Sequence record: LR756501.1
DNA length: 64,000 nucleotides
Direction: 5' to 3' (one strand)
Shown: positions 1 through 64,000 of the stretch, piece by piece
How positions within the stretch are numbered: position 1 is the stretch's first letter
Layout of the letters: the number at the start of each line of letters is the position of its first letter
The notes under the pieces: model-generated
Databases searched by the model: none
The model's input: the letters and a program-made list of their open reading frames with translations, nothing else
What the model was told of the DNA's origin: nothing
Position numbers and translations under genes: made by a program

Positions 1-2
1 TT

Positions 3-374
3 GAGATCTTCCATGCTTATGTTAGATCTCTTAATAACTAAGGGTTCGTGGGACATAAAACCGTTTCCGTATATACTATATACTATATCACCAGTTTTAA
101 ATTTTCCTATATTTAAATCACCACAATAATCACCTTTCTTAATTTTCTTAATTTTCTTTTCTGTGGTCCATAATAGAAGTCCACCACCCATATCAAGTTG
201 ATATTCAAACGTGGTTTTACTCCAACCTAAATCCCTTATTTGGAAGATTTTAGCTTTTACAAATTCAAAATTGCGATAGAATTCAGTGCCAGTGGTATTA
301 TAAGCGACAAATTCACCAACTTTGAATCTCCCACCTCTTCCCACAAATCTGCTTTGATTTTGATAATGTTTCAT
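3..374 (-). CDS. Hypothetical protein, truncated by window edge; two FK[VT]G[ED]xV SH3-like repeats
   Basis: Read manually (absent from track): MKHYQNQSRFVGRGGRFKVGEFVAY...GKFKTGDIVYS, open to position 1; ATG overlaps upstream stop. Confidence 0.7.
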   Translation of the reverse strand, partial: MKHYQNQSRFVGRGGRFKVGEFVAYNTTGTEFYRNFEFVKAKIFQIRDLGWSKTTFEYQLDMGGGLLLWTTEKKIKKIKKGDYCGDLNIGKFKTGDIVYSIYGNGFMSHEPLVIKRSNISMEDL

Positions 375-652
375 TTTTGTTTTTTTATCCAAACAACGTA
401 TTCTCTAAATTTCTTGTTCTCTAATAACCTTTTCAATGTATTATAATAGTTACCTAATTCTTTCTCTGTCCAAAAGACGTGAATAGTTTTGTGACAAGTT
501 TTACATAATCTGATACCATGAGTTTTAAGATATTCTTTTTCGTAAAGCTTTTTGAATTTTTTATTTGAATGTAAGGTTACAGGAATATAGTGATGAAAAG
601 TTAATTCCATCTCTCTGCCACATATTTCACATATCTCCATAATTATATTCAT
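371..652 (-). CDS. HNH endonuclease-like protein
   Basis: CEICG...TFHHYIP...LCKTCHKTIH zinc/HNH pattern. Confidence 0.75.
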   Translation of the reverse strand: MNIIMEICEICGREMELTFHHYIPVTLHSNKKFKKLYEKEYLKTHGIRLCKTCHKTIHVFWTEKELGNYYNTLKRLLENKKFREYVVWIKKQK

Positions 653-1562
653 TTATTAGTCCAACAGTCTTACTCAAGATATATCTATTCCTACGTCTCA
701 TTTGATTCATAAGAGCACCAACTTTTTTCAACGGTTTTTTATCTTCTTGTTTTAAATTTCTAAGGAATTGCTTAGTCCTTTCAGTACCCATATCCCTTAG
801 ATTTATAGTATCTGATAAAGTTAAACACCTTCTATAAAGTTCTTCCCTTTCTTTATAAACGTCACTAATTAATATTTCGTCTTTTAACGTCTGGTAATCA
901 GGATCATCTATTTGAATTATATCTTCTTTTAATTTTTTTAATTTTAATAAGTAACCATCATCCATAGTCTTTAATAGAATATCTAAAAATCTATCCCATT
1001 CGAAGAATGTATTGTCCTCTTTAAGAGTCTCTACGTGATTTTTTATTTTGAGAAACTCGTAACCCATTATATACATTATCTCGTCAAAATAATATCTATG
1101 AACCTTGTTGAACTCGTTGGTTAAATTTTCGAATAACGGAGATTCTGTTAAAAACTTATCACCTGTTTCTGAAAGAGGTGAGGTTCGCGATATGATTACA
1201 ATTAATCTATAATTCTTTAATTTACCATCGTCACCAAGTATTACATTACCGTGTGTATCTAACCATTCTGATGTTGTTAGTATATCTCTATCATCTATAT
1301 TGGATATGATACAATCATCGTAATTCATTCTTTTGGTAGATAGTAATATGGAGTCGTTAGAAAAAATTCCACTTTCTCTAACAAACCCTTTAGCGTTCCT
1401 ACATCTACCAAGAATATTTTTATAATGAAATTCAAAATTCTTATTCTCTTTAAATTTTTTAATGAAATATTTATTTAAGTAGTTTCTAAGCACAAAAGTA
1501 TATTCAGTTGGTTTATATGCCAATCCAACATCACTTCTGTTACAGGCTTCCCAGAAATTCAT
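627..1562 (-). CDS. Hypothetical protein (311 aa)
   Basis: Long ORF overlapping neighbours; no motif recognised. Confidence 0.75.
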   Translation of the reverse strand: MNFWEACNRSDVGLAYKPTEYTFVLRNYLNKYFIKKFKENKNFEFHYKNILGRCRNAKGFVRESGIFSNDSILLSTKRMNYDDCIISNIDDRDILTTSEWLDTHGNVILGDDGKLKNYRLIVIISRTSPLSETGDKFLTESPLFENLTNEFNKVHRYYFDEIMYIMGYEFLKIKNHVETLKEDNTFFEWDRFLDILLKTMDDGYLLKLKKLKEDIIQIDDPDYQTLKDEILISDVYKEREELYRRCLTLSDTINLRDMGTERTKQFLRNLKQEDKKPLKKVGALMNQMRRRNRYILSKTVGLINEYNYGDM

Positions 1563-1837
1563 CGTCCAACAAAATTAATCAAACAATATTCTTCCTCTAT
1601 GTTATTTTCTATTACAAATGATATAACATCAGAAACTTCTTGCTCCTCTAAATATCTATCACACGCTACTACCCAAGTACAATCTGACTCAAAATCGTCC
1701 CACGTACTAAATATAACTCTATCGGGAAGTACTCCTCTATCTAATAGATTTTCATGGATTTCTTTCATGTCTATTTCTGAAAATTCATCTATAAACGAAA
1801 ATCCAAAAATCATTGCGTCATCAGGTAATTCGGCCAT
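1559..1837 (-). CDS. Hypothetical acidic protein
   Basis: Operon-like stop/start overlaps. Confidence 0.65.
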   Translation of the reverse strand: MAELPDDAMIFGFSFIDEFSEIDMKEIHENLLDRGVLPDRVIFSTWDDFESDCTWVVACDRYLEEQEVSDVISFVIENNIEEEYCLINFVGR

Positions 1838-2187
1838 TATTTCAGTCTTAAATATTTAACCCAAGCGTAGGGTTTTCGTTTTTTCAAATAATTCAATTCG
1901 TACTGATTTTTGTAAGCCTCTCTTTCGAAAGACATACACGTGTAAGCAGTATCTTTATCTTTTATAGTTTTTATTATCAATTCAACTATGTACCAAATAT
2001 AAAATGGTAATATCAACATTTCCAATTGTTGACGCCAGTGTATCTTTTCGTGATTTAAGATACACTCGTTTTTAATTTCTTTTGGGTCGATGTATATGGC
2101 AAAAGGGCATAATGATATACCAACGAAAGGACCAAATATGAAACCAAATGTAAATCTAACAAATTTATTGATCGGACGTATTCTCAT
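1837..2187 (-). CDS. Membrane-associated HExxH protein (possible Zn metalloprotein)
   Basis: LNHEKIHWRQQLEM, hydrophobic FYIWYIVE, SFEREAY. Confidence 0.6.
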   Translation of the reverse strand: MRIRPINKFVRFTFGFIFGPFVGISLCPFAIYIDPKEIKNECILNHEKIHWRQQLEMLILPFYIWYIVELIIKTIKDKDTAYTCMSFEREAYKNQYELNYLKKRKPYAWVKYLRLK

Positions 2188-2434
2188 CTTTTAAAAGATT
2201 ATATTGATCATCAAGTGTACTAAAAAATCCAATTCCCATATACTCTTCTGTGTTCTTATTGAAGAGTCTAGCAGTGTTCTTATATACTTCTATAACTACG
2301 TGATTAGTATAATATTCTTTATAAGTTCCCTGCGCAATGAACTCAAACATATTAAGTGTAAGTTCGTCGTTAAAGAAACTCGCGTCTAATGTGTTAAGGG
2401 GTTCTTTTTGTTCCCAATGTCTTTGTAGTATCAT
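2165..2434 (-). CDS. Hypothetical protein
   Basis: In-operon ORF. Confidence 0.6.
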   Translation of the reverse strand: MILQRHWEQKEPLNTLDASFFNDELTLNMFEFIAQGTYKEYYTNHVVIEVYKNTARLFNKNTEEYMGIGFFSTLDDQYNLLKDENTSDQ

Positions 2435-2697
2435 ATCACTCTAAATTTTTTAAGGTATTTTCTATTCTGTGTCCAATCCCTTTCGTCTTCGTAATGCCAA
2501 CTTGAAAATAAATTTCCTCCTATTCTCCATTTTGTTCCACATTTATTACAAAACCCCCAATGGTCTCTTCCGTCATTTAAATAATTGCCTTCATATGCTC
2601 CACATTCACAATCACCCATTGGTTTGCGTTCTTTTTCCAAAGTACCACTCCAATTCTCTTCACCGTAGGGGTCTAATTCACTATATACTCTTTTCAT
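2431..2697 (-). CDS. Cys-rich hypothetical protein with N-terminal DPYGEENW motif
   Basis: MKRVYSELDPYGEENW; CECG and CNKC pairs; ATG 2697 preferred over TTG 2703. Confidence 0.7.
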   Translation of the reverse strand: MKRVYSELDPYGEENWSGTLEKERKPMGDCECGAYEGNYLNDGRDHWGFCNKCGTKWRIGGNLFSSWHYEDERDWTQNRKYLKKFRVI

Positions 2698-2699
2698 TA

Positions 2700-2921
2700 T
2701 CAATGACTTTCAGCGTGAATAATTCCTCTAATAAAGGGTATCTCTTCTACATCACAGATTTGACCGTATTCGCCGTTCCACATGTATTTTAAATCACCGT
2801 CTTCGATAATATAATTGTCGTCGTCTTCAACCATAAGATTAAAAAGATCTTCCTTGTTTTTAGCCAAGGCTGTAATGGTAATAGTGTCGTAACACACTTG
2901 ATAAATTTTTAGTTTTTCCAT
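2700..2921 (-). CDS. Hypothetical protein
   Basis: ATG at 2921 just after upstream stop. Confidence 0.6.
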   Translation of the reverse strand: MEKLKIYQVCYDTITITALAKNKEDLFNLMVEDDDNYIIEDGDLKYMWNGEYGQICDVEEIPFIRGIIHAESH

Positions 2922-2922
2922 A

Positions 2923-3249
2923 TTAGTCGCTCCAATTTTCTTCCCCGTAAGGATCTTCACTATTTATTTTGATAATTCCTTTTTCTAAAAGTTTCTTTCT
3001 TTCTATACGCCACTTTATTATCTTTATTGGTTTTTCTATGAGATCAAGATATATTTTGATAAATATTTCTGCTACTACTATTAATACTAAAATTAGTATT
3101 GTTAAAACAACAAAAAATATACTGGCTGGTGTATAAACAACAATTCTTGAATATATATCCATATCCCTTCTATCGTCAGGATCAGCTATATAATATGCTG
3201 CTATACTACTCAGCAAATATAAGATTAAAAAACCAATTATCCAAATCAT
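2923..3249 (-). CDS. Two-TM membrane protein with C-terminal DPYGEENW
   Basis: Two hydrophobic segments; ends SEDPYGEENWSD. Confidence 0.75.
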   Translation of the reverse strand: MIWIIGFLILYLLSSIAAYYIADPDDRRDMDIYSRIVVYTPASIFFVVLTILILVLIVVAEIFIKIYLDLIEKPIKIIKWRIERKKLLEKGIIKINSEDPYGEENWSD

Positions 3250-3252
3250 AAA

Positions 3253-3465
3253 TTAATTTTTAGAAATCTGGTTTATATCATCTACTATATGTTTAATACC
3301 ATTTCTCATTAGTATCATTACCAACTTTGCTTTATCTTGATCGTTATCAACATTCAAATTAAAAGGCGTTTTTTCACTTATTACTGTGATAGTGTGTGGA
3401 GTATCTCTCTTCTCTTTAAACCATCCTGAAATTGCTTTAGCTCCTGCTTCGTCTATAATTGGCAT
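3253..3465 (-). CDS. Hypothetical protein
   Basis: In-operon ORF. Confidence 0.6.
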   Translation of the reverse strand: MPIIDEAGAKAISGWFKEKRDTPHTITVISEKTPFNLNVDNDQDKAKLVMILMRNGIKHIVDDINQISKN

Positions 3466-3469
3466 ATTT

Positions 3470-3673
3470 TTATTTTGTTTTTAGTTTACCCCAAATGTCT
3501 AAATAAAACCATCCCTTATCCCCGTACTTCTCCTTAACAATTCTATCAACATCTCCTTTTGTAGTAGAATCTGGGTCTACGAAAAATGAATCACTCTTGC
3601 TATAATCCTTAGATAAGAATACAACAATCTCTGTTTTCGATTCATCAATTGGTTTAGGTTTCTTTAACATCAT
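3470..3673 (-). CDS. Hypothetical protein
   Basis: In-operon ORF. Confidence 0.6.
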   Translation of the reverse strand: MMLKKPKPIDESKTEIVVFLSKDYSKSDSFFVDPDSTTKGDVDRIVKEKYGDKGWFYLDIWGKLKTK

Positions 3674-4481
3674 AATTATATATTAATACTTCTTGTGAGT
3701 TTTTGGTGTTTTTATTTCTTGCTACTTTTTCGTAATCCCCTTCAAGTATAGTGTATTTATAACCATCTGAGATCAATTTATCTATTATATCAGACCTCTT
3801 ACCATTCTTATGTTCACCCAACACACCAGATAAGGCAAAAGAATTACCATTCTTTCCTGCATTAACAAGGTAATCATATAATTTCTTTTCTAATTCAACC
3901 GACCAGAAAGCGTTATAACCAGCTTCCGTGTTAGTGTAAGGAGGATCTGCGTAAATCATAGAAGGTTCGTACAACTTAACGTCGTAAAAATTTCCACTTC
4001 TATAATCCACTTTCTTCATATATTTTTGTATATGATTCACAAATTCAAAAACTTTCTTCTGCGTGTTATCGTTCCATCCGCGTTTACCCCAAGTCTGATT
4101 GAATCCACCTTTCTTGTTAAATCGCATCATGTTGTTTGTACAAGATAACATAAGAGCCCATAAAACGTCAGATCCTCCAATTTCGTTATAGTGATCCCTT
4201 AATCTGTTGTACATATCCTGGTCATTTTTGCAAACGGCAAGTGTTTTAACATCTTCTATGACTCCGTTTGGTCGAAGCATAAGTTCTCTATGTATTCCTA
4301 CTAGATCATCTATTACGTCATTGATTACGACCTCATCGTATTTATCTAAAACATTAACGTAAACAGATCCTCCACCTACGAAAAGGTCGACGAATGTTTT
4401 CTTACTATAATCAAATAAAGGTAGTAATTGATCCAGTAAAGGAAATTTACTACCTGTAAAATTAAATGGTGGGTTTATCAT
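3654..4481 (-). CDS. Dam-like (D12 class) N6-adenine DNA methyltransferase
   Basis: PFNFTGSK, FVDLFVGGGSV (motif I), YADPPY (motif IV); target site unknown. Confidence 0.9.
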   Translation of the reverse strand: MINPPFNFTGSKFPLLDQLLPLFDYSKKTFVDLFVGGGSVYVNVLDKYDEVVINDVIDDLVGIHRELMLRPNGVIEDVKTLAVCKNDQDMYNRLRDHYNEIGGSDVLWALMLSCTNNMMRFNKKGGFNQTWGKRGWNDNTQKKVFEFVNHIQKYMKKVDYRSGNFYDVKLYEPSMIYADPPYTNTEAGYNAFWSVELEKKLYDYLVNAGKNGNSFALSGVLGEHKNGKRSDIIDKLISDGYKYTILEGDYEKVARNKNTKNSQEVLIYNYDVKET

Positions 4482-4492
4482 ATTTTCTTTTA

Positions 4493-4762
4493 TTATCCGT
4501 ATAAATGAATTTCATTTTTACCTACTAAACATACCGCGTAAATAAGTCCTGGTCCTTCCCCTTCAACTTTTCCGTGACTTTCCATTATTAAATGTTTTGG
4601 ATAATCTTCCAAATTTTCTACTGCTACATAATTATCAATTCTATCAGTACAATTATAGACTGTTTCACAATTGAAACCTGGCGCTTCAATATAGACTTCT
4701 ATATCATCACCGTATTTTTGAATACTATTATCCAGTATCTTTATCAGATTCTTCGCTTTCAT
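4493..4762 (-). CDS. Hypothetical protein
   Basis: In-operon ORF. Confidence 0.6.
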   Translation of the reverse strand: MKAKNLIKILDNSIQKYGDDIEVYIEAPGFNCETVYNCTDRIDNYVAVENLEDYPKHLIMESHGKVEGEGPGLIYAVCLVGKNEIHLYG

Positions 4763-5504
4763 AATCTTTCTTCTTTCTTACTTTACCAGCAACTACATTA
4801 TCTGTTGCTAATTTTACGTACTCCGCTGAAATATCAAAACCAATATATTTTCTACCCAATCTACTGGCGACAACAGCCGTTGTGCCGATCCCCATAAATG
4901 GATCAAGTACAACATCACCAGGCGTTGTAGTAGCCATAATACAATGTTCTACTAACTCTTCTGGGAAAGGAGCAGGATGAGGAAGATTAACTTTAGGTGA
5001 AATTCTCCATATACTCTGTTGCTCTACAAGTTGTTTCTTGTAAAACTTTGGAGCCAACTTGTTATCTTTTGTTAACCAATATACTAATTCATATACAGGT
5101 TGAAAGAAATATTTCGAGTTATTAACGTCAGCCTTTCTATCCCATATAATAGTTTGATATATATTCAATTTAGATTTACTAACCCAATCGTAAGGTGAGT
5201 ACTCTGATTTATCATATCTTCTATTTTTATGATTGTAGAAAAATGATCCACCTGGTTTTAAAACCCTTTGTATTTCATCAAGAATGGCAATTTGCCACGT
5301 TTGATATTCTTCTTCTGGCATGTTATCATCAAAACTTTCGTAAGTGATATAACCGTTCCAGTCACCGCCTTTTTGTTTCTTACCTTTAAGTAATCCAAGT
5401 TTGTTATATGGTGGTGAAGTAACCCCAGCGTCTATTGATTCGTCTGGAAGAGATCTAAGTCCTTCTAAAACATCTATTAAATATATCTTATTAAATTCAG
5501 GCAT
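4728..5504 (-). CDS. Beta-class N4-cytosine/N6-adenine DNA methyltransferase
   Basis: TSPPYN precedes HPAPFPEEL and VLDPFMGIGTT. Confidence 0.9.
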   Translation of the reverse strand: MPEFNKIYLIDVLEGLRSLPDESIDAGVTSPPYNKLGLLKGKKQKGGDWNGYITYESFDDNMPEEEYQTWQIAILDEIQRVLKPGGSFFYNHKNRRYDKSEYSPYDWVSKSKLNIYQTIIWDRKADVNNSKYFFQPVYELVYWLTKDNKLAPKFYKKQLVEQQSIWRISPKVNLPHPAPFPEELVEHCIMATTTPGDVVLDPFMGIGTTAVVASRLGRKYIGFDISAEYVKLATDNVVAGKVRKKKDYESEESDKDTG

Positions 5505-5549
5505 TATTATAGTTTTTGTTTTTTATATCAAATAAAGAATGATAAGTTT

Positions 5550-5822
5550 TTATTCGGCCTGATTTTTAATTAAGTCAATAATATATTGTGTATAATCACA
5601 ATTGAACAAGAAACCATCGTTCTCTTCGCCTTCATCTAACTGATCCTCAAACTCATCTCCCCACATAGATTTCTGCATAGCGACTCTTTCTTCTCTTGAG
5701 AAAAGTGCTTCCTCTTTATCTTCTGGGTCGTTACAACCACAATTAGAGCGGTCTTCGTTAATTTCATCTAAAATGGACATCAACAATTGATATTCATTAT
5801 CCTTTAATGTTATAGTTTTCAT
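5550..5822 (-). CDS. Hypothetical acidic protein
   Basis: In-operon ORF. Confidence 0.6.
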   Translation of the reverse strand: MKTITLKDNEYQLLMSILDEINEDRSNCGCNDPEDKEEALFSREERVAMQKSMWGDEFEDQLDEGEENDGFLFNCDYTQYIIDLIKNQAE

Positions 5823-6127
5823 ATGTTTGTGAATTTAAAATTGTCTTTAATTAAATCTAATATAATACCAAGTTCTTTAACTGGTTCGTTTATCCTCATT
5901 GAATACTCTTTAGGATTAGATGTTTCAAGAATAGAAACACTAAATCCCATGTATCCCTTAGACATTAAGAATGTTTTAACTACTTTACATTCTTCATCGT
6001 CGTCAAATATGATATTGATAGAAGCGTCTTTGACGTCTCTATCTTCTGTGTGGCAAGTTCCGTGCCATTTCTTCTTAAAGAAGTCGTGCTTTGAATTTAC
6101 AGTTTCGTAAACGGTTACCCTTTTCAT
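5819..6127 (-). CDS. Hypothetical protein
   Basis: In-operon ORF. Confidence 0.6.
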   Translation of the reverse strand: MKRVTVYETVNSKHDFFKKKWHGTCHTEDRDVKDASINIIFDDDEECKVVKTFLMSKGYMGFSVSILETSNPKEYSMRINEPVKELGIILDLIKDNFKFTNI

Positions 6128-6137
6128 TTTCTTTTTT

Positions 6138-6335
6138 TTAATTATCAGTTAATTCTTCTTCAAAAATATCAAACCCTTTAAAATCTGGATTTTCCAGACT
6201 CTCTATATCATATAACTTCTCGTCGTATTCACTAATATACGCCCTTGTTATCTTGAAGAAACCTGATCTTTCTTCGTCTTCGTAGTCTTCGTAATACACT
6301 GTATCACCTACTTTATAATTTAATTCTTCTTTCAT
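6138..6335 (-). CDS. Small SH3/KOW-like protein
   Basis: YKVGDTVYY start shared with other small beta domains in the window. Confidence 0.5.
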   Translation of the reverse strand: MKEELNYKVGDTVYYEDYEDEERSGFFKITRAYISEYDEKLYDIESLENPDFKGFDIFEEELTDN

Positions 6336-6336
6336 A

Positions 6337-6576
6337 TTATTTAGATTTACACGAACATGATTCCATATGAACTATACCACCGTTATAAGTTGATAAATAT
6401 AAATGACCGTCAACTTCAACTATTTCAAAGTGTGAGTAACTTTGAAATTCATCAATAACTTTAAACCTTCCAGACTTAGTATTATTTAGATGTTCTATTT
6501 TCTTTTGTTCTTCCATTGATGGTCCACAAGCTGTTAGCATAGCCAACAAAATTAAAATTCCTATAATTTTTTTCAT
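6337..6576 (-). CDS. Predicted lipoprotein
   Basis: MKK + hydrophobic stretch + lipobox LTAC. Confidence 0.65.
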   Translation of the reverse strand: MKKIIGILILLAMLTACGPSMEEQKKIEHLNNTKSGRFKVIDEFQSYSHFEIVEVDGHLYLSTYNGGIVHMESCSCKSK

Positions 6577-6580
6577 ATTT

Positions 6581-7462
6581 TTATTCTTTTGGGATTTCTA
6601 CTTTACTTACTAAAGTCATATAATTCTTATTTATGAACGAACAGTTTGAACCAAATCTTTTGGACATTTTTTCGTCCCATCCTCTTTGTGAGAGAATATA
6701 GATACATTCAGCTCCATCGTAGAAGTTGAAGAAGATATAACCTTTATCGTCAATATGTAATTTAACCTCTACAAAAGTTGATTTGATATTTTTTGAGAAG
6801 TCAACCACTTTAAATTCAACAGTATCTTCTACTTTAGAAAAGAAACCTTTAATTGGTTTTACACCAGCGTATTCGTAGGCGTAACCACATTCATTAAAAC
6901 AGAAGAAACTGGCAAAATTAGCAGGAGTCATGTAAGCAATAGTTTTACTTTCGTTGTAAAGTGGTTGCATATAAGCCTTATACCACTCAATATCCTTATC
7001 TTTAGAAAAAAGGAAATCTCTTATCGATTCAACATTCATGTGATGATAGTCGAGAAAATCAAATTTATCCAACTGGTAGAAAAGGAAATATTTAATATTG
7101 GAATCGAAACCTTTGATATAGTTCTCGAGTTTGAGGTCTTTAAGTTTCATTGTGCCTTGAACACTGGCGTAGTTTTTAATGTCGATTATGATACCAAGTA
7201 GAGCACAGAGAATATCACCACGTAACGCGGAAGCGTCTCTTATGCCTACCATTTTCTCGTTTTTTTCGAGGAAGAGTTTGGCTAAACTCTTTTTGATTGA
7301 TTTATTACTCTCATTACCAGAATCTTTAGAATCGATATTAGTAAGATCTTCAATAGAAATATTGGCTTGAATTAAATCTTTTCTAAATCCTGGGTATTTA
7401 AGGAGGTAGTACCATAACATGACTTCCCAATCCTTACCGTTTTGTGTAGCATTCTTTCCCAT
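6581..7462 (-). CDS. Possible PD-(D/E)xK nuclease
   Basis: GKDWE...RGDI...IDIK spacing; weak. Confidence 0.35.
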   Translation of the reverse strand: MGKNATQNGKDWEVMLWYYLLKYPGFRKDLIQANISIEDLTNIDSKDSGNESNKSIKKSLAKLFLEKNEKMVGIRDASALRGDILCALLGIIIDIKNYASVQGTMKLKDLKLENYIKGFDSNIKYFLFYQLDKFDFLDYHHMNVESIRDFLFSKDKDIEWYKAYMQPLYNESKTIAYMTPANFASFFCFNECGYAYEYAGVKPIKGFFSKVEDTVEFKVVDFSKNIKSTFVEVKLHIDDKGYIFFNFYDGAECIYILSQRGWDEKMSKRFGSNCSFINKNYMTLVSKVEIPKE

Positions 7463-7490
7463 AACAGTTTTTTGTTAGTTATAACTAATA

Positions 7491-7498
7491 CAAATATA
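7491..7498 (-). promoter_or_regulatory. Bacteroidota-type -7 promoter element TATATTTG
   Basis: Intergenic, about 30 nt upstream of ORF start 7462; surroundings nearly repeated at 60796-60826. Confidence 0.7.
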
Positions 7499-7525
7499 AT
7501 AAAAATTATTTGGAATAAAAAATTA

Positions 7526-7831
7526 TTAAGGTTTTTCTTTGGTGGCACAAGTAACTCTATACCAGTCACTAACCATGTTAGTTTTAAAACACATAGCCCC
7601 ACCTTTTTCTTCGATTTGTTTAACAACACCCATACTTCTATTTATATCACATTTAGAGTTCTTAAAAAAACTATCACCTACATGTATCGCTTCCTTTGGA
7701 TTTTTCATATATACTGTATCACCTACTTTGAAATCTCCCGTACTTGGTTCAAAATCAGCTTCCTCTGGTGGTAATAAAGCTCCACTTGTGTACCATCTAA
7801 TTGCTTCAAATTCTTTGAATTTAGTCTCCAT
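7526..7831 (-). CDS. Hypothetical protein with IRWYTSGAL motif and SH3-like domain
   Basis: IRWYTSGAL; FKVGDTVYM. Confidence 0.65.
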   Translation of the reverse strand: METKFKEFEAIRWYTSGALLPPEEADFEPSTGDFKVGDTVYMKNPKEAIHVGDSFFKNSKCDINRSMGVVKQIEEKGGAMCFKTNMVSDWYRVTCATKEKP

Positions 7832-9173
7832 CTGTTACTATATTCTTTATATCCTCCACATACTTATAGAGTCTCTTTTGGTAATCCTTTTCTCTATATT
7901 CTTTGTTAGTCATTAAATATACTACGTAACAGAAATATAAAATCTTATCCTTAAATAACTCTTTACCAACTTCTCCACCTACATATCTAAACTCTACGTA
8001 ACCAGGACTATGATCCAATTCAACTAATTTAATACCAAATTCCTTGATATAGAAATCTTTATTAGCTTTAATTAAATAAGGATTTAAGAAGTCTTCAACT
8101 TGTTCGATATTATGAATATCTAATTTTTCTATATTCTGTTTAATATAATCTTTATGTGTGGCTAATCTATCTTTGTGTCTGAAACCAAGGTTCCAAAGTT
8201 TTTCTTTGTTTCTTGTTCTGTAATCTTGTTTGATTTCACCTGTAAGATTTCTTCTTATACCATCAAGTAAACTTTGAGTGAATCTATTATTTGCTCTCCA
8301 CATTATATCACTAAATACAAATGGCGTTCTTTGATCTCTATTCATATCACCCATTAACACCAATCCTTTCAACGGGTTCCATTTGATGTTTTTATCATTA
8401 ACACCAATATTAACGTGTAGAGCAGTTCTTTTCATGTCCATTTTCCAGAAATCTTGTTGATCAAATTCTTCGTAAAAATCATCAAGTTGTTCGAAACAAT
8501 CATTTAAACTCTTAATGTAAGTTTTACTTGAAAATTCAAGAATCCTTTGTTTATCCATATCACCTTCTAATTCGTACTTGAAAGTATCACCGTACTTAGC
8601 GTAGAATTTTGGCATATGTTCTTTGAAATTATCAATGAGATAACCCATGTTCTGTCCAAAAACAAACATAGTTAAATTCTTTAACATTAATGTTGCTATG
8701 TAATCATCTACATCAGTTTCCCAAGCTTTATTAATCTTCCTATCAGTTCTATCCTCGTCGTCTGGATCAACTTTAGATAAAAGAAAATCTATAAAGAAAT
8801 TAACCCAAGTCCAAGTAACATATTGCTGGTGAAGTTTCTGTAAAGCTTTCTTACCCATTTTTGCGGTATCGTTCTCAGCAAACATCTTTTTCTCGTTCTC
8901 TTCTAATCTTTTCTTTGGTAATTTATAACTATCATCAAATCTGTATCCTATCTTACCCCTGGACATATCTAATAATATCTGGTCCTTAACAAAACCAAAC
9001 GCCCTATTTATTTCTTCTTCTGTTTCAAGATAAGGTTCGTCGTCTAGATCGAAGTCAGCAACTAATTCGTACTCAATAGATAAAGTGAAATGATCAGACA
9101 TTGATTGAACAAAGTCTTTATCTTTTCTATTGAATTCGTTTAAGAAATTGGAATAATTGTTAAGTAAGTCCAC
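7821..9173 (-). CDS. Putative amidoligase (COOH-NH2 ligase type 2) with CTS-like N-terminus
   Basis: SIEYEL, LEFSSK, TALHVNIG, VEFRYVGG in the family order; starts MDLLNNYSNFLNE (GTG). Confidence 0.7.
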   Translation of the reverse strand: MDLLNNYSNFLNEFNRKDKDFVQSMSDHFTLSIEYELVADFDLDDEPYLETEEEINRAFGFVKDQILLDMSRGKIGYRFDDSYKLPKKRLEENEKKMFAENDTAKMGKKALQKLHQQYVTWTWVNFFIDFLLSKVDPDDEDRTDRKINKAWETDVDDYIATLMLKNLTMFVFGQNMGYLIDNFKEHMPKFYAKYGDTFKYELEGDMDKQRILEFSSKTYIKSLNDCFEQLDDFYEEFDQQDFWKMDMKRTALHVNIGVNDKNIKWNPLKGLVLMGDMNRDQRTPFVFSDIMWRANNRFTQSLLDGIRRNLTGEIKQDYRTRNKEKLWNLGFRHKDRLATHKDYIKQNIEKLDIHNIEQVEDFLNPYLIKANKDFYIKEFGIKLVELDHSPGYVEFRYVGGEVGKELFKDKILYFCYVVYLMTNKEYREKDYQKRLYKYVEDIKNIVTDGD

Positions 9174-9224
9174 TTTATATAGAAGGGTTTTTCTTCTATA
9201 TATAAAAAAAGAAAATCTAATTTT

Positions 9225-9428
9225 TTAATCAAAGATTCTATAAAGAATTTCGTCTGGTTTCCTGTCTTTACATGTATCGTCTAGGCAGTACAATCCTGAA
9301 CCACCATTATCGTATTCGATATAAACATTATGAATACTAATAACATTTTTTATTTCTCCTGTATCACCACTAGTATCTACTACTCGGGTGCCGATTACGA
9401 TGTCTTCTGGTATAAGTAGTCTTTTCAT
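9225..9428 (-). CDS. Small SH3-like hypothetical protein
   Basis: IVIGTRVVD...GEI; in-operon. Confidence 0.55.
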   Translation of the reverse strand: MKRLLIPEDIVIGTRVVDTSGDTGEIKNVISIHNVYIEYDNGGSGLYCLDDTCKDRKPDEILYRIFD

Positions 9429-9952
9429 AATTTTGCGATTTCTTTTAGGAAAAATTCTTTAATTTTTATTGAATTATCAGTCATTTCTGGGTGTCCTTGA
9501 AAAGCAAGAACAGGTTTAGATTTGTGTCGCATAAAGGTAAGAATATTGTTCTTAACTTCACCAACAAAGTTTTCAGGAATTTTATCAAAATAATACGAGT
9601 GATTATAAAACATATTATAATCACCGTTAACAAAATGAAATCCCTCATTTAATTTCCTGTTGTAATTATTTGGAAACTTATTGTATATTAAAGTTTCGTC
9701 GTAAACAAGACAAAGAATTTGAAGTCCAAGACAGATACCAAGAACTGGTTTGTTAGTAATTTTCAACCATTCTTTTTCTTCTTTTATGTTATCACCTGTA
9801 ATATCAATAGGTCCACCTGAAAGAACAATATAGTCGTATGTCTCACATCTTTCAGCGTTAAAGTTAGCGTAGTTCATCACGTCACAACCTTTAAAAAGTT
9901 GAATGAGTCTACCAATATATTTGGTATTGTGGTTTATAATAAGTCCTGCCAT
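9425..9952 (-). CDS. Class I glutamine amidotransferase
   Basis: VLSGGP, LGICLGLQ nucleophile elbow, QGHPE triad. Confidence 0.9.
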   Translation of the reverse strand: MAGLIINHNTKYIGRLIQLFKGCDVMNYANFNAERCETYDYIVLSGGPIDITGDNIKEEKEWLKITNKPVLGICLGLQILCLVYDETLIYNKFPNNYNRKLNEGFHFVNGDYNMFYNHSYYFDKIPENFVGEVKNNILTFMRHKSKPVLAFQGHPEMTDNSIKIKEFFLKEIAKL

Positions 9953-9955
9953 AGA

Positions 9956-10330
9956 TTAAAAATAAATTATTTCTTCTGGAAAATATTGAATCAATGTTGA
10001 ATATAGATATGGTTTACATTGACTCCCCCCTTTATTATTAGTTAATGTTATTTTCCCGTCTTTCACCAAATCAAACTCTTCTTGTGTTAAGTTAACGTCG
10101 TTAACAAATCCTTCTTTACCAGCTCTATGTGATACAAAAGTACCATTAAATATATCATCCAATAATGTTGAATCCTCTTCATTAATTATCCAGTACCTGT
10201 GATCTTTGTAAGAATACTCATCTTTATAAGCGTACTTGACTATTTTCAAATATGGGTCAATTTTCATTTCTTCGTCTGAAAATTGACCTTTTGAGTACCA
10301 TCTAACCCTTGTTATAGCAGTCTGTTTCAC
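9956..10330 (-). CDS. Hypothetical protein with VRWYSKGQF motif
   Basis: N-terminal motif shared with four other ORFs. Confidence 0.65.
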   Translation of the reverse strand: MKQTAITRVRWYSKGQFSDEEMKIDPYLKIVKYAYKDEYSYKDHRYWIINEEDSTLLDDIFNGTFVSHRAGKEGFVNDVNLTQEEFDLVKDGKITLTNNKGGSQCKPYLYSTLIQYFPEEIIYF

Positions 10331-10686
10331 TGGTAGAATTCTATTTTATCTTCTTCCAAGATCTTTTTCAAATCTGAATATCTCCATTTATAATCATTAT
10401 TATGGCAAGTTATCCAAACGTTGTTCAATTTTATATTGATAATATCTTTATGTGTTAAAGGCTCGAATCTTTTCAGATATACATTATATCCAAATGTAAT
10501 AGGATCAGTCTTACTCAGAGAATTAACTAAATCGATAGTTTCATTATTTATAACACCAATGAAAAACCTGTGTTTTTCAAATGAACGAGGATCAAAACTT
10601 CTAACTTTTACGATAGTGAACACACCAACAGCGTCCGAATTTTCATCGGGCACTAATCTACCGTGTTCGTACCATTTTATTGCCAT
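10327..10686 (-). CDS. Hypothetical protein with IKWYEHGRL motif
   Basis: N-terminal motif shared with four other ORFs. Confidence 0.65.
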   Translation of the reverse strand: MAIKWYEHGRLVPDENSDAVGVFTIVKVRSFDPRSFEKHRFFIGVINNETIDLVNSLSKTDPITFGYNVYLKRFEPLTHKDIINIKLNNVWITCHNNDYKWRYSDLKKILEEDKIEFYQ

Positions 10687-10893
10687 TTATTCCCAATATT
10701 TTTCACTCAATTGTTGTAATTCACCAACATTCAATTCTTTATCAGATATAATGAATCCAAATGTATCAGATCCTTCTGTTTGTGGATCGTCGTAAAAGAA
10801 AAGACCGAAGTGTTCGATGGCTTTTTCGAAACGATCAATCAAACCAATCATGTCTTTCCAGTCCGCGTGTACAAATTTAACGTTTTTTTCCAT
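10687..10893 (-). CDS. Hypothetical protein
   Basis: In-operon ORF. Confidence 0.6.
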   Translation of the reverse strand: MEKNVKFVHADWKDMIGLIDRFEKAIEHFGLFFYDDPQTEGSDTFGFIISDKELNVGELQQLSEKYWE

Positions 10894-10895
10894 AA

Positions 10896-11570
10896 TTAAA
10901 CATTTTTTATTAAAATAGTTTTGATAATATCAGACACATCTTCAGCAGCGTCTGCACACTTTTCCAGAGTCTGGAATATATCTTTATTCTTTATAATTTC
11001 AAGGAAATTCTCATCTGCCTTATTCTCAAATAATTGACTCATATAAGCGTAAAATATTCTATCTGCTTCGTTTTCAAGTGAATTGAGATTAATACAGGAT
11101 TGTAAGATTAATTCTTTATTTTTAGCGGCGTCCCTTAAATGGAAAACAGCAAATTCAACCTCTTCAGCCATTTTACCAATAACAGTAACAAAGTTTTTGA
11201 ATTCTTCACTTATTTTCTTTGGTTTTGGTTTGTACCATTGAATACGTTGACTAACAGCGTAGATATAATCAAGTACATCGTCCAAATGTGAAGCTAAAGC
11301 GTGAACGTCTTCCCTATCAAATGGAGTTAAGAACGATACATTAAGTTGTTCATATACCTTATGTGTATAGTTATCAGCCTCACCTTCTAATTCTTTTATT
11401 TTGTTGAATATAGCTTCTCTTTCCAGATCTGTTTTCTGGTAGATTAGGTCGTTCAAAAGTTTCGAAGCGGCTAAAGTACATCTAGCTTGTGATTCGAAAA
11501 GAGGAAAGAAAGATTCGTCTTTAGGTACTAAAAATTTCAATCCGTTGTTTATTTTATCAATTACACTCAT
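10896..11570 (-). CDS. DUF47 / PhoU-like phosphate transport regulator
   Basis: IKELEGEAD, FLTPFDREDVHALASHLDDVLD, LENEAD; adjacent to pit. Confidence 0.9.
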   Translation of the reverse strand: MSVIDKINNGLKFLVPKDESFFPLFESQARCTLAASKLLNDLIYQKTDLEREAIFNKIKELEGEADNYTHKVYEQLNVSFLTPFDREDVHALASHLDDVLDYIYAVSQRIQWYKPKPKKISEEFKNFVTVIGKMAEEVEFAVFHLRDAAKNKELILQSCINLNSLENEADRIFYAYMSQLFENKADENFLEIIKNKDIFQTLEKCADAAEDVSDIIKTILIKNV

Positions 11571-11586
11571 ATATTTTTATTATTTT

Positions 11587-12573
11587 TTATAATATCGCAT
11601 TTAATCCCAAATAGATTAACATTCCTAATATTGCTGATATAGGTATGGTTAAAATCCAAGCCCACATTATCTTTGCGGTAACCGTCCACTTTACAGACTG
11701 TAATCCTTTTCTTAAACCAGCTCCCATTATACCACCAGTAATAGTGTGTGTTGTGCTAACAGGTATTCCTAATTGTGTTGCGCCGAATAGTGCTATAGAA
11801 CCAGCAGTTTCAGCGCACACACCCTCAAATGGTTTAAGTTTAGATATTTTTTGTCCCATTGTTTTAATAATTCTCCAACCACCCATAAGTGTACCCAAGG
11901 CAATTACAGCGTGACAAGATAAAACTATCCACATAGCGATAGGATCTGTTTTAGTAGCGTAACCTGTTACAATAAGCGCAACCCAAATAATACCCATCGA
12001 CTTTTGAGCGTCGTTACCACCGTGTCCAAGACTAAAAGCTGAAGCACTCAATAGTTGTAATCTTCTAAACCATTTATCAGCCTTTGGCGCTGGTACCTTT
12101 TTAAATATATTTAAAACCAATATAGATATTAAATATGATAATATCATACCAACAATAGGTGATATGAATATAAACAGAACTATCTTGGTAATACCACTCA
12201 TAACAAGAGCGCCAAAACCAGCTTTAATCACAGTAGCTCCTATTAATCCGCCAACAAGTGTGTGAGAAGAACTAGACGGTAATCCAAGCCACCAAGTAAT
12301 TAAATTCCAAATAATTGCTGCCCCAAGTGCTGCCGCTATTACCGTAAGATTTATAACATCAGGATTTATAACCCCTTTACCCATTGTGGTCGCCACGTGA
12401 AGGCTAAAAATGAAAACTGCCGCGAAATTAAAGAACGCTGCTAGCATCACTGCTTTGAATGGCGACAACACTTTTGTAGATACTACTGTTGCTATAGAGT
12501 TTGCTGAATCGTGAAAACCGTTGATGAAATCAAAAATCAGAACTAATGTGATAATAATAATTAGAAACGTCAT
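11587..12573 (-). CDS. pit: PiT-family inorganic phosphate transporter
   Basis: NGFHDSANSIAT, GLPSSSSH, HGGNDAQKSMG, GIPVSTTH; many TM segments. Confidence 0.95.
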   Translation of the reverse strand: MTFLIIIITLVLIFDFINGFHDSANSIATVVSTKVLSPFKAVMLAAFFNFAAVFIFSLHVATTMGKGVINPDVINLTVIAAALGAAIIWNLITWWLGLPSSSSHTLVGGLIGATVIKAGFGALVMSGITKIVLFIFISPIVGMILSYLISILVLNIFKKVPAPKADKWFRRLQLLSASAFSLGHGGNDAQKSMGIIWVALIVTGYATKTDPIAMWIVLSCHAVIALGTLMGGWRIIKTMGQKISKLKPFEGVCAETAGSIALFGATQLGIPVSTTHTITGGIMGAGLRKGLQSVKWTVTAKIMWAWILTIPISAILGMLIYLGLNAIL

Positions 12574-12577
12574 AAAT

Positions 12578-13099
12578 TTATTTCAGTTTAATTCTTAATC
12601 CCATTCTATCTTTCATGTGAAGAATTGCCTCTGCATTCCCCATTGCGTCATTCAAAGGGTTGTGATCGTGTTTAGTTTTCCTAAACTGTTTCCATCTTGA
12701 TTGTGCGTCTTTAGTCAATCCACAATACAAATCGCCAATCCTTCTTGAAGACCATCCAAATGGATTTGAACCATAATAAACAAGGAAGTAGTAGTTTATC
12801 CAAGAGGCGTCATATCCGTTGTTATCTGATATGAGAATAGGGGCACCGTCTGAATTTGCTGCTATCCAACCAGCAGTTTCCCTCATAACCTTCTCTGGTT
12901 CGTCAAAAGTTAAGTGTTGATCTCTTGAAAATCCACTAATTGCTAATGCTTCTGGAATATAAAAATCTGATATGGGTTTAATTTTACCATAAAAGGTTCT
13001 ATCCAGTTTTGGTTCTATAAGAACAATACCAAAACATACCATAGAGTTTTTCCCTATGATTGGTCCATCTGATTCTACGTCTACTGAAAAATAACTCAT
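12578..13099 (-). CDS. DEDDh 3'-5' exonuclease (Rv2179c-like exoribonuclease)
   Basis: SVDVESDGP, YDASW, HNPLNDA. Confidence 0.8.
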   Translation of the reverse strand: MSYFSVDVESDGPIIGKNSMVCFGIVLIEPKLDRTFYGKIKPISDFYIPEALAISGFSRDQHLTFDEPEKVMRETAGWIAANSDGAPILISDNNGYDASWINYYFLVYYGSNPFGWSSRRIGDLYCGLTKDAQSRWKQFRKTKHDHNPLNDAMGNAEAILHMKDRMGLRIKLK

Positions 13100-13103
13100 A
13101 ATT

Positions 13104-13520
13104 TTATTTTATTACGTCACCAACTTGATAATTAGACAATGTAACATCATCAATGGTAACAATTTTACCTTTTCTATCTTTTACTTTTAAAACTTGACCG
13201 TACCTTCCGCCTTTACCAATAACCGTAACTGGTGATTTTAACCTCATCAAAGTTTTATCAATGGCTTTAAATGTTGGTCTAGTCTCTGGAACTATAACAG
13301 TACCAGGGATAACGGAGCTTAAAGAATTATCTCTACAAGTATAGGTAATTCCGTTTCCGTCTCTTACCTTATATACGCGATTTCCGTTAATGTTTGGAGC
13401 CGATCTCGAAACGAGAGTAACAGGCGGAGTCAATCTATTTACAGTATCATCGATTGTAATGTATTTACTACAAGACGATAAAGTTAGCAGTGCTACAAAT
13501 AATACAAATAACTTTTTCAT
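13104..13520 (-). CDS. Predicted lipoprotein with internal two-fold repeat
   Basis: Lipobox LSSC; PVTLVSRS..KVRD..G / PVTVIGKG..KVKD..G repeat. Confidence 0.65.
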   Translation of the reverse strand: MKKLFVLFVALLTLSSCSKYITIDDTVNRLTPPVTLVSRSAPNINGNRVYKVRDGNGITYTCRDNSLSSVIPGTVIVPETRPTFKAIDKTLMRLKSPVTVIGKGGRYGQVLKVKDRKGKIVTIDDVTLSNYQVGDVIK

Positions 13521-13525
13521 AGTTT

Positions 13526-13837
13526 TTATTTATTAAATGAAATTGTATCTTTAGTTGAATATTTTGGTTTAATTGAATCTTCAATTTTAGCTCCCCAATT
13601 AGGAAGTTCCATGTTGTGGGCAAAAGTGTAAAAATAATCACCTTTCTGGTAAACAGTATCAACTATCCATTTTTGAGTTCTTTCCTGAACAACAGACTGT
13701 TTATCACGATTGATTTTATCTTTAACGAGAAATATAGAAAGATAAATAAACGCCAGTCCACATATAGTCAATGCTACTATTGTAGCAACACAGCGTAATT
13801 TTTGTAATCTTGTTTTTGGAAAGTATAATTGGCTCAT
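13526..13837 (-). CDS. Single-TM membrane protein
   Basis: N-terminal hydrophobic helix. Confidence 0.6.
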   Translation of the reverse strand: MSQLYFPKTRLQKLRCVATIVALTICGLAFIYLSIFLVKDKINRDKQSVVQERTQKWIVDTVYQKGDYFYTFAHNMELPNWGAKIEDSIKPKYSTKDTISFNK

Positions 13838-14082
13838 ACTAAAGCAAGTTTAAATGGTGAATAATTAAAATTAAATAACCAAGAAAGTCGCCTACTACCC
13901 TCATCGTCCTTTTTCTCTAAAGCATTTTCCATTCTCTCTACAATAATATCAAGTTTGAAATTATCACAATAAAGATTGTAAACGTTAGAAATCTTCGATC
14001 CTAAAACAGCACACATGTTGTCTTTCTTTGGTCTGATGTAAATACAATGATTACAGTTCTTTTTCTTGAAATCGCTCATCAT
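13834..14082 (-). CDS. Small Cys-rich protein
   Basis: CNHC...C...C. Confidence 0.6.
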   Translation of the reverse strand: MMSDFKKKNCNHCIYIRPKKDNMCAVLGSKISNVYNLYCDNFKLDIIVERMENALEKKDDEGSRRLSWLFNFNYSPFKLALV

Positions 14083-14148
14083 TTTCTACATAGATTATTT
14101 TTGGTTCGACACTATATATAAACGAAAAATCTTCTTTCTTTTCAAATA

Positions 14149-14156
14149 CAAAAGTA
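14149..14156 (-). promoter_or_regulatory. Bacteroidota-type -7 element TACTTTTG
   Basis: Intergenic, heads the 14082 block. Confidence 0.55.
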
Positions 14157-14191
14157 AGAAGATTTTTCTTAAAATAAAAATAAATTTAAAA

Positions 14192-15631
14192 TTAACTCTT
14201 TAAATCGAAACTAAAATAACTCCACTCGGGATGTTGTCCGAAGGCGTAAAAATCAAAACTCAAATTAATACCAGATATATCATCATCTGAGTACTCAAAG
14301 TTGGTCAACGTATTCTTATTTATTACCAAATTAATACCCACTTCACTCTCTTTTGGTGTTCTACCTACAATTACTGTATCACCAAGATCGTTATTAGCAA
14401 CTAAATCAAAATTGAAATGATCTGATGTTTTGTTATATTTGAAAGTTTTACCGTCATTTCTCCAATGTCCACTTGATGCTTCAACTATAAGATCTATATT
14501 TTTCTTTGAAGCTAAAATGAACGTCGCTGGACCTCGTCTGCTTTTAACCTGTATATAATTAGAAATCATTGATATTCTATTACATATTTTAGTGTTAGAA
14601 TCTTTATTTCTATTATCAGAAGAAGAATCTACAACTAATTCTGTTTTAAGTTTAGTGTTAGAATCCTCAATGTTCTTATCAGCTAACTCCCTGACTTTTT
14701 TAAGAAATTCATCGTTAATGAAATCTTTTATACCAATATCAATCCTTGTATTTGTTAAAGGAATCAATCGATCTTTCATTCTACCAACAGCGTTAAATAA
14801 TCTAACCTCTATGGTGGGAATAGATGCGTTTGCTAAATCATCTGGAAATTTATTTATAGGATCAGTGGCTTTCACAGAATCTCCTTCGTTTAATACAAAA
14901 TCTAAATAAGCGGCATTGAATTTGTTATCACTAATAGAGTAAACACCATATAAACCAAGTTTTTGTAAATCCTTAGCAATTGGTGGCATATTATCACCCA
15001 CATTCTCTTTACTCTTCTCGATAATATCTTTTGATAGTTTCTTACCAACGTATTCACCTCCAAATAATTTTAAATCAAGACTCTTATCTATTTCCTTTTG
15101 AAATTTTGGATCTCTCTTCAAAGATTCTTTCAATCTTTGTGCTTGTTTTTCGTGATATTCGTTATCAAAAACAAATTTGTTTCCATCAAATTGTTTCCAT
15201 ATATCATTATCAGATCTTATTTTCATTTCGTTCAAGACTTGATCTCCACTCATCATTGGTGATCTTCCCAGTTTTTCGTAATTAGGTATTTCATTGAAAC
15301 AAGAAACAAAACCCTTACTCTTTTCTTTTGATTTATTCAAAGAATCTAAAACACAATCCCTACCAGGTGTATCTTCACAATTTTCTAATATCATTTTTTG
15401 TAAAGCACTTATATCATGTGGTTTTTCACCAGGTTTAACAGTTTTCTTGCTTCTATCTGAATAATCAACTTCTGTTACACTACAATCTGGTTCCAATCTA
15501 TAACCTTTTACACATGACGGATTATTTTTCAATATTCTCGCTGTTAATTCATTCAATTCAGATATGTCTTTCTTATACTGTTCATAATCGAAATTAGTTT
15601 CATCTATTTCGTAACTACTTATTTTTCCCAT
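14192..15631 (-). CDS. Hypothetical protein with gp23-like (major capsid) C-terminal segment
   Basis: RISMISNYIQVKSRRGPATFILAS resembles T4 gp23 RGxGNFIIAS region (from memory). Confidence 0.45.
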   Translation of the reverse strand: MGKISSYEIDETNFDYEQYKKDISELNELTARILKNNPSCVKGYRLEPDCSVTEVDYSDRSKKTVKPGEKPHDISALQKMILENCEDTPGRDCVLDSLNKSKEKSKGFVSCFNEIPNYEKLGRSPMMSGDQVLNEMKIRSDNDIWKQFDGNKFVFDNEYHEKQAQRLKESLKRDPKFQKEIDKSLDLKLFGGEYVGKKLSKDIIEKSKENVGDNMPPIAKDLQKLGLYGVYSISDNKFNAAYLDFVLNEGDSVKATDPINKFPDDLANASIPTIEVRLFNAVGRMKDRLIPLTNTRIDIGIKDFINDEFLKKVRELADKNIEDSNTKLKTELVVDSSSDNRNKDSNTKICNRISMISNYIQVKSRRGPATFILASKKNIDLIVEASSGHWRNDGKTFKYNKTSDHFNFDLVANNDLGDTVIVGRTPKESEVGINLVINKNTLTNFEYSDDDISGINLSFDFYAFGQHPEWSYFSFDLKS

Positions 15632-15705
15632 AATCTTAATTTATTTTTACGTATATATAAAGAATATTATGTCATAAATGACAGAAATGATATATATTTT
15701 TTTAA

Positions 15706-16650
15706 TTATCCTAGAATACCTTCGCCAATTATTTTTATACTTTTGACTTTTGAAACAATACTACTTCCGTCGAATTTTTTAAATATAGTGGCTGGATCTT
15801 CTGTTAATATAAACATAGGATCACTATCAATAAATTTAACTTTACATATTACTCTATGTAGATTTTTATTTTCTTCTTGGGGTAAAGGGGGATCAATTTT
15901 AGTTTTATTGATTGGTTTTTCTTCTTCTTTTGGTTGTTCTATTGGTTTTTCTTCTTTATTATTTTTCTTTTTCTTTTCGATGACTTCAACCATTAAGTTA
16001 TCAAATTTGATAGGTTTTTCATTAATTCTATGTAATCCAATATTAATTCCTAAACCAAAAGAACACTTATTACTTTCAATATATTCTTTGAATTTAATTA
16101 TATCATTACCAAAGAAAAATATCAAATTTTGTCTGTTGAAACTAAATACTGGGAAATCATCTTTATCAAAGTATTCAAAAAATAAATCACAATCTCCGAT
16201 GTTTATGTATATTGGTCTTCTTTTTTCACCCGATGATACCAATTTATCTTTAAATAATCTTCTTTCTCTTTCATCGCTAGGTGCCAATTTTAAAAATATA
16301 TTTGGATCTTCATCTTCTTCAATGTCTTCTATTTTCTTTGCTTGTTCTGTAAATGATTTGGCTTCTTTATTTAAGAAAAAATTAAAATTTTTCATTGCTT
16401 CATTCAATAAAGCTATGTCTTCTATCTTTTCTTTTAAGTCTTTCTCTGTGTAAATTTTATTTGAAGTTGGTTTTAGATTTTTTAAATCTTCCAATATAGA
16501 ATTTTCACTGGATAAATCTCTTACCACTGTACTCTGTGATTCCCACTCTTTTAAAATTTCATCTGATTCCTTCTCAATCTTATCGATTTTTTCTTCAACT
16601 GTCTCTTTATTATCTAATTTAATATTAGATGTACTCTGTTTCTTTCTCAT
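15706..16650 (-). CDS. Hypothetical protein with K/E/P-rich linker
   Basis: Long ORF; EEKPIEQPKEEEKP linker. Confidence 0.7.
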   Translation of the reverse strand: MRKKQSTSNIKLDNKETVEEKIDKIEKESDEILKEWESQSTVVRDLSSENSILEDLKNLKPTSNKIYTEKDLKEKIEDIALLNEAMKNFNFFLNKEAKSFTEQAKKIEDIEEDEDPNIFLKLAPSDERERRLFKDKLVSSGEKRRPIYINIGDCDLFFEYFDKDDFPVFSFNRQNLIFFFGNDIIKFKEYIESNKCSFGLGINIGLHRINEKPIKFDNLMVEVIEKKKKNNKEEKPIEQPKEEEKPINKTKIDPPLPQEENKNLHRVICKVKFIDSDPMFILTEDPATIFKKFDGSSIVSKVKSIKIIGEGILG

Positions 16651-16733
16651 AATATACTATTATTTTCTAGTATATATTAACAAAAAAATGTCATAATTGT
16701 TAAAAATGTTATGATTAAAATTTAGGGCGTAAA

Positions 16734-16767
16734 AAAAGTGCAGCAATCTGTGACCGCTAGCACTTTT
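16734..16767 (-). terminator. Rho-independent terminator
   Basis: AAAAGTGC...GCACTTTT inverted repeat plus T-run downstream of 16785 ORF. Confidence 0.7.
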
Positions 16768-16784
16768 GTTTAGCGATGATACGC

Positions 16785-17054
16785 TTAGGCTTCAGTTATT
16801 GATGTGACTATTGCATCATACCCGAAGTAGTTTGTCCAGTATGTTGTTCCTGATACGAGTTGATAACAATTCATTAATCTCCCACCGTCATTTGACCATC
16901 TTCCAGCGTCTTGTGTATATGACGCGGGTGTTCCATAACTCTTCTCTACGCAAAATCTAGTAACTGTAGCTTGATCTGCTCTGAGTGGAAGGGCGTCGAA
17001 ATACCAACTTCCGTATGAAGATGTAATTGTTAATCCTGTTGTAATTACTGACAT
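16785..17054 (-). CDS. Small T/S/Y-rich hypothetical protein, possibly virion
   Basis: Own intergenic leader and terminator; composition. Confidence 0.6.
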   Translation of the reverse strand: MSVITTGLTITSSYGSWYFDALPLRADQATVTRFCVEKSYGTPASYTQDAGRWSNDGGRLMNCYQLVSGTTYWTNYFGYDAIVTSITEA

Positions 17055-17137
17055 AATTTTATATTTATTTTTTCATTGTATGGCTTATGTACAAACAACT
17101 CAAGAATGAGATTTATTTCGTCTCTGATTCGAAACAC

Positions 17138-17614
17138 TTATCTCTTCCAGTTCTTGAAGTTTCTAACATTTTCCTGAATACCTTCGCCCTCTTCATCATC
17201 AATGATTTCATCGTCTTCAATATCGTCAACGATTTCTTCGTCATCGTCATCTAGGTCGACTTCTTCACCTTCTTCATCGCCTTCAAATCCATCAAAATAA
17301 TCTTCAATGAATTCTTGTACTTCTTCTGGTTCTTCACCGTCTTCGATGATTTGATCAATCAAAGCTTTCAATTGTTCTTGCCAATCTGAATCTTCGATTC
17401 CGTCGCCTTCGTCTTCCACTTCTTCGATATCGTCATCGATAATCTCATCATCTTCAATGATTTCATCGTCGTCGAGAAGTTCGTCTTCGTCTTGAATATA
17501 TTTCTTTTCAAGAACGTCGACACCTATCTCTGTTCTTTTCGTTTTCTTTGGTTCTTTAGCTTTCCAGCTTTTATCAAAATCAGAGAAACTTAATAAATTT
17601 TGTACTTTTTCCAT
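17138..17614 (-). CDS. Highly acidic D/E-rich protein with degenerate CTS-like start
   Basis: LLSFSDF start; DDDEIIEDDEIIDDD repeats. Confidence 0.75.
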   Translation of the reverse strand: MEKVQNLLSFSDFDKSWKAKEPKKTKRTEIGVDVLEKKYIQDEDELLDDDEIIEDDEIIDDDIEEVEDEGDGIEDSDWQEQLKALIDQIIEDGEEPEEVQEFIEDYFDGFEGDEEGEEVDLDDDDEEIVDDIEDDEIIDDEEGEGIQENVRNFKNWKR

Positions 17615-17630
17615 TTTTATTTTTTTATTT

Positions 17631-18059
17631 TTATATTAACCCATAAGAATAGGCTAAAGCATTGATTTTTTCTTCATTCGGTATTTTAATACCGTTAATA
17701 ACTTCTTCTTTATCATCTGGATTTGACCAATCCAAATATCCGTTATATATTAATTCACATAAGTCTTTTTCTGGCATTTCTAAATATTTAGATAAACCAT
17801 CTAAATAAAATCTAGCCATATCAAAATCCCCGTCACCTGAATTATATCTACCATTTTTTTCATTCACCTTATCTAAACAAACTGGTCTATCTGGTTTTGG
17901 TTTAGGTTTGGACGGTGGTCCTATTGGGCGACCAGGTTTACCAGGTCTTCCAGGTAAAGGTCTTTGGGGCCCAATTCTTCTTGGCCCTCCTATGTTTCTA
18001 ATACCTTCACTCTTCATTCCTGAAGCTACAAATTGATCGTATGTTTGCATGTTTCCCAT
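17631..18059 (-). CDS. Pro/Gly/Arg-rich protein with CTS-like start
   Basis: MQTYDQFVAS; GPRRIGPQRPLPGRPGKPGRP. Confidence 0.7.
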   Translation of the reverse strand: MGNMQTYDQFVASGMKSEGIRNIGGPRRIGPQRPLPGRPGKPGRPIGPPSKPKPKPDRPVCLDKVNEKNGRYNSGDGDFDMARFYLDGLSKYLEMPEKDLCELIYNGYLDWSNPDDKEEVINGIKIPNEEKINALAYSYGLI

Positions 18060-18120
18060 TAATAAGACACAATTTTTTATGTATATATTAAACTTTTTTT
18101 CTCGTTTTTTGCGGGCATAA

Positions 18121-18146
18121 AAAAACCAGCCAATTGGCTGGTTTTT
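18121..18146. terminator. Palindromic (bidirectional-type) terminator
   Basis: AAAAACCAGCC-AATT-GGCTGGTTTTT. Confidence 0.75.
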
Positions 18147-18148
18147 CT

Positions 18149-18340
18149 TTACATTTCATCTATTTTTTCAAATAGTTTTTTCTTTTCGTGTTCCCACAGT
18201 TCAGAATTTATATTTTCTACAAGATGTTTTATTTTTTCTTTCATCTTAGCTTTTTCTGTTTCTGTTTCCCTTTCCAAGATAGTAGGTATCTCAGCGTTAT
18301 AATACATATCTAAATACATTTTAATTCTATCTGCTTTCAT
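18149..18340 (-). CDS. Hypothetical protein
   Basis: In-operon ORF. Confidence 0.55.
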   Translation of the reverse strand: MKADRIKMYLDMYYNAEIPTILERETETEKAKMKEKIKHLVENINSELWEHEKKKLFEKIDEM

Positions 18341-18351
18341 GTTTTTAAATT

Positions 18352-19020
18352 TTATTTTGTTTCTAAAATTGAATTTAACTCGCTTAATGTAACTAATTCT
18401 ATTAAAATTGGTTCGTTTGCTATTTCGTAAGCTTCATTCAAACTTGAAGCATTTATAAATTTTATACCATCTATATCCATTACACCGTGGCAATCGTGTA
18501 GATGTCCAAAACAATGAATCTTTGGTTTAATTCTATTCATAACAGATTCATATAAAGTATGAGATCCAATATTGTTTTTACCCCAAGGCGATAAATCCAT
18601 TATATTGGCTGGTGGACCGTGAGTAATTAATACGTCAACACCAGTCGGCACTTTATCCCAATACTTTGTGATTTGTTCACCAGTCCTGTTAAAAGCCCAG
18701 TTACGAAAAGGTAAAGTGACTGGGGTTCCCCAAAAAGTAACTCCATCTATTTCACAACCACTATTTTCCAAATAAATAACGTTATCTGGCATCAACTCTT
18801 TAATTCTCTTACTGTTCCTTTCAAAAAGAAAATCGTGATTACCAGCAATGAAGATTTTATATTTACATTGATCTAATGATTTAAACCAATCAAGAAACTC
18901 CACAACGCTATGTTCTTTACCAAGAGAAGTGACGTCTCCACAATGGATTAACACGTCACATCCTGGTATAACTAATTCAGCGTGCTCACCGTGAGTATCA
19001 CTAATAAAACAAATTTTCAT
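18352..19020 (-). CDS. Calcineurin-like metallophosphoesterase
   Basis: SDTH, GD, GNHD, THGPP, GHLH. Confidence 0.92.
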   Translation of the reverse strand: MKICFISDTHGEHAELVIPGCDVLIHCGDVTSLGKEHSVVEFLDWFKSLDQCKYKIFIAGNHDFLFERNSKRIKELMPDNVIYLENSGCEIDGVTFWGTPVTLPFRNWAFNRTGEQITKYWDKVPTGVDVLITHGPPANIMDLSPWGKNNIGSHTLYESVMNRIKPKIHCFGHLHDCHGVMDIDGIKFINASSLNEAYEIANEPILIELVTLSELNSILETK

Positions 19021-19202
19021 AAATTATTCCAATCTTTATTTAGTTTAATAACATCGTTACATAGTATAAACTTACCAAAAAATAATATCCAATACTCATC
19101 CATACGTCTAAAATCAAATCTCCAACGATCTTCTTTTAGATATATGATGGTCCATTTAGACCAGAATATCCAATATTTTTTGTCTCCGTTCATATCATCC
19201 AA
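19017..19202 (-). CDS. Small Trp-rich hypothetical protein
   Basis: In-operon ORF. Confidence 0.55.
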   Translation of the reverse strand: MDDMNGDKKYWIFWSKWTIIYLKEDRWRFDFRRMDEYWILFFGKFILCNDVIKLNKDWNNL

Positions 19203-19353
19203 AAATCCAAAATCCTAATCCTATCAATATAATAACAACTATTATTACTACAAAAACAGGACTAGCTTCTTCTAATTCTTTATCTGTGCCGTAAAAATTG
19301 AACATCATCATGTTTTTCAATTTTTCACCGTCTTCACCGTCAAACCATCCCAT
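19195..19353 (-). CDS. 52-aa membrane protein (not in ORF track)
   Basis: MGWFDGEDG...PVFVVIIVVIILIGLGFWIFG; fills the gap exactly. Confidence 0.65.
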   Translation of the reverse strand: MGWFDGEDGEKLKNMMMFNFYGTDKELEEASPVFVVIIVVIILIGLGFWIFG

Positions 19354-19354
19354 A

Positions 19355-19555
19355 TCAAAAAAATATTTTTAATAATAAATAAATTCCTAAAGATATTCCA
19401 GTATAATGAAACCAAAATCTCATCCAATTATACTGTAAAACTTTTGGTATTTCTCTTCCTTTCCTTATATAAAGAGCCAACTCTTGTGTGAAGAACATAG
19501 CAACCATAAAGATTAACATACCAACACAACTGATTATAGTAAAAAGAGTTTCCAT
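19355..19555 (-). CDS. Small membrane protein
   Basis: Two hydrophobic segments. Confidence 0.6.
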   Translation of the reverse strand: METLFTIISCVGMLIFMVAMFFTQELALYIRKGREIPKVLQYNWMRFWFHYTGISLGIYLLLKIFF

Positions 19556-19556
19556 A

Positions 19557-20225
19557 TTACATATCTTTAATTTGTTCTAAATCATCGTCACTTGGATAGT
19601 ATTCGACTAAAACTCTAACTATCCCACTAAATTCAGAAGGTACCTTATTCTTATTTTCGAAAGATAATAATTCAGACATATCTCTATCTAAATCAAACAT
19701 GTCTTCAAATCCGTAATAATCTTTCTCAAAGAGTAAAACTCCTTGATTACTGGTTTGCTTTTCCATTATTTTTAAAAGAACATCAGATTTATCTCCAATA
19801 ACCTTTTTAGCTAACTCCATTTTATTCTGTCCAAAAGTTTCATCGAAAGCAACCCTCTTATCTTTATTTTCAAAAGAAACTACTGTTTTTTTAGATTCGA
19901 GTTTTTCTTTCATCAATTCCAATCTAGACATTTTTAATATCCTATAATCTATAAGAAAAGGAACTTTTGTTTCATAGTACTTCTCTAAAATACCAGATTT
20001 ATAATATTCCTTCACAGTCAACCCGAATTGATTTTCAATAAGGAATTCAAAAAGGTTTTCTCTTACACAAGTATCACCAAATCCCCACTGCAAAGCCTCA
20101 CCCTGTAAATGGTCTGGTAAGCAGTTAAAAAATTCTAACCCTTGTGTATCAAATGGTAGGTCGTCCATGTAGATGCCTTTATCGCCATCTAATATTTTTT
20201 CAAATTGTTCTTGTGTGAATATCAT
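19557..20225 (-). CDS. Hypothetical protein
   Basis: In-operon ORF. Confidence 0.7.
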   Translation of the reverse strand: MIFTQEQFEKILDGDKGIYMDDLPFDTQGLEFFNCLPDHLQGEALQWGFGDTCVRENLFEFLIENQFGLTVKEYYKSGILEKYYETKVPFLIDYRILKMSRLELMKEKLESKKTVVSFENKDKRVAFDETFGQNKMELAKKVIGDKSDVLLKIMEKQTSNQGVLLFEKDYYGFEDMFDLDRDMSELLSFENKNKVPSEFSGIVRVLVEYYPSDDDLEQIKDM

Positions 20226-20443
20226 ACTTCTCTTACGTTTCTTGGTGGAACAGTATAAAAGTCTCCGTATTCGTCAACTAAATAAGCCATGCCTCCTTTG
20301 GTTAATTTTACTATTGTTAATTCTATTTTATTATCTTTTGTGGAAATAATTTTCCTCAACCATCCATCAAAAGCCAAATCACCGTCACCAGCGACGTAAA
20401 CTTTGTGGCCAATGTTTTCTTTTATAAAGTCGTGGTTTTTCAT
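20222..20443 (-). CDS. Hypothetical protein
   Basis: ATGA overlaps. Confidence 0.6.
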   Translation of the reverse strand: MKNHDFIKENIGHKVYVAGDGDLAFDGWLRKIISTKDNKIELTIVKLTKGGMAYLVDEYGDFYTVPPRNVREV

Positions 20444-20658
20444 TTCGTGTGGTGTGTTTTGTTAGCACTAATATAAATAAATTCTAATATCGAGAATAAA
20501 TGTGCAGTTATAAATTGCACTTCCCCTTCCCCGTTTTCAAGAAAAGATATTTTATATCTATCTTTAGATAAAATATCGACATCTGTTATTTGTGGGTTAA
20601 CAACTCCCTCTTTAAATATTAAATAGTCTTTAAGTAATACTGTTTGTATGTTTAACAT
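20440..20658 (-). CDS. Hypothetical protein
   Basis: In-operon ORF. Confidence 0.6.
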   Translation of the reverse strand: MLNIQTVLLKDYLIFKEGVVNPQITDVDILSKDRYKISFLENGEGEVQFITAHLFSILEFIYISANKTHHTK

Positions 20659-20870
20659 ATTTCTTCGAATTTTAAATTATCAACTTCTTGTTTAGCTACA
20701 TCGTGCTTATCAAACCTTCTAATTTCACCGTCACCAGTCTTCAGGTAACTCCAACCGTACCAATGATGTTTCATGATGGCAAAATACCACGAGTTATAAT
20801 GTTTATACTTCACGATCTTGTACAAGTTTTCTTCTTCCTTGTCTTTATTTTTGTATAGAAAATTCAACAT
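20652..20870 (-). CDS. Hypothetical protein
   Basis: In-operon ORF. Confidence 0.6.
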   Translation of the reverse strand: MLNFLYKNKDKEEENLYKIVKYKHYNSWYFAIMKHHWYGWSYLKTGDGEIRRFDKHDVAKQEVDNLKFEEIC

Positions 20871-20871
20871 A

Positions 20872-21633
20872 TCATTTGCTTTCGTTAAATTCTTTTTCAG
20901 TTACTTTCATTATGGGCACAAATAAATCGTACCCGTTATCCATTTCAAAATGGTTTATGTCTTCTTCAAATACGTCACCAAACTTATGACGCCAATAAAT
21001 AAAAACTTGCTTATCAGCGTGCCATCGAGCCACATCAGCGTTCCTACATTGCCCAAAATAATATCCACCATCTACCAAGTCTTTCAAAGGTATAGCACCA
21101 GCCTTTACTAATCTTGGTGCGTAGAAATTATCCATCAATGCCTTATCGCAACGTGGTGGTAGTGGAATACATTGTTTTTCAGCCATATCTTTAGTGAAAG
21201 GTTTGAGATTGTTCCAATAATCTAAATGTTCCCTTCTTGTTTTGGTTATAGCGTCAACAAAAACTTGTGGCAAATAAACATTATCAAAATGTATAAATTG
21301 TTTGAACATAGGAGCAATAGCAACTGGATCATAACCAGCTAAACCACAACCAATTGGAGTGATCATAAAAGTAAGATCGGGATGTTCTCTTACGAACAAA
21401 ACAAACTTTTTGACTGCTGTGTGAATGAAATCTATTCTAAGTCTTTTAATATCTTTGTCTTTAGTCGGAATGGCGTAAGTTTGACCCATAATGCCTTCAC
21501 CTTGTCCGTAGACAGCTCCCCATTTCACGGCTTGTTTGGCAGCACCAGCACCGTGGCGTCCAGCCAAATTAGCACCAAAAACGAAGATTTCGTTTGGTTT
21601 AAGTTCAGTAATATGTTCAGGAGTTATTCTCAT
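20872..21633 (-). CDS. Macro-like (A1S_2505-type) domain fused to an unknown C-terminal domain
   Basis: EIFVFGANLAGRHGAGAA, TYAIPTK, TPIGCGLAG. Confidence 0.65.
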   Translation of the reverse strand: MRITPEHITELKPNEIFVFGANLAGRHGAGAAKQAVKWGAVYGQGEGIMGQTYAIPTKDKDIKRLRIDFIHTAVKKFVLFVREHPDLTFMITPIGCGLAGYDPVAIAPMFKQFIHFDNVYLPQVFVDAITKTRREHLDYWNNLKPFTKDMAEKQCIPLPPRCDKALMDNFYAPRLVKAGAIPLKDLVDGGYYFGQCRNADVARWHADKQVFIYWRHKFGDVFEEDINHFEMDNGYDLFVPIMKVTEKEFNESK

Positions 21634-21818
21634 ATACCTTTTCCCATTCTTACGAGTTCGTCGTAAATTGGTTTAATCTTACCAGTTTCCCAAATGGTCA
21701 TAGGTTTACATCCCATAGGAATGCTCTCTGTGTTTAACCACATGTTGAAGTTTTGAAGATTTCCAAAAACTTCTTTTCCTTTTTTGATAGTTGCAGGTTT
21801 TGTTACTTTTGCTTTCAT
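21630..21818 (-). CDS. MbcA/ParS/Xre antitoxin toxin-binding domain (DUF2384-like)
   Basis: EVFGNLQNFNMWLN...MGCKPM...IYDELVRMGKG. Confidence 0.65.
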   Translation of the reverse strand: MKAKVTKPATIKKGKEVFGNLQNFNMWLNTESIPMGCKPMTIWETGKIKPIYDELVRMGKGI

Positions 21819-22018
21819 TCGTGTTCGAATATAGTGTCCACTTTATCTGTAATTACTAAATCAAATCCTTCAAATTCACTTGGTATATCTCCAATTTTAC
21901 TAACATCTTTTACTTGTATAGCTATAACCAATTTACCATTATATTTTTCAAAATAGATATTTTCAACGTTTTTATCGTTAATAAAATGAGTTCTTAATTT
22001 CTCTATTACTCCTACCAT
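21815..22018 (-). CDS. Hypothetical protein
   Basis: In-operon ORF. Confidence 0.55.
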   Translation of the reverse strand: MVGVIEKLRTHFINDKNVENIYFEKYNGKLVIAIQVKDVSKIGDIPSEFEGFDLVITDKVDTIFEHE

Positions 22019-22019
22019 G

Positions 22020-22259
22020 TTACTGTTTATTATTTTTTCTTATTTTCTTTACTATGAAATATGTTGGTACTATCATACCTATAATATAAGTTATTATAGA
22101 CAAAGTAGGACTATAAGGTTGAATCTCTTTTGCTATGAAAATACTAACTGTAGCAATTGAGAACATAATAGGAAGAAACATAACTTTTCTATCCCTGAAA
22201 GCAATCAATAAGAAGGATAGGCAAATTAATCCACCTATTATAAATAGTACATTCAACAT
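22020..22259 (-). CDS. Small three-TM membrane protein
   Basis: Hydrophobic segments. Confidence 0.65.
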   Translation of the reverse strand: MLNVLFIIGGLICLSFLLIAFRDRKVMFLPIMFSIATVSIFIAKEIQPYSPTLSIITYIIGMIVPTYFIVKKIRKNNKQ

Positions 22260-22281
22260 CGCAATATTTTTATTCTAAATA

Positions 22282-22289
22282 CAAAGATA
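22282..22289 (-). promoter_or_regulatory. Bacteroidota-type -7 element TATCTTTG
   Basis: Divergent intergenic region, 23 nt upstream of 22259 start. Confidence 0.7.
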
Positions 22290-22359
22290 AATATATTTTT
22301 TCAAATTAAAAACTTTATCGTTAAAAAAATATAGAACCACAAAAAGAATAATATCCCCA

Positions 22360-23553
22360 ATGGGTTCTACAAAATACTTATATCAATTTATACCAGATAA
22401 GTTTGAATATCTCACTAAAACCAAAATTATTGAATACAAAGAAGTTAATCTCAAAACAGCTTACCTTATTAATATTATACACGAACTCATTCTTAAATTT
22501 TATTTCTCCAATAGAAACTACATAGATTTGGAACCAAATGAAGATATAAAATTCAACCTTTGGAGTTCCATCTTACGTAAGAAATACGGAATGCATTATA
22601 ATAAATACATGGAATATCTTACGGATATTGGTTTTATATCTATGACTTCTGATTATTACGTTGGTAAGAAAGCCAAAACATACAAGATAAATCCATTTGA
22701 AATAAATACTATAAAGAAAGTAAAGACAAATGATGCTATTCTAGCCAAGAAAAGCACTAAAGAATATTTGATGCAATCTATTACAAGTTACTGTAATAGT
22801 CCGATAAATCCAAAAATAAGAAAGAAACTCGTTGACGACCTTTATCATGTTCAAATAGATTACGAAAAATCCATCAGCCTACTTAATGATTTGAAGAAGA
22901 ACGGTAAAATAGAAATTAATAAGTTTTACAAGAACCTTCATAGTGTTGAAAGTATTAAATCTAATAATCTATTTTTTAAATTTGATGAGTACGGCAGATT
23001 TCACACAAACTTCACAATTCTTAAAAGAGAAATAAGACAGAATTTCTTAAAGATAGATAACGAAGAAATTGTAGAAATTGATATTGGTAATTCACAACCA
23101 TTATTCTTAGCTCTTCTCTTACAAGAAGAAATGGAACCAAACGACCCAGAGATTAACAATTATATTTGGTTAGCCAGACAAGGATTATTCTACGAACATA
23201 TAATAAATAATTTCACTAATTTATCCAGAAGCGACGTTAAATTATTGACTTATAAAGTGTTATTTGGACATAACGGTATAAACTCAACAGAAAATAAAAT
23301 ATTCCAAAGTCTATTTCCAAAAATATATGATTATATAATTGAGTACAAGAAAGTTAACGATAACTATAAATCAATGGCTCATATCCTTCAAAGGATGGAG
23401 AGTGATTTTATATTTGGTAAAGTGATAACAGAGATATATGAAAAGATACCAGGCATAAGGTTATTCACTGTACACGATTCTATTTTATTTCCAATAAAAT
23501 ACGAGAAGCAAGTAAGAGAAATATTTGAAAGAAATAAGAAGGAATTATTTTAA
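22360..23553 (+). CDS. Family-A polymerase-like palm protein lacking an exonuclease domain
   Basis: VEIDIGNSQP (A), RSDVKLLTYKVLFG (B), TVHDS (C). Confidence 0.6.
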   Translation: MGSTKYLYQFIPDKFEYLTKTKIIEYKEVNLKTAYLINIIHELILKFYFSNRNYIDLEPNEDIKFNLWSSILRKKYGMHYNKYMEYLTDIGFISMTSDYYVGKKAKTYKINPFEINTIKKVKTNDAILAKKSTKEYLMQSITSYCNSPINPKIRKKLVDDLYHVQIDYEKSISLLNDLKKNGKIEINKFYKNLHSVESIKSNNLFFKFDEYGRFHTNFTILKREIRQNFLKIDNEEIVEIDIGNSQPLFLALLLQEEMEPNDPEINNYIWLARQGLFYEHIINNFTNLSRSDVKLLTYKVLFGHNGINSTENKIFQSLFPKIYDYIIEYKKVNDNYKSMAHILQRMESDFIFGKVITEIYEKIPGIRLFTVHDSILFPIKYEKQVREIFERNKKELF

Positions 23554-24194
23554 TCGTTGTCCCATTCTTCTTCACCGTATGGATCGAATGGATTTATTCC
23601 ACCAACTAATTTTACTTGTTTTTTATGGTCTATATAGAAAGATTTACCATCTTCTGTATAAATTTTTAACAGGTCTCCTTGATGAATAGCATCTAGTGAA
23701 ATTGTAATTTTTACGGGAACACATTTGGCTATTTTTTTAATATTTGGATTGGAAGCATTAAAACCCGATAAAGCATCAGCATTTTTACTCCCAGTGAAAA
23801 TAATTTCTTTTCCGAAATATTTTTCAAATTCTTTCATAAAAGTATCTATGAAAAAGAATTTACCTGTTGGTGATATATCAAAATATACACTTCGTCTTCT
23901 ATCACTAGATCTGACTAAATAAGGTGTGCAATATTGGCTTTCACTAGCTCTGTGATATATTACGTCTTCAACATTCATTATAGCGTTATGAGAAGTACTC
24001 ATATTACATTTAAAAGTTTCTGATAGAAAATTATTTGTATGAAAGGACACAATTCTACCAACAAGATGTTCTCTAAATATTTCAGCCATTTTCTCACCAG
24101 CTTCCATATCAATTCTTCTAATATCATCAGAGAAACTAATGACCTTATCAGTTTTCATAGCCTCATTTAAAAAATTATCGAATTTAGTTCTCAT
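23550..24194 (-). CDS. Putative internal head protein, CTS-like start plus DPYGEEEW tail
   Basis: MRTKFDNFLNEA ... FDPYGEEEWDND. Confidence 0.7.
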   Translation of the reverse strand: MRTKFDNFLNEAMKTDKVISFSDDIRRIDMEAGEKMAEIFREHLVGRIVSFHTNNFLSETFKCNMSTSHNAIMNVEDVIYHRASESQYCTPYLVRSSDRRRSVYFDISPTGKFFFIDTFMKEFEKYFGKEIIFTGSKNADALSGFNASNPNIKKIAKCVPVKITISLDAIHQGDLLKIYTEDGKSFYIDHKKQVKLVGGINPFDPYGEEEWDND

Positions 24195-24243
24195 TTATAC
24201 CTTATATATTATTTTTTAAATCGAAGTTTTAATATATAGTTTT

Positions 24244-25338
24244 ATGATTAAAGACTATTTAAAGTTCAACGAATCCACAAAACCTATATGGTATTACGAT
24301 AGAATAATCGCTCACGGGAGTCTTAGATTCTGGGGTGATGACGGTCAATATAACGTAGACATAGAAGGTCAAACTGGTAGAGTTGCTACTATTAAAGGCG
24401 GTGGATATAAGATGGTTGGAGTAGTTTTTGATAATTATTTTTTTAATCAACTCACAGATTTAGATAAGATTTTAAAATTCAAAAGAGGATTGTGGGTTGG
24501 TATGGATCAACTTGAAAAGGTTGTAGTCGAAAAACCAAAAATCGAAAGAAGACCGCTATCCTTCTCTGATAAAGCTAAAAAAGTTTTTGAACATTGTGAG
24601 TATATTGAACCACCATTGTTCTTAGATGTAGATTATATAGATGTTACTGAGAAAAATGATACTATATCATATATAACAAGAGATAGATTGGAAAGACTGG
24701 GTTACGATGACGATCAATGGGATAACAAATTAAGACAAGAGATGAAGGTTGGTAAGTTAATTATGATGATAACACCAAATACAAATCAAGTTAGCTTAGA
24801 GAAGAAAATAAGTTTGTTTAAATCAGCTCATAACGCTATCGTTACCAACAAATCAACTTTTAAAATAGTAAAAGGAGATGAAATAGGTAAATGGTACAAC
24901 GAAGACTCTTATCAAGAAGGAACAGGACAATTAAATAAATCTTGTATGAGAGATAAAATGGACAGACTATCAGTTTATTATACTAATCCAGATAAAATAA
25001 ACATGTTAATATTATTAAATGAAGACGATAAACTTGTTGGTAGAGCTCTTGTTTGGAAAGTAGATGAGCCCGAAGGTGTTACATATATGGACAGAATATA
25101 TACTGTATATTCAGAAGACGTGCATAGGTTCGAAGACTACGCCAGACAACACGGTTGGAAATATTTTGAGATGTATAGATATACGACAATGAAAGTGTAT
25201 TTTGATTACGATTTAGGCAATGAAGAGGAGAATCCATATATGGACACATTTACGAATTATTACGCTGATATTCGATGTTTAACAAATAAATATCTTGAAG
25301 GTCATCGCGATGATTTAATTGATTTCACTTACGTATAA
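24244..25338 (+). CDS. SCM-GRALVW-MDRIY family paralog 1, CTS-like start
   Basis: MIKDYLKFNES; KSCMR, GRALVWK, YMDRIY, NPYMDTF. Confidence 0.75.
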   Translation: MIKDYLKFNESTKPIWYYDRIIAHGSLRFWGDDGQYNVDIEGQTGRVATIKGGGYKMVGVVFDNYFFNQLTDLDKILKFKRGLWVGMDQLEKVVVEKPKIERRPLSFSDKAKKVFEHCEYIEPPLFLDVDYIDVTEKNDTISYITRDRLERLGYDDDQWDNKLRQEMKVGKLIMMITPNTNQVSLEKKISLFKSAHNAIVTNKSTFKIVKGDEIGKWYNEDSYQEGTGQLNKSCMRDKMDRLSVYYTNPDKINMLILLNEDDKLVGRALVWKVDEPEGVTYMDRIYTVYSEDVHRFEDYARQHGWKYFEMYRYTTMKVYFDYDLGNEEENPYMDTFTNYYADIRCLTNKYLEGHRDDLIDFTYV

Positions 25339-25362
25339 TAAAATATTTATATATAGAAGACA

Positions 25363-26781
25363 ATGGAAAATATGTTAAAATATCAAGAATTTATAAATGA
25401 GGCCAAGATAGACTCTACTTACGCTGATAACGAGAATAAACATAAATTATTATTTTCTGAAACTATAAGTAAAGATTTTTACGAAAGAAGAAATGAGTTC
25501 CCTTTGTTTTATCAATTCTATTTAGATTCTGACGTATTTTACGGTCTTAGATTTATTACTGATAACGAAGATATAGAAAGGATAATAGATAATTACGAAG
25601 ATATTAGATTCACTCTACTTTTATCCAGATCATATAGGGACACAGATGACGAACTTCCAGGTGATCATAAACATTTGTTAACATTTGAAGGCGGTAGATT
25701 TAACCTTTCACAAATTATAGAAAATAAAGAAAATTATTATTTTTATAGAATAGTTGAAGGACCTAGAAATAATAATATTCCAAACTGGGACGAAGCCGTT
25801 GATTTTGAACAGATCAATGAGAAAAGATGGATATTTGTTATAAGGAAAGAATCAACTTGTTCGTTAGTTAAGACAGAATCAAGAGAAAGTAGTGGGACTT
25901 GGGCCGAAAGACATTTATCTAAATTATATGGTTGGAAAGAAGATCCTAAAAAGATAAAATTAAATTTCACATATAATGGTGCAGCCATTACAAGAGCTAA
26001 TGGTTTGATTAATACAGTTTTCCACTCTACTGACGCTGATATATTTGAAATAGAAGATAATCCTGAGACATGTTTCAAGTATGATTTAGTTATGCCAGAT
26101 GGTAAAAAGATAGAAGTAAAGAAATATACAATTAAAGAAATCTGGAAAAATAACGCACCTGTTCCTATTTTACTTGCTCAACAAATCAGAATGTCCACAA
26201 GAGAAACACTCATTAAGATTGTGAAAATGTATAGGGATTTATTTGATGAAGGAACACCAGAATACGAAAATGCTGACGTTTTAGTTGAAATGCAACCAAG
26301 AGAACTACAAGATTATTTTGATATAAGAAAACAACCAGATGGAAGGTTGGATCCAATATGTACAAGAATAAAAGCATATTACAATTCAAGGATAAGAAGA
26401 TTGGTGGAGAAATTTAACGCGATGAACCAAAATTTATGGATGCAAGGTATATACGGTATTTATTTTTGCGGTGAAGATAGACACACAAGAAAAAAAGATT
26501 TCCTCATTAAAGTTGGAGAGAACGGAATTAGAAATTTCAATTATTTTTGGAGAGAATCTAATAGTTGGTTGGGATTCAATGAATTGAAATTATTTATGAC
26601 TGTAAAAGGCGAAGCTTGGGAATATATACTATCTGAGTGGGACACTTTTGTTAAGACTTTCCAAGTAGAAAACCACGACGAATATCTTGCTGATATTGAA
26701 AACGGTGAAATTGATATCGATGATAAAACTTATAAATATAACGATATGGATCACTACTGGGTAGAAGAACCAAAAGAATAA
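25363..26781 (+). CDS. CTS-bearing protein with possible PD-(D/E)xK nuclease core
   Basis: MLKYQEFINEA; GTWAERH...KYDL...IEVKK. Confidence 0.5.
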   Translation: MENMLKYQEFINEAKIDSTYADNENKHKLLFSETISKDFYERRNEFPLFYQFYLDSDVFYGLRFITDNEDIERIIDNYEDIRFTLLLSRSYRDTDDELPGDHKHLLTFEGGRFNLSQIIENKENYYFYRIVEGPRNNNIPNWDEAVDFEQINEKRWIFVIRKESTCSLVKTESRESSGTWAERHLSKLYGWKEDPKKIKLNFTYNGAAITRANGLINTVFHSTDADIFEIEDNPETCFKYDLVMPDGKKIEVKKYTIKEIWKNNAPVPILLAQQIRMSTRETLIKIVKMYRDLFDEGTPEYENADVLVEMQPRELQDYFDIRKQPDGRLDPICTRIKAYYNSRIRRLVEKFNAMNQNLWMQGIYGIYFCGEDRHTRKKDFLIKVGENGIRNFNYFWRESNSWLGFNELKLFMTVKGEAWEYILSEWDTFVKTFQVENHDEYLADIENGEIDIDDKTYKYNDMDHYWVEEPKE

Positions 26782-27876
26782 TTACAAATACATATCATTA
26801 CTTACCTGATTAACGTTAGTTGTATTCCTTACTTGAAAATTAGTATTAGCTGATATAAATCCAGAACCAACAGGGCTTCTTATCGGTTTATAAGGTGATA
26901 TAATATCTGAATTTTTTATTGTAGCATCAGGAGCACCTCTTGCCACACTTCCTTCAACATCGAAACTAACAAGATAAGTATTATTAGGATAAACTTTTAA
27001 TATCTTAACAGGAGCCGGTTCACCTGTTAAATTGTGGGTGATCATAACATAATCGTCTTTAATTGGATCAAATCTTTTCTCGTAGAGTTGATAACTCATA
27101 ACGTGATTAAATCCTTCATTTCTTGCGTTTTCCATGGCTCTTATCCTTCCTTTTATTGTCTCTATCTCATTAGTTAGAGTTTCGTAATCTCTTGTTCCTT
27201 TTTTAGTTCTTGCTAGTGTTGCCTCATATCCTTCTAGGGTTTGTCTTAATAAAGCAAGTCTCCTTAATCTATTTTGAATTGGGTCTTTTTCTGCTTGTTG
27301 ATTAGGTCTTTCAGCTCTTCTTGCTCTTGGTGGTGCTTGGTAATTACTTGAAGAAGATTGTTTTTTCTCTGGTCTTTTCTTAGCTCTACCACTTTGTATA
27401 AATGGATAAATAGTATCTAAAATAAATATTTTAAAATCTGTGTAATTCAATCCAGATACTTTGTAATCATAATCTTTATCACCGTATTTAATATTAACAT
27501 GGAATACGGGCATTCTGATAGTATTATCGAAAGTAACTACAAAATCTAAATTTACGTGATTTATATGTAAACCATCGCATTCTATTTTTATATAATTTCG
27601 TTCTGGAATAGATAAATAACATTCTCTATAATTCCTATATATGAATTGAACTACAGCGTTCCAAGTATCTTGAAATTCTTGTTTTTGTCTTTCCTCTTCC
27701 TCTTTTCTTCTTTCCTCTCTTTCTTCGGCTTCTCTTCTTTGTCTTTCTGCTCTTTCTTCTCTTTCTCTCTTCTCTTTTTCAGCTTTTTCTTTAGCCATTT
27801 TTTCTTTAGCTCTTAAAGAAGGTTCACCCTTGATATCTTTACCAGTGGCAACTTCGTAATCTAAAAAATTTCTCAT
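26782..27876 (-). CDS. Multi-domain protein with E/R coiled coil; start uncertain (27876 or 27924)
   Basis: KREREERAERQRREAEEREE; internal HVMSYQLYE CTS-like segment. Confidence 0.7.
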   Translation of the reverse strand: MRNFLDYEVATGKDIKGEPSLRAKEKMAKEKAEKEKREREERAERQRREAEEREERRKEEEERQKQEFQDTWNAVVQFIYRNYRECYLSIPERNYIKIECDGLHINHVNLDFVVTFDNTIRMPVFHVNIKYGDKDYDYKVSGLNYTDFKIFILDTIYPFIQSGRAKKRPEKKQSSSSNYQAPPRARRAERPNQQAEKDPIQNRLRRLALLRQTLEGYEATLARTKKGTRDYETLTNEIETIKGRIRAMENARNEGFNHVMSYQLYEKRFDPIKDDYVMITHNLTGEPAPVKILKVYPNNTYLVSFDVEGSVARGAPDATIKNSDIISPYKPIRSPVGSGFISANTNFQVRNTTNVNQVSNDMYL

Positions 27877-27901
27877 CCATTTTGGACTTCTATAAATCGC
27901 T

Positions 27902-28267
27902 TCATTCGCCTTCTGGTTTCTCATTCTTACCACTAATTATTTTTATGCCATATTTATCAGCCCAATCATATATTTTATCTAAATATGGTAATATATTCTT
28001 CTCGTTCTTTTCTTTCACCAACTTCACTAAATCGTTCCAACATTCTTTACCTATACCAACTAAATTATCTTTCTTTCCAAGTAAAGCGTCTTTATATTTC
28101 TTAATAAATTCGTTTACGTTCTTGTCTTGTGAGTATTTATTCCAAATATCAGTAACATCGTATTCTAGTTCCCAATTAACTTCTTGAACGTCAAAATCAT
28201 CCATAGAGTCTTCTATGGTAAGAGTAGATTGTTCGTTAACAAAGTCTTTGTAACTAGTTTTTATCAT
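27902..28267 (-). CDS. Putative internal head protein
   Basis: MIKTSYKDFVNEQ CTS-like start. Confidence 0.7.
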   Translation of the reverse strand: MIKTSYKDFVNEQSTLTIEDSMDDFDVQEVNWELEYDVTDIWNKYSQDKNVNEFIKKYKDALLGKKDNLVGIGKECWNDLVKLVKEKNEKNILPYLDKIYDWADKYGIKIISGKNEKPEGE

Positions 28268-28283
28268 GTGTCTATAATTCTTT

Positions 28284-29456
28284 TTAGTCATGGTCTACGT
28301 AATTGTAATATTGAAAGCTTTTAGCCTTATAATCTATATTTAAAGCGTCTGGTGTTAATAATTGGTTAGTATCTCTATTGAAATATTTGAAAGTGTCCAT
28401 GAAAGGATTATTTTGAGGTACACCGTAATCTCTTTTTACAGTTACTCTCTTCACACCGTTACGGTCTCTTACCCAAGGACCTATCATATTATTCTTTTTA
28501 CAATATTCTACCATCTTTAGTTCACTTGTATTATCNNNNNNNNNNNNNNNNNNNNNGTAAACAGTACCGTCATCTAATTTCCAAATAAGCACTCTAGCCA
28601 TTAACATACCTTTATCGTCTGTTAATATTCCCATAGCACATTTATCTGGATTCTCACAGTAAATATCAAATCTTTTTTGTGATCTACTTGATCTCATACA
28701 AGAACCCCCAAGTGATCCTTGATGTCCGGTTTCACCTTTTCCGTAGGTGGTACCAAGGTACCATTTTCTTATATCTTCACCCACAACCACTTTTAAATTG
28801 TCCTCAACATTCTTTATTATTTTTTCCCATAATAATTTAAATTGTGGAATAAGTGCATCTATGTCTTTATCAGTTAGATCTGGGTCCAATTTTCTAAAGA
28901 ACTTACCAATTTTCATAGTTTGTCTAAAACCAGCTTTATAAGGATCTACAGCTTTATTTTTAATTTCTGATTTAAATTTGGATACAGGCACAAAAGAAAC
29001 TAAATCGCTTTTTTCCATATCAACATTAACGAAGCAAATATCAATATATTTTTTCTTAATTTTGAACTTCAATTCAGCTAGAATGTCTTTAATAAATTTA
29101 CTACAATCGAATTCAACTAAATTTCCTCTTAGAAAATCTTTAGCTTCTTCGGGTGTAATTTTTATAAGACTTCTACCTTGACTTTTTGTGATAGTGAATG
29201 TATCAGTATGTCTGTACTTATGATAAGGCATCCAGTTATAATCCCTTAATTTATTTTCTGGATCATCTGGTTTTTGTACTTTAAGAGTGTAGAAAGTAAT
29301 TTTATCAACGTCTGTAATTGTTTCAACTATAGCAAGTTTACCGTTAAGTTGTTGAATGCCACGGAAATTCTTATCACAGATAACGTAGTCGCCTTCTTTT
29401 ATCTCTTCCTTTTTAACAGCTTCATTTAAAACTAAAAACTCATCATATTTGATCAT
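28284..29456 (-). CDS. SCM-GRALVW-MDRIY family paralog 2 (contains the N-gap)
   Basis: MIKYDEFLVLNEA; GSCMR, ARVLIWK, NPFMDTF. Confidence 0.75.
   Translation of the reverse strand: MIKYDEFLVLNEAVKKEEIKEGDYVICDKNFRGIQQLNGKLAIVETITDVDKITFYTLKVQKPDDPENKLRDYNWMPYHKYRHTDTFTITKSQGRSLIKITPEEAKDFLRGNLVEFDCSKFIKDILAELKFKIKKKYIDICFVNVDMEKSDLVSFVPVSKFKSEIKNKAVDPYKAGFRQTMKIGKFFRKLDPDLTDKDIDALIPQFKLLWEKIIKNVEDNLKVVVGEDIRKWYLGTTYGKGETGHQGSLGGSCMRSSRSQKRFDIYCENPDKCAMGILTDDKGMLMARVLIWKLDDGTVYXXXXXXXDNTSELKMVEYCKKNNMIGPWVRDRNGVKRVTVKRDYGVPQNNPFMDTFKYFNRDTNQLLTPDALNIDYKAKSFQYYNYVDHD
28536..28556. other. Assembly gap (21 N)
   Basis: N-run; in frame, replaces the expected MDRxY segment. Confidence 0.95.
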
Positions 29457-29474
29457 TAATTAGTTAATTCTTTT

Positions 29475-30104
29475 TTACCATTTATCGCCTGGACCATCTG
29501 GTCCATCTATCTCAGTATAATCCCCGAAATTATTTATCTTTTTCTTTAAAGCTTCTTTTCTGGCTCTTTCTTCCGCCATTTTTTTAATTAAACCACCTGG
29601 ATCTAAATCTCCGCTAACCTTTTTAGCTGTTGGTGCCTCTGGTTCAGCTTTTTGAATAGGAGCTATTCCGTCCTTAAGTTCAAATCTATTAGGTGAAAAG
29701 TAATATGGGTTTCCGTTCTCAGCTAGTCTATGTCCTATATCAATATTGAGTTTATCATTAACATCAATAACTTTGAAATATTTATAGGTTACTAAAAAAT
29801 CAATACAATCTGGTGGCATAGTCTTACTTGGCTTAGGATCAATACAAACGATCTTATCACCAACCTTAAAGATTTTTTTATCCTTTGGTTTCTTTTTCTT
29901 GCCACCTTTAATCATATCGTGGGCAACCTGTAAATCCCAACCCGCATCCATAAGAGCCTCTTCAGCCATATCTTCGTCAATGTTTAGGAGTCTACTAAGC
30001 TTAGCTATTTTATCCTTACGTGAGGCAGCTTTTGCTGAAGATGGGGCAGGATCTGCACCGCATTCTTCGTATAATTTTTTGTAACCATAAATATTACTTT
30101 TCAT
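29475..30104 (-). CDS. CTS-like protein with UBA-like helix and SH3-like domain
   Basis: YGYKKLYEE; AEEALMDAGWDLQVA; FKVGDKIVC. Confidence 0.6.
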   Translation of the reverse strand: MKSNIYGYKKLYEECGADPAPSSAKAASRKDKIAKLSRLLNIDEDMAEEALMDAGWDLQVAHDMIKGGKKKKPKDKKIFKVGDKIVCIDPKPSKTMPPDCIDFLVTYKYFKVIDVNDKLNIDIGHRLAENGNPYYFSPNRFELKDGIAPIQKAEPEAPTAKKVSGDLDPGGLIKKMAEERARKEALKKKINNFGDYTEIDGPDGPGDKW

Positions 30105-30146
30105 ATCTTTTCATTTTTCTTTTTAATTAACTCTATATATTAAAAT

Positions 30147-31025
30147 TTATTCCCAAACATATAACCCATTTCCCCAATTTCTGGAATTCAATCCGCATTT
30201 TCTACAAATCCAACCCCCACCGTGTTCCCTTTCAACTTTTGATTTTTTATTACATTTTGGACAAGTATATATCTGAGTATCATCGTTATAAAAATCACTT
30301 AGAGATAAATTACCGGCATCTAAAGGATTATTATAGTCTTCCAAAGGTCCATCAAAACCAAACACTTCATCATCCGTATCATCAAATTCTTCACCGAACG
30401 AACAAACATGTTTATCACCTAAAATTCTCCCAATAAATCTATTTTGACCGTATCTATTATTATTGGCACGCCATTCGGCTAACAACTCTTCACCTCTTGC
30501 TCTTTGTTGATGATATAGTTCCATTTCTCTATCCCATCTTCCAGGATTCCTGAATCCATCTGGTTGTTTATTATCATCCCAAATCTCTTCGCCATAGGGA
30601 TCTAATTCTCCCCTTGGATCACCAACTGGATATTTAGTATTTTCATCAACCTCCCATAATTCTTCACCGTAAGGATCTAAATACGGATCAAATATTTGTT
30701 TAATAGAGGACATTACTTCCACTTTATCGTTAAATGAAATAGCAGTAAAATTTTGATCTTGTGGGTTCTTTGTAGAAAACAATTTAAAATAATCTCTATT
30801 TGGCCAAACAACTACCCTCATTGGTACGATGCTAGTATTCTTAACTCTTCCTCTAAAATCCTTTTGTACTATATTTAATCTTCTGCCTAATAACATTTTT
30901 TTAAATTGTGGTATCGCTCTCTTTCTATCGTTGGCACATTGTAATAATACGTCATTGAAAGAAAAAACGTCCCCAACTTTAACTGTAACAGCTTCATTTA
31001 TATATGTAGAAAAATTAGTTATCAT
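30147..31025 (-). CDS. CTS protein with two internal DPYGEExW motifs and C-terminal Zn ribbon
   Basis: MITNFSTYINEA; DPYGEELW, DPYGEEIW; CPKC..CRKC. Confidence 0.75.
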   Translation of the reverse strand: MITNFSTYINEAVTVKVGDVFSFNDVLLQCANDRKRAIPQFKKMLLGRRLNIVQKDFRGRVKNTSIVPMRVVVWPNRDYFKLFSTKNPQDQNFTAISFNDKVEVMSSIKQIFDPYLDPYGEELWEVDENTKYPVGDPRGELDPYGEEIWDDNKQPDGFRNPGRWDREMELYHQQRARGEELLAEWRANNNRYGQNRFIGRILGDKHVCSFGEEFDDTDDEVFGFDGPLEDYNNPLDAGNLSLSDFYNDDTQIYTCPKCNKKSKVEREHGGGWICRKCGLNSRNWGNGLYVWE

Positions 31026-31990
31026 GCTAGTTCAAAAAATTCTTTTATAACAGATTTTTTAAGTTTTACTCCACCTTTATCATCTTCATCACTCTTACCA
31101 CCTTTATATCTCTTAGCTAAAATGTTTATATCACCTACCATAGTTACAATATAAACTAAATGTGTTGCACTTTTTGGTCTGATTCTATCACCTTCTTCTA
31201 AATCCTTTGTCCAATCGTCATCTTCTTCCTCTGGCTGTACAACCTTAGTGAAATCATCAGAGCTTTTTATAACTCCTTGATGATCAGCCCATGTTTTATA
31301 ATCGTATTTCACATATTTTTTTCTTGGTGAAAATCTATAAGCTGAGTGAAATTCAGCACCAGGTTTACCGAAATCTTTTTCTAAAACTTCAAGTATATAT
31401 CTCTTTGGTTCAAAATTTGCAAGAGCCTTTAACTCGGGCGAAACTTGTAAATGATCAATAGGTGGAAATAAAGGAAAATCTGCTCTTTCCACACCCATTA
31501 CCCAAAATCTTGGTATAGTATGATCTCTTGCCCCATCTTTAAGTGCTTCTCTGTCTGTATAAATTATACCTTCACCGTATTTTTTCATAACAGCTTTATA
31601 AATAGCCTCTTGTGGTATAGGCATATGTGAACCGTAATAACCGTAAAGATATTTAACTTGTTCCCCTTTCTTAATAGGTACAGTAAATTCTTCGTCATTT
31701 ATCATAGACTCACCCTTGTAAAACATTCTTCTACCCCATATCTTACCTTCATTATTATAACAAACAAAACAGGATATGTTCTTTGTATTAAGAGTGTAGA
31801 AGTCAAATGATTCTGGTGTGTTCTCGTCACCTGATCCGAAACCAACTTCTTCGAAGAAACGCCAATTTTGACCACCCCCAAAAGAATTTTTAACATTGAA
31901 GTTAGCACACGAATAACCAAAATCTTTTGCAAGATAGTTTCCGTCATATGCGTTCATTATTTCTTTACCTACTAATTCTTTTACTTTCAT
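31022..31990 (-). CDS. Divergent SCM-family member
   Basis: LVGKEIMNAY, YSCAN, CYNNEGKIWGRRMFYK align with the family core. Confidence 0.55.
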   Translation of the reverse strand: MKVKELVGKEIMNAYDGNYLAKDFGYSCANFNVKNSFGGGQNWRFFEEVGFGSGDENTPESFDFYTLNTKNISCFVCYNNEGKIWGRRMFYKGESMINDEEFTVPIKKGEQVKYLYGYYGSHMPIPQEAIYKAVMKKYGEGIIYTDREALKDGARDHTIPRFWVMGVERADFPLFPPIDHLQVSPELKALANFEPKRYILEVLEKDFGKPGAEFHSAYRFSPRKKYVKYDYKTWADHQGVIKSSDDFTKVVQPEEEDDDWTKDLEEGDRIRPKSATHLVYIVTMVGDINILAKRYKGGKSDEDDKGGVKLKKSVIKEFFELA

Positions 31991-32006
31991 GTTTCAATTT
32001 TATTTT

Positions 32007-32324
32007 TTATTCATCTTCCCATTTTTCTTCGCCATATGGGTCTAGGTCTCTTCTAGGGTTTCCACCTATGTCTTCAAACGCCGATCTAAGATCATTTAAA
32101 AGAGTGAATAAAGCATTTGAAAAATCATCAATAGTAACATCTTTCATTATTGTTTTACTATCATATTTAGTGAGTTCTTTTTTAGTCTCATTCCTTACTG
32201 ATTTTAAAATATTGATTATATCAGATTTAGAAATCCAAATATCACCTTCCATTTCTTTAAAATCACAGGATCTTAAACCTTTATCTCTATTCCAAGTAGA
32301 TTCGTTAAATCTTTTAATTCTCAT
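32007..32324 (-). CDS. Small CTS-like protein with DPYGEEKW tail
   Basis: MRIKRFNES ... LDPYGEEKWEDE. Confidence 0.7.
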   Translation of the reverse strand: MRIKRFNESTWNRDKGLRSCDFKEMEGDIWISKSDIINILKSVRNETKKELTKYDSKTIMKDVTIDDFSNALFTLLNDLRSAFEDIGGNPRRDLDPYGEEKWEDE

Positions 32325-32364
32325 AAATTAAAAAGTTTTTATTTTATACCGCTATATATAAAAT

Positions 32365-32395
32365 AAAAAACCCAGACTTTCGATCTGGGGTTTTT
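32365..32395 (-). terminator. Rho-independent terminator after rtcB
   Basis: CCCAGA-loop-TCTGGG plus T-run. Confidence 0.75.
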
Positions 32396-32397
32396 AT

Positions 32398-33903
32398 TTA
32401 GATTATCCATCCCTCGTCCATTGGATCTGGGTTGTCTGTATAATCATTAGGATCTGGGTCGTCGTACACTTTCCATTTCATCTTGTTCTTCTGTTTTCTC
32501 TCTTCTCTACGGTCAGCGTATTTTTCCTTTTCAGGACGATATTTCTGTACAATTTCGTTGGATTTCCCCATCTTTTCTAACTCTCTTTTTTCCTTCCAAG
32601 AAATTTGTTTACCAGTATCCTTGATGTTCAAGATAGGTTTGATTCTATCTATGATAGTAGCGGTTGGCTCAATAGCTTCTTCAATGGTTGAAGAATCTTT
32701 GTAAGCAAATACTGACTCGTCTAAAGTTTCCTTGCAGACAGAGGTAGTATAGATACCTTTCATTGACTCTTTAACTTGATCAACAGTAACCATTTCTTTA
32801 GCCTTCGAACGTGACCATTTTCTTCCTGCTCCGTGTGGACCAGAGAAGTTCCAGTCAGGATTTGATTTGCCTTCGCAAAGTAAAATCCCGTCTTTCTGGT
32901 TGAAAGGAATGATTAATTTCTGTCCAGCGTAAGAAGCGATAGCCCCTTTTCTGATAATCATATCCTTTGGGTCGATATAGTTGTGAACAGTCGAAATGAT
33001 TTCTTCGAACTTAGCTACACCCATAACATTCTGAATAATATTCAACATGGTCATTCTGTTCCACTCAGCGTATTTCTGAGCAAAGATCATATCAAACAAA
33101 TAACCCATCATGTTATCGCCCTGTAAATATTCTTTATTTACACCAACTTTGTACTTAGCCTTCAATTCCTCAATTCTTTTTGGAATCAAGTTTAAAGGAA
33201 AAGTAGTAGCTTTGATGTTATCTAATTCCTTAGCGTAAACATCAGGAGTAACTGCCATTTGTAATCTAGCAACGTTGTTCCAGTAATCAGCTATTTTCAA
33301 GCCGAAGTTACGTGATCCTGAGTGAACAGTGATCCAATAGTCTCCTTTTGAATCTACTCCCAATTCCAAAAAGTGATTTCCACCACCTAAAGTACCAATA
33401 GCGTTCCAGAATTTTACTTCGTCGATGTTAATATCCTTTAATTTCTTCGATAACCATTTTTCGTTATAGGTTGGAGCAACGTAGTTGGTTCCAAACTTGG
33501 CGTTGTACTGAGCTACAAACTTATCTGCAACTTCCTGTACTTCATTAAATGGAATGAATTTGAAGGCAGGCTCGTCGTGAACGTTGAATCCCATTGGCAC
33601 TGACTTTTTAATTTCAATGTCGATGTCTTTCAAGTTTAACTTGTAAGCCTTGGAAAACTTAGCGGACAACATTCCGCAACCAATATCAACTCCAATGTGA
33701 TTTGGGTTAAGCATAGTAGTTGCTGGCATGGTGAATCCGATTACAATTCCTTTACCAGCGTGGCAGTCAGGCATAATACGGACTGGCACATCTTCGGATA
33801 CTTGTTGATCTAAAATGGTCTGGATTAAAGAATAAGCTTCGTTCTCCACTTCATCAATGAAGATCTTGCAATCCTTGTTGTATTTTCCTTTAATTTCTAA
33901 CAT
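32398..33903 (-). CDS. rtcB: RtcB 3'-phosphate/5'-OH RNA ligase with C-terminal extension
   Basis: MPDCHAG, GVDIGCG, GTLGGGNHF, VHSGSR, HNY, RKGA, HGAGR; ATG 33903 preferred. Confidence 0.95.
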   Translation of the reverse strand: MLEIKGKYNKDCKIFIDEVENEAYSLIQTILDQQVSEDVPVRIMPDCHAGKGIVIGFTMPATTMLNPNHIGVDIGCGMLSAKFSKAYKLNLKDIDIEIKKSVPMGFNVHDEPAFKFIPFNEVQEVADKFVAQYNAKFGTNYVAPTYNEKWLSKKLKDINIDEVKFWNAIGTLGGGNHFLELGVDSKGDYWITVHSGSRNFGLKIADYWNNVARLQMAVTPDVYAKELDNIKATTFPLNLIPKRIEELKAKYKVGVNKEYLQGDNMMGYLFDMIFAQKYAEWNRMTMLNIIQNVMGVAKFEEIISTVHNYIDPKDMIIRKGAIASYAGQKLIIPFNQKDGILLCEGKSNPDWNFSGPHGAGRKWSRSKAKEMVTVDQVKESMKGIYTTSVCKETLDESVFAYKDSSTIEEAIEPTATIIDRIKPILNIKDTGKQISWKEKRELEKMGKSNEIVQKYRPEKEKYADRREERKQKNKMKWKVYDDPDPNDYTDNPDPMDEGWII

Positions 33904-33925
33904 AAATTTATTTCCTTCCTTAACG

Positions 33926-33933
33926 CAAAGATA
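33926..33933 (-). promoter_or_regulatory. Bacteroidota-type -7 element TATCTTTG
   Basis: 23 nt upstream of rtcB ATG. Confidence 0.7.
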
Positions 33934-33954
33934 CATATTTTAACTCTAATAAAA

Positions 33955-33983
33955 AAAATCTCCACCTAAAAGATGGAGATTTT
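33955..33983 (-). terminator. Rho-independent terminator
   Basis: AAAATCTCCA...TGGAGATTTT plus T-run. Confidence 0.65.
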
Positions 33984-34068
33984 AATTTTACCTTATGTAA
34001 AACTGAAAAATTAGGTTTATGAAGACCCAAATATTATATTATTTAATATTAATTAAGTTTAATAATTT

Positions 34069-35193
34069 TTACGTTCCGTGATAAGTAACACCTGGTTTAT
34101 TTGGCGCTCTATTACTCAAGTAATACCTTTTATTCTTATCATCTACACACGAGTACCTCATTGTGTCCATATATGGATTACCACTTGCAGGTCTGTGTTT
34201 ACCGCCCCAGTCTTTAGGTAAAGTTACTTCTAGTAAACCAGCGTCTCCCTTATTATAACTTTTCATACCATTCTTCTTGGCGTAATCCATTAAAATTGTT
34301 TTCTCTTCTGGACCTATCGCATATACTCTATCCATGTAAACTTGACCATCATCCAATCTCCATACAACTGCTCTAGCCATCAATTTATCGTCTTCATTTG
34401 TATATGTGCAAAGAGCAATTTTATCTGGGTTTTCACAATATAAATTGAAATATACAGAGCAACTTGAACTACTCATACAAGAATTCCAAAGTTCTGAAGA
34501 ACCATATGAACTCTTAGCGTAATGTTCGTTACTGTACCAATATCTAATATCTTCACCTGTAACAACATCGAGGTTTTTGCCTTCACCAAGTACGATAACT
34601 TTAAAGGCTGCTCTATAAAGAGTAACTAATTCTTCAACTTGTTTATCAGATAATGTTGGAATAAGTTTTTTAAGAGTTCTACCAACCTTCATAGCTTGTC
34701 TACCTTTTTTGAGGTCTGGGTCGCCTTCGAATTTCTTTGCTGGAAGATATGTTATAACTTCCATATTATCTTTATCAATATCAAAGAAAGAAACGTCAAT
34801 ATATTCTTCTGTTGGTTCGAATTTCATTCTTCTGAAAATTCTTAACAATTCAGTAGATGCTTTATAAGGCACAACTTCTCTATTTTGAATCTTCTTTGCT
34901 AATTCTTCTGGAATTATCTCATAAATATTATCTAATGGAACGTAAAAACAATGCTTTGGTTTACCTATGTCTTTGTGACCAGAGTGTAATCTAGGGGAAA
35001 AAGATACAAGAAATTCGATAAGAATATAACCATATTCCTTCATTTCAATAACGTTACCAAGTTGGGAACTAATATCGATACCGTCCCATTGACCCATGGT
35101 TCTCACCATTTTACCAATAGCTAGGTCTGCTCTTGTTGGTTTCTTAGGTGTTTTTTTCACTGCTTCATTTATAAAATTGTTATAACTTATCAT
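34069..35193 (-). CDS. SCM-GRALVW-MDRIY family paralog 3
   Basis: MISYNNFINEA; NSCMS, ARAVVWR, YMDRVY, NPYMDT. Confidence 0.75.
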   Translation of the reverse strand: MISYNNFINEAVKKTPKKPTRADLAIGKMVRTMGQWDGIDISSQLGNVIEMKEYGYILIEFLVSFSPRLHSGHKDIGKPKHCFYVPLDNIYEIIPEELAKKIQNREVVPYKASTELLRIFRRMKFEPTEEYIDVSFFDIDKDNMEVITYLPAKKFEGDPDLKKGRQAMKVGRTLKKLIPTLSDKQVEELVTLYRAAFKVIVLGEGKNLDVVTGEDIRYWYSNEHYAKSSYGSSELWNSCMSSSSCSVYFNLYCENPDKIALCTYTNEDDKLMARAVVWRLDDGQVYMDRVYAIGPEEKTILMDYAKKNGMKSYNKGDAGLLEVTLPKDWGGKHRPASGNPYMDTMRYSCVDDKNKRYYLSNRAPNKPGVTYHGT

Positions 35194-35210
35194 TTCTTTA
35201 TCAGATTCTT

Positions 35211-35933
35211 TTAATTTTCCCAGTTCTCTTCTCCGTAAGGGTCTAGGGTCTTTAATCTCATATCCATTATCTTAATAGGTTGTGTATGAACTAATAATTG
35301 TGAAGTTTTATCGTCACATTCTACTATAATAAAATCTTGTGTTGTTCCATTATGTACACCAATCCTAACAACATGTTTTGTGTATTTTATTTGATCTCCA
35401 CCTTTTATCGGTTTACCTTGATAAGTAAGGAGTTGATCAATAAAATGTTCTTCAAAGAAATCTAAAAATTTACCAACGTCGAATAGCTTTGCTTTCCCCT
35501 CGTCCTGCCAAGAATATTTTACTTTTCTTTCTTTATCTTCAAATATAACTGGGTAATAATCACCCTTATTATTACCAAGTATTACATCGTTTACTTCCAA
35601 TATCTTCTGTCTTCCATTTTCATCCATTACACCAATTATCTTACCATTTATGGATTTTTTCAATTCTTCCACCATTATTTCAGCAGAATCTTTCTTAGCT
35701 TTTTCAACTGCAACTTTCTTTTCTTTTTCTAGTTCACTCATTTTTTTCTTGAGTTCAGCAAGATTCTTATCTATATCTCTGGTGTTCTTATTAGTGGTAT
35801 CGTTCAAAACATTATGAAATTCATTATAGAATGACTTAGTATCATATATTTTCTTAACACCAGGAGGATCAGGCTTTATCATATCTTCATTTAAGACTTC
35901 AAGATTTAAATATGAATTATATTTCTTTAACAT
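35211..35933 (-). CDS. CTS protein with DPYGEENW tail
   Basis: MLKKYNSYLNLEVLNE ... LDPYGEENWEN. Confidence 0.75.
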   Translation of the reverse strand: MLKKYNSYLNLEVLNEDMIKPDPPGVKKIYDTKSFYNEFHNVLNDTTNKNTRDIDKNLAELKKKMSELEKEKKVAVEKAKKDSAEIMVEELKKSINGKIIGVMDENGRQKILEVNDVILGNNKGDYYPVIFEDKERKVKYSWQDEGKAKLFDVGKFLDFFEEHFIDQLLTYQGKPIKGGDQIKYTKHVVRIGVHNGTTQDFIIVECDDKTSQLLVHTQPIKIMDMRLKTLDPYGEENWEN

Positions 35934-35973
35934 GATACTATATATAATTTTTTAAATCTTATTTTTTGAATTA

Positions 35974-35981
35974 CAAAGTTA
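35974..35981 (-). promoter_or_regulatory. Bacteroidota-type -7 element TAACTTTG
   Basis: Intergenic upstream of 35933. Confidence 0.55.
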
Positions 35982-36028
35982 GAAAAATTTTTCAAAATAT
36001 CTATTTTATTTTTCTTATATATTAATTT

Positions 36029-37099
36029 TTAATCGTGATCTACATATTCCCAATACTCCCCAGCTTTAAAATTTCTAAACCTATTAGTTAAATAGTTACC
36101 AGTTGTGATAAAAAATTTAAACGTGTCCATAAAAGGATTTTCGTGTGGAGTACCGTAATCCCTACCCATATTGACTCTTAGAAGTATTCCTTTCTTATCT
36201 ACCTCAGCCTTGGTTAAAAACCCTTTCTTCTTGGCGTAGTCTAAAAATAATTTCTCAATAAAATCTTCAGTACAATAAATTCTATCCATGTATATCACAC
36301 CTTTTGGCTCGTCTAGTTTCCATAACAAGGCTCTACCTAACAATTTACCCATTGGATTTAATATGTACAATAGTTTAACTTTTTCAGGATTTTCAGTATA
36401 AATTGGTAATCTTCTTTGTGAACGAGCGTGTTTCATACAAGACTGGTGTAACGAACCACCGCCTTCGGCGTAAAACATTTCAAGGTACCATTTAGCCATA
36501 TCAATATCTTTTGCTATTTTAAATCTACCAAAATCGTCTTTATTAAGATTAAATGAGAATTTATAATCGTTGATATAATCTTCTATTATCATATCAGTAT
36601 CGTTAATAACTTTCTTTAGAAATCTTCCTACTCTAATGTTTTGTCGCATTGTTGAAGTCCAAGGATCTTCACCTTTATCTAATCTATTAAAGTTGGCAGC
36701 ACTTAGACAAGATACCGTATCATTTCTTTGTGTTACATCTATATAGGATACGTCACAATAAAATATTTTTTCGTAATCTATTAAAAATTTTAGACTATAA
36801 GATATGACGTCTCTGAATTTTCTGGAATATATTAAAGGTATATTATCATCTACTTTATTATTATTGAATAAATCTGTCCATTTTGCGTCTCTTATGAACC
36901 AACCGTTGTTATTATTTATTTCACCAGCTAAATCGTGTAATTTATCATTAAATCTATTTAAGAATTGTACACCGCTCTTTTTTAATACCCCTATATGGTT
37001 ATGTGTCTTCAAATCGTCAATGTCCCCATTAACAACCACAAGGTCGCCAATTTTTGGAGCCACGACAGATTCTTCAAATAGTTTATAGGATAACATCAT
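36029..37099 (-). CDS. SCM-GRALVW-MDRIY family paralog 4
   Basis: MMLSYKLFEES; QSCMK, GRALLWK, YMDRIY, NPFMDTF. Confidence 0.75.
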   Translation of the reverse strand: MMLSYKLFEESVVAPKIGDLVVVNGDIDDLKTHNHIGVLKKSGVQFLNRFNDKLHDLAGEINNNNGWFIRDAKWTDLFNNNKVDDNIPLIYSRKFRDVISYSLKFLIDYEKIFYCDVSYIDVTQRNDTVSCLSAANFNRLDKGEDPWTSTMRQNIRVGRFLKKVINDTDMIIEDYINDYKFSFNLNKDDFGRFKIAKDIDMAKWYLEMFYAEGGGSLHQSCMKHARSQRRLPIYTENPEKVKLLYILNPMGKLLGRALLWKLDEPKGVIYMDRIYCTEDFIEKLFLDYAKKKGFLTKAEVDKKGILLRVNMGRDYGTPHENPFMDTFKFFITTGNYLTNRFRNFKAGEYWEYVDHD

Positions 37100-37111
37100 A
37101 ATTATAAATTT

Positions 37112-37450
37112 TTATTGTTCTTCAAATTCTCCATCCCCCACTGGTTCTGGTCCTAAAACAGAACTATCCCACTCTTCCTCACCACTAATGGCTCTAGTAG
37201 CGTTAAATTGTAAAAGAGCGTTAGCAGCGTTATTGTGAAATTTACTGATATTAATCTCTTCTCCAACTACGTTAACATTATATTTAACTTTTACATGACC
37301 AGAAATTTTTTCTATTGTGATAAGAACGTCACATTTACGTGCTATATCATACAATAAGGCTTTAACTTTTGGAATAATAGCCCAACCTAAAGATATTTCA
37401 AAACTATTGTGATGAAGTTCTTCGTTGATAAATTCAATATATTTTTTCAT
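37112..37450 (-). CDS. Small CTS protein
   Basis: MKKYIEFINEE; degenerate GEEEW near C-terminus. Confidence 0.7.
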   Translation of the reverse strand: MKKYIEFINEELHHNSFEISLGWAIIPKVKALLYDIARKCDVLITIEKISGHVKVKYNVNVVGEEINISKFHNNAANALLQFNATRAISGEEEWDSSVLGPEPVGDGEFEEQ

Positions 37451-37549
37451 AGTTGGTATTAAATTTTTCTTTATATATTAATTTTTAAATCTTAAATTTA
37501 AAACTTTATTGTCTATTGATTATATATCTATGAAAATAAAGACTATGGA

Positions 37550-38752
37550 ATGATAAAAGTTTTAGTTCTTACCTCAGATGTTGACGGAATAGGTTACTAC
37601 CGTAATTTTATGCCACACCTTACAATCAACGACCCAGAATTTGAAGTTGATATACGAATGTTACAAGACGGCACACTCAACCTATTAGACCCAAATTTTA
37701 TGGGACAATACAACATATTATTTTACAATAAATCAATACCGTTTGCCAAACCAGAATTTTTTGAGTCATTTAATCAAAACCTCAAAAATTTAAATATTAA
37801 AGTCGTCTACGATATTGATGACTACTGGGTTTTAAGCTCTTCACATTTAAATTACGATATGTGGAAGAAATCAAAAGCTGACGAAGTGATTACCAAAGCT
37901 TTAAGAGACGCTGATCACGTTACTACAACTACTCCTCTTTTCGCTAACAGAATATCAGAACTTAATCCTAACGTTTCAGTCATGGCTAACGCCGTAAACT
38001 TAGAAGAACAACAATGGACATTTAACCGTAGACCATCAGAAAAGATAAGATTCTTATGGGGTGGTGGTATAAGCCATATGGTTGACCTCAGATTATTAAA
38101 GACTTCTTTTGAAATGTTTGATAAAGAATTTTTAAAGAACGCTCAATTATTTATGTGTGGTTACGATCTTAGAGTTAGAACACCAAAGGGAATGATACAA
38201 AAAAGTGATCCTAGAACTAATCAATGGAGTTTCTTCGAAGATATATTTACTAATAGAGGTAAATATATTACTGGTGTGGAACATAGGAAATACCTTCAAA
38301 CTTACGACGATACTGGTTACGGAATAAATGAAGAACATATAAATGAATTTTACCAGAGAAGATGGACACGTCCAATTTTAAATTACGGACATATGTATAA
38401 CGAAGCTGATGTTTGTTTATCACCTTTAAAAAATAACCAAATGTTTAACTTCTATAAGTCTAATCTTAAAGTAATTGAGGCTGGTGCTCATCATTGTCCA
38501 CTTATTGCTAGTAATTACGGTCCTTATACGGTAGATGATATTGAAGGCAAGAAAGACGGTAAACAAAAAGGATTTTTGATCGACGAAGATAAACCTAAGA
38601 TGTGGTACGAAAAAATGAAATTCTACGTTGATAATCCAGATGTGATGAGAGAACACGGTGAGAACTTATTTAATTACGTTAAAGAAAATTTATGTATTAA
38701 AGTTGTAGGCGAAAAAAGAAAACAACTTTATAAAAAAGTAGTGGAGGGATAA
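37550..38752 (+). CDS. GT-B (GT4-like) glycosyltransferase
   Basis: GIGYYR, DIDDYW, WGGGISH, KSNLKVIEAG. Confidence 0.8.
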   Translation: MIKVLVLTSDVDGIGYYRNFMPHLTINDPEFEVDIRMLQDGTLNLLDPNFMGQYNILFYNKSIPFAKPEFFESFNQNLKNLNIKVVYDIDDYWVLSSSHLNYDMWKKSKADEVITKALRDADHVTTTTPLFANRISELNPNVSVMANAVNLEEQQWTFNRRPSEKIRFLWGGGISHMVDLRLLKTSFEMFDKEFLKNAQLFMCGYDLRVRTPKGMIQKSDPRTNQWSFFEDIFTNRGKYITGVEHRKYLQTYDDTGYGINEEHINEFYQRRWTRPILNYGHMYNEADVCLSPLKNNQMFNFYKSNLKVIEAGAHHCPLIASNYGPYTVDDIEGKKDGKQKGFLIDEDKPKMWYEKMKFYVDNPDVMREHGENLFNYVKENLCIKVVGEKRKQLYKKVVEG

Positions 38753-38753
38753 T

Positions 38754-39251
38754 ATGAAAACAGAAGAAGTTAAAATGAAAACAGATGAAATATTGAAATC
38801 CATAAACGAAGCTAAGAAAGAATTGGGTAAAATATATGACGTCAATATTGAAAAAGTGAAAAAAGAATTAGAAGAAGTAGCTATACCTAATTTCGAGAAA
38901 TTAACAAAAAAATTAAACGAAACAGTAGCTCAAGTATTTGGATGGAACGCTGACTATCACTTTGTTGAAAGATCACATATAGATGTTCTTGATAATTACC
39001 AGACTTATAATATCGTTGAAGTTAAACAAATAAAGGTATTAATACCCGAAGAATCAGTAGATAAAACAGATAGTTTTATTGTATTGGCACCTAAAAGAGA
39101 ATTTGGTATAAGAGAACCTAATATGATGGATATTATTTATCTTAGAAATAGATTGTATATGGTTGATAGTGTTTACAAAAGAGAGGACACAGATTCTTAC
39201 GAATTAACTATATCAAAATATCAACAATATAGTGTGTTAAAAGGATTATAA
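38754..39251 (+). CDS. Hypothetical protein, weak neck/head-closure resemblance
   Basis: EPNMMDIIYL...YMVDSV pattern; low confidence for function. Confidence 0.4.
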   Translation: MKTEEVKMKTDEILKSINEAKKELGKIYDVNIEKVKKELEEVAIPNFEKLTKKLNETVAQVFGWNADYHFVERSHIDVLDNYQTYNIVEVKQIKVLIPEESVDKTDSFIVLAPKREFGIREPNMMDIIYLRNRLYMVDSVYKREDTDSYELTISKYQQYSVLKGL

Positions 39252-39265
39252 AATAATTAAATAAT

Positions 39266-39832
39266 ATGAAACTAGAAGATAAAATAAAAGAATTAGAAGA
39301 TAAGAAAAAGTCTATAATGACTTCTATTTTAGAAGAAAAACAAGACAAAGAAAAAGTGGGCAATCTTCTCGAAGAAATTATTAGTATAAAATACGCCATA
39401 TCACAATTAAAAGAAGTTGATAGTGTGGAGGAAGAAGATGACGATTATCATCTTAACGTTGACGCCTATGTAGAAAAAACAAAAACAGACGGTGGTCATC
39501 ATACTATGGGATCAACGACTTATGATATTCAAAGAAAACTAGTTACTAAAATACAGATACTTAAAAATAAAACTTCAGCTACAAAATTGATTACAAATGG
39601 TAATATGGCATCCGTTTTACAAGACGTCGCTGGTTATACTTTGAATCCTATAAACATGGGTAGGATTAATCAAGTCGATCCAAGAATACCTTATCCAATG
39701 GGACAGATAGGTGATTTATTAGTATTTGTGGACGCTTTTCAAAGATGGGACGATAATAGGATAGTATTATACATGAATGAAGATGAGGTAGCCACTTTAA
39801 TTGTGAAGGATACACAAGGAGTACTTATATAA
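39266..39832 (+). CDS. Short protein resembling the C-terminal part of a gp23-type capsid protein
   Basis: RKLVTKI..LITNGNMASVLQD..GY..P..YPMGQIG..VFVDAFQRWDDNRI. Confidence 0.5.
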   Translation: MKLEDKIKELEDKKKSIMTSILEEKQDKEKVGNLLEEIISIKYAISQLKEVDSVEEEDDDYHLNVDAYVEKTKTDGGHHTMGSTTYDIQRKLVTKIQILKNKTSATKLITNGNMASVLQDVAGYTLNPINMGRINQVDPRIPYPMGQIGDLLVFVDAFQRWDDNRIVLYMNEDEVATLIVKDTQGVLI

Positions 39833-39855
39833 TTTAATATATAGCAATAAAAACA

Positions 39856-39862
39856 AAGGAGG
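39856..39862 (+). promoter_or_regulatory. Strong Shine-Dalgarno AAGGAGG before rpsU
   Basis: 4 nt upstream of ATG 39867. Confidence 0.7.
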
Positions 39863-39866
39863 ATAA

Positions 39867-40067
39867 ATGTTAATAGTAGAATTAAAAAATGGTCTAACAA
39901 TAGACAGAGCACTTAAAATACTTAAAGGTAAAGTAGCTAAAACTAAAATGGTCAAGCAGTTAAGAGATAGGCAAGCTTATGTTAAACCATCTGTGGCTAG
40001 AAGAGCCGAAATACAAAAAGCGATTTATATACAAGGATTAAGAAAAGAAGAGGAAGATGATAAATAA
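39867..40067 (+). CDS. rpsU: Ribosomal protein bS21
   Basis: IDRALKILKGKV..TKMVKQLRDRQAYVKPSVARR. Confidence 0.85.
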   Translation: MLIVELKNGLTIDRALKILKGKVAKTKMVKQLRDRQAYVKPSVARRAEIQKAIYIQGLRKEEEDDK

Positions 40068-40263
40068 ATTAAAATATAAAATTACTTATAGATGTCCTAC
40101 TCCTCATACACCTGAGGCTGATAGTGAAGAAATTTTCATTGATGCTTATAACGATAAAAGAGCAGTAGATAAATTTTATTCAATGTTCAAAGGTAGAACA
40201 TTTGTATTTGAAAAAGTAGAAGAAGTAATAGAAGAAAAAACATATAAAGTAGATGCCAAATAA
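40057..40263 (+). CDS. Hypothetical protein
   Basis: In-operon ORF. Confidence 0.6.
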   Translation: MINKLKYKITYRCPTPHTPEADSEEIFIDAYNDKRAVDKFYSMFKGRTFVFEKVEEVIEEKTYKVDAK

Positions 40264-41338
40264 AGTAGATCAACAACACAAAGAATTAATTAGAAAAATC
40301 CTGAGATACGGTTCAACTAAAAAAGATAGAACAGGAGTTGGAACTAAATCTATTTTCGCTCACCAACTGGTGTACGACATGGAAGACGGATTCCCTTTAC
40401 TCACATTGAGAAAAATTCATACTAAATCGTTCATACACGAAATGTTATGGTTCTTAGGAGCTTATGATATGGTAAAATACGGTCCTTTTGGAAATACTAA
40501 TATAAGATATTTATTGGATAACGGTGTAACCTTTTGGAGTGAATGGCCTTATTACTCTTATCTTAGAGCAAGAGAGTTTCGTCCAGAATTACCAGATATG
40601 AATATAAAAGAATTCGAATCTAAAATTATTATAGATGACGATTTTGCTAAAGAATTTGGATCAATAGGACCAGGTTACGGTAAACAATGGATGAGTTACG
40701 GTAGTCATATCGAAAAGAAACAACTACCAGGTTCTTATCCCATAACATTCGAAACTATAATTCATCCAGGTGTTAATCAAATAGATAACGTAATTGAATT
40801 ATTAAAGAAAGATCCAGATTCACGACGTATGATTGTAGACGCTTGGAAAGTAGATGAGATAGATGATATGTTATTACCACCTTGCCATTATACTTTCCAA
40901 TTATATTCAAAGAAAATGAAAAGTGAACATAGATTACACGCTTATTCAAGCTGGATAAGTAAAAACAAACTTCCTTTCGGAAGACCTATGGAAGAATTTA
41001 ATTTTCCCGATAGGAAGTTATCTATGATGTTAACCATCAGGTCGAACGATTGCTTTTTAGGCAACCCTTTTAATGTAGCCGAATATGCTCTCCTTCTTCA
41101 CATGATAGCACAGGTTGTTAATATGGTTCCAAACAAACTTTTTATTAATATTGGTGATGCTCACTTATATTGTAATTCGATAGACGCAGCTAAGAAATTG
41201 TTAGATCGTTCGAGTTATGATTTACCAACTTTAAGTTTAAATGAAAATATTAAAAATATCTATGATTTCAGATACAGTGATATAAAAATAGAAAATTATA
41301 GAGCACACGATAATATACATGTCGATGTGGCTGTTTAA
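40253..41338 (+). CDS. thyA: Thymidylate synthase
   Basis: DRTGVGT, LPPCH, RSNDxFLGxPFN, GDAHLY. Confidence 0.96.
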   Translation: MPNKVDQQHKELIRKILRYGSTKKDRTGVGTKSIFAHQLVYDMEDGFPLLTLRKIHTKSFIHEMLWFLGAYDMVKYGPFGNTNIRYLLDNGVTFWSEWPYYSYLRAREFRPELPDMNIKEFESKIIIDDDFAKEFGSIGPGYGKQWMSYGSHIEKKQLPGSYPITFETIIHPGVNQIDNVIELLKKDPDSRRMIVDAWKVDEIDDMLLPPCHYTFQLYSKKMKSEHRLHAYSSWISKNKLPFGRPMEEFNFPDRKLSMMLTIRSNDCFLGNPFNVAEYALLLHMIAQVVNMVPNKLFINIGDAHLYCNSIDAAKKLLDRSSYDLPTLSLNENIKNIYDFRYSDIKIENYRAHDNIHVDVAV

Positions 41339-41413
41339 ATAAGATTGAAAGGTTTACCGAAAGGGACTTTTTATTTTTAATAGTATTTGTAAAGTTTATG
41401 TTTTTGTTCCACT

Positions 41414-41444
41414 AAACCATTCTCTTCGCGGGGAATGGTTTTTT
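41414..41444 (+). terminator. Rho-independent terminator after thyA
   Basis: AAACCATTC...GAATGGTTT plus T-run. Confidence 0.65.
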
Positions 41445-41470
41445 GTTTTTATAATTTTATATATAGCACC

Positions 41471-42187
41471 ATGAAAGATTATTGGTCATATATAAAAGAG
41501 GAAGTTGATGATGATTATGTCGCTTACGATTTGCATTATCAACCTGTTCTGACTAAGTTTCAGTTAAAAGTTGGAGATATAATTAAACACCCAGTCTTTG
41601 GTGTTGGAAGAATTATGTCGCAACGAGATGATAAAGAAATTATAAAGGTCAAATTTAATAATCTTCTTAATACAAAAGATTTAAGAGTTGAACAAATTGA
41701 TAATTTGAAAAAATTAAAAAGAAATTTTGACGACAAAGAAGAACAAGAACCTAGAGTAAGATGGTTTAAGGCTGGTAAGTTGGTAAAAGAAAATATGAAT
41801 ATTTATAAAGGTGATGACGGTAAACAATATACTGACGACCCAACATATTACGACACTATTTTACTTCATATTAACGATGGTGGTAATGTAGATCATTATA
41901 ATATAAGAGACATGGTAGAATATCTTAATAAAGAATATAACGGAAGAAGGGTAGAGTTTACTTCTATTGTAAAAGAAAACGGTGCAAAGAAAGGTTTATT
42001 AAAAAATATATTAGTAGAAAGTGTAGAAATAAGAATAGAGAAAAAATTTGGAAGTAAAATTCTACACGGTTTTTATTTCTACGACAAAGAAGGAAACGAA
42101 CATCTTTGTAGTGTTAAAAGTAAAATAAGAAGATTTAAAGAAATCAATCCAATGGACCCCTATGGCGAAGAAGATTGGACAAAATAA
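41471..42187 (+). CDS. CTS-like protein with SH3-like domain, VRWFKAGKL and DPYGEEDW tail
   Basis: MKDYWSYIKEE; LKVGDIIKHP; both recurrent motifs. Confidence 0.75.
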   Translation: MKDYWSYIKEEVDDDYVAYDLHYQPVLTKFQLKVGDIIKHPVFGVGRIMSQRDDKEIIKVKFNNLLNTKDLRVEQIDNLKKLKRNFDDKEEQEPRVRWFKAGKLVKENMNIYKGDDGKQYTDDPTYYDTILLHINDGGNVDHYNIRDMVEYLNKEYNGRRVEFTSIVKENGAKKGLLKNILVESVEIRIEKKFGSKILHGFYFYDKEGNEHLCSVKSKIRRFKEINPMDPYGEEDWTK

Positions 42188-42196
42188 TATATAAAA

Positions 42197-42394
42197 ATGG
42201 AAAATGTTATAAAATTTAGCGATTTTAACGAGGGAGTAGATTATCATACCGAAACCAAAGAAGAAAGACACGTTAAATCTAAAGAATGGTTTATCAAAAA
42301 AATATCCGCTATGGGTGGAGAAGATAAAGATAAATTATCCAAAATGGGATTAGAAGAACTCGGTAGATTATACGCTAAGAAGAAAAAGAAATAA
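42197..42394 (+). CDS. Small CTS-like protein
   Basis: MENVIKFSDFNEG. Confidence 0.65.
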   Translation: MENVIKFSDFNEGVDYHTETKEERHVKSKEWFIKKISAMGGEDKDKLSKMGLEELGRLYAKKKKK

Positions 42395-42396
42395 CT

Positions 42397-42984
42397 ATGG
42401 ACAGACTTTCTACACTATTAGAAAAATCTAACGCTGATGTTCCTATAAAATTATTGAACTATCCAGACGTTCGCCAATCTACTAAAGATAGATGTGGTAT
42501 AGACGCCGTTCAAACTGTTCTTCAATATTACGGTGAAGATTATAGAGAAGATGAACTCCTTAGTAGTCTCAGAAATAAAAACACTTACCTATCAGATAAT
42601 ATGGAAAGTGCTAGAGTTAATAACGTAGTAAATCTTTTCAAAGAAAAAGAATATAAAATTGATTTCAAACAAATGAATATCAACGATATAATAGGTTATT
42701 TAAATAGAGATATTCCTGTTATTTTATTGATACAGGCTTGGGGCGATGTGGATGATTACGAAGAAGAATGGAAGAGTGGACATTACGTAGTGGCTGTTGG
42801 ATATACGAAGAATAAAATATTATTTGAAGATCCAGCCACTTTTCAAATGACTTATTTACCTTTTGATGAATTGATGGTAAGGTGGCACGACGAAGATGAA
42901 GAAAGAAGATATATTAATTTTGGGATGGCTATATATGGTAAACAACCGAAGTTTGATAAAAATAAATGGTTAAAAATTGGTTAA
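42397..42984 (+). CDS. C39-like cysteine peptidase
   Basis: RQSTKDRCG, SGHYVVAVGY, FEDP. Confidence 0.85.
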   Translation: MDRLSTLLEKSNADVPIKLLNYPDVRQSTKDRCGIDAVQTVLQYYGEDYREDELLSSLRNKNTYLSDNMESARVNNVVNLFKEKEYKIDFKQMNINDIIGYLNRDIPVILLIQAWGDVDDYEEEWKSGHYVVAVGYTKNKILFEDPATFQMTYLPFDELMVRWHDEDEERRYINFGMAIYGKQPKFDKNKWLKIG

Positions 42985-43522
42985 GAATTATTCAACATAT
43001 ATAAATGAAGCAAAAGGTGATCAACTTTTCAAACAGGGTGACGTCGCTTATTTTAATGGTGATGATTGGTCATCGAATATAGGACCATGCGAAATTCTTG
43101 TGGCTGGATTTAATACTAAAAAAAAGATGTGGGAATATAGAATTAAAAGGGGGATTAATACTTTTTGGACAGAAGAGGCACACATAAAACATTTGGAAAA
43201 AGAAGATCCAGTTAAAACAAAGGCCGCTGTGAGATGGTATAAAAGTGGTAAACTTAGTGTACCAGTTCCATCAGAAGATGTGCCTGAATATAGTGATTTT
43301 ATAACTAACGATAAATTTAGACAATTTTTATTAGATAACGGAGCTTACACAAAATATATTAATAATGTGAAACAACTTTGTGGTAGATTACCTAATTTTA
43401 TAGAAAAATTTAGTCAAAATGATCAAAGAGAACTTATAAATCACGCTTTTACTTGGGACAGGACACCTGAAGATCAAAACTACTGGAGTGACTTAAATCA
43501 AAAATGGAAAGAAATATACTAA
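42977..43522 (+). CDS. CTS protein with SH3-like domain and VRWYKSGKL motif
   Basis: MVKNYSTYINEA; FKQGDVAY. Confidence 0.75.
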   Translation: MVKNYSTYINEAKGDQLFKQGDVAYFNGDDWSSNIGPCEILVAGFNTKKKMWEYRIKRGINTFWTEEAHIKHLEKEDPVKTKAAVRWYKSGKLSVPVPSEDVPEYSDFITNDKFRQFLLDNGAYTKYINNVKQLCGRLPNFIEKFSQNDQRELINHAFTWDRTPEDQNYWSDLNQKWKEIY

Positions 43523-44593
43523 ATGATAAAGAAATATAATACATATATAAACGAGGGATTTAAAGAAGATAAGCCCAAATTCTTTAATATCAAGGACGTT
43601 TTTGATAAATTTCCTGGTAGTATTTCTATTGCTGAGAAAGAGCTTCAGAATCTTGTAGTAGGTGAATTATGTGTTTGGTATGTAGTAGGATCTAGTTCCC
43701 TTAAAAAACAAGTAGTAAGTGAAGTTGAAATTAAAAAATTTCATCAAGTTTATTTTAACGGTTTTCACGTTAATGCTGATTATAGTGTAGAGATAGAACA
43801 AAAAAGCAAGGATGATAATGCTTTAAGAACAACAATGGATGACGAAATACAAAAATACATTGATATGCTTAAAGCTAGTAGACCACAGAAACACGAAATA
43901 GTAGGTTTTCCAACTGGTGAGGTGTTATATGTTACAAGAGAAGAGATGCAGAAATTATTAGATAGAGGTCTTGTTAGGTACGAAAAGTGGATGAAATGGA
44001 AAGACAATGACTATAAAGACATATATTTCTTTAGAGATCAAGTTTATCACCAGATTAGAAAAATACTAGATGAAAATTATAAGAAACCTGTAAAATCTAA
44101 TGTTAGTGAAAAGGATGAATACGATATTGGCGACGTTGTTGTTTGTACTGGTTCATCTGGAAGATTAGTTCTCGAAGACAGAATAGGTAAAATTGTAGAT
44201 AAAGTTAGAAAACCAAAAGAAAAAGATTATTCTTATCTTGTATCATTTTTAATGAAATTTAGTTTTTATCTATTGGATGGAAATACTTGGTGGATGAAAG
44301 AAAATAATATAAAAGGAATATATACAGGTGATATTCAAACTCAAATACAACTCGCTAAACTACAAGATAAAAGACAACCTCCTCCTGAAGTTGAAAAATT
44401 CATGAGTGACTATATTGAGGAACACGAAATAGATGACGATTATCATTTAAAACAATTGTTTAAATCTGGTGCAAATAAAGTAGTTATAGATCACGGTGAT
44501 GATAACGTAAAAACTTTTAAGCCAAAACCTATGTCTATTCAATCAGATGACGAAGAAGAGGAAGAAGAAGAAATGGATCAACAAAATGATTAA
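43523..44593 (+). CDS. CTS multi-domain protein with acidic tail
   Basis: MIKKYNTYINEG; YDIGDVVVC; DDEEEEEE. Confidence 0.75.
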   Translation: MIKKYNTYINEGFKEDKPKFFNIKDVFDKFPGSISIAEKELQNLVVGELCVWYVVGSSSLKKQVVSEVEIKKFHQVYFNGFHVNADYSVEIEQKSKDDNALRTTMDDEIQKYIDMLKASRPQKHEIVGFPTGEVLYVTREEMQKLLDRGLVRYEKWMKWKDNDYKDIYFFRDQVYHQIRKILDENYKKPVKSNVSEKDEYDIGDVVVCTGSSGRLVLEDRIGKIVDKVRKPKEKDYSYLVSFLMKFSFYLLDGNTWWMKENNIKGIYTGDIQTQIQLAKLQDKRQPPPEVEKFMSDYIEEHEIDDDYHLKQLFKSGANKVVIDHGDDNVKTFKPKPMSIQSDDEEEEEEEMDQQND

Positions 44594-45893
44594 GAAATTT
44601 AAAACATATAACGAAGATTTTTCTTTCGATAAAATTGAAAGTGAAGAGATTGTTATTGATATTAATGACTACGCTGAAGAATACGATAATATCTTCAAAG
44701 ATAGATATAGATGTGTTAAAGCTGTTGGTCCTATTCATCAAGAAGGTGAAATCTTTAACGTTAAAGATTTATTCAAAGATACATTTGGTATGTGGATAAC
44801 AAGTAAATCAAGATATGCTGGTGACGAGACAGAAAAACTTAAAATTATAAAAGGGTTTGATTGTGATATAGAATTTCTACAACTCAAAAAGGGTAATTAT
44901 ATTATGATTTGGCCCGGTAAACAGAAAAGAATAAATGACGCAGATCCAAATTACGAACCTTATCCAGGAGCTAAAAAGAAAGTAAAAATAAAAGGATCTA
45001 GAGATAATTTTTCAGTTAGATTTGCTAAAAGATGGAGTGAGCACGAAAAGATTTTTATTCCAGCCAATAGAGTTGTAATGTATAATTTAGTGGAATATTT
45101 AAGAGATGCTCAAGAAAAATTAATAGGTGGTTATTTCTGGGAAACTTCATCTGGCACTATTGTAAGAGGAACTACCGATAAAAGATACACTGGTAAAGAA
45201 GAAGAAATAGTCATTACAAGACCTAGATACATATACACAAACGGTGATCATTTAATATTAAAGAGTCAAAAAATAGGAGGAACAGTTTGGGACAGAGAAA
45301 AAGAAACCTATTTAGATATAACTAAACCAATATACGGTAAAATGGTACATTGGATTGATCCCGAGTTAGATCCATATGGTGAAGAGGAATGGGAAGATGA
45401 AGTGAGAGAACAACTGAGTTTTGATGATGACGATACCACAAGGTATTCAAGTGAAGAATACACACCGCCTAAACCACAACTTGTTTTAGACAAAACACTT
45501 AATTTTAGTGACTTCCTCAGATTTGATCTTCTTGGTCTTAAAAAGTTGAATCTTGTTAGAGATTTTATGTTAGAACAAATAGCTATCATAAAACAGGGAC
45601 ATAATAACGCTAGAACAAAAGGTAGAGTCTTTAATATCAAATCTGTTAAAATAGACGGTGATCAATATTACGAAATTAAAATGATGACCAAACAAGGTGA
45701 AAAATCTATTATCATTGGAGATGGAGATAAATTCAAAGTTAAAACACCTAAACAAATTAAAACTAAATTTGATCCTTACGGTGAAGAAGACTGGGAATTA
45801 CTTGAAGACGAACCAGTAATGGCAAAGAAAAAGAAAAACAAAGTAGCGAAAGATATACTTAACAGATTCATGTATGAAAAATCAACCCATTAA
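44586..45893 (+). CDS. CTS protein with two DPYGEExW motifs
   Basis: MIKKFKTYNED; DPYGEEEW, DPYGEEDW. Confidence 0.75.
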   Translation: MIKKFKTYNEDFSFDKIESEEIVIDINDYAEEYDNIFKDRYRCVKAVGPIHQEGEIFNVKDLFKDTFGMWITSKSRYAGDETEKLKIIKGFDCDIEFLQLKKGNYIMIWPGKQKRINDADPNYEPYPGAKKKVKIKGSRDNFSVRFAKRWSEHEKIFIPANRVVMYNLVEYLRDAQEKLIGGYFWETSSGTIVRGTTDKRYTGKEEEIVITRPRYIYTNGDHLILKSQKIGGTVWDREKETYLDITKPIYGKMVHWIDPELDPYGEEEWEDEVREQLSFDDDDTTRYSSEEYTPPKPQLVLDKTLNFSDFLRFDLLGLKKLNLVRDFMLEQIAIIKQGHNNARTKGRVFNIKSVKIDGDQYYEIKMMTKQGEKSIIIGDGDKFKVKTPKQIKTKFDPYGEEDWELLEDEPVMAKKKKNKVAKDILNRFMYEKSTH

Positions 45894-46698
45894 AATAAAC
45901 GGAAGAGAACTCAAACCTTATATTTGGAATCTATACAACGGTCACAAAACTAATGATATAGATTACTATTATAGTAGAATGATGGAATCCGGTCTCAAAA
46001 CAGAAGAACTAGGGAAAATTGGTGAACTTCCTATATTTCTTGTTCAAAACGATCACGTTATAGGACAACCTAATATTCTTATAATGGGAGGTGTTCACGG
46101 TGAAGAATCTGCTGGTAGTTGGGGGATATTAAATACAATGATGAAATTGAAATTGATGAAAATTCACGCCAACGTTTCTTTTATTCCAATTATGAACCCT
46201 TACGGTTTTAGTAAAGGTATAAGATTTAACGAACAATTAAAATCTGTTAACTCTGGTTATTTTAGAACTAAATCTGGCAAACCAGAACTAACAGAAGAAG
46301 GTAAAATTTTAAATAAAAACTTTGTTAGATTAACAGAATTGGCAAGAAACGGATTCCTTTCTTGCCACGAAGATACTGATGAAAATCATTTCTTTATTTA
46401 CGAAATTATACACGACGCTAAACCAGATTTCTTTTGCACAGAACTTCAAAATATAGGAGTTAAATATTTTGGTAAACGACCAGACGGTCCTTCTTACCAA
46501 GGAACAACAAAAGACGGTGTCGTTATGAACGAAAAAGACGGAACAATAGACGATTATTTATTCACAATAGGTGGTATTCATAGAGCTATTACAACAGAAA
46601 CACCTGGACACGAAGATATAAACAAAAGAGTCTTTGTTTACGAACAATTAATAACTAAATTTATAGAATTAAATAACGCTGGAAATTTTTGGAGATAA
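45874..46698 (+). CDS. M14 carboxypeptidase / succinylglutamate desuccinylase-like enzyme
   Basis: GGVHGEESAG, PIMNPYGF, SCHED, TETP. Confidence 0.8.
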   Translation: MKNQPIKINGRELKPYIWNLYNGHKTNDIDYYYSRMMESGLKTEELGKIGELPIFLVQNDHVIGQPNILIMGGVHGEESAGSWGILNTMMKLKLMKIHANVSFIPIMNPYGFSKGIRFNEQLKSVNSGYFRTKSGKPELTEEGKILNKNFVRLTELARNGFLSCHEDTDENHFFIYEIIHDAKPDFFCTELQNIGVKYFGKRPDGPSYQGTTKDGVVMNEKDGTIDDYLFTIGGIHRAITTETPGHEDINKRVFVYEQLITKFIELNNAGNFWR

Positions 46699-47040
46699 TT
46701 AATTTAAACTCTTTCTATATCTTTTTTCTTGATTCATTATACCAACATTCACTAAATCAACTAGTTCCTCTCCCCTTTTCTTTTTATCTTTAATTTCTTC
46801 TTTATATTCGTCTGGTTCTAGTCTATCTTTAACAAGGGTCATGTATTCGAAATCAGATATTTTACTTATATCGTTAGTATGGCAAAACTTACAGTTAGTG
46901 GCTTCATCATTGAATGTTTTAAACAAAGCATTACACTTATTACATTTGTAATAGGCTGTAAGATCTTCCTTTGAAGTAACTAGTGGAGCTGCTCCAATTT
47001 GCTCGGCTTCGAATGTTTTAAAGTCCATTAAATTTCTCAT
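46699..47040 (-). CDS. Zn-ribbon protein with CTS-like start
   Basis: MRNLMDFKTFEAE; CNKC..CKFC. Confidence 0.65.
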   Translation of the reverse strand: MRNLMDFKTFEAEQIGAAPLVTSKEDLTAYYKCNKCNALFKTFNDEATNCKFCHTNDISKISDFEYMTLVKDRLEPDEYKEEIKDKKKRGEELVDLVNVGIMNQEKRYRKSLN

Positions 47041-47084
47041 TTAAACGATATATTTTTAACTATATATCGTTTTTTGAAAATGAA

Positions 47085-47267
47085 TTATTTAGACTCGAGT
47101 ATCAATTTGAGGTCGTTGACGATCTTTTCATATTTTCTTTCTTGGTCTCTGTGATTGGCAGCGTCTTCCCATTTTTGATTTTGTACAGCTTTCCATTTCA
47201 AACTCCTAGATTCATTCATCAAGAACCTAGCGTTCTCGAGTTTTTTAATCATTTCTAAATCTTCCAT
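47085..47267 (-). CDS. UvrB/UvrC-motif (UVR) small protein
   Basis: KWKAVQNQKWEDAANHRDQE. Confidence 0.6.
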   Translation of the reverse strand: MEDLEMIKKLENARFLMNESRSLKWKAVQNQKWEDAANHRDQERKYEKIVNDLKLILESK

Positions 47268-47282
47268 AATTCCCTTTTATTT

Positions 47283-47702
47283 TTATATATTATTAAAGAC
47301 GTCGTCTGATAAAGGGAAACTAACAAATCCGTTAGTTAATTTAGGATCAATAGGTTTACCTTCTTCAAATTGTTTATTAATAGTTTCGTGTCTATCAATC
47401 ATTTCTTGAACAGTTTCTTCTTCAAAAAGTGGAAGGAATCTTTTAATTTCTTCTTCAACCTCATCGAGTTCTTCTTTTGTCCAATCATGTGGTTGAACCC
47501 ACTCAATGTTTAAATCGTAAACAGAATGTTCGTCACCAAGATTAAGATGGAAACATTGTCCAAGATTTAAATGATCTTTATCAATCATATCCAATGGGAG
47601 GTCCATTGTATATTTTAAACCGTAATCTTCTTTCTGTAATCTAACAGTAACCAGATCAAGTTTTTCTTCAATACTTTCAATAAAACCAAAATATCTATCC
47701 AT
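47283..47702 (-). CDS. Hypothetical protein
   Basis: In-operon ORF. Confidence 0.65.
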   Translation of the reverse strand: MDRYFGFIESIEEKLDLVTVRLQKEDYGLKYTMDLPLDMIDKDHLNLGQCFHLNLGDEHSVYDLNIEWVQPHDWTKEELDEVEEEIKRFLPLFEEETVQEMIDRHETINKQFEEGKPIDPKLTNGFVSFPLSDDVFNNI

Positions 47703-48240
47703 TTCTTTGCCTTTCTATATATTCAATTATTTGTACTATTGATAATGGTTCGTAACCAACGTTGTCTACTCCAACATCAATAACACCAGGAGCGTGAACG
47801 TATTCACCATGATGTTCGTAAATTCCGTGAACGTGTCCGTGAAGACAGATTATATCAGAACCTTTTGATGGGTAGTGTGGATAATGACTCATAGAAAAAT
47901 TGTAAGTCTTACCGTTGTGAACGTAAGACATTTCGTGTGAGTAATCCCACCATTGAATTAATCCAGAGTTTTTGTAGTTGTTAAGCATGTATGTTCTATC
48001 ATGATTACCTTTAATCATGTATTTAATACCGTTTAGTTTACATAAAAGATTCCTAGCGAATCTCTTAGACATAGTAAGACTAAAATCACCAAGATAGTAA
48101 ACCTCGTCTTCGGGTTTAATAACTTTGTTCCAGGATTCTGTCATGTGTTTGTTCATAGAATGAACATCACCAAATTGTCTGTTGCAGAATTCAATAATAT
48201 TGCGATGTCCAAAATGGGCATCTGATGTAACGTAAATCAT
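47695..48240 (-). CDS. Calcineurin-like metallophosphoesterase
   Basis: SDAHFGH, GDF, GNHD, HGHVH, DVGVD. Confidence 0.92.
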   Translation of the reverse strand: MIYVTSDAHFGHRNIIEFCNRQFGDVHSMNKHMTESWNKVIKPEDEVYYLGDFSLTMSKRFARNLLCKLNGIKYMIKGNHDRTYMLNNYKNSGLIQWWDYSHEMSYVHNGKTYNFSMSHYPHYPSKGSDIICLHGHVHGIYEHHGEYVHAPGVIDVGVDNVGYEPLSIVQIIEYIERQRNG

Positions 48241-48244
48241 GACG

Positions 48245-48252
48245 CAAATATA
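48245..48252 (-). promoter_or_regulatory. Bacteroidota-type -7 element TATATTTG (near-leaderless transcript)
   Basis: Ends 4 nt before ATG 48240. Confidence 0.6.
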
Positions 48253-48305
48253 ATAATTTTTTTGAAATATAAAAAATTATATATAGTAAAAAAGAATCAG
48301 TCAAT

Positions 48306-48626
48306 ATGGCACACGTTAAAAGATTTAAAGAAGTAAACGAAAATTTTTATTTTAGTGACTGGGTTGATATGGATCTATTACAATCAGTTATAGACCACAT
48401 GAAACCTAATAAAGAATTATCTGGTGACGAATTCAAACAATCCCTTAGAGGATTTAATAACGAATACGAAGTTACCGTACAGAAAAGATTACCAGCAACA
48501 TTTGGTAAACAAGTGGCTGTTTGGATAGATCTATATCTAGTTCAAGATGTTATAGATAGAATGAATCCAGTTTTATGTAAACAATCAGATGAATATAAAG
48601 CAGAATTAAAAAACTTCTTAAAATAA
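48306..48626 (+). CDS. CTS-like small protein with internal repeat
   Basis: MAHVKRFKEVNE; WVDMDLLQSVIDHM / WIDLYLVQDVIDRM. Confidence 0.65.
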   Translation: MAHVKRFKEVNENFYFSDWVDMDLLQSVIDHMKPNKELSGDEFKQSLRGFNNEYEVTVQKRLPATFGKQVAVWIDLYLVQDVIDRMNPVLCKQSDEYKAELKNFLK

Positions 48627-49040
48627 ATGCACGTTAAAAGATTTAAAGAAATATTTGAAGCTGTGGCTGTACATAAAAGTGTGAAGCCCGAAAAACTTCC
48701 TCATTGTGCCGAGATGGAAGCCAAGGGATATAGAATCGCGTCAATAGGCGACGATAAATACGCTTTTCACAAGAATTACGAAGCAGATGATGATATTTAT
48801 TGGTTAGGTAAAAATACACCCGATTACCAGTACGGTAATACTTATATTGCCACACCAGATATTGTTGCTGATAAGAAACACAACCCTTTTTATTCGATTT
48901 TCTGTAAATGTGATCCAGGTCCAACAGATGAGCAGAAGAAGATCATAGCAGAAAGAGAAAAAGAGAATAAGAAAAGGTACGAGTTAATTCAGAAACAGAT
49001 TAGAGGTGAAGCCGAAAAGAAAAAGAAGAAAAATAAATAA
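48627..49040 (+). CDS. CTS-like small protein
   Basis: MHVKRFKEIFEA. Confidence 0.65.
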   Translation: MHVKRFKEIFEAVAVHKSVKPEKLPHCAEMEAKGYRIASIGDDKYAFHKNYEADDDIYWLGKNTPDYQYGNTYIATPDIVADKKHNPFYSIFCKCDPGPTDEQKKIIAEREKENKKRYELIQKQIRGEAEKKKKKNK

Positions 49041-49043
49041 TTA

Positions 49044-49352
49044 TTAAACCCATGAATTTCGATCAGTCCAACGATTTTTATATGGGTTTGATTTAGTTTC
49101 ATATTTTTTGCTTGGTAAATCATCGTCCCAATTTTCTTCACCGTAAGGGTCAAGTTCTTTCATTCTGTCCTTTTTAATGTTCATCTTCTTGAGTTCCTTT
49201 CTGGCTCTATATGTAACAGAGTAGTCTGATAGTTCTCTTAATTTTTCAAGTATATAAACCCTATCTTTATCTGAAAGATTATGCCAATCATCTTTAGATA
49301 ATTTCATAGATTTAATTTTTCTTAATTCGTATAAATATTCTTGGTCCGTCAT
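49044..49352 (-). CDS. Tagged hypothetical protein
   Basis: ELDPYGEENW near C-terminus; ATGA overlap at 49352. Confidence 0.7.
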   Translation of the reverse strand: MTDQEYLYELRKIKSMKLSKDDWHNLSDKDRVYILEKLRELSDYSVTYRARKELKKMNIKKDRMKELDPYGEENWDDDLPSKKYETKSNPYKNRWTDRNSWV

Positions 49353-49858
49353 ACGTTGTCCTCCCATAATTCTTCACCGTAAGGGTCAGCCTCACTAAAA
49401 ATTTGTTTACCTTTATTGATTGGTTGTATTCTAGCTGCTTCCATATGTGGGAAATGATCCTCTAGTAGAGATACTCTCATTAATTCCATATCAGTATCAA
49501 TGTGATGATAAACAGTGTTTTCACTGGTTAAAATTGAGAGACCGTCGTTTCTCATTATATCTATCAATGGTCTGTTATCGTGTATTAAACACGTCTCGTC
49601 AAATTGAAAAAATGGATCACCATCTATTCTTGAAAATCCCAAAAATCTTATCCAATTTTTGTGGCTATCGTCTGTGAAATCGTGTTTATTTATTATTGCA
49701 CCAGCATCTAATTCTTTACCTATGTAAACCCAACAAGGACCTGATATACCACCTACTTTTTCACGTATTCCAAAATATCCCATTTGTTCTCTTAAACAAG
49801 ATCTTAAAGCTGATTCTAATTGAACAGGTCTTGTTCTTATTTTAAATATTAAAGGCAT
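49349..49858 (-). CDS. Tagged hypothetical protein
   Basis: Ends QIFSEADPYGEELWEDNV. Confidence 0.7.
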   Translation of the reverse strand: MPLIFKIRTRPVQLESALRSCLREQMGYFGIREKVGGISGPCWVYIGKELDAGAIINKHDFTDDSHKNWIRFLGFSRIDGDPFFQFDETCLIHDNRPLIDIMRNDGLSILTSENTVYHHIDTDMELMRVSLLEDHFPHMEAARIQPINKGKQIFSEADPYGEELWEDNV

Positions 49859-49861
49859 AAT

Positions 49862-50431
49862 TTATTCCTCCCAATTTTCTTCACCGTAAGGATCAACAGC
49901 ACAAAACTTTTGTCCCTTTGGTTCTTGTTTTTTTGATATTTGTTTTTCTAAAAACATTAAATCTTCATTGATATGATTTCTCATTCCAATCAAAGCTACT
50001 CTATAATCTCTATGTGTCTTATATCTACCTTTAGTGATGAAAAAATAACCATCTAATTCTCCTCTTGATTTATCTACATTTTCATCCAGTGTCCATATTC
50101 TTCTTCTACATCTAGTAAATCTTTCAGCGGTGTAATCATCCATATTTGGTGCCCATTGCCCATTATAATGTCTAGATACATGATCCAACCTATGTACCAT
50201 AGCGGTTATATTGTTATGTATGGTTCTGTAAGTAGATTTAATATCTTCTATTTCGATCACTATACCATTACCAAGAATTCCCCTAGTAAGATATATAGGA
50301 AATACTCTCATTTTTATTAAATTCCATAATTCAGTACATGTTTTTACAATTATGGCAATAATAACTTTCCAACCTTCTAATGTAAATAAGAGTCTGAATA
50401 TATTACTCAACGTATGGAATACCGCTTTCAT
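49862..50431 (-). CDS. Tagged hypothetical protein with hydrophobic N-terminus
   Basis: Ends KFCAVDPYGEENWEE. Confidence 0.7.
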   Translation of the reverse strand: MKAVFHTLSNIFRLLFTLEGWKVIIAIIVKTCTELWNLIKMRVFPIYLTRGILGNGIVIEIEDIKSTYRTIHNNITAMVHRLDHVSRHYNGQWAPNMDDYTAERFTRCRRRIWTLDENVDKSRGELDGYFFITKGRYKTHRDYRVALIGMRNHINEDLMFLEKQISKKQEPKGQKFCAVDPYGEENWEE

Positions 50432-50732
50432 TTAAAGAATCTAAATAATTGTTATGACCTAATTGAATTTTATCGTAAATTTCGTCTCTGAATTTCACCT
50501 TAACTTCTCTATCTGGATAGTACTCAGCAGTTTCTCTTAATTTTGAACCACTCGGTATAGCTATTAAATCATCATCCATCACGTAAGAACCTTCACCATC
50601 AAACCAGGGAAAATCCATAAGTAACTCGTGTTGGGCTAATAACATAGGATGATATACGTTGCCTTCGAACATTCCTGGTCCCTCTAGACAAACCCACCAT
50701 CTATTTTGTATTTTAGATATCGTGTATCTCAT
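50403..50732 (-). CDS. Hypothetical protein (untagged)
   Basis: In-operon ORF. Confidence 0.6.
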   Translation of the reverse strand: MRYTISKIQNRWWVCLEGPGMFEGNVYHPMLLAQHELLMDFPWFDGEGSYVMDDDLIAIPSGSKLRETAEYYPDREVKVKFRDEIYDKIQLGHNNYLDSLNESGIPYVE

Positions 50733-50735
50733 AAT

Positions 50736-51158
50736 CTACTCCTTCCAATTTTCCTCACCGTAAGGATCTAATTCACTAAAAACCTGACCCTGCGGATCGT
50801 TGTTTTCATATCTTATTTGAGCAGCAACCATCTCAATTCTTAAAGTGTTCATAACACCTTTTTGTCTATCATACATAACATCTATAACAATTCCATGATT
50901 ATCAATAAGATCTGGTGGATTATTTGTAGCGTCACATATTATTTTATAGTTATAAAGGAAGTTAGTAACTTGTAGTTCTTTAAAGATTGGGTCTAATCTC
51001 ATTATAATTTCAGCACGTGTATCTGGTGTGTTGAAACGCATCCACATGTTTTCTAAAGCGTCTTCAATGCTTTTTCTAATTTGAATGAATGCTCTACGTA
51101 CATTTAAGTCGTCGAGTGTTCTTGTGTCTTCATTTATTATCCAAGGACTATTATTCAT
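50736..51158 (-). CDS. Stand-alone tail-sheath C-terminal-domain-like protein plus tag
   Basis: LNVRRAFI...FNTPDTR...YKIICDATNNPPDLIDN; ends DPYGEENWKE. Confidence 0.7.
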   Translation of the reverse strand: MNNSPWIINEDTRTLDDLNVRRAFIQIRKSIEDALENMWMRFNTPDTRAEIIMRLDPIFKELQVTNFLYNYKIICDATNNPPDLIDNHGIVIDVMYDRQKGVMNTLRIEMVAAQIRYENNDPQGQVFSELDPYGEENWKE

Positions 51159-51495
51159 TATCCCACCTTTCTTCACCGTAAGGATCTAATTCACTAAATA
51201 CTTGTTGATAACCGCCTTTAGGGTCATGTCCGTGTAATCCTCTAAAATCACCTTCACAATCAAACCAACCAACATCAGGACGATAACTCCATAACTCACT
51301 AGCCATAGATTTCCCTTGTAATTTTGTTTTAACTCCTTTGTGTTCAATCCACATAGCGTTACCTTGTGAATCTGATTGTAAAACTTTATGGTTATCTGTC
51401 GCATTAATAGTATTACTTAGTTGGAAACTACTTGGGTTTGGTAATCCGTAGCAACTATTAATAACTATTTTATCCCACATTTTATTTATATTCAT
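51151..51495 (-). CDS. Mosaic mini-protein: PolB motif-B-like and fibre-like segments plus tag
   Basis: KIVINSCYG; KVLQSDSQGNAMW; DPYGEERW. Confidence 0.5.
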   Translation of the reverse strand: MNINKMWDKIVINSCYGLPNPSSFQLSNTINATDNHKVLQSDSQGNAMWIEHKGVKTKLQGKSMASELWSYRPDVGWFDCEGDFRGLHGHDPKGGYQQVFSELDPYGEERWDNE

Positions 51496-51881
51496 TACCA
51501 GTTCTCCTCTCCGTATGGATCTAATTCACTAAATCTTTGTTCACCTTTTGTTTGTTGGTTTTGTTTCCACATAGACATTCCAACATTATCTTTTAAATAA
51601 TCTGGAAGTTTTTCGAACGCTTCTCTCATATATTTTTGTCCTGATTCTGTAACTCCTAGTCCTCTTGCGTGATCGTAATAATTAGTGGACCAATGGTTTA
51701 TTAATCCTAATTTATCCCATTTCTCAATAGCATCTCTACGTATTTTCCTGAGAGTTTCTTTATCAATAGAATTTTCGTATTCTTTTACAAGTTCTAGTTC
51801 TCTCTTAGCAATACTATCAAAGCTCTCCATTTTCATGAGATCGTCTTGTAATTCTTTTAATTGTTCTTTGGTCATCGCCAT
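51495..51881 (-). CDS. Mosaic mini-protein: capsid-N-terminal-like and terminase-like segments plus tag
   Basis: IEKWDKLGL; ARGLGVTE; EAFEKLPDYLK; DPYGEENW. Confidence 0.45.
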   Translation of the reverse strand: MAMTKEQLKELQDDLMKMESFDSIAKRELELVKEYENSIDKETLRKIRRDAIEKWDKLGLINHWSTNYYDHARGLGVTESGQKYMREAFEKLPDYLKDNVGMSMWKQNQQTKGEQRFSELDPYGEENW

Positions 51882-52237
51882 TAATTCCTCCAATCTTCCT
51901 CACCGTAAGGGTCTAAATCACTAACTACTCTAGTTATTTCAGTCTTTCTGATACCTCTACCTATTGACTGTTTTTCGTATAAACTATCTGGTTTACCAAA
52001 CACGTCAAAAAATTCTTTCGAAGAATTGATGAACACAGGTTTATTTTTAGGTCCACCTTTAGGTTCACTAAGGAATTCGTTTCCAATTAATACTGATTTT
52101 ACTTCTCTTGTTTCTGGAAACTCCACAGGCGTAAAGTCAGCACCAATGGGTGTTGACGTAACAATCACTTTACCCTTATGTGGTGTTAATTTGGGCAAAG
52201 CTGAGTTCCACATTTTTCTATAAGTAGAAATATCCAT
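51881..52237 (-). CDS. Mosaic mini-protein: terminase-like and sheath-N-terminal-like segments plus tag
   Basis: WNSALPKL..KVIVTSTPIG; GGPKNKPVFINSSKEFFDVFGKP; DPYGEEDW. Confidence 0.55.
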   Translation of the reverse strand: MDISTYRKMWNSALPKLTPHKGKVIVTSTPIGADFTPVEFPETREVKSVLIGNEFLSEPKGGPKNKPVFINSSKEFFDVFGKPDSLYEKQSIGRGIRKTEITRVVSDLDPYGEEDWRN

Positions 52238-52454
52238 CTATATGATTTCCTCCAACCGTGTAATCTTCATTACACTCTAAACATTTATATTCAGTAGTAC
52301 TATCATTTTTATCAGGATTTGTATTTACACCGTTCTTATCGTAAATAGGTGGATAATAAACAGCGTGACTAACACTCATGCCTGATGTTCTTGTCGTAGG
52401 TACTTGGCAATGTGGACATATTGGCACACTACCTGTTAATTCAACTTTCTTCAT
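52218..52454 (-). CDS. Zn-ribbon hypothetical protein (untagged)
   Basis: CPHC...CLEC. Confidence 0.65.
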   Translation of the reverse strand: MKKVELTGSVPICPHCQVPTTRTSGMSVSHAVYYPPIYDKNGVNTNPDKNDSTTEYKCLECNEDYTVGGNHIDGYFYL

Positions 52455-52713
52455 ACCAATTCTCCTCTCCGTAAGGATCAATTTTTCTTATCCCTCTTAC
52501 TTTTTCTGGGTTATCAATAAAATCATTAAGTTTCTTTTCTAACTCAACAATTTTTTCTTGTAATTCTTTAATTTTAGTTTCATCTGCTGGTGCTCCCTGT
52601 GGGCCCATGGGTCCTTCTGTTATATAATTCGTGCTTGTTGTATATCTGGTTGCACCGCCAGGTGTGTGAATTTCATAACTATATTCCCAAGGAGGGTATG
52701 GTATGCTAGGCAT
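52441..52713 (-). CDS. Mini-protein with collagen-like triplets, coiled coil and tag
   Basis: GPMGPQGAP; DPYGEENW. Confidence 0.65.
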   Translation of the reverse strand: MPSIPYPPWEYSYEIHTPGGATRYTTSTNYITEGPMGPQGAPADETKIKELQEKIVELEKKLNDFIDNPEKVRGIRKIDPYGEENWYEES

Positions 52714-52731
52714 TGTTTTTTATATTAAAAA

Positions 52732-52974
52732 TTATTCATTCCAATTTTCTTCACCGTAAGGATCTAACTCTGTATAGACTCTTTTAATTTCAGTATAAAC
52801 AAAAGATTCACCTGGATTATAACCCCCGCCTCCTCCATATAAGTGAACCATTTCATTTGGATTCTGTCCCCCCATACCAAGATACCCGTTACTATTTACA
52901 TACATTCTAGCTGCAGTAAAACCCGGATCTGGTCTGAGGTCATAAGTTACCAAATTAAACGGTGGACTCTTCAT
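52732..52974 (-). CDS. Mini-protein with tail-fibre-like repeat plus tag
   Basis: RMYVNSNGYLGMGGQNPNEMVHLYG; KRVYTELDPYGEENW. Confidence 0.6.
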   Translation of the reverse strand: MKSPPFNLVTYDLRPDPGFTAARMYVNSNGYLGMGGQNPNEMVHLYGGGGGYNPGESFVYTEIKRVYTELDPYGEENWNE

Positions 52975-53107
52975 CTTCTTCTGAAACTTCTTTTGGCTCT
53001 ACGTAATTCTCTTCGTCTGGTAAAGCGTTCCTTTGTTCCCTCTGCCAAGCAAAAGCTAATATTAATAAAAATGCAATCAATCCTAAAATAAGAAAAAATA
53101 CTATCAT
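52955..53107 (-). CDS. 50-aa single-TM protein (not in ORF track)
   Basis: MIVFFLILGLIAFLLILAFAW + acidic tail; GGAGG upstream. Confidence 0.65.
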   Translation of the reverse strand: MIVFFLILGLIAFLLILAFAWQREQRNALPDEENYVEPKEVSEEDEESTV

Positions 53108-53130
53108 AATGTGTCCTCCGTTTTTAGTTT

Positions 53131-53331
53131 TTATAAATCGTGTCTGTTATATTCATTGTAAATAATAGTCAACATCATGTTACCATGAGTTTCTTCATGT
53201 GATTGTGTTACACTTATTATCTTTTGTCCAAGTTTATTTGATCTTTGCTCTTCAAACCATTTATTCACTTCATTTCCAACATTTTTTGGAGCACCAGTGA
53301 ATACTTTACATTTCATAAAAGTCTCATCCAT
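53131..53331 (-). CDS. Hypothetical protein
   Basis: In-operon ORF. Confidence 0.6.
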   Translation of the reverse strand: MDETFMKCKVFTGAPKNVGNEVNKWFEEQRSNKLGQKIISVTQSHEETHGNMMLTIIYNEYNRHDL

Positions 53332-53332
53332 A

Positions 53333-53821
53333 TTATTTATTTAATTTTTTAATTTCTTGTAATATATTATAATAAAAATCTTTCAAATTATAAGCGATCT
53401 TCATATCAGGTCTAGCCAATCTAGTCTGTATTTCAACATCATCTCTTCTCTCGTACTGATTATCAATACCAACGATTATTTTCTTTTTGCGTCCAGTTAT
53501 AAATTTACCGTATTCAAACAGTACTATTGGATTTAATGATCCGTTAGCAAACCAGAAAGCAATAATATCTGACTCTTTTAACTTTTTATATTCCCACGCT
53601 ATTTGTCTCTCGGCCTCTTCTTTTACATCCATAGGAAAAACTGCTCTTCTAGGACTAAAAACTATAACGTCACATAAATAATCGTGAGTTTTACTTTCAC
53701 TATCAACGAACAATTTCTCAATTATTTCAGACTGCCAATCAGCACAGTTAGTAATACCACCACCTAGGAATAATTTAATAGGTGATTTTATTTCTTCTGG
53801 GGCTATTATAAACTGTATCAT
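53333..53821 (-). CDS. Nucleoside 2-deoxyribosyltransferase-like protein
   Basis: LFLGGGI..DWQ, SPRR, QIAWE, DIIAFWF, PIVLFEYG. Confidence 0.75.
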   Translation of the reverse strand: MIQFIIAPEEIKSPIKLFLGGGITNCADWQSEIIEKLFVDSESKTHDYLCDVIVFSPRRAVFPMDVKEEAERQIAWEYKKLKESDIIAFWFANGSLNPIVLFEYGKFITGRKKKIIVGIDNQYERRDDVEIQTRLARPDMKIAYNLKDFYYNILQEIKKLNK

Positions 53822-53835
53822 TTTTAATCCTTATT

Positions 53836-54099
53836 TTATTCCTCTGTTAAAGCAGCTTTAATAGATTCTGTAACATCTGGTATAACCTGTACTTTCTCAA
53901 GTATCTTAACATCAATTGAATTTATTGTGTGTCCAGGAAAATATCTTTTATCGTAACCAATATCTATCATAAATCCTTGTGTAGATAATTTGGCAAGATG
54001 TTCTTTAAGCGAATGTTCCTCACAATCAACATGATAGTGTATTGGTTGTTGATTAAAACGTCTTCCGTCTAATTGTATTTCTAATTCGTATGTGTTCAT
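53836..54099 (-). CDS. Hypothetical protein
   Basis: In-operon ORF. Confidence 0.6.
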   Translation of the reverse strand: MNTYELEIQLDGRRFNQQPIHYHVDCEEHSLKEHLAKLSTQGFMIDIGYDKRYFPGHTINSIDVKILEKVQVIPDVTESIKAALTEE

Positions 54100-54103
54100 A
54101 ACT

Positions 54104-54316
54104 TTAATTATTTTTTTCTTCTTCTATCACTTTTTCTAATTCTCCAAGTAAAACTACTTTCAAATGATTAGTTGAAAAGTGGCGTGCTTGTACGATAAAA
54201 CTTTTATCGTCATCAAGTAATATAGTATCGTTAACGGCTGGAACAATATACGTGTAGTATTCTTGAATTATTTCACCGTCGTAGTCCATAATTATAATTT
54301 TGTAATCTTTGATCAT
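54104..54316 (-). CDS. Hypothetical protein
   Basis: In-operon ORF. Confidence 0.6.
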   Translation of the reverse strand: MIKDYKIIIMDYDGEIIQEYYTYIVPAVNDTILLDDDKSFIVQARHFSTNHLKVVLLGELEKVIEEEKNN

Positions 54317-54318
54317 TG

Positions 54319-54561
54319 TTAAGGCTTCGTTTTCTTTTTTATAGTCTTTTTTTCAACAGTTGTTTCGGTTTTTTCAACTTTTTCTCTCTTTTTTCTTGGT
54401 TTTAAATAGGGAGTATATTCCGTTATACCTTTTTCTTCTAAACAGTTAAAGCAATGCAATACCTGATAGGAGTCGTTCTTTGTGATCCAATATACTTCTT
54501 TATCTGTAAAGTCACCAAGACAATTCATACAAATATTACTGTTAGAAATTTTCTTCGCCAT
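54319..54561 (-). CDS. Small Zn-binding protein
   Basis: CMNC...CFNC. Confidence 0.6.
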   Translation of the reverse strand: MAKKISNSNICMNCLGDFTDKEVYWITKNDSYQVLHCFNCLEEKGITEYTPYLKPRKKREKVEKTETTVEKKTIKKKTKP

Positions 54562-54832
54562 CGTCTTTTATATTATCCAAGTTATATCTTTGTTTTTTCT
54601 TATCCCAATCCCTACCTAAAAATTTCATAATAGGCCACCAATTCTTGAAATTATCACTCTTGAGAATTAATACAGTCTCTACAATTATTCCAAAAATATT
54701 CAAAACAGGAGTGAACCATACATGAGGAGAAACATTTTTATCTATCCCCCTTATATAAGCATGATAGTTCAACCATCTACATAGAAATACACTTTCAATG
54801 TATATACCTAATATCCAATAAAATACCGTCAT
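54542..54832 (-). CDS. Small membrane protein
   Basis: Two hydrophobic segments. Confidence 0.6.
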   Translation of the reverse strand: MTVFYWILGIYIESVFLCRWLNYHAYIRGIDKNVSPHVWFTPVLNIFGIIVETVLILKSDNFKNWWPIMKFLGRDWDKKKQRYNLDNIKDDGEENF

Positions 54833-55206
54833 AATCCTAAAATTTTATCAATTAAATTCATATCTTCTGTGTCTGTATCGTCTACGATGAAAATAGTCTC
54901 GTGAATTTCAGCAACTAATTCTAACATATCTCCCCTATTCTTCATCCATAACATATAATCACCTGAGTCGAATTTCACGCTTTCGTCTAGGGTTTTGTTG
55001 TATAAAGAAATTTGAACTACGTCACCAGTAGTTACACCCATACCAAATTGGTTGTAGTAATAAAGAATTTCCCATGTATCGTCTTCGTAGACGAATGATA
55101 AATTTGGATGATCTGATGAAATAACGTTTACTTTATCAACGTTTTTTAACGCTGTATTTCTTACGATTTCAAATAATTTCGTTCTTTGTTCTAAAGATAG
55201 TTTCAT
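54829..55206 (-). CDS. Hypothetical protein
   Basis: In-operon ORF. Confidence 0.65.
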   Translation of the reverse strand: MKLSLEQRTKLFEIVRNTALKNVDKVNVISSDHPNLSFVYEDDTWEILYYYNQFGMGVTTGDVVQISLYNKTLDESVKFDSGDYMLWMKNRGDMLELVAEIHETIFIVDDTDTEDMNLIDKILGL

Positions 55207-55217
55207 GATATTTTAAA

Positions 55218-55490
55218 TTAAGGGTATAATACAATACATCGTTTACTTGGATCATTTTTCATTTTTTCCCATTCATCGTCTTCGAAGTCGTTCTCCCACG
55301 CTTCTCTCTTAGTATCATATACTTCATATCCGCCTCTTCTTCCACCTTCTTCCGTGAAGACACAATCTGAATCAAATCCTCTGGCTAGTTCGTATCCGTT
55401 GCCTTCTGAGTCTCTTTGAAGCATAATTTCACATTCATCTAATTCAATAGGCATTGAATTGATTTGTTCTCTTAATTCTTTAAGTTTCAT
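55218..55490 (-). CDS. Hypothetical protein
   Basis: In-operon ORF. Confidence 0.65.
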   Translation of the reverse strand: MKLKELREQINSMPIELDECEIMLQRDSEGNGYELARGFDSDCVFTEEGGRRGGYEVYDTKREAWENDFEDDEWEKMKNDPSKRCIVLYP

Positions 55491-55491
55491 A

Positions 55492-55740
55492 TTAGTTTTG
55501 TTTTTTAATCATTTCATTCTGAACGTAAGTAGCTTTTTCAAATTCCACTTTTCTAATAGAATCAATTTTAGGTCCAGCACAATAAACACATGAGCTATAA
55601 ACGTCTGGTGTACTGAAAGACGTTGTAATAGAATAATTATTGTTTACGTTGTCGTAAGCAATTTTCTGTTTGATTTCTTTACTTTGACTGCCACATGCCA
55701 TTAAAAATAACATTGAGGCAAATACTATTAACTTTTTCAT
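55492..55740 (-). CDS. Predicted lipoprotein
   Basis: MKK + lipobox LMAC. Confidence 0.65.
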   Translation of the reverse strand: MKKLIVFASMLFLMACGSQSKEIKQKIAYDNVNNNYSITTSFSTPDVYSSCVYCAGPKIDSIRKVEFEKATYVQNEMIKKQN

Positions 55741-55759
55741 TTTCTTTTTTTATTTATTT

Positions 55760-55945
55760 TTAAAAGGGTCCATAATAACAATCATCTTTTACACGTGGTT
55801 TACCAGATAACATATTAGATATTAAATATTTAAAATCTAGTACTAACGCCACTAACATCCATAAAATAATACCTGGTATTATTAGTGTTGGTAAAGTTAG
55901 TAATAATAATAACACATACAAAATAATTTGAAAAAATTTTTTCAT
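55760..55945 (-). CDS. Small membrane protein
   Basis: Hydrophobic. Confidence 0.6.
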   Translation of the reverse strand: MKKFFQIILYVLLLLLTLPTLIIPGIILWMLVALVLDFKYLISNMLSGKPRVKDDCYYGPF

Positions 55946-56124
55946 TTTTTATCTCCTTCTTTTTTATCGTCAAATGACTTACCAAATAATCTAAGTACGA
56001 ATTCCATGAATAAAGCGATAAGGATTATTCCTAATGCTATTATATCTGGAAACATAACTATAACAAATAAAATAATAATTACAATTACAAATCCCATATT
56101 AATTTTCATTTTTAGGTTTATCAA
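55942..56124 (-). CDS. Small membrane protein
   Basis: Hydrophobic. Confidence 0.6.
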   Translation of the reverse strand: MINLKMKINMGFVIVIIILFVIVMFPDIIALGIILIALFMEFVLRLFGKSFDDKKEGDKK

Positions 56125-56311
56125 AAATATCGTAAGGTAAATATTTTCTTTCTATCACTATCAAATAAAATGCCATAAACATTATAAGAAAAAAAGACAT
56201 CATTATATATGATCTACTACCAACGGCTAAGGTCATCCAAGCGGAAATAATTAAAGCGTCTAACCCCACAATAATTCTAAGTAGGTATTTGATAAAAATT
56301 TTTGTTATCAT
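56099..56311 (-). CDS. Small membrane protein
   Basis: ATG 56311 gives an ATGA overlap with the upstream stop. Confidence 0.6.
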   Translation of the reverse strand: MITKIFIKYLLRIIVGLDALIISAWMTLAVGSRSYIMMSFFLIMFMAFYLIVIERKYLPYDIFDKPKNEN

Positions 56312-56538
56312 ATTTTTATATCTTTTAAATATTGTGAGAACATTATTAAATAAGGATAAAAAAGATATACAAAATAACATAACCCAACTATAACCATATA
56401 CATCATGAATATAAAGGGCCAGTTGATAGACAACCATCTTGGATATTTATCCTCTTTATCGTTTGCTGCTATTACACCAGCAATTATAGACATTATAATT
56501 AATATAACGCCAACTAAACCAACTATTAAATGTACCAT
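56308..56538 (-). CDS. Small membrane protein
   Basis: Two TM segments. Confidence 0.6.
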   Translation of the reverse strand: MVHLIVGLVGVILIIMSIIAGVIAANDKEDKYPRWLSINWPFIFMMYMVIVGLCYFVYLFYPYLIMFSQYLKDIKI

Positions 56539-56553
56539 ACTTTCATTATTTAT

Positions 56554-56865
56554 TTACCACCATCTAACTATCATTGTCCAGGGAGATAATTTCCCAGCGT
56601 ATTTTTGTTCTTCGACTTGAAACCCTTCAGCTCTCAGATCATCTTGAAGATCAAATATATACTCACATAATTTAACGTTATCGTTTTCATTAATGGTAAG
56701 ATCTTGTTGACCTTCTTGTGATCTTTTCTTTACTTCGGCAAAAATTAGTTCAAGACCAACCTTTTTCCTATTTTCAATAAATATTTTAATATTGGCTTCT
56801 GATTCGGCCCTGAGTCTCTTCTCGTTCTCTTCGGCCAATTTTTTCATTTCTTCTGCTACACTCAT
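56554..56865 (-). CDS. Hypothetical protein
   Basis: In-operon ORF. Confidence 0.65.
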   Translation of the reverse strand: MSVAEEMKKLAEENEKRLRAESEANIKIFIENRKKVGLELIFAEVKKRSQEGQQDLTINENDNVKLCEYIFDLQDDLRAEGFQVEEQKYAGKLSPWTMIVRWW

Positions 56866-56882
56866 ATTATATTCAATGTTTT

Positions 56883-57122
56883 TTATTCGTTCCAGTTTTC
56901 TTCACCGTAGGGATCTATATCATTAAAAATTCGATTTGTTTTATGTTCTTCCATTATAGGTACATTTTCGTAATATTTCGAAAGATATTGATTATCATAC
57001 GTGTACCTGTTCCATTTAGCAGTCTTTGATATTTCTTCAGCTAGAATATATTCTAGTTGAGCAACAACGTCAACACTATGATAAGATCTCAGTTCTTCTA
57101 TATCTGCGACATTCCATATCAT
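56883..57122 (-). CDS. Mini-protein resembling the gp23 capsid central helix plus tag
   Basis: WNVADIEELRSYHSVDVVAQLEYILAEEISK; DPYGEENWNE. Confidence 0.6.
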   Translation of the reverse strand: MIWNVADIEELRSYHSVDVVAQLEYILAEEISKTAKWNRYTYDNQYLSKYYENVPIMEEHKTNRIFNDIDPYGEENWNE

Positions 57123-57403
57123 TCTGTCCAGTCCTCCTCACCGTAAGGATCATCGTGTTTATGTTTTTTCACAAGAATTCTATTTCTCCTTTTCTTCCAT
57201 AATTTAACAAAGAATTTCCAAATTGATTCTAAACCAAATTCCCAAAAAGCAGCGAAAATTAAAACTAATGCGACTAAAATGTTTAATGGTGAGAAGAATA
57301 AAAAAAATTCAAAAGTTTCCTGGTCACTATCATCCCACATAAAGAGTCTAAAAAATAGAATCAGTACTAACCAAGCTATTAAAAAACCTATAAGCCACCA
57401 CAT
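57119..57403 (-). CDS. Two-TM membrane protein plus tag
   Basis: Hydrophobic segments; DDPYGEEDWTE. Confidence 0.7.
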   Translation of the reverse strand: MWWLIGFLIAWLVLILFFRLFMWDDSDQETFEFFLFFSPLNILVALVLIFAAFWEFGLESIWKFFVKLWKKRRNRILVKKHKHDDPYGEEDWTE

Positions 57404-57405
57404 AT

Positions 57406-58836
57406 CTAGTTCTCCCAATTTTCTTCACCATAAGGATCTAAAGACTTGCGTTTATGATACTCCTCTGGGTTGGTTTCAAGTAATTTTAATTTATCTCTCA
57501 ATACATTATTCTCTTTCGTCGATTTATTAGATAATTCTAAATAGTGTATGAGTTCTTTTTGTATTTCATTCTTTTCATTTATAACTCTTCTTAAAGCCTC
57601 TTTAGTCTTCTTTAAATCTTCAACGATATAGTTTTTATTTTCTTCTATTTCTCTAGCTCTTCTTTCAAAGTAATCTTTATGAAACTTTGCTTCCTTGGTC
57701 CATTCGTCTTCCTTCACCCATTCTTTAGGCTCTTCTTGCCACCAATTACTATCTGGAATGTTCCATCTTTTCTTCTTTTGCTCGGATTCTAACTTATCTC
57801 TATAATCAGCGTATTTCTTCTTATTGAGCAACCATTCGTCCTCAGTTAAAGTGGGTGGAGCGTAAGCACGAGCGTTTTCCCAAGTTCTTCCTTCTTCGTA
57901 TAATTTACTATTATCCCTTTGAAAATCTTCGTACTTCTTCTTCTTCTCTTTCCACTCTTGATCATTCAATACTTTTATTTCACCATCATCACCTTTTTCG
58001 ATAGGAAGAATAGGATTTAGTGGTGCACCAGGAGGATTAAAACCTCTTTTTTTCATCACTTCGTTCCACTCTTTGTCTGTATAATGATCGTATTTATTTT
58101 TTAGTATATCATTATATTTTTTCCTACTATCCAGTAGATGCGGATCTTGATCCAATTTCCATAAAGGAATTTCTTGCTGTTCTGTATCTACACTTAATTT
58201 AATACCTTTTGGATATTTATGTTGAGATACCTGCCACGAGTAAGGTTTATATCCCTGCTCTTCTTCGTAAAATTTATCGTCTCTTCTATCTGGGTTGTTT
58301 CTGTTATATTCTGTTTGTTCAACAAATTCTCTATATCTCCTTTTATTTTCCTCGGGACTATCAGATGGAACGTAAATACCACTACTGAAATCTTCCTTTG
58401 GTTTTTGTACACTGGTGATAACAGGTTTTCTTAATTTCCTAGATATTTCTTTAATTTCGTCTAAATTTAATTCTTTACCGTCAACGTAATATTTATTTTC
58501 TTTCCTTGTAACTTTAGGATTCTGCAAAGAAAAATGAGTCTTACTCGAATGGACTTTATCACCGTTTTCATGCCATGCCTCTGATACTGGAACAAAAGGT
58601 TCTAATTTAGAAACTTCTTTCTCATATTCTTTATGTTCTTTTGCTACATCTTTTATAGACACAAATGGTTTCTTCGCTTGATTTTCTTTTGATGCCAATT
58701 CGTCTAAATCCTTCATGATCTCATCAGAACTAACAGGTTTAGAAGAAGAAACATCTTTATTTAAATGTAACGTTTCTTGCCACCATCTTACACCAGTCTC
58801 ATTTGGATCGTATTCACCGTCTTTATTTCTTGCCAT
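57406..58836 (-). CDS. Large charged low-complexity protein plus tag
   Basis: E/K/W-rich, coiled-coil C-terminus; LDPYGEENWEN. Confidence 0.75.
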   Translation of the reverse strand: MARNKDGEYDPNETGVRWWQETLHLNKDVSSSKPVSSDEIMKDLDELASKENQAKKPFVSIKDVAKEHKEYEKEVSKLEPFVPVSEAWHENGDKVHSSKTHFSLQNPKVTRKENKYYVDGKELNLDEIKEISRKLRKPVITSVQKPKEDFSSGIYVPSDSPEENKRRYREFVEQTEYNRNNPDRRDDKFYEEEQGYKPYSWQVSQHKYPKGIKLSVDTEQQEIPLWKLDQDPHLLDSRKKYNDILKNKYDHYTDKEWNEVMKKRGFNPPGAPLNPILPIEKGDDGEIKVLNDQEWKEKKKKYEDFQRDNSKLYEEGRTWENARAYAPPTLTEDEWLLNKKKYADYRDKLESEQKKKRWNIPDSNWWQEEPKEWVKEDEWTKEAKFHKDYFERRAREIEENKNYIVEDLKKTKEALRRVINEKNEIQKELIHYLELSNKSTKENNVLRDKLKLLETNPEEYHKRKSLDPYGEENWEN

Positions 58837-59350
58837 CACTTATATCTTTAATCTTCTTAACAATCTCAGCCTGTATAGTTTTAGTCAATTCATCTACCAT
58901 CATCTGTTCAAACTCTTTCATATGCTCTTCATACGTTTTCTTTTTCGTAGACTCTGGTGAGTTTGGAAAAGTCTTAGGTAAACTTATATCAATATCGTAA
59001 AATGCGCCCAACTCTACCAATTTTTTCCAATCATTCTCAGAAATAGAATGCCTGTATCTCTGTACGTAAAATACACACATTGAATTAGTTATCATTCCAT
59101 TTTCTAGAAGATAATCATTATTATTATTATCATCTTCATGTCCGCAATCAGTTGTGTGCCAACCCATCCAACCGTCTTCTTTGAAGAATTCTGGTTCGTC
59201 TATTTCTGAATAGTTTGCTGATCCACATTTAGCGTGATCTAATGCGTATTGCATCAACATTGTTAATTCGTCGTTGATAGGATCTCTTAACTTTTCTTCT
59301 TTCTTAGGTTCCATATATAGAAGAAACCTAGACGTATCATTTCTGTGCAT
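58823..59350 (-). CDS. Hypothetical protein
   Basis: Long ORF; C-terminal EFEQMMVDELTKTIQAEIV helix. Confidence 0.7.
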   Translation of the reverse strand: MHRNDTSRFLLYMEPKKEEKLRDPINDELTMLMQYALDHAKCGSANYSEIDEPEFFKEDGWMGWHTTDCGHEDDNNNNDYLLENGMITNSMCVFYVQRYRHSISENDWKKLVELGAFYDIDISLPKTFPNSPESTKKKTYEEHMKEFEQMMVDELTKTIQAEIVKKIKDISDGKK

Positions 59351-59519
59351 TTTTATCTTTTTTAAACCAACTTTTAAATTTTTCCCATGATATGGAATCT
59401 GGATTATCTTTCATATCGAACATTCCTAGACGAATTGCTAACACAAAGGCTGCACTCATCATCACGAAAACCATACAAAATATTATAAAACAATATAATA
59501 AAATAGCTAATGCCATCAT
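59337..59519 (-). CDS. Small membrane protein
   Basis: Hydrophobic N-terminus. Confidence 0.6.
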   Translation of the reverse strand: MMALAILLYCFIIFCMVFVMMSAAFVLAIRLGMFDMKDNPDSISWEKFKSWFKKDKNAQK

Positions 59520-60040
59520 AACGGTAGTTTTATAAGTTCAACATTATCAATAATATCTATACCTTTAGCCATAAGCTCTCTAGAAGCTTTCACTGCAACA
59601 CAATGATCACTCTGGTGTACAGAGTAATACAAAGAAAGTAAATATTTGGGATCTACAACTCTCCAACCCTTGACTACGATGGAGGGAACTTCTTTTTTGA
59701 ACATATCAATAACAATCTTTCTATCGTTATCTATTTTTTCGTAACGAATGAAAGTGTTGTTATCGTATTTGGTTTTCATTCTGTAAAAACCAATAGATTC
59801 AAGAGTTAATTGTACAGTGGTAAAATCTTGAGGCAACACAAAAATATCAATATCTTTGTGATCGTGAATATGTTTATATTCTTCGTGCACTGGGGATATG
59901 AAATGCCATGCCCATCCACCCGATAGAGTAATCCATTCCTTGATATTTTCAAGGACATCTATCTGTGTACTTATCCAATCTGCGTCGTATGTTTCACCAT
60001 ATCTCGCTGGATTATGTTTCTTAATTTTCTTTTTTTCCAT
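59516..60040 (-). CDS. Nucleotidyltransferase-fold protein
   Basis: LSGGWAW...HKDIDIFV (GG..DxD). Confidence 0.65.
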   Translation of the reverse strand: MEKKKIKKHNPARYGETYDADWISTQIDVLENIKEWITLSGGWAWHFISPVHEEYKHIHDHKDIDIFVLPQDFTTVQLTLESIGFYRMKTKYDNNTFIRYEKIDNDRKIVIDMFKKEVPSIVVKGWRVVDPKYLLSLYYSVHQSDHCVAVKASRELMAKGIDIIDNVELIKLPL

Positions 60041-60140
60041 TGTAATAATTCTTTGTAATCTTAATTAAAGGGGTTCCAGTCATTGCAAAAATACAAACAC
60101 CGAAAGCCAAAATTGTGAGGGGTACAGCCATCCATTCCAT
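60021..60140 (-). CDS. 39-aa membrane peptide (not in ORF track)
   Basis: MEWMAVPLTILAFGVCIFAMTG...; fills the gap. Confidence 0.6.
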   Translation of the reverse strand: MEWMAVPLTILAFGVCIFAMTGTPLIKITKNYYNGKKEN

Positions 60141-60159
60141 AGTGCGTTTTTTTAAATAT

Positions 60160-60465
60160 TTAATTTTTCTTCAATTCTCTTTTTCTGTTAATAATGATTT
60201 CTTCAGCTCTGTAAGCGTCTTGAATATTCATTTTCTTAACAACTATATCTTCACCACCGAAACTTGATATAATCAATGTTGTTCCCCAAAGAGATGTATC
60301 TACTTTCACTGCAGCGACATTGAGTATATCCATACTCATACTATCTTTATTCAAAAGACTTTTGTTTCTCTTACTGAATCTGATAATATCGTTATCTATC
60401 TCTAACACGTAAGGTGTAAAGATAGGTCCAAGACGAGTAATATCTGATGTGAATTTATAGTACAT
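60160..60465 (-). CDS. Possible bacterial PH-like domain protein
   Basis: All-beta pattern plus C-terminal helix. Confidence 0.45.
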   Translation of the reverse strand: MYYKFTSDITRLGPIFTPYVLEIDNDIIRFSKRNKSLLNKDSMSMDILNVAAVKVDTSLWGTTLIISSFGGEDIVVKKMNIQDAYRAEEIIINRKRELKKN

Positions 60466-60770
60466 TAGGTGAAGATTGTAAGGTTATTTTTTGTAGATAT
60501 AGCAGATAACTTATTAAAAAGATTTCTATATTTAACGTGATAACTTCCAGCTTGTGTCCAATCATCAATGAAAAAATCAATCCTATCAAAGATAACAACA
60601 GTGTTTTTAGCCCTATTCAAGACTTCAAACAACTTGTCGTTAGATTTATCTTTGAAAGAAATCATAGTAGTCTTATCGGACAATGGGTACATAACAGCCA
60701 TTGTCTCAATGATTAAAACGTCTTCGTCTTTAAAATGTTCAAGAAATTTGTTTACTTTTTCGTAATACAT
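60465..60770 (-). CDS. Hypothetical protein
   Basis: In-operon ORF; VVIFDRID segment. Confidence 0.6.
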   Translation of the reverse strand: MYYEKVNKFLEHFKDEDVLIIETMAVMYPLSDKTTMISFKDKSNDKLFEVLNRAKNTVVIFDRIDFFIDDWTQAGSYHVKYRNLFNKLSAISTKNNLTIFT

Positions 60771-60795
60771 AAATTATGATTTTATTTTTAACATA

Positions 60796-60803
60796 CAAAT
60801 ATA
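60796..60803 (-). promoter_or_regulatory. Bacteroidota-type -7 element TATATTTG
   Basis: Divergent intergenic region; near-copy of 7491-7521. Confidence 0.7.
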
Positions 60804-60883
60804 ATAATAAATTTTGGAATAAAAAATATATTGAAAAATAAACTTCTATCTAATTTTCATTTATATAAAAGAAAAGCTATACT

Positions 60884-61513
60884 ATGAAGATTTCCGTAAT
60901 AATGGCGAGTTTTCTCAATATGCCAGGAAGAGAAAAACTAGACGCTAAATTCAAAAGAGCTGTAACCTCCTTCCTTAAACAATCACACGAAGATAAAGAA
61001 CTTATTATCGTCGCCGACGGCTGCGAAAAAACAATGCAAATATACAACGATAATTTTACAAATTACGAAAATATTAAATTAATTCCAATCCCTAAGCAAC
61101 CACTATACTCGGGTGTTATGAGAAATATAGCCTACGAAGTAGCTGAAGGCGATATAGTTACATATCTTGACGCTGATGATGTTATTGGTAAGAATCATTT
61201 ACAGACTATTAAAGATCAATTTAATACAGATGAACTTGATTGGGTTTACTATAATGATTATATGACCTTAGATAAAGACTTTGGTAAGTTACACGTTAGG
61301 GTAGTTGAGCCAAGATATGCTTCCATTGGAACTAGCAGTATATCACACAAGAATCCTAATAAGATGAAGAACGGGGAGTGGTTGAAGTGGAAAGACGGTT
61401 ACGGGCACGATTTTTGTTTTGTGATGAAGTTGGCTTCGCTTGGAACTAAATTTAAGAAATTGGAAAAGATGCCAGAGTACATTGTTTGCCATTATATGGG
61501 AGCAGATTTTTAA
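60884..61513 (+). CDS. GT-A (GT2) glycosyltransferase
   Basis: KISVIMAS, IIVADG, YLDADD. Confidence 0.88.
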   Translation: MKISVIMASFLNMPGREKLDAKFKRAVTSFLKQSHEDKELIIVADGCEKTMQIYNDNFTNYENIKLIPIPKQPLYSGVMRNIAYEVAEGDIVTYLDADDVIGKNHLQTIKDQFNTDELDWVYYNDYMTLDKDFGKLHVRVVEPRYASIGTSSISHKNPNKMKNGEWLKWKDGYGHDFCFVMKLASLGTKFKKLEKMPEYIVCHYMGADF

Positions 61514-61528
61514 AAATAATATGAAGTT

Positions 61529-61909
61529 ATGAAAAGAAAAGATAGAGACGAAAGAATTTATTGTAGTGTGATGGATTACGACCAGTTCACTGGGTTTAGT
61601 GTACCAAATTCTATGAAACACGTTATTGATTTCATTAAAGAAACAACAGGCGACGATTTTATTGATTTGGTATTTGAAGATTACGATGAATATAGAGATT
61701 ACGAAGTAGAATGTGCTTCACAGGCTAGAGATGGTAGTGCTGGTACAGAAGATTTTGATACACCAGAAGAATTATGGAAAGAATATAATAGTACAATAAA
61801 TAAAAACGAAAAACTCAAAAAGTTTTTTGAAAGTATTTGTAAACCAGTAGTAGAAGAAAAGATATTGAATCCTGTTAGGGGTGGTGGATTAACTGGTTGG
61901 ACTTATTAA
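61529..61909 (+). CDS. Hypothetical acidic protein
   Basis: In-operon ORF. Confidence 0.65.
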   Translation: MKRKDRDERIYCSVMDYDQFTGFSVPNSMKHVIDFIKETTGDDFIDLVFEDYDEYRDYEVECASQARDGSAGTEDFDTPEELWKEYNSTINKNEKLKKFFESICKPVVEEKILNPVRGGGLTGWTY

Positions 61910-61937
61910 GGTTTATATATAAAATAAAAAGAATATT

Positions 61938-62273
61938 ATGTTATATAATGATTTTTATCAAGATCCACAAGACCCAAATACTAATTTACGTCCGTCAATG
62001 AGCGAATATAATTGGAATAAATGGCAACCAGTAATCGATTTTATTGGAATTACAGACACAGAAAAAAGAAACTGGTTGACTCAATATTTACAAAATTTAG
62101 AGGATAACGGTAATACAATTGATATACCAAAGAAATCAGCTTCGGACGCTAAACTAGATATTTTAGAAAGTGTTATCAGAATTTCAAATACCTCTAAAGT
62201 TAAAAACACTAATATAGAATTTAGTAACGATGATAACCTAGAGACAAGCAAAATCACAATTACAATAGAATGA
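61938..62273 (+). CDS. Protein with gp23 N-terminal-like segment
   Basis: NKWQPVIDFIGITDTEKRNWLTQYLQN. Confidence 0.5.
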   Translation: MLYNDFYQDPQDPNTNLRPSMSEYNWNKWQPVIDFIGITDTEKRNWLTQYLQNLEDNGNTIDIPKKSASDAKLDILESVIRISNTSKVKNTNIEFSNDDNLETSKITITIE

Positions 62274-62839
62274 CGGAAGTAACTGAAAATAGGGCTTATG
62301 TGAGAATAGATGCTGAAAAAGCTTTATCTAAGTGGGAGCCTATTATAAATGCTTTAAATGTATCTGATCCCGATATAAAAAGGATCATGGCAGATTACGC
62401 TGAGCACGACGGTACTATTGAAATTGGAGATAGAACTTTAGAACAAAAGCTTTATAGTTTATTACCAGTTTCTTTAAAGGTATTATCACAGTTAAATTTA
62501 AAGAATAAGAAAGTTGTTTTAGTGGACTCTACATATTGGATGAATAAAAATAGAACTGATTTAATAGATAAGATGTTAGATGAAGTAGATCCAATGAATG
62601 AACACAAGAAACAAATTAAAATAAATATTGATAGTGATCTATTGGTCACAATAGGAACTGAAAAGACTATAGATCATTGTGAATCAGCGTTAATGAATCA
62701 ATTAATCGTTATGATAAATAAAGAATTAGAAAATGGCACTACATTATATTTAACAAAAATGATTAGTTCTATCGATATTGAGCCAAATAGTTTTGGACCT
62801 AATAAAATGGTAATGACTTCTTATTATAACGTAGAATAA
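62270..62839 (+). CDS. Protein with gp23 N-terminal-like segment
   Basis: SKWEPIINALNVSD..KRIMADYAEH..LLPVSLKV. Confidence 0.5.
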   Translation: MTEVTENRAYVRIDAEKALSKWEPIINALNVSDPDIKRIMADYAEHDGTIEIGDRTLEQKLYSLLPVSLKVLSQLNLKNKKVVLVDSTYWMNKNRTDLIDKMLDEVDPMNEHKKQIKINIDSDLLVTIGTEKTIDHCESALMNQLIVMINKELENGTTLYLTKMISSIDIEPNSFGPNKMVMTSYYNVE

Positions 62840-62853
62840 AATAATTACATAAA

Positions 62854-63111
62854 ATGACAAGAGAAGAATCAATTGAAAGAGCAAACGCAACTATTAGGGG
62901 ACTAAGAAACGCCGCAGACGATATAGAACATTTCATGAAATTTTTAATAGATTTTGATGACGACATGGAAGGTCTAGGACCTTTAGATAATATTGGTGGC
63001 GACGAAAATTGTCAGGCGATTGGAATAGCATGCGAAGAAAATTCTAAAGTATTAAATATATTGTTTTATAGAAAATACGATCTATATACAAAGACAATGT
63101 TAAAAAAATAA
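62854..63111 (+). CDS. Hypothetical protein
   Basis: In-operon ORF. Confidence 0.6.
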   Translation: MTREESIERANATIRGLRNAADDIEHFMKFLIDFDDDMEGLGPLDNIGGDENCQAIGIACEENSKVLNILFYRKYDLYTKTMLKK

Positions 63112-63121
63112 TTGAAGTGAT

Positions 63122-63841
63122 ATGATCTATAGTTTTCCGAAATATTTACAACATATAAAAGAAGGTCTTATCAAAACTTATGATATAGATTTTGTTTTAG
63201 ATAAAAGTATTAGGGAGTTAGATGTTTTAAATGTTAAATATAAAATTGAAAAAAAAGTAAATAATACAATAAAACTAACAATTTACAATTTTAATAAAGT
63301 TTATATTAAACATTTATTTGGATTATTAAATAAAAATTTCACTAATTTGTTTGGTTGGTTTCCAACTTATATGTATATTACCAATTTATCCGGTATGAGC
63401 AATGCTATGAATTATGATGAAAATTATTTAAAAACAACATATGAATATCTAGATGAAGTATCTATTATATATGAATCTAAATTTGATATAGAGACAGAAA
63501 TACCGAATAAGTTATACCATATTTCTATTCAAGAATACATGAATAAAATATTATCTATTGGATTGGTACCAAAAACTAAAAATAAGAAATCTTCACACGG
63601 AGAAAGAATCTATGTTTGTAAAAGCGTCGAAGATTGTTTGTTTCTGGTCGAAAAAATGAAATTTTATTTCTTTAGTAAAGATAAAATAAATACAAATTGG
63701 ATAATTTATGAAATTGTTACAAAAGATTTGAATTTATTATTATATAATGATCCTAATTTTATAAATAAGGGTTATTATTTATTAGGAAATGTGCCTCCGG
63801 TGAATATAAAGGTAGTGTTAAAAGAAAAAAATAACCAATAA
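63122..63841 (+). CDS. CTS-like protein with possible ADP-ribosyltransferase/KptA-fold C-terminal domain
   Basis: PKYLQHIKEG; KLYHIS..KILSIGLVPK..ERIYVC. Confidence 0.5.
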   Translation: MIYSFPKYLQHIKEGLIKTYDIDFVLDKSIRELDVLNVKYKIEKKVNNTIKLTIYNFNKVYIKHLFGLLNKNFTNLFGWFPTYMYITNLSGMSNAMNYDENYLKTTYEYLDEVSIIYESKFDIETEIPNKLYHISIQEYMNKILSIGLVPKTKNKKSSHGERIYVCKSVEDCLFLVEKMKFYFFSKDKINTNWIIYEIVTKDLNLLLYNDPNFINKGYYLLGNVPPVNIKVVLKEKNNQ

Positions 63842-63845
63842 AACA

Positions 63846-64000
63846 ATGGCAAAGTTAACGAGTTTTAGCGATTTCGTAGGAGGTGATAAACCTTACTATA
63901 ATCAAACGAAACCTTATATCTATGTTATTAGATATATTATGGGCAAAGACGATTATATTGACGAACTCAAAGAGTATATTCTAAATTATAGAGACGAAGA
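63846..64000 (+). CDS. Partial CDS running off the window
   Basis: MAKLTSFSDFVGG..., open to end. Confidence 0.65.
   Translation, partial: MAKLTSFSDFVGGDKPYYNQTKPYIYVIRYIMGKDDYIDELKEYILNYRDE

Follow-up and report, generated by a model that had tools for sequence, protein, structure and literature searches.

An expanded family of proposed T4-like capsid-targeting leaders in a 735-kb uncultured phage

In a 735-kb uncultured phage, about 60–90 mostly unrelated proteins begin with a short peptide that closely matches the phage T4 signal for loading proteins into the capsid, which points to an unusually large packaged cargo, inferred here from sequence alone and in the absence of virion data. The analysis started from a 64,000-nt stretch of DNA (the window), which is 100% identical to record LR756501.1 (735,411 bp) and in which about 20 proteins carry such a start. 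A first-pass annotation had listed about 20 window proteins with a T4 capsid-targeting-like N-terminus, most of them at 23.5–49 kb, and had inferred a packaged and injected cargo that includes enzymes. The observation was confirmed and proved larger than first described: all ten N-termini named there were found at the genes to which they had been assigned. Eleven window proteins carry a firm leader, M-x(2-5)-[YF]-x-x-[FY]-[ILV]-N-E, and score above 12 bits with a leader HMM, and about 10 more carry shortened or gapped forms, for example MIKDYLKFNE, MIKKFKTYNE, MENVIKFSDFNE and MKDYWSYIKE. The looser classes are themselves enriched at N-termini, with 9 observed against 0.7 expected for [FY]xx[FY]NE and 24 against 3.8 for [FY]xx[FY]E[small or acidic]. 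The window features are collected in Table 1.

Table 1. Leader-bearing genes and the assembly gap in the window (positions are those of the window; scores from the leader matrix and the leader HMM).
Position	Strand	Feature	N-terminal start	Observations
7821..9173	-	450-aa protein	MDLLNNYSNFLNE (GTG start), coded at 9135-9173	Matrix 19.7; HMM 12.0 bits; no Pfam match; paralog at record 380531-381388
23550..24194	-	214-aa protein	MRTKFDNFLNE followed by A, coded at 24162-24194	Matrix 26.0, highest in the genome; no Pfam match
24244..25338	+	364-aa member of family A	shortened, MIKDYLKFNE followed by S, coded at 24244-24273	Loose variant lacking the I/L/V position; variant class enriched at N-termini; family A homology
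25363..26781	+	472-aa ORF, likely start at 25372	MLKYQEFINE followed by A	Matrix 23.2; HMM 19.7 bits
27902..28291	-	129-aa ORF, likely start at 28267	MIKTSYKDFVNE followed by Q	Matrix 20.4; HMM 16.7 bits
28284..29456	-	390-aa member of family A, contains the N gap	MIKYDEFLVLNE followed by A (two-residue insertion), coded at 29421-29456	HMM 13.8 bits
28536..28556		Assembly gap of 21 N, at codons 301-307 of gene 28284-29456		Same frame is the only open one on both sides; paralog spacing matches
30147..31025	-	292-aa protein with a C-terminal zinc ribbon	MITNFSTYINE followed by A	Matrix 23.0; weak zinc-ribbon Pfam hits at residues 249-279
32007..32324	-	105-aa protein, uncertain member	weak, MRIKRFNE followed by S	Identified by eye only; HMM 2.9 bits
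34069..35193	-	374-aa member of family A	MISYNNFINE followed by A, coded at 35164-35193	Matrix 24.8; about 30 metagenomic homologs keep the leader
35211..35933	-	240-aa protein	extended, MLKKYNSYLNLEVLNE followed by D	Matrix 17.6; HMM 15.4 bits
36029..37099	-	356-aa member of family A	degenerate, MMLSYKLFEE followed by S	Loose variant; paralog of 28284-29456
37112..37450	-	112-aa protein	MKKYIEFINE followed by E	Matrix 23.4; HMM 20.7 bits
41435..42187	+	ORF with likely start at 41471	MKDYWSYIKE followed by E	HMM 6.9 bits; K at the position before E
42197..42394	+	65-aa protein	shortened, MENVIKFSDFNE followed by G	HMM 5.2 bits; belongs to the N-terminally enriched [FY]xx[FY]NE class
42977..43522	+	181-aa protein (TTG start)	MVKNYSTYINE followed by A	Matrix 24.3; HMM 20.6 bits
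43523..44593	+	356-aa protein	MIKKYNTYINE followed by G	Matrix 23.3; HMM 19.9 bits
44547..45893	+	ORF with likely start at 44586	shortened, MIKKFKTYNE followed by D	HMM 5.3 bits; ATG at 44586 overlaps the end of the preceding gene by 8 nt
46699..47040	-	113-aa protein, uncertain member	loose, MRNLMDFKTFEAE	Identified by eye only; no HMM support
48306..49040	+	Two tandem small genes (48306-48626 and 48627-49040), uncertain members	loose, MAHVKRFKEVNE and MHVKRFKEIFE	HMM 3.2 and 1.8 bits
63122..63841	+	239-aa protein, uncertain member	loose, MIYSFPKYLQHIKE followed by G	HMM 5.7 bits; uncertain member

A genome-wide motif count, which had been proposed beforehand as a check, was performed on the rebuilt 735-kb genome. 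The strict motif occurred 35 times within the first 30 residues and 4 times in about 200,000 internal residues. Shuffling of the first 20 residues gave 0.07 matrix hits against 48 observed, and the HMM gave 93 N-termini above 6 bits against 8.2 expected from internal windows; chance is therefore excluded. In most cases the core starts 3–7 residues after the initiator Met. Of the 61 matrix hits in the genome, 10 lie in the window. Ordinary enzymes of the window (RtcB, thymidylate synthase, glycosyltransferase, metallophosphatase) lack the leader. The assembly gap lies 300 codons downstream of the leader of its gene; only the frame that continues across the 21 N is open on the far side, and two in-genome paralogs align collinearly across the gap with equal spacing (12 against 12 and 15 against 15 residues), so that the gene reads as continuous and in frame and the gap does not touch the finding.

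A nucleotide-level or translation-start effect of an AT-rich genome, such as an unstructured 5' coding region or a hidden DNA or RNA signal, was considered because all motif residues use AT-rich codons (F, Y, I, N, K, E) and upstream regions are also AT-rich. This is very unlikely given the composition-preserving shuffles; in addition, synonymous codons and third-position identity match genome usage, so selection acts on the peptide, and the variable positions differ freely. N-terminal hits above a matrix score of 12 numbered 55 in this phage, 26 in the 642-kb sister phage LR756502, 1 in Tenacibaculum phage PTm1, which has a similar GC content (0.297) and a T4-like head, and 3 in T4.

When the mature parts of 54 leader proteins were compared by BLAST, 42 unrelated groups were obtained, and distinct Pfam domains were found behind the leader elsewhere in the genome, namely a SAM methyltransferase, a PPK2 kinase and a pol-beta nucleotidyltransferase. 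It is thus hardly likely that the shared N-terminus is merely inherited by gene duplication within a few paralog families without a common function, although one family (family A) has about 16 paralogs, several with leaders, and other small families exist. The leader is retained while the rest of the protein diverges to 30–40% identity; about 30 closer homologs of family A keep it, whereas the distant homologs P0040, P0041 and P0044 lack it. Most homologs in the sister phage keep a leader-like start, including PPK2 and the methyltransferase. In the structure model of the family A protein at 34069-35193, residues 1–14 are below pLDDT 50 and the fold starts near residue 21, which places the leader outside the predicted fold. 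Within the window no leader protein has a confident enzyme domain: a Pfam search of 20 window leader proteins gave nothing significant, and the one folded family, family A, which has no Pfam match, gave only a marginal GNAT-like match of its C-terminal domain (Foldseek best E 2.6e-3; VIA-align Z 8.5 over 89 residues, rmsd 2.5, within the range that the program calls common).

The interpretation in the first-pass annotation was partly supported. Its premise on T4 holds, as ipII and ipIII begin MKTYQEFIAE, a peptide described as the capsid targeting sequence (CTS) removed by gp21 (PMC9026906, PMC5694885), and a large capsid-targeted set is the best reading; its statement that the cargo includes enzymes is not supported inside the window. 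The resemblance to T4 is more than visual. A matrix trained only on this phage ranked ipIII and ipII second and third of all six-frame positions of T4, each 3 residues after the Met. The four conserved leader positions equal T4 CTS residues 4 and 7 (Y4 and F7, targeting) and 8 and 10 (I8 and E10, processing), as mapped by suppressor analysis (PMC9026906). Y or F was present at both aromatic positions in all 35 seed leaders, and I, L or V plus an invariant E were followed by A, G or S in 21 of 35, a preference shared with T4 gp21 cleavage sites. The same matrix also hit gp61.1 and an ORF at 114.2 kb in T4, neither of which is known to be a virion protein, so the motif alone does not prove packaging.

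The genome encodes a T4-type head module at record 71969-78166, with a portal (Portal_T4, E 1e-69), a gp21-like head maturation protease (phrog_207, E 5e-27) and a gp23-like capsid protein (E 2e-25). The protease is an 807-aa protein at record 73913-76336. BLASTP to T4 gp21 gave E 4e-7 with 26% identity over 149 aa, and GEFDHP aligned with GELNHP and VSSRAAG with VSSRGLG; both motifs (GE-x-x-HP and VSSR), which contain the presumed catalytic His and Ser, are invariant in 27 homologs. The Pfam Peptidase_S77 score is just under the cut-off of 27 bits (22.9–24.7 bits; 22.9–24.1 bits for PF03420 with the 807-aa protein), while many close homologs carry a precomputed PF03420 hit. The protease is fused to 12 repeats at exact 14-residue spacing with the core Y-S-E-Y-I-A-E. 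The repeats are conserved in all 7 inspected relatives, from contigs of 235–737 kb, and the region is predicted, at low confidence, as one long helix. The sister phage LR756502 has the same repeats, PTm1 has no repeat match, and one relative with repeats (L034, a 566-kb contig) showed no leader in the 22 kb sampled.

The reading considered best, and held with moderate confidence, is that the leaders are T4-type capsid-targeting propeptides, expanded to roughly 60–90 proteins, or 6–9% of the ORFs, of a Mahaphage-type phage. In this view the 10–13-residue peptide would form a short amphipathic helix presenting the two aromatic residues, which would dock the protein onto the scaffolding core during prohead assembly; the gp21-like protease would then cut after the invariant Glu of [ILV]-x-E, usually before Ala, Gly or Ser, and free the mature protein inside the head. 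The core itself would be the C-terminal extension of the protease, whose repeats, each carrying the same Y-x-x-Y-[IL]-A-E element, are read as regularly spaced cleavage sites and may also be the docking partners that the leaders imitate. The motif, its N-terminal specificity, its spread over unrelated proteins, its match to the T4 signal and the T4-type head genes were shown by the analysis, whereas binding, cleavage, packaging, injection and the catalytic role of the protease motifs are inferred. Several points speak against this reading. No proteomic data were found for this phage, and there is no virion proteome, N-terminal mapping or expression data for it or any close relative; 60–90 different cargo species exceeds anything documented; some cargo are metabolic enzymes (PPK2, a DeoC-type aldolase) with no obvious role in a capsid; leader proteins are not basic, unlike the T4 internal proteins (median pI 5.9 against 6.0 for other proteins); and the residue before Glu is Asn or Lys in the leaders but Ala in the repeats. 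The T4 matrix hits not known to be virion proteins, the Peptidase_S77 score just under the cut-off and the lack of a leader in the 22 kb sampled of L034 also speak against it.

The nature and number of the cargo and the T4 matrix hits not known to be packaged would also fit a docking helix or address tag for another destination or partner, such as a shared chaperone, an assembly factory or another intracellular compartment, resembling the T4 signal only through convergence on an amphipathic helix. This is considered unlikely, because the match to T4 covers exactly the residues mapped for targeting and for processing, including the Glu, because the same element is repeated 12 times in the protease-scaffold protein of the head operon, and because of the residues favoured after Glu. 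A substrate tag for the prohead protease without stable packaging, for instance for timed activation or removal of proteins late in infection, is somewhat less likely still. The [ILV]-x-E element fits the protease specificity of T4, and the N-terminus of the protease itself has conserved LIVE-9 and INE-20 sites; however, the two aromatic positions, which in T4 serve targeting rather than cleavage, are as conserved as the cleavage residues, and, as established for T4, gp21-type proteases act inside proheads.

A further reading, not excluded but tentative and rather unlikely, is that in the largest known phages the cargo leader is a single copy of the scaffold's own repeat unit. About 90 proteins, or 9% of the coding capacity, would then join the prohead core by co-assembling with a 12-unit Y-x-E-Y-I-A-E helical array fused to the protease and would all be released by the same cut after Glu, and the virion would deliver a large, fast-evolving enzyme kit, including a polyphosphate kinase, a methyltransferase and a nucleotidyltransferase, into the host together with the DNA.

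A capsid-targeting function would give a purely sequence-based way to list the packaged, and probably injected, proteins of uncultivated huge phages, whose virions nobody has analysed, and would suggest that a sizeable part of their extra coding capacity serves as pre-made cargo rather than as genes expressed after entry. It offers a concrete model for how a scaffold recruits cargo, namely leader mimicry of a scaffold repeat, a question still open even for T4, and it supplies dozens of natural variants of a targeting peptide that is already used in T4 to package foreign proteins.

Among the closest known systems is the T4 CTS of internal proteins IPII and IPIII, with the related propeptides of IPI, Alt and gp24. 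Shared with it are a 10–13-residue N-terminal peptide directly after the Met, the pattern Y-x-x-F-I-x-E, its presence on unrelated mature proteins, the co-occurrence with a gp20/gp21/gp23-type head module, and a cargo set that turns over quickly between related phages (only 17 of 61 have a homolog in the sister phage). The present system differs in having roughly 60–90 carriers instead of a handful, Asn or Lys rather than Ala before the Glu, a cargo that is not basic and includes PPK2, a methyltransferase and a nucleotidyltransferase, and a scaffold-like partner with 12 tandem copies of the same element, which the matrix did not find in the T4 head genes; the T4-type function is here inferred. 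The propeptides of head and ejection proteins in the giant phages phiKZ, 201phi2-1 and SPN3US (proteases gp175 and gp245) likewise occur with a large capsid with many internal proteins and a diverged gp21-type protease that cuts after Glu (here the packaging and the cleavage are inferred), and a second diverged protease paralog, as reported for SPN3US (PMC5694885), is present here at record 11314-11850. Those propeptides are mostly longer than 100 residues and no shared short N-terminal consensus is described for them in PMC5694885, while the leader here is short, T4-like and highly stereotyped. Like the T4 prohead core proteins gp22, gp67 and gp68, a scaffold cut into short peptides by gp21, the predicted helical repeat region, with a Glu-ending site every 14 residues, is encoded between the portal and capsid genes and would be cut into small peptides that can leave the head; here, however, the scaffold-like region is fused to the protease in one protein and is a regular tandem array that resembles the cargo leader. 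In encapsulins a short terminal peptide on unrelated enzymes directs them into an HK97-fold shell, as is proposed here for the leaders, but those peptides are usually C-terminal, bind the shell directly and are not removed, and there is no sequence similarity.

The window was 100% identical to LR756501.1 (and LR756503.1), an unannotated 735,411-bp 'uncultured phage' record, window position 1 corresponding to record position 503,061. The record may correspond to the 735-kb genome that Al-Shayeb et al. 2020 called the largest phage genome at that time and placed in the 'Mahaphage' clade with predicted Bacteroidetes hosts (PMC7162821), although the accession itself is not named in that text. For genome-wide analysis, the record on both sides of the window was joined with the window, and the assembly gap was kept as 21 N. 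The gap lies 300 codons downstream of the start of its gene; the upstream part is exactly 300 codons, and beyond the gap only the frame that continues across 21 N is open, for 83 codons. Two in-genome paralogs (window 36029-37099 and 34069-35193) aligned on both sides with the same spacing. The gene is therefore continuous and the gap is irrelevant to the leader.

All N-termini listed in the first-pass annotation were found, so its observation held, and its count of about 20 leader proteins in the window is fair, with half of them firm: 11 window genes scored above 12 bits with a leader HMM and about 10 more had shortened or gapped versions. The consensus from 35 strict matches was M-[IV]-K-[KN]-[YF]-x-x-[FY]-[ILV]-N-E-[AGS]. 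Genome-wide, the strict motif occurred 35 times in the first 30 residues and 4 times in about 200,000 internal residues. A position matrix, with its threshold set to allow 5 internal hits, found 54 N-termini; after shuffling of residues 2-20, 0.07 matrix hits were expected against 48 observed, and above a matrix score of 4 there were 86 observed against 8.3 expected. An HMM allowing indels gave 93 N-termini above 6 bits against 8.2 expected and 134 above 4 bits against 22.7 expected. Looser regular-expression classes were each 6 to 20 times over-represented at N-termini. ORFs came from a simple greedy caller, so that counts depend on start-codon choice; on this basis about 60 proteins are firm carriers and up to about 90-110 are plausible, out of 1017 ORFs. 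The window holds 10 of the 61 firm ones, and this is a genome-wide property with a local cluster.

Pure paralogy was considered as the source of the shared N-terminus, but after removal of the leader the 54 proteins fell into 42 BLAST-unrelated groups. One large family does exist, here called family A, with about 16 members and the invariant motifs GEDIRYWY, SCM, DRIY and PYMDT. About 30 metagenomic homologs of its window member 34069-35193, at 35-97% identity, keep the leader, and three distant homologs with different N-termini lack it. A nucleotide-level effect was likewise considered; synonymous codons at the conserved positions followed genome-wide usage, and third-position identity was 0.58, inside the 0.41-0.70 range expected per residue from codon usage. 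Selection is therefore on the peptide. The word TTTATATATA(G) was found within 100 nt upstream of 21 of 61 leader genes against 69 of 880 other genes (p = 2e-8), a fourfold enrichment at leader genes; it precedes 89 genes and most often lies within ~30 nt of the start codon. It also precedes the portal operon and the giant tail-fibre genes, which suggested a late promoter, but it precedes topoisomerase II genes as well, so that it cannot be called late-specific and remains promoter-like only.

For comparison with T4, whose ipII and ipIII start MKTYQEFIAE, every position of all six frames of T4 was scored with the matrix trained only on this phage. The four best hits, in order gp61.1 (MKTFKEFIKE), ipIII, ipII and an ORF at 114.2 kb (MLLEFKQFLYE), all lay 3-4 residues after a Met. 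The first and the fourth have CTS-like N-termini that score as high as ipII and ipIII, although neither is known as a head protein. According to the review of Black's work (PMC9026906), the first 10 residues of IPIII suffice for encapsidation, residues 4 and 7 matter for targeting and residues 8 and 10 matter for processing; these are exactly the four conserved leader positions here (aromatic, aromatic, I/L/V and E).

The head operon of the record encodes three genes in T4 order: a Portal_T4 protein (E 1e-69), an 807-aa protein whose first ~230 residues match head maturation proteases (phrog_207, E 5e-27), and a Gp23-family capsid protein (E 2e-25). The Pfam Peptidase_S77 score of the 807-aa protein was 22.9 bits, just under the cut-off. 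Its protease domain aligned with T4 gp21 at 26% identity over 149 residues (E 4e-7), with the GE-x-x-HP and VSSR motifs in register, whereas sequence searches of the PDB gave no match for the protease domain. Residues ~318-480 of the same protein are 12 tandem 14-residue repeats with consensus I-x-Y-S-E-Y-[IL]-A-E-N-L-D-K-N, three of which were among the ten best internal matrix matches in the whole proteome, despite having Ala where the leaders have Asn. The protein has more than 5000 metagenomic homologs, including contigs of 566-737 kb, in which the architecture is conserved; all seven that were inspected keep 10-13 repeats at exact 14-residue spacing. The AlphaFold model is of low confidence (mean pLDDT 56) but gives a protease domain, a long helix spanning 208-482, a disordered acidic/Gln-rich linker, and a small beta domain and a helical C-terminal domain. 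The N-terminus has nearly invariant LIVE-9 and INE-20 sites, which parallels the LIE-9 site noted for T4 gp21 (PMC9026906). No [ILV]-x-E-[AGS] sites were found in the N-termini of the capsid protein and the portal. A second, short (178-aa) gp21-like protease paralog lies far from the head operon (phrog_207, E 3e-19) and recalls the diverged protease paralog reported for SPN3US. In addition, several small proteins share a segment (K-W-x-P-[IV]-I...) with residues 26-125 of the gp23-like capsid protein; for window 62270-62839 this is 42% identity over 48 aa (E 3e-8, pairwise), and it may be a second, capsid-propeptide-like way of entering the prohead.

Coordinates of the features described in the window, in the record and in T4
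Feature	Sequence	Position	Strand	Remarks
Assembly gap	window	28536-28556		21 N
Family A gene containing the gap	window	28284-29456	-
Other family A window genes	window	24244-25338; 34069-35193; 36029-37099
Family A, record loci (and others)	record	61904-66169; 434121-440763
RtcB RNA ligase; thymidylate synthase; glycosyltransferase (weak match); metallophosphatase	window	32398-33936; 40253-41338; 37550-38752; 47695-48240	-; +; +; -	E 3e-54 (RtcB); E 1e-86 (thymidylate synthase)
Small proteins sharing a segment with the gp23-like protein	window	61938-62273; 62270-62839	+; +
Further such proteins	record	276342-276932; 730457-730711
Head operon	record	71969-78166		portal, 807-aa protein, capsid protein
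Protease fused to 12 repeats	record	73913-76336 (L002:23913-26336 in the retrieved piece L002 of the record)	+	807 aa
Second gp21-like protease paralog	record piece L001	11314-11850	-	178 aa
Methyltransferase	record	137588-138229		213 aa; leader score 25.9; domain at residues 41-151
PPK2	record	152222-153436		domain at residues 166-390
Nucleotidyltransferase	record	457823-459457		weak pol-beta match
Radical SAM protein	record	698220-699260		only a degenerate leader
Genes preceded by the promoter-like word (examples)	record	71969 (portal); 61904; 391944-422930
gp61.1	T4, AF158101.6	18966-19130	-
ORF at 114.2 kb	T4, AF158101.6	about 114210-114440	+

The presumed cargo was then examined. Pfam found nothing significant in 20 window leader proteins. 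A batch scan of 60 carriers genome-wide found one each of PPK2 (E 1e-76), a SAM methyltransferase (6e-19), a DeoC-type aldolase (1.5e-17), DUF7919 and a radical SAM protein, plus a weak pol-beta nucleotidyltransferase; those that could be placed are tabulated. The family A model (mean pLDDT 87.6) has a disordered leader, with residues 1-14 below pLDDT 50, followed by a predicted SH3/CAP-Gly-like barrel at residues 23-96 and a C-terminal domain with a marginal GNAT-like match (Z 8.5). Foldseek against the PDB gave no match below E 0.001 for family A, PDB sequence searches gave none, and all nearest structural clusters are viral proteins of unknown function. The four ordinary enzymes interspersed among the leader genes of the window have no leader, and ARAGORN found no tRNA gene in the window. 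[quoted passage not shown]

Relatives were compared by N-terminal hits above matrix score 12, which numbered 55 in this phage (735 kb), 26 in LR756502.1 (642 kb), 1 in the cultured Tenacibaculum phage PTm1 (T4-like head, GC 0.297) and 3 in T4. LR756502.1 has 53% protease identity and 10 repeats, and PTm1 showed no repeat match by pattern. A 709-kb contig with the repeat protease had 3 leaders in the 22 kb sampled, and a 566-kb contig had none in 22 kb. Only 17 of the 61 firm carriers have a homolog (E below 1e-8) in the 642-kb sister phage LR756502.1, and most of those homologs again start with a leader-like peptide, including PPK2 (MINNFIKFINEE) and the methyltransferase (MIIKRYNEFVFEN). The presumed cargo set therefore turns over quickly, as described for the T4 internal-protein loci (PMC9026906), while the tag is retained.

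The best-supported reading is a T4-type capsid-targeting and processing propeptide, expanded by more than an order of magnitude, whose partner would be a scaffold-like repeat array that carries the same element. The motif, its position and its distribution were established from sequence, whereas all functional statements are computational, and which step does what, from targeting to processing, is inferred from T4. That the leader docks onto the repeats is a hypothesis of this work; complex prediction of protease-scaffold residues 1-490 with the first 32 residues of the window protein 34069-35193 gave no verdict (score 0.00) and counts neither for nor against binding. A tag for another destination or partner and a protease tag without packaging were considered as rival readings. 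The interpretation in the first-pass annotation, an unusually large packaged and injected cargo that includes enzymes, is thus only partly supported: enzymes with leaders were found genome-wide but Pfam gave none among the 20 window proteins, and packaging and injection are inferred.

Literature searches on the capsid targeting sequence returned no paper about metagenomic huge phages, and the paper of Al-Shayeb et al. mentions no protease (PMC7162821). The kind of signal is known from T4; what differs from T4 in the present phage is the scale, the presumed enzyme cargo and the tandem-repeat, scaffold-like region fused to the protease.

Follow-up and report, generated by a model that had tools for sequence, protein, structure and literature searches.

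Stand-alone tail-sheath pieces carrying a shared eight-residue tag in a 735-kb freshwater phage

Contractile tail sheaths are built from proteins of several hundred residues, yet one locus of a 735-kb freshwater "huge phage" (record LR756501.1) appeared to encode only the ends of such a protein, in two small and separate ORFs. Are these pieces true sheath relatives, are they debris or halves of a split gene, and what might they do? The original prediction, made from a 64,000-nucleotide stretch of this record (hereafter the window, in which an N run at 28536-28556 was kept masked), was that one ORF is a free sheath C-terminal domain and the other holds a sheath N-terminal motif, that both are tagged, and that such fragments might cap, poison or mimic sheath assembly. 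On the basis of our results, the observation itself is confirmed, whereas the interpretation is only partly supported. The features examined are listed in Table 1. Translation with code 11 reads the region as open frames without stops, and no other genetic code was needed.

Table 1. Features of the locus (window coordinates unless stated otherwise)
Position	Strand	Feature	Remarks
50736..51158	-	C-fragment gene, 140-aa stand-alone sheath C-terminal domain protein with C-terminal tag	Start inferred from the ATG of the orthologues P0001 and P0002; an upstream in-frame GTG at 51176 would give 146 aa
50874..51128	-	Sheath C-terminal domain of the C-fragment	Model shows two helices and a four-stranded sheet; AF2 core pLDDT 86-94
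50739..50786	-	C-terminal tail of the C-fragment with the tag (QVFSEL-DPYGEENW-KE), predicted to be disordered	Tag site at 50751-50768; pLDDT below 50 for residues 124-140
51881..52237	-	N-fragment gene, 118-aa mosaic protein with C-terminal tag
51968..52108	-	Copy of the conserved N-terminal segment of the sheath	47 aa aligned
52142..52222	-	Weak resemblance to the large-terminase motif region (KIIITSTPDG type), a lead only	Terminase ORF, identified as such separately, is the top score among 849 ORFs; shuffle p 0.004 for a single test, which does not survive multiple testing
51890..51913	-	Tag of the N-fragment (DPYGEEDW)
49349..49858	-	Neighbouring tagged 169-aa ORF; residues 2-86 are a paralogue of major capsid protein residues 165-245	BLASTP 38% identity, E 6e-17; phmmer 1e-17; dN/dS 0.20; orthologue present in the related locus L140
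49044..52974	-	Cluster of 11 consecutive small ORFs, 9 of them tagged	Untagged: 50403-50732 and 52218-52481
51987..53833	-	1.85-kb stretch absent from the nearest relative	Six small ORFs and the first two-thirds of the N-fragment gene; blastn of locus L165 against the window
596429-600286 (record)		Intact 1285-aa sheath gene

Sheath-derived ends in separate genes

We first examined whether the C-fragment is a genuine sheath domain. It matched the Pfam family Phage_sheath_1C (PF17482) at E 9e-8, with 32.5 bits against a cut-off of 26.9, and PHROG tail-sheath families at E 1.6e-14 (phrog_23) and 2.2e-12. A profile of the C-fragment aligned to residues 548-644 of the 659 residues of T4 gp18 (E 2e-7), and the protein aligned to residues 1174-1262 of the phage's own sheath at 40% identity (E 6e-14; phmmer 7e-16). 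The orthologues support the 140-aa form that had been proposed. A first structural model built from 3 sequences was poor (pLDDT 60) and gave no significant Foldseek match, whereas a model built from 21 sequences reached pLDDT 75.7 and matched T4 gp18 (9mkb) at E 7.8e-4, with probability 1.0 and an rmsd of 3.0 over 84 columns, as well as the KP1 (probability 1.0), pyocin, AFP and PVC sheaths. The same model also matched the small baseplate proteins of roughly 130 aa that include T4 gp25, the sheath initiator (9f4b_AA, 5iv5_BD and 5iw9_A; probability 0.92-1.0, TM 0.42-0.47), which gives the mimic idea structural backing.

The N-terminal motif of the second ORF is real but short. No Pfam hit was found for the N-fragment, but its residues 44-90 aligned to residues 28-73 of the phage's own sheath at 45% identity. 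The pairwise E value was 3e-7, a six-frame search of the whole genome gave 5.6e-5, phmmer with the tag removed gave 8.9e-6, and phrog_23 matched at profile positions 59-84 with E 0.039.

A split sheath gene, which had been named beforehand as the refuting case, is excluded. An intact sheath with its own N- and C-termini lies 46 kb from the C-fragment, directly followed by the tube gene, and the two pieces are only 40-45% identical paralogues of it. In addition, the N-fragment is absent from a relative that keeps the C-fragment. Neither piece is a full-length sheath, because the C-fragment holds the C-domain only and the N-fragment has only its short aligned segment.

Conservation of the C-fragment and loss of the N-fragment

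The original prediction missed that the C-fragment belongs to a conserved gene family under purifying selection, whereas the N-fragment is dispensable. The orthologues P0001 (91% identical) and P0002 (61% identical) have the same length and keep the tag, and dN/dS was 0.087 and 0.23. At least 11 clusters of tagged short homologues, all keeping the tail, were found among 1.84 billion representative sequences, although a search for related loci with the C-fragment profile recovered only the known relative. The C-fragment sits beside a full-length sheath in every related contig that shows one, that is, in the 735-kb phage and in the contigs G003, G006 and G001/G005. However, across these phages the C-domain of the full-length sheath is 93-99% identical, while the C-fragments are only 27-91% identical to each other. 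Such fast divergence is unexpected if the only partner were the nearly invariant sheath of the same phage.

On the other hand, a word-index search with the N-fragment found only the query itself, and the nearest relative has deleted its 5' two-thirds, leaving an in-frame remnant and a 23-codon tag stub. It should be noted that the N-fragment may do little. One might suppose that such fragments are inert by-products of recombination that joins random pieces of the genome to tag-bearing stubs, whether translated or not. The singleton and mosaic nature of the N-fragment, its loss from the relative and the existence of other mosaics of short pieces from different genes would agree with this. For the C-fragment the idea is excluded by its dN/dS, its conserved length and tag and its presence in all related contigs with a sheath. 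The pieces also keep residues while their codons diverge, and their sources are far from random (see below), so that we consider this explanation very unlikely. With regard to expression, only DNA runs, and no RNA run, were found to contain the stretch; contig comparison showed only that the same strain occurs in a second study.

A genome-wide tag and a class of virion look-alikes

Both fragments also belong to a genome-wide class of tagged proteins, which the original prediction did not recognize. The degenerate DNA pattern for DPYGEE matched 22 times in the window, against 0.00 in 100 shuffles, and 109 times in the 735-kb record, where none is expected by chance, on 94 ORFs that share only the tag. 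W at position +7 is present in 103 of the 109 sites. The tag is C-terminal at 41 sites, N-terminal at 22 and internal at 46, and no consistent cleavage motif flanks it. It also occurs on many large IMG/VR contigs, whereas no paper in the literature library searched contained the tag in a phage context. A DNA-level repeat, promoter or mobile element was rejected as the origin of the pattern, because codons vary at synonymous sites while the residues are invariant. A tubulin-tyrosine-ligase family enzyme was considered as reader or writer of the tag. Its gene is present in the 735-kb phage, in the P0002 contig 4 kb from the C-fragment, and in the contig G002, but it is absent from four other tag-bearing contigs, which may be fragments; it remains a lead only.

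The tagged ORFs include look-alike pieces of the capsid protein, portal and prohead protease/scaffold. Seven of the 11 tagged ORFs with any match hit four virion proteins, which make up 2.3% of the search space (p about 1e-9). Recent gene conversion from the parent genes was rejected, since only 42-57% of codons are identical at identical residues; the likeness is thus kept at the protein level. However, the tag also sits on enzymes (a CCA-adding enzyme, an acetyltransferase, a deaminase and methyltransferases) and therefore says nothing specific about sheath assembly.

These data suggested a possible role as packaged cargo, in which the tag would be a capsid (prohead-core) targeting peptide and the tagged proteins, including the sheath pieces, would be loaded into the giant head and injected with the DNA to act early in the next cell, as the T4 internal proteins and Alt do. 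The head genes are of T4 type (portal gp20, protease gp21 and capsid gp23 all match), tagged paralogues of the prohead protease domain and of the scaffold repeats exist, some tagged proteins are enzymes, and the tagged proteins are diverse, small and fast-evolving, share only a short peptide and lie in indel-rich clusters, which is the T4 internal-protein pattern (PMC3012670). Against this, the tag differs from the T4 sequence in sequence and position, no protease cleavage motif is evident, 94 different cargo proteins would be far more than is known for any phage, and a tail-sheath domain has no obvious role inside a head. We regard this reading, which partly overlaps with the one preferred below because it names the partner, as doubtful.

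Alternatively, the pieces might be immune decoys that copy the most conserved parts of core virion proteins because host pattern-recognition defences sense exactly these proteins; they would bind the sensors without activating them, and the tag would deliver the bound sensor to a neutralising partner. The strong bias of the sources towards capsid, portal, protease and sheath proteins and the fast evolution under purifying selection would be consistent with this. Many defence families sense capsid, portal and tail proteins, and the sheath has been proposed as a further target (PMC13581612). An untagged stand-alone sheath C-domain in another phage lies close to an Acb5-family (PF26761) gene. However, the idea is wholly inferential, with no sensor, host or interaction known here; known sensors read folded shapes whereas several of the pieces are short peptides, and tagged enzymes do not fit a decoy role. 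It appears unlikely.

Possible function and relation to known systems

Taken together, the two ORFs are real, separate genes derived from the sheath gene family and members of a lineage-wide class of small accessory proteins, each with a variable body joined to an invariant short peptide, DPYGEExW, in a disordered tail. What our analysis establishes is that the C-fragment is a whole sheath C-terminal domain, the part whose beta-sheet receives strands exchanged between subunits in assembled sheaths, without an N-terminal exchange strand; that it is conserved, under purifying selection and accompanied by a full-length sheath wherever one is seen; that the N-fragment holds a short copy of the N-terminal segment and is dispensable; and that other tagged ORFs hold copies of conserved segments of virion proteins. 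Function, by contrast, including any binding, is inferred. With about even confidence, we suggest that the sheath pieces act as interface mimics with a docking tag. The C-fragment, like gp25, would bind the exchange strands of sheath subunits but could not extend the lattice through an N-terminal strand, and could therefore hold, cap or block subunits of the phage's own or a foreign sheath; none of the present data show that the pieces cap or poison assembly. The tag would be a portable docking peptide that brings all tagged proteins to one putative common partner.

A further, more tentative possibility is that this lineage runs an undescribed addressing system, in which one peptide marks about a hundred proteins for a single reader and a dedicated subset are deliberate look-alikes of the conserved contact segments of the phage's own sheath, capsid protein, portal and protease, used to control assembly, to sabotage co-infecting relatives or to disarm host sensors of virion proteins. 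The stand-alone sheath domain would then be the first natural soluble competitor of sheath strand exchange.

Although sheath C-terminal domains and gp25-like initiators are known, the present arrangement of separate, tagged end pieces beside a normal sheath gene has not been described. Contractile sheaths polymerise by strand exchange. The only known small proteins with that fold, gp25 and TssE, start the polymer, and a conserved, soluble, tagged copy of the same domain in the largest known phage lineage suggests a further level of control or conflict over sheath assembly and offers a natural reagent for probing it. If its reader can be found, the tag would make many proteins of unknown function in huge phages testable at once. 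Moreover, conserved copies of capsid, portal, protease and sheath segments kept as separate small genes are not something current phage annotation expects.

Compared with T4-type sheath proteins (gp18), the C-fragment shares the motifs NT..TR and Y.V.CD.TNN.P..ID and the predicted fold, with about 30% identity to roughly 2000 GenBank T4-like sheaths. It differs in having only the last 100 or so residues, no N-terminal strand or outer domains, an added tagged tail and much faster evolution.

Like gp25/TssE (PF04965), which is thought to start the sheath by the same strand exchange (PMC6088184), it is predicted to be little more than a small sheath-like strand-exchange domain. This raised the possibility that the C-fragment is a true virion part, an essential initiator or terminator standing in for gp25. 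No PF04965 match was found in the whole record or in the ORFs next to the baseplate hub, although a divergent gp25 could simply have been missed, and the C-fragment is present wherever a full-length sheath is seen. However, PF04965 was also not among the Pfam matches of the C-fragment itself at E up to 1, by sequence it is a sheath paralogue, and its gene lies within the tagged cluster, away from the sheath and tube genes and about 85 kb from the Phage_base_V hub gene. It also diverges to 27% identity while the sheath it would have to fit stays at least 93% identical, and it shares its tail with enzymes. We therefore consider this role improbable.

[quoted passage not shown] Encapsulin cargo-loading peptides are short terminal peptides that dock diverse cargo proteins to the inside of an HK97-fold shell; their sequence is different, and shell binding by the present tag would be by analogy only. 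Finally, other stand-alone sheath C-domain proteins of 113-152 aa were found in this study (P0083, P0092, P0018, P0068 and others). They have the same domain but no DPYGEExW tag. P0083 lies among non-structural phage genes, and P0083 and P0092 instead carry twin-arginine-type signal peptides, which is a different address on the same domain.

Sheath-derived pieces and the intact sheath gene

The stretch analyzed here belongs to the 735,411-bp unannotated record LR756501.1, the 735-kb phage genome reported by Al-Shayeb et al. (2020), who placed their largest genomes in the Mahaphage clade with predicted Bacteroidetes hosts (PMC7162821). Sequencing runs containing the stretch were freshwater metagenomes from two studies, all of them DNA data sets. 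Standard code 11 gave dense open frames, and therefore no other code was used. The coordinates of all features are listed in the table below.

The original prediction, that a free C-terminal domain and an N-terminal motif of the tail sheath are encoded by separate ORFs, was confirmed. The first ORF (C-fragment) matched Pfam Phage_sheath_1C above the curated cut-off (E 9e-8, 32.5 bits against 26.9) as well as PHROG tail-sheath families (1.6e-14), and a profile built from it and two orthologues could be aligned to residues 548-644 of the 659-residue T4 gp18 (E 2e-7). Orthologues start at the ATG at 51158, which gives the 140-aa protein originally described. The second ORF (N-fragment) had no Pfam hit, but its residues 44-90 aligned to the N-terminal segment of the phage's own sheath at 45% identity, with an E-value of 3e-7 in the pairwise comparison, 5.6e-5 in a six-frame search of the record and 8.9e-6 in a phmmer search after removal of the tag.

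We then examined whether the two ORFs could be the halves of a split gene, which would have argued against the original proposal. An intact 1285-aa sheath gene (PHROG tail sheath, E 3e-75), directly followed by the tube gene, was found 46 kb from the fragments and outside the window, and the C-fragment is 40% identical to sheath residues 1174-1262 (E 6e-14). Thus, the fragments are old paralogues of the two conserved ends of the sheath and not its halves.

Coordinates of the features examined in the window, in record LR756501.1 and in related loci
Location	Feature	Details
record 503061-567060	The window	Window 49000-53000 is 100% identical to the record
window 50736-51176 (-)	C-fragment ORF	Start of orthologues at 51158
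window 51881-52237	N-fragment ORF
record 596429-600286	Intact tail-sheath gene	1285 aa
window 51987-53833	Stretch lacking in the nearest relative	Six small ORFs and the first two-thirds of the N-fragment gene
window 49044-52974	Local cluster of 11 consecutive ORFs	Nine carry the tag
window 2656-57438	Tag sites in the window	22 sites
window 49349-49858 (-)	Tagged 169-aa ORF	Paralogue of major capsid protein residues 165-245
L140:75-3256 (IMGVR_UViG_3300027896_000352)	Array of nine consecutive tagged small ORFs	Ends with a sheath C-fragment
record 497197-498567 (-)	Tagged 456-aa mosaic ORF	4.5 kb before the window start
record 385423-385596 (-)	Untagged 57-aa ORF	Resembles the last two strands of the sheath
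record 662105-663385 (-); L161:6238-7542	Tubulin-tyrosine-ligase family (PF03133) gene	80 bits in this phage; another in the contig of the homologue P0002
window 48240-48279 versus L165:7890-8936	1-kb insertion in the nearest relative	313-aa ORF
L180:5001-5438	P0083, stand-alone sheath C-domain protein	No tag
record 675717-675908, 676134-676484; L140:1724-2020; P0010	Small proteins with a shared N-terminal start	Type M-[PG]-LAHF
record 609226-611493 (-) and a nearby ORF of at most 260 aa	Large terminase and a second terminase match	Large terminase of 755 aa
window 28536-28556	Run of 21 N (masked)

Conservation and predicted structure

The C-fragment is a conserved gene. Two close homologues of the same length, P0001 (91% identical) and P0002 (61% identical), keep the tag, and dN/dS was 0.087 against P0001 and about 0.2 against P0002, where dS is saturated. 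A full HMMER scan of 1.84 billion representatives listed nine short proteins of 130-158 aa first, ahead of hundreds of full-length sheaths, and 11 clusters of short proteins in all ended in the same tail and tag. In every related contig in which a full-length sheath was visible (the 735-kb phage and the contigs G003, G006 and G001/G005), a tagged C-fragment was also present. The C-domains of the full-length sheaths are 93-99% identical across these phages, whereas the C-fragments are only 27-91% identical to each other and 25-34% identical to the sheath. Thus, the duplication is old, and the small gene evolves roughly ten times faster than its parent. Among 50,697 GenBank phage records only this one has the small gene, and about 2000 T4-like phages matched only through their full-length sheaths.

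With 21 homologues, AlphaFold2 predicted a structure of two long helices and a four-stranded sheet (pLDDT 75.7, with 86-94 in the core), in which residues 124-140, carrying the tag, are disordered. Foldseek placed the model on the C-terminal domain of T4 gp18 (E 7.8e-4, probability 1.0, 24% identity) and on other sheaths, and also on baseplate chains of about 130 residues, including T4 gp25, the 'sheath polymerization initiator'. In assembled sheaths, the sheet in this part of the subunit is extended by an N-terminal strand from one neighbor and a C-terminal strand from another, forming an interwoven mesh, and gp25 is thought to start the polymer by the same exchange (PMC6088184). The C-fragment has the receiving domain, with its last strand at residues 114-119, but no N-terminal strand. 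No gp25-family match could be found in the record or next to the baseplate hub gene, which leaves a small chance that the C-fragment is itself a tail part, although its location and fast evolution argue against this.

In contrast, the N-fragment is dispensable. It had no homologue other than itself in 5.8 billion proteins, and the nearest relative (locus L165), which is 86-89% identical in DNA, lacks the first two-thirds of the gene together with six small ORFs. This relative keeps an in-frame remnant of the last 40 or so codons, of which only a 23-codon ORF with the tag is left; the gene is therefore ancestral and was deleted in the relative. The relative also has a 1-kb insertion absent from the window, encoding a 313-aa ORF with a faint LAGLIDADG match, which suggests a homing endonuclease. 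The first 45 residues of the N-fragment weakly resembled the motif-III region of the large terminase, and the terminase ORF had the top score among 849 ORFs, but the single-test P of 0.004 was not significant after correction. A second, small ORF in the 575-660 kb region also matched terminase PHROGs (E 2.5e-20); the terminase gene may be split or have a partial paralogue. By the gp18 domain map, the copied N-terminal segment would belong to a different domain from the C-fragment, and therefore the two pieces would not rebuild one domain.

The DPYGEExW tag and other virion look-alikes

DPYGEE occurred 109 times in the record, always in long open frames, on 94 ORFs, and 22 times in the window, against none in 100 shuffles. 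W follows at +7 in 103 of 109 sites. All synonymous codons for D, P, Y, G and E are used, so the constraint is on the peptide and not on the DNA. Of these sites, 41 lie 8-12 residues before the stop, 22 lie near the N-terminus and 46 are internal, with up to four copies in one protein (1233-aa and 843-aa ORFs); the C-terminal sites share a pre-tag consensus of the type [KR][VI][FY][ST]x[LE]. The same DNA pattern was found in clusters on many large IMG/VR contigs, where 203 further tagged ORFs were called. No paper in the literature collection searched mentions the motif in a phage context. In addition, unrelated small proteins in several phages, one of them a sheath C-fragment (P0010), share an N-terminal start of the type M-[PG]-LAHF, which may be a second shared terminal peptide.

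With the tag masked, other tagged ORFs matched parts of three neighboring head genes, which were identified as the T4-type portal, the prohead protease with scaffold repeats and the gp23-type capsid protein. One of them, in the window itself, copies part of the capsid protein (38% identity, E 6e-17, dN/dS 0.20) and has an orthologue in the IMG/VR locus L140. Seven of the eleven tagged small ORFs with any match to a large untagged protein hit these three proteins or the sheath, which together are 2.3% of the search space (P about 1e-9). It should be noted that slowly evolving parents are easier to detect, so some bias is possible. The pattern recurs in relatives: L140 has nine consecutive tagged ORFs, several of which copy successive parts of the capsid protein (residues 26-64, 46-148, 164-325, 331-411 and 543-590), followed by a sheath C-fragment. 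Two further sheath look-alikes were identified outside the window. The tagged 456-aa mosaic joins a 17-residue copy of the sheath N-terminal strand motif (sheath residues 8-24, 76% identity) directly to a copy of capsid residues about 111-132, and the untagged 57-aa ORF copies sheath residues 1240-1277 (39% identity, E 9e-4 within the genome). All four sheath-derived pieces come from the conserved ends of the sheath and none from its long middle. At residues identical between copy and parent, only 42-57% of codons are identical; thus, the likeness is kept by selection on the protein and not by recent gene conversion.

The tag is not limited to such pieces, as tagged ORFs also include a CCA-adding enzyme, an acetyltransferase, a deaminase, methyltransferases and a phosphoribosyltransferase. 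A possible reader or writer of the tag is the tubulin-tyrosine-ligase family gene, since the substrates of this family in eukaryotes are acidic GEE-type tails, and another such gene lies 4 kb from the C-fragment in the P0002 contig, next to a Cpn60 chaperonin gene. However, this link is weak: the gene was found in three of the tag-bearing contigs examined and was absent from four others that may be fragmentary.

Possible roles and comparison with known systems

Taken together, our analysis established the identity of the pieces, the presence of an intact sheath elsewhere, the conservation of the C-fragment, the loss of the N-fragment in the nearest relative, a disordered tag under peptide-level constraint and a non-random class of virion look-alikes. 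On the other hand, it is only inferred that the C-fragment binds the exchange strands of sheath subunits, as gp25 does, and would thereby hold, cap or block them, and that the tag is a docking peptide for one common putative partner. The original suggestion that the pieces might cap, poison or mimic sheath assembly was only partly supported. The finding is nevertheless more than a pair of gene fragments: the C-fragment is a stand-alone, tagged form of the sheath strand-exchange domain, which is new, and it is embedded in an undescribed tag system whose putative reader is the key question.

The fast evolution of the C-fragment against a nearly invariant sheath fits a changing partner better than pure self-assembly. 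Such a partner could be a competitor phage or a host sensor of virion proteins (PMC13581612), and for this reason the possibilities that the pieces serve as decoys or are packaged as cargo are kept as rival readings. The closest precedent for the tag is the T4 capsid targeting sequence, which is the only conserved part of a highly diverse set of internal defence proteins (PMC3012670). Moreover, stand-alone sheath C-domain proteins without the tag but with twin-arginine-type signal peptides were found in other contigs (P0083, which lies among ribonucleotide reductase, Acb5, DnaJ and methyltransferase genes of another phage-like contig, and P0092), suggesting that this domain has been given different addresses more than once.

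What the first reader, a model, noticed from the sequence alone, without database searches (positions are those of the whole stretch)
51495..52237. Two adjacent mini-ORFs carry successive pieces of a terminase ATPase
51495-51881 has ARGLGVTE followed directly by MREAFEKLPDYLK; from memory these resemble T4 gp17 SRQLGKTT (Walker A) and KQAIELLPDFLQ, with the intervening region missing. 51881-52237 starts KMWNSALPKL..KVIVTSTPIG, resembling the gp17 coupling-motif region (..AIQPVISSG..KIIITTTPNG). Both pieces are fused to unrelated segments and tagged.
Basis: inference. Interest (0 to 1): 0.72.

Follow-up and report, generated by a model that had tools for sequence, protein, structure and literature searches.

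The report
Tagged mosaic mini-proteins of a megaphage
Two small neighbouring genes of a 735-kb phage belong to a family of about 90 proteins that share an eight-residue tag (DPYGEExW): one is a patchwork holding a piece of the phage's own tail sheath and possibly a terminase piece, and the other has no real terminase similarity.

Summary
The window is part of LR756501.1, a 735,411-bp uncultured phage. Both ORFs exist on the minus strand and the quoted strings are there. Each ends in DPYGEExW.

This tag occurs 22 times in the window (0.02 expected) and about 105 times in about 90 of about 1,022 genes. It also recurs in many related IMG/VR contigs.

**Terminase reading**
- ORF A fails. There is no Pfam, PHROG, PDB or clade-HMM match, and hhalign gives 0.1% probability in the wrong region. 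The "Walker A" string is lost in the 76%-identical orthologue. The stretch is a fast-evolving module shared with another tagged protein.
- ORF B is only suggestive. Residues 7-35 align to the correct TerL motif-III segment (hhalign P about 1e-4), but this is no better than the best chance windows genome-wide.

**What is solid**
- B residues 44-90 copy the N-terminal part of the phage's own 1,285-aa tail sheath.
- Neighbour ORF C carries the sheath C-terminal domain.
- Another neighbour carries a major-capsid-protein piece.

Genome-wide, about 20 small ORFs, roughly half of them tagged, are diverged fragments of portal, prohead protease, capsid protein and sheath. A, C and the capsid-fragment ORF are under purifying selection. 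B is truncated in relatives.

I read the tag as a docking or targeting motif, most like T4's capsid-targeting sequence. This reading is unproven.

The parts
51495..51881 (-). ORF A, 128 aa from ATG (132 aa if the TTG at 51893 is used). It has a conserved helical N-terminal half, a fast-evolving linker module and a C-terminal DPYGEENW tag.
   Evidence: The orthologue is 76-81% identical, with dN/dS 0.28. AF2 predicts it all-helical at low confidence (pLDDT 47.6).
51555..51668 (-). The 'TerL-like' stretch of ORF A (residues 72-109, ARGLGVTE...LPDYLK...WKQNQ). It is a linker module, not a terminase piece.
   Evidence: The indels and most substitutions between orthologues fall here. The module GQxxMRxxxxxLPDYLKxN is shared with tagged protein P0005. 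hhalign against TerL gives probability 0.1%. Smith-Waterman null 1.6%.
51498..51521 (-). DPYGEENW tag of ORF A; W is the last residue.
51881..52237 (-). ORF B, 118 aa, a mosaic orphan: a possible TerL motif-III piece, a sheath N-terminal piece and a tag.
   Evidence: No homologue of the full protein among 5.8 billion proteins. AF2 pLDDT 33.
52133..52219 (-). ORF B residues 7-35 (RKMWNSALPKL..KVIVTSTPIGADF), a possible copy of the TerL strand plus motif III.
   Evidence: The best Smith-Waterman hit among 1,022 genes is TerL2. hhalign hits the correct region with P of 1e-3 to 1e-4, but the null maxima are 28.4 and 29.6 against 29.9. Clade HMM E=34. No TerL among tblastn hits in 50,697 phage records.
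51968..52108 (-). ORF B residues 44-90, a diverged copy (45-49% identity) of residues 28-73 of the genome's own 1,285-aa tail sheath.
   Evidence: blastp E=8e-5. Smith-Waterman score 83 against a next best of 51 among 1,022 genes; 0 of 2,000 shuffles reach it. phrog_23 tail sheath matches the corresponding N-terminal profile positions, E=0.039.
51890..51913 (-). DPYGEEDW tag of ORF B. Its last codons (…TGGAGGAAT) also provide a GGAGGA just upstream of ORF A's ATG.
51987..53833 (.). A block of about 1.85 kb present here but absent from two related contigs. It holds ORF B residues 1-83 and six more small ORFs, two of them tagged. The relatives keep only the last 35 codons of B, without a usable start.
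   Evidence: blastn and translation of L041; IMG/VR relative L178 matches only B residues 81-118
50736..51176 (-). ORF C, 146 aa: tail-sheath C-terminal domain (residues 20-108, 40% identical to sheath residues 1174-1262) plus tag.
   Evidence: PF17482 E=9e-8, above the cut-off. phrog_23 E=1.6e-14. blastp E=8e-15. dN/dS 0.10. Matches the sheath C-terminal domain in 1,996 phage records at <=33% identity.
49349..49858 (-). Tagged ORF of 169 aa whose residues 2-85 copy residues 165-244 of the gp23-like major capsid protein.
   Evidence: blastp E=4e-17; dN/dS 0.20; parent protein identified
49044..52974 (-). Operon-like array of ten tightly packed small ORFs, nine of which carry the tag: 49044-49367, 49349-49858, 49862-50431, 50736-51176, 51151-51495, A, B, 52441-52713, 52732-52974.
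   Evidence: no excess of promoter-like sites inside the array

Best explanation
ORFs A and B are two members of a large gene family, specific to this phage clade, of small modular proteins defined by one short linear motif, DPYGEExW. In about 38 cases the motif sits at the extreme C-terminus, in about 20 close to the N-terminus, and otherwise in internal linkers, with up to four copies per protein.

The family is assembled by shuffling short modules. A substantial subset carries diverged fragments (35-65% identity) of the phage's own core morphogenesis proteins.

- **ORF B** is such a patchwork. A sheath N-terminal fragment is shown. It is preceded by about 30 residues that may derive from the TerL motif-III strand (odds about 40%). 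It is followed by a tag stem that relatives also keep.
- **ORF A** is not terminase-derived. It has a conserved helical domain, a variable linker module and the tag.

**Shown:** the tag family, the sheath, capsid, portal and protease fragments, purifying selection on A and C, and the dispensability of B.

**Inferred:** the tag is a docking or targeting peptide that brings many unrelated cargoes to one common partner. My preferred partner is the T4-type prohead scaffolding core, so that tagged proteins are loaded into the very large capsid as T4 internal proteins are loaded by their capsid-targeting sequence. On this view fragments of head proteins were recruited because they already fit that environment.
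For: **Tag statistics**
- 22 matches in the window against 0.02 expected.
- 109 in the genome against 0 for the reversed control.
- 105 peptide occurrences in 90 of about 1,022 genes, with D-P-Y-G-E-E invariant and W in 99 of 105.
- All synonymous codons are used, so the constraint is on the peptide.
- The same motif, with the same three positional classes, occurs in 149 copies on related IMG/VR contigs.
- It is at chance level (72 single hits) in 185,579 prokaryote genomes.

**Fragments**
- Masked-tag blastp links tagged ORFs to portal, prohead protease, gp23-like capsid protein and sheath.
- The same fragment types occur in tagged ORFs of relatives.

**Selection:** dN/dS is 0.28 (A), 0.10 (C) and 0.20 (capsid-fragment ORF).

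**Support for the capsid-core reading**
- The head genes are T4-type (Portal_T4, Peptidase_S77, Gp23).
- A second conserved signal, the N-terminal MIKKFKLFE, is found in 17 genes, 11 of which also carry the tag (hypergeometric 1e-8).
- That signal resembles T4's CTS MKTYQEFIAE in place, length and its hydrophobic-x-E end (PMC8442874).
- Tagged paralogues of the protease domain and of its scaffold-like repeats exist.
Against: - No partner of the tag has been identified, and no proteomic or structural evidence exists.
- Sheath fragments (B, C) have no obvious business inside a capsid.
- Some tagged proteins are cytoplasmic-type enzymes: CCA-adding enzyme, tRNA methyltransferase, dCMP deaminase, GNAT, phosphoribosyltransferase. 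These fit a cytoplasmic hub as well as, or better than, encapsidation.
- The capsid protein, portal and protease themselves lack the tag, so it is not the general maturation-cleavage site.
- About half of the core-gene fragments are untagged, so fragmentation and tagging are separable.
- B has no orthologue and is truncated in relatives, so it may have no function at all.
Confidence: 0.6

Rival explanations
1. A and B carry successive pieces of the terminase ATPase (Walker A with the following helix, then the coupling motif), kept as tagged mimics. For example, they could act as decoys for terminase-sensing immune receptors or as binders of the small terminase.
For: - B residues 7-35 align to the right TerL segment with hhalign P of 1e-3 to 1e-4, and TerL2 is the best Smith-Waterman hit of 1,022 genes.
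- A residues 83-113 rank TerL1 second of 1,022.
- Other tagged ORFs demonstrably carry pieces of portal, capsid protein, protease and sheath, so a TerL piece would fit the pattern.
- Core virion proteins are known targets of bacterial STAND sensors (PMC13581612).
Against: - A fails every profile test, and the resemblance decays in its orthologue.
- 'ARGLGVTE' lacks the GK[TS] of a P-loop.
- B's score is matched by unrelated windows.
- B comes before A in transcription, so the pieces are not successive.
- A occurs without B in relatives.
- Pieces of 30-40 residues cannot reproduce the folded ATPase surface that Avs-type sensors recognise (established knowledge).
- No tagged ORF in 149 related copies shows a TerL fragment at E<1e-3.
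Confidence: 0.07
2. ORF B, and perhaps other mosaics, is functionless recombination debris. It would be a chance open frame made by illegitimate joining of gene scraps in a hyperplastic region, kept open only because it is short and translationally coupled to its neighbours.
For: - B is an orphan among 5.8 billion proteins.
- Its first 83 codons lie in a 1.85-kb block missing from relatives, which keep only a start-less 35-codon remnant.
- AF2 gives no fold (pLDDT 33).
- It joins three unrelated pieces within 118 residues.
- Tag-coding DNA of different genes cross-matches at 83-90% over 28-54 nt, which gives recombination handles.
Against: - The frame is intact with a GGAGGA upstream and an ATG start.
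- The tag is perfectly preserved.
- The neighbouring mosaics of the same kind (C and the capsid-fragment ORF) are under clear purifying selection and are conserved in relatives.
Confidence: 0.25
3. The tag docks its bearers to a cytoplasmic hub rather than the capsid. Candidates are a replication, translation or tRNA-repair factory, a phage compartment, or a protease or unfoldase (tag as a timed degron). The structural-protein fragments would act as caps or baits that hold assembly interfaces of sheath, capsid or portal until they are removed.
For: - Tagged enzymes are of cytoplasmic type: CCA-adding enzyme, tRNA methyltransferase, deaminase, GNAT.
- B and C together cover the N- and C-terminal halves of the sheath inner domain but lack both terminal arms: sheath residues 28-73 and 1174-1262 of 1,285. 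From general knowledge of sheath structures, this is what a polymerisation cap would look like.
- The acidic-aromatic motif in charged, probably disordered flanks is typical of hub-binding linear motifs.
Against: - There is no candidate hub.
- The B+C complex prediction gave no answer.
- C occurs without B in relatives.
- The association with the CTS-like N-terminal motif points to the head.
Confidence: 0.25

Closest known systems
T4 internal proteins (IPI-III, Alt) with the N-terminal capsid-targeting sequence MKTYQEFIAE
   Same: A short conserved peptide is attached to otherwise unrelated, fast-evolving, often small proteins encoded in hyperplastic clusters of a phage with gp20/gp21/gp23-type head genes. 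A CTS-like N-terminal motif (MIKKFKLFE) co-occurs with the tag here (PMC3012670, PMC8442874).
   Different: The DPYGEExW motif is unrelated in sequence. It sits at the C-terminus, at the N-terminus or internally, is sometimes repeated, and is on about 9% of all genes, including cytoplasmic-type enzymes and sheath fragments. Encapsidation and cleavage are untested.
Encapsulin cargo-loading peptides
   Same: A C-terminal tag of about 10 residues on diverse cargo proteins directs them to the interior of an HK97-fold shell (established knowledge).
   Different: Different sequence, and the host is a phage. The tag is also N-terminal and internal. No shell binding has been shown.
Hub-binding short linear motifs of replication proteins (SSB acidic C-terminal tip, clamp-binding motifs)
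   Same: An acidic-aromatic peptide at a flexible terminus is shared by many unrelated proteins (established knowledge; flanks).
   Different: No sequence match to those motifs, and the hub is unknown. The number of bearers (about 90) is far larger.
Large terminase ATPase (T4 gp17, Pfam Terminase_6N)
   Same: B has K-V-I-V-T-S-T-P-x-G, like the motif-III strand KIIITSTPDG of this genome's TerL and KIIITTTPNG of gp17.
   Different: There is no P-loop, no Walker B and no fold, and at most 30 residues are alignable. A has no significant similarity at all.
Orphan cassettes of polymorphic toxin loci (Rhs DPxGL, CdiA VENN junction motifs)
   Same: Arrays of small modules share a short conserved junction peptide whose DNA can serve as a recombination handle (one search shows tag-to-tag DNA matches).
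   Different: Here the conserved peptide ends the module instead of preceding a variable toxin tip. There is no toxin or immunity pair and no large recipient gene.

Membership tests
Large terminase ATPase (Terminase_6N / T4 gp17 type) | Match to a curated family profile above threshold | tested here: not met
   No terminase family for A or B in Pfam at E<=10 or PHROGs at E<=1. The genome's real TerL genes score 2e-14 and 2e-8.
Large terminase ATPase (Terminase_6N / T4 gp17 type) | Walker A P-loop G/S-x4-GK[TS] | tested here: not met
   A has ARGLGVTE, with no GK[TS]. The orthologue has ARGV-TGAG. If the stretch aligns at all, it aligns to the strand after Walker A (MANKGET..), not to SRQMGIT.
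Large terminase ATPase (Terminase_6N / T4 gp17 type) | Motif III (coupling) strand h-h-h-h-T/S-S/T-T-P-x-G | tested here: inconclusive
   B has KVIVTSTPIG. hhalign finds the right region with P of 1e-3 to 1e-4, but chance windows reach 28.4 and 29.6 against 29.9.
Large terminase ATPase (Terminase_6N / T4 gp17 type) | Similarity to this genome's own TerL beyond chance | tested here: not met
   Clade HMM with filters off: B E=34, A E=61. Smith-Waterman window null: 2.2% and 1.6%. A module against the TerL profile: probability 0.1%.
Contractile tail sheath (PF17482 / phrog_23), as a fragment | Significant similarity of ORF B's middle part to the sheath N-terminal region | tested here: met
   45-49% identity to sheath residues 28-73, E=8e-5. 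Smith-Waterman score 83 against a next best of 51. 0 of 2,000 shuffles reach it. phrog_23 matches the corresponding profile positions, E=0.039.
Contractile tail sheath (PF17482 / phrog_23), as a fragment | Complete sheath subunit able to polymerise | tested here: not met
   B covers about 46 and C about 89 of 1,285 residues. Both lack the terminal arms.
DPYGEExW-tagged protein family (defined here) | Invariant D-P-Y-G-E-E-x-W in a charged flank at a terminus or in a linker | tested here: met
   A ends ..SELDPYGEENW and B ends ..SDLDPYGEEDWRN; family statistics
T4-type capsid-targeted internal proteins | Targeting peptide needed for encapsidation, cleavage by the prohead protease, presence in virions | not testable with these tools
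   Only indirect evidence: T4-type head genes and a CTS-like MIKKFKLFE motif associated with the tag.

The most novel reading that the evidence does not exclude
The tagged mosaics are a purpose-built display library. Each would be a short, largely unfolded polypeptide presenting linear segments of the phage's most conserved virion proteins (capsid protein, portal, prohead protease, sheath, perhaps terminase). Through the common tag they would be coupled to one effector or location. They would serve as baits or decoys that intercept host pattern-recognition immunity, or that poison the assembly of competing related phages.
Probability: 0.1. Interest if true: 0.9.

Novelty: new variant of a known kind. 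Interest (0 to 1): 0.55.

Why it matters
The largest known phage genome devotes about 9% of its genes to proteins marked by one invariant eight-residue peptide. I found no paper describing this motif.

The genome also holds some twenty diverged scraps of its own portal, protease, capsid and sheath genes as separate small genes, several of them conserved and under selection. If the tag is a loading or docking signal, it gives a direct experimental handle on two questions: how huge phages organise or package large protein repertoires, and how new phage genes are built from pieces of old ones.

For the specific claim examined here the lesson is more sober. Motif-level resemblance to terminase in 30-40-residue stretches is at or near chance level.

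Tried and rejected
- **Curated libraries.** Pfam and PHROGs scans of A and B gave no terminase family.
- **PDB.** phmmer of B 1-45 and of A residues 60-116 gave no gp17.
- **Clade TerL HMM.** Built from 16 sequences and run with --max against all 4,668 ORFs, it ranked B 177th and A 339th.
- **Intermediate sequence.** P0005, which shares EIMRK and LPDYLK with TerL1 by eye, scores only 40 by Smith-Waterman. That is rank 19, with a 5% null.
- **ESM Atlas.** The feature search gave no usable hit for A or B.
- **Structure prediction.** AF2 gave B pLDDT 33 and A pLDDT 47.6. Both are too poor for fold searches, so none was run.
- **Complex prediction.** B 1-100 with C 1-128, testing the idea that they are complementary halves of the sheath inner domain, returned 'no answer'. 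It counts neither for nor against binding.
- **P0004.** This 779-aa repeat protein, found by the profile search with nine stretches, is a low-complexity tandem-repeat translation. I set it aside as spurious.
- **Maturation-cleavage site.** I considered the tag as a T4-type site and rejected it, because capsid protein, portal and protease lack it.
- **RBS or DNA-level signal.** I rejected this as the main constraint, because N-terminal and internal copies are equally conserved and all synonymous codons occur.
- **Host motif.** I found no support for the tag being copied from cellular proteins. There are 72 single hits in 185,579 genomes, about the number I estimated for chance (about 70), and none is clustered.
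- **Promoter and terminator scan.** The scan of the array showed nothing above shuffles.
- Not used.
- **Masked stretch.** The 21 N at window 28536-28556 were left untouched.
Full report
**Source and observation.** The window is bases 503061-567060 of LR756501.1, an unannotated 735,411-bp 'uncultured phage' record. I fetched the whole record. Its 735-kb length matches the largest genome reported in the huge-phage survey PMC7162821 (abstract).

The two ORFs are real and lie on the minus strand.
- ORF A is 51495-51881 (128 aa from its ATG).
- ORF B is 51881-52237 (118 aa).
- B's stop overlaps A's start.

The quoted strings are present, with five residues between ARGLGVTE and MREAFEKLPDYLK. In transcription order B comes first, so the two 'pieces' are not successive in terminase order.

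**The tag.** Both ORFs end in DPYGEExW.
- Its degenerate DNA pattern occurs 22 times in the window against 0.02 expected.
- It occurs 109 times in the genome against 0 for a reversed control.
- At protein level I count 105 copies in 90 of about 1,022 genes. D-P-Y-G-E-E is invariant and W is present in 99 of 105. The flanks are charged, with a weak K-R-V-F-S-x-L stem upstream and D/E/N downstream.
- About 38 copies sit 8-13 residues from the C-terminus, about 20 lie within the first 30 residues, and the rest are internal, with up to four per protein.
- All synonymous codons are used, so the constraint is on the peptide.
- The same motif, in the same three positions, occurs in at least 149 copies on related IMG/VR contigs up to 243 kb long.
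- In 185,579 prokaryote genomes it is at chance level: 72 single hits.
- No paper mentions it in a phage context.

**This genome's true terminase.** Terminase_6N matches two genes.
- TerL1 (record 699854-701026, 390 aa) has the P-loop SRQMGIT but no nuclease domain.
- TerL2 (record 609226-611493, 755 aa) starts with an intein C-terminal half, then continues exactly after the P-loop and carries the nuclease domain.
- A third ORF (record 623865-624410) encodes the matching N-extein, ending in SRQVG.
- The packaging terminase therefore looks like a split-intein gene, an arrangement kept in 14 relatives.

**Testing the terminase claim: curated and simple searches.**
- Neither ORF hits any terminase family in the curated libraries, and neither hits gp17 in the PDB.
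- By Smith-Waterman against all 1,022 genes, B 1-43 has TerL2 as its best hit (score 43 against a next best of 38). A 80-115 has TerL1 as its second-best hit.
- Real 43-residue windows of this genome reach those scores against TerL in 2.2% and 1.6% of cases.
- A TerL HMM built from the clade, run without filters on all 4,668 ORFs, gives B E=34 in the right region and A E=61 in the wrong region.

**Testing the terminase claim: ORF A.**
- A's orthologue (76-81% identical) has lost 'GLGVTE' and has two insertions in this stretch. TerL falls to rank 16 and 81.
- The N-terminal half of A is almost invariant, while the 'TerL-like' half is the variable part.
- A profile search of 1.84 billion representatives finds only two other tagged small proteins, and no terminase. 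One shares the GQxxMRxxxxxLPDYLKxN module and the other shares the EKWxKLG..W..YD module.
- hhalign of that module against the TerL alignment gives probability 0.1% in the wrong region.
- I conclude that A is not terminase-derived.

**Testing the terminase claim: ORF B.**
- hhalign finds the correct segment (TerL2 246-275, the strand plus motif III) with P of 1e-3 to 1e-4.
- In 4,000 control windows the maximum is 28.4, from a window (…GRKVFLIQSG…) of an unrelated 331-aa gene (record 449143-450138). In related tagged ORFs a window containing the tag itself reaches 29.6. B scores 29.9.
- tblastn of B against 50,697 phage genomes finds no terminase.
- The TerL origin of B's first 35 residues is therefore possible, at about 40% in my judgement, but not demonstrated.

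**What B really contains.**
- Residues 44-90 are 45-49% identical to residues 28-73 of the genome's own 1,285-aa tail sheath, record 596429-600286 (E=8e-5; Smith-Waterman score 83 against a next best of 51). The PHROG sheath profile gives a weak match at the matching position.
- Two ORFs downstream, ORF C (50736-51176) carries the sheath C-terminal domain above Pfam's threshold. It is 40% identical to sheath residues 1174-1262.
- ORF 49349-49858 carries residues 165-244 of the gp23-like capsid protein (E=4e-17).

**The wider pattern.**
- With tags masked, tagged ORFs across the genome match portal, prohead protease (both the protease domain and its 14-residue repeats), capsid protein and sheath.
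- A reciprocal search lists four portal, three protease, nine capsid and three sheath fragments in small ORFs. Roughly half are tagged, and some hold two non-adjacent pieces of the parent.
- Tagged ORFs of relatives carry the same kinds of fragment. These include orthologues of the protease-domain and portal fragments, and none has TerL at E<1e-3.
- Most other tagged proteins are orphans. A few are enzymes: CCA-adding enzyme, tRNA methyltransferase, dCMP deaminase, GNAT and phosphoribosyltransferase.

**Are they genes?**
- Against the syntenic Logan contig, dN/dS is 0.28 for A, 0.10 for C, 0.20 for the capsid-fragment ORF, and 0.02-0.34 for the neighbours.
- B is different. It has no homologue among 5.8 billion proteins.
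- The relatives lack a 1.85-kb block (window 51987-53833) that holds B's first 83 codons and six other ORFs. They keep only B's last 35 codons, without a start.
- B is thus dispensable and may be debris.
- Tag-coding DNA of different genes cross-matches at 83-90% identity, which offers handles for the shuffling.

**Mechanism.** The shared invariant peptide at flexible termini of about 90 unrelated proteins is best read as a docking or targeting motif for one common partner. I favour the T4-type prohead core for five reasons.
- The head genes are gp20/gp21/gp23-type.
- Head-protein paralogues dominate the fragments.
- The arrays resemble T4's hyperplastic internal-protein loci (PMC3012670).
- A second conserved signal, the N-terminal MIKKFKLFE, occurs in 17 genes, 11 of which carry the tag (P=1e-8).
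- That signal resembles T4's capsid-targeting sequence MKTYQEFIAE (PMC8442874).

Three things count against this reading: the sheath fragments, the cytoplasmic-type enzymes among the bearers, and the lack of any identified partner. A cytoplasmic hub or degron remains a serious rival. Structure and complex predictions were uninformative.

**Verdict.** The terminase interpretation fails for A and is only suggestive for B. What is there is a member pair of a new, very large tagged family of modular mini-proteins, some of which are built from pieces of the phage's own virion genes.

Noticed in passing
outside the window: LR756501.1 623865-624410(-), 609226-611493(-), 699854-701026(-); loci L022, L023, L034: The packaging terminase looks like a split-intein gene. 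An N-extein ORF ending in the P-loop start (SRQVG) lies about 13 kb from a 755-aa ORF that begins with an intein C-half (PF14890), followed by the rest of the ATPase and the nuclease. This arrangement is kept in 14 IMG/VR relatives. A third gene is an ATPase-only TerL paralogue without a nuclease domain.
   Followed up: partly
genome-wide; in the window 36029-37099(-): A second conserved signal, the N-terminal M-I-K-K-F-K-L-F-E, occurs in 17 otherwise unrelated genes. 11 of them also carry DPYGEExW (hypergeometric 1e-8). It resembles the T4 capsid-targeting sequence MKTYQEFIAE.
   Followed up: partly
window 58823-59350(-), 61938-62273(+), 62270-62839(+): Untagged small ORFs with weak to moderate similarity to pieces of the gp23-like capsid protein: residues 345-415 (E=0.02), 38-70 (E=0.002) and 30-77 (E=7e-5). 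Six of the nine capsid-protein fragments in the genome map at least partly to its first 160 residues.
   Followed up: partly
window 51987-53833 against L041 9828-9892: A 1.85-kb indel relative to two related contigs covers seven small ORFs, including a 162-aa ORF at 53333-53821. The relative retains a start-less remnant of ORF B's tag end.
   Followed up: yes
window 51881-51900 and other array junctions: The last codons of the tag region often contain a GGAGGA-like purine run about 5-14 nt before the next gene's ATG (TAATG or ATGA overlaps). In arrays the tag end may therefore double as the ribosome-binding site of the following gene.
   Followed up: no
LR756501.1 44452-46983(-), 154863-158564(-), 282219-283655(+), 457823-459457(-): Large proteins (478-1,233 aa) carry two to four internal copies of the tag. 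One of them starts with MITKFKLFE. They could be multivalent scaffolds or polyproteins.
   Followed up: no
L063 429-746(+) (IMG/VR relative) and TerL2 residues about 198-205: The string NWNEKQ directly after a tag in a relative is identical to a hexapeptide (NWNEKQ) that is conserved in this clade's TerL and follows its LPFFLK helix. This gives a spurious hhalign score of 29.6 and serves as a caution for motif-level terminase calls.
   Followed up: partly
L186, L242, L250 (Bacteroidetes/Bacteroidales MAG contigs of about 3.3 kb): Three similar-sized short contigs binned into lake Bacteroidota MAGs each carry one tag match near position 2800. They may be mis-binned fragments of a related phage or a hint at the host.
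   Followed up: no
window 28536-28556: A stretch of 21 N (masked); it was left untouched.
   Followed up: no
L041 13686-14627(-): The related Logan contig carries a 313-aa ORF with a faint LAGLIDADG hit next to the syntenic array.
   Followed up: no
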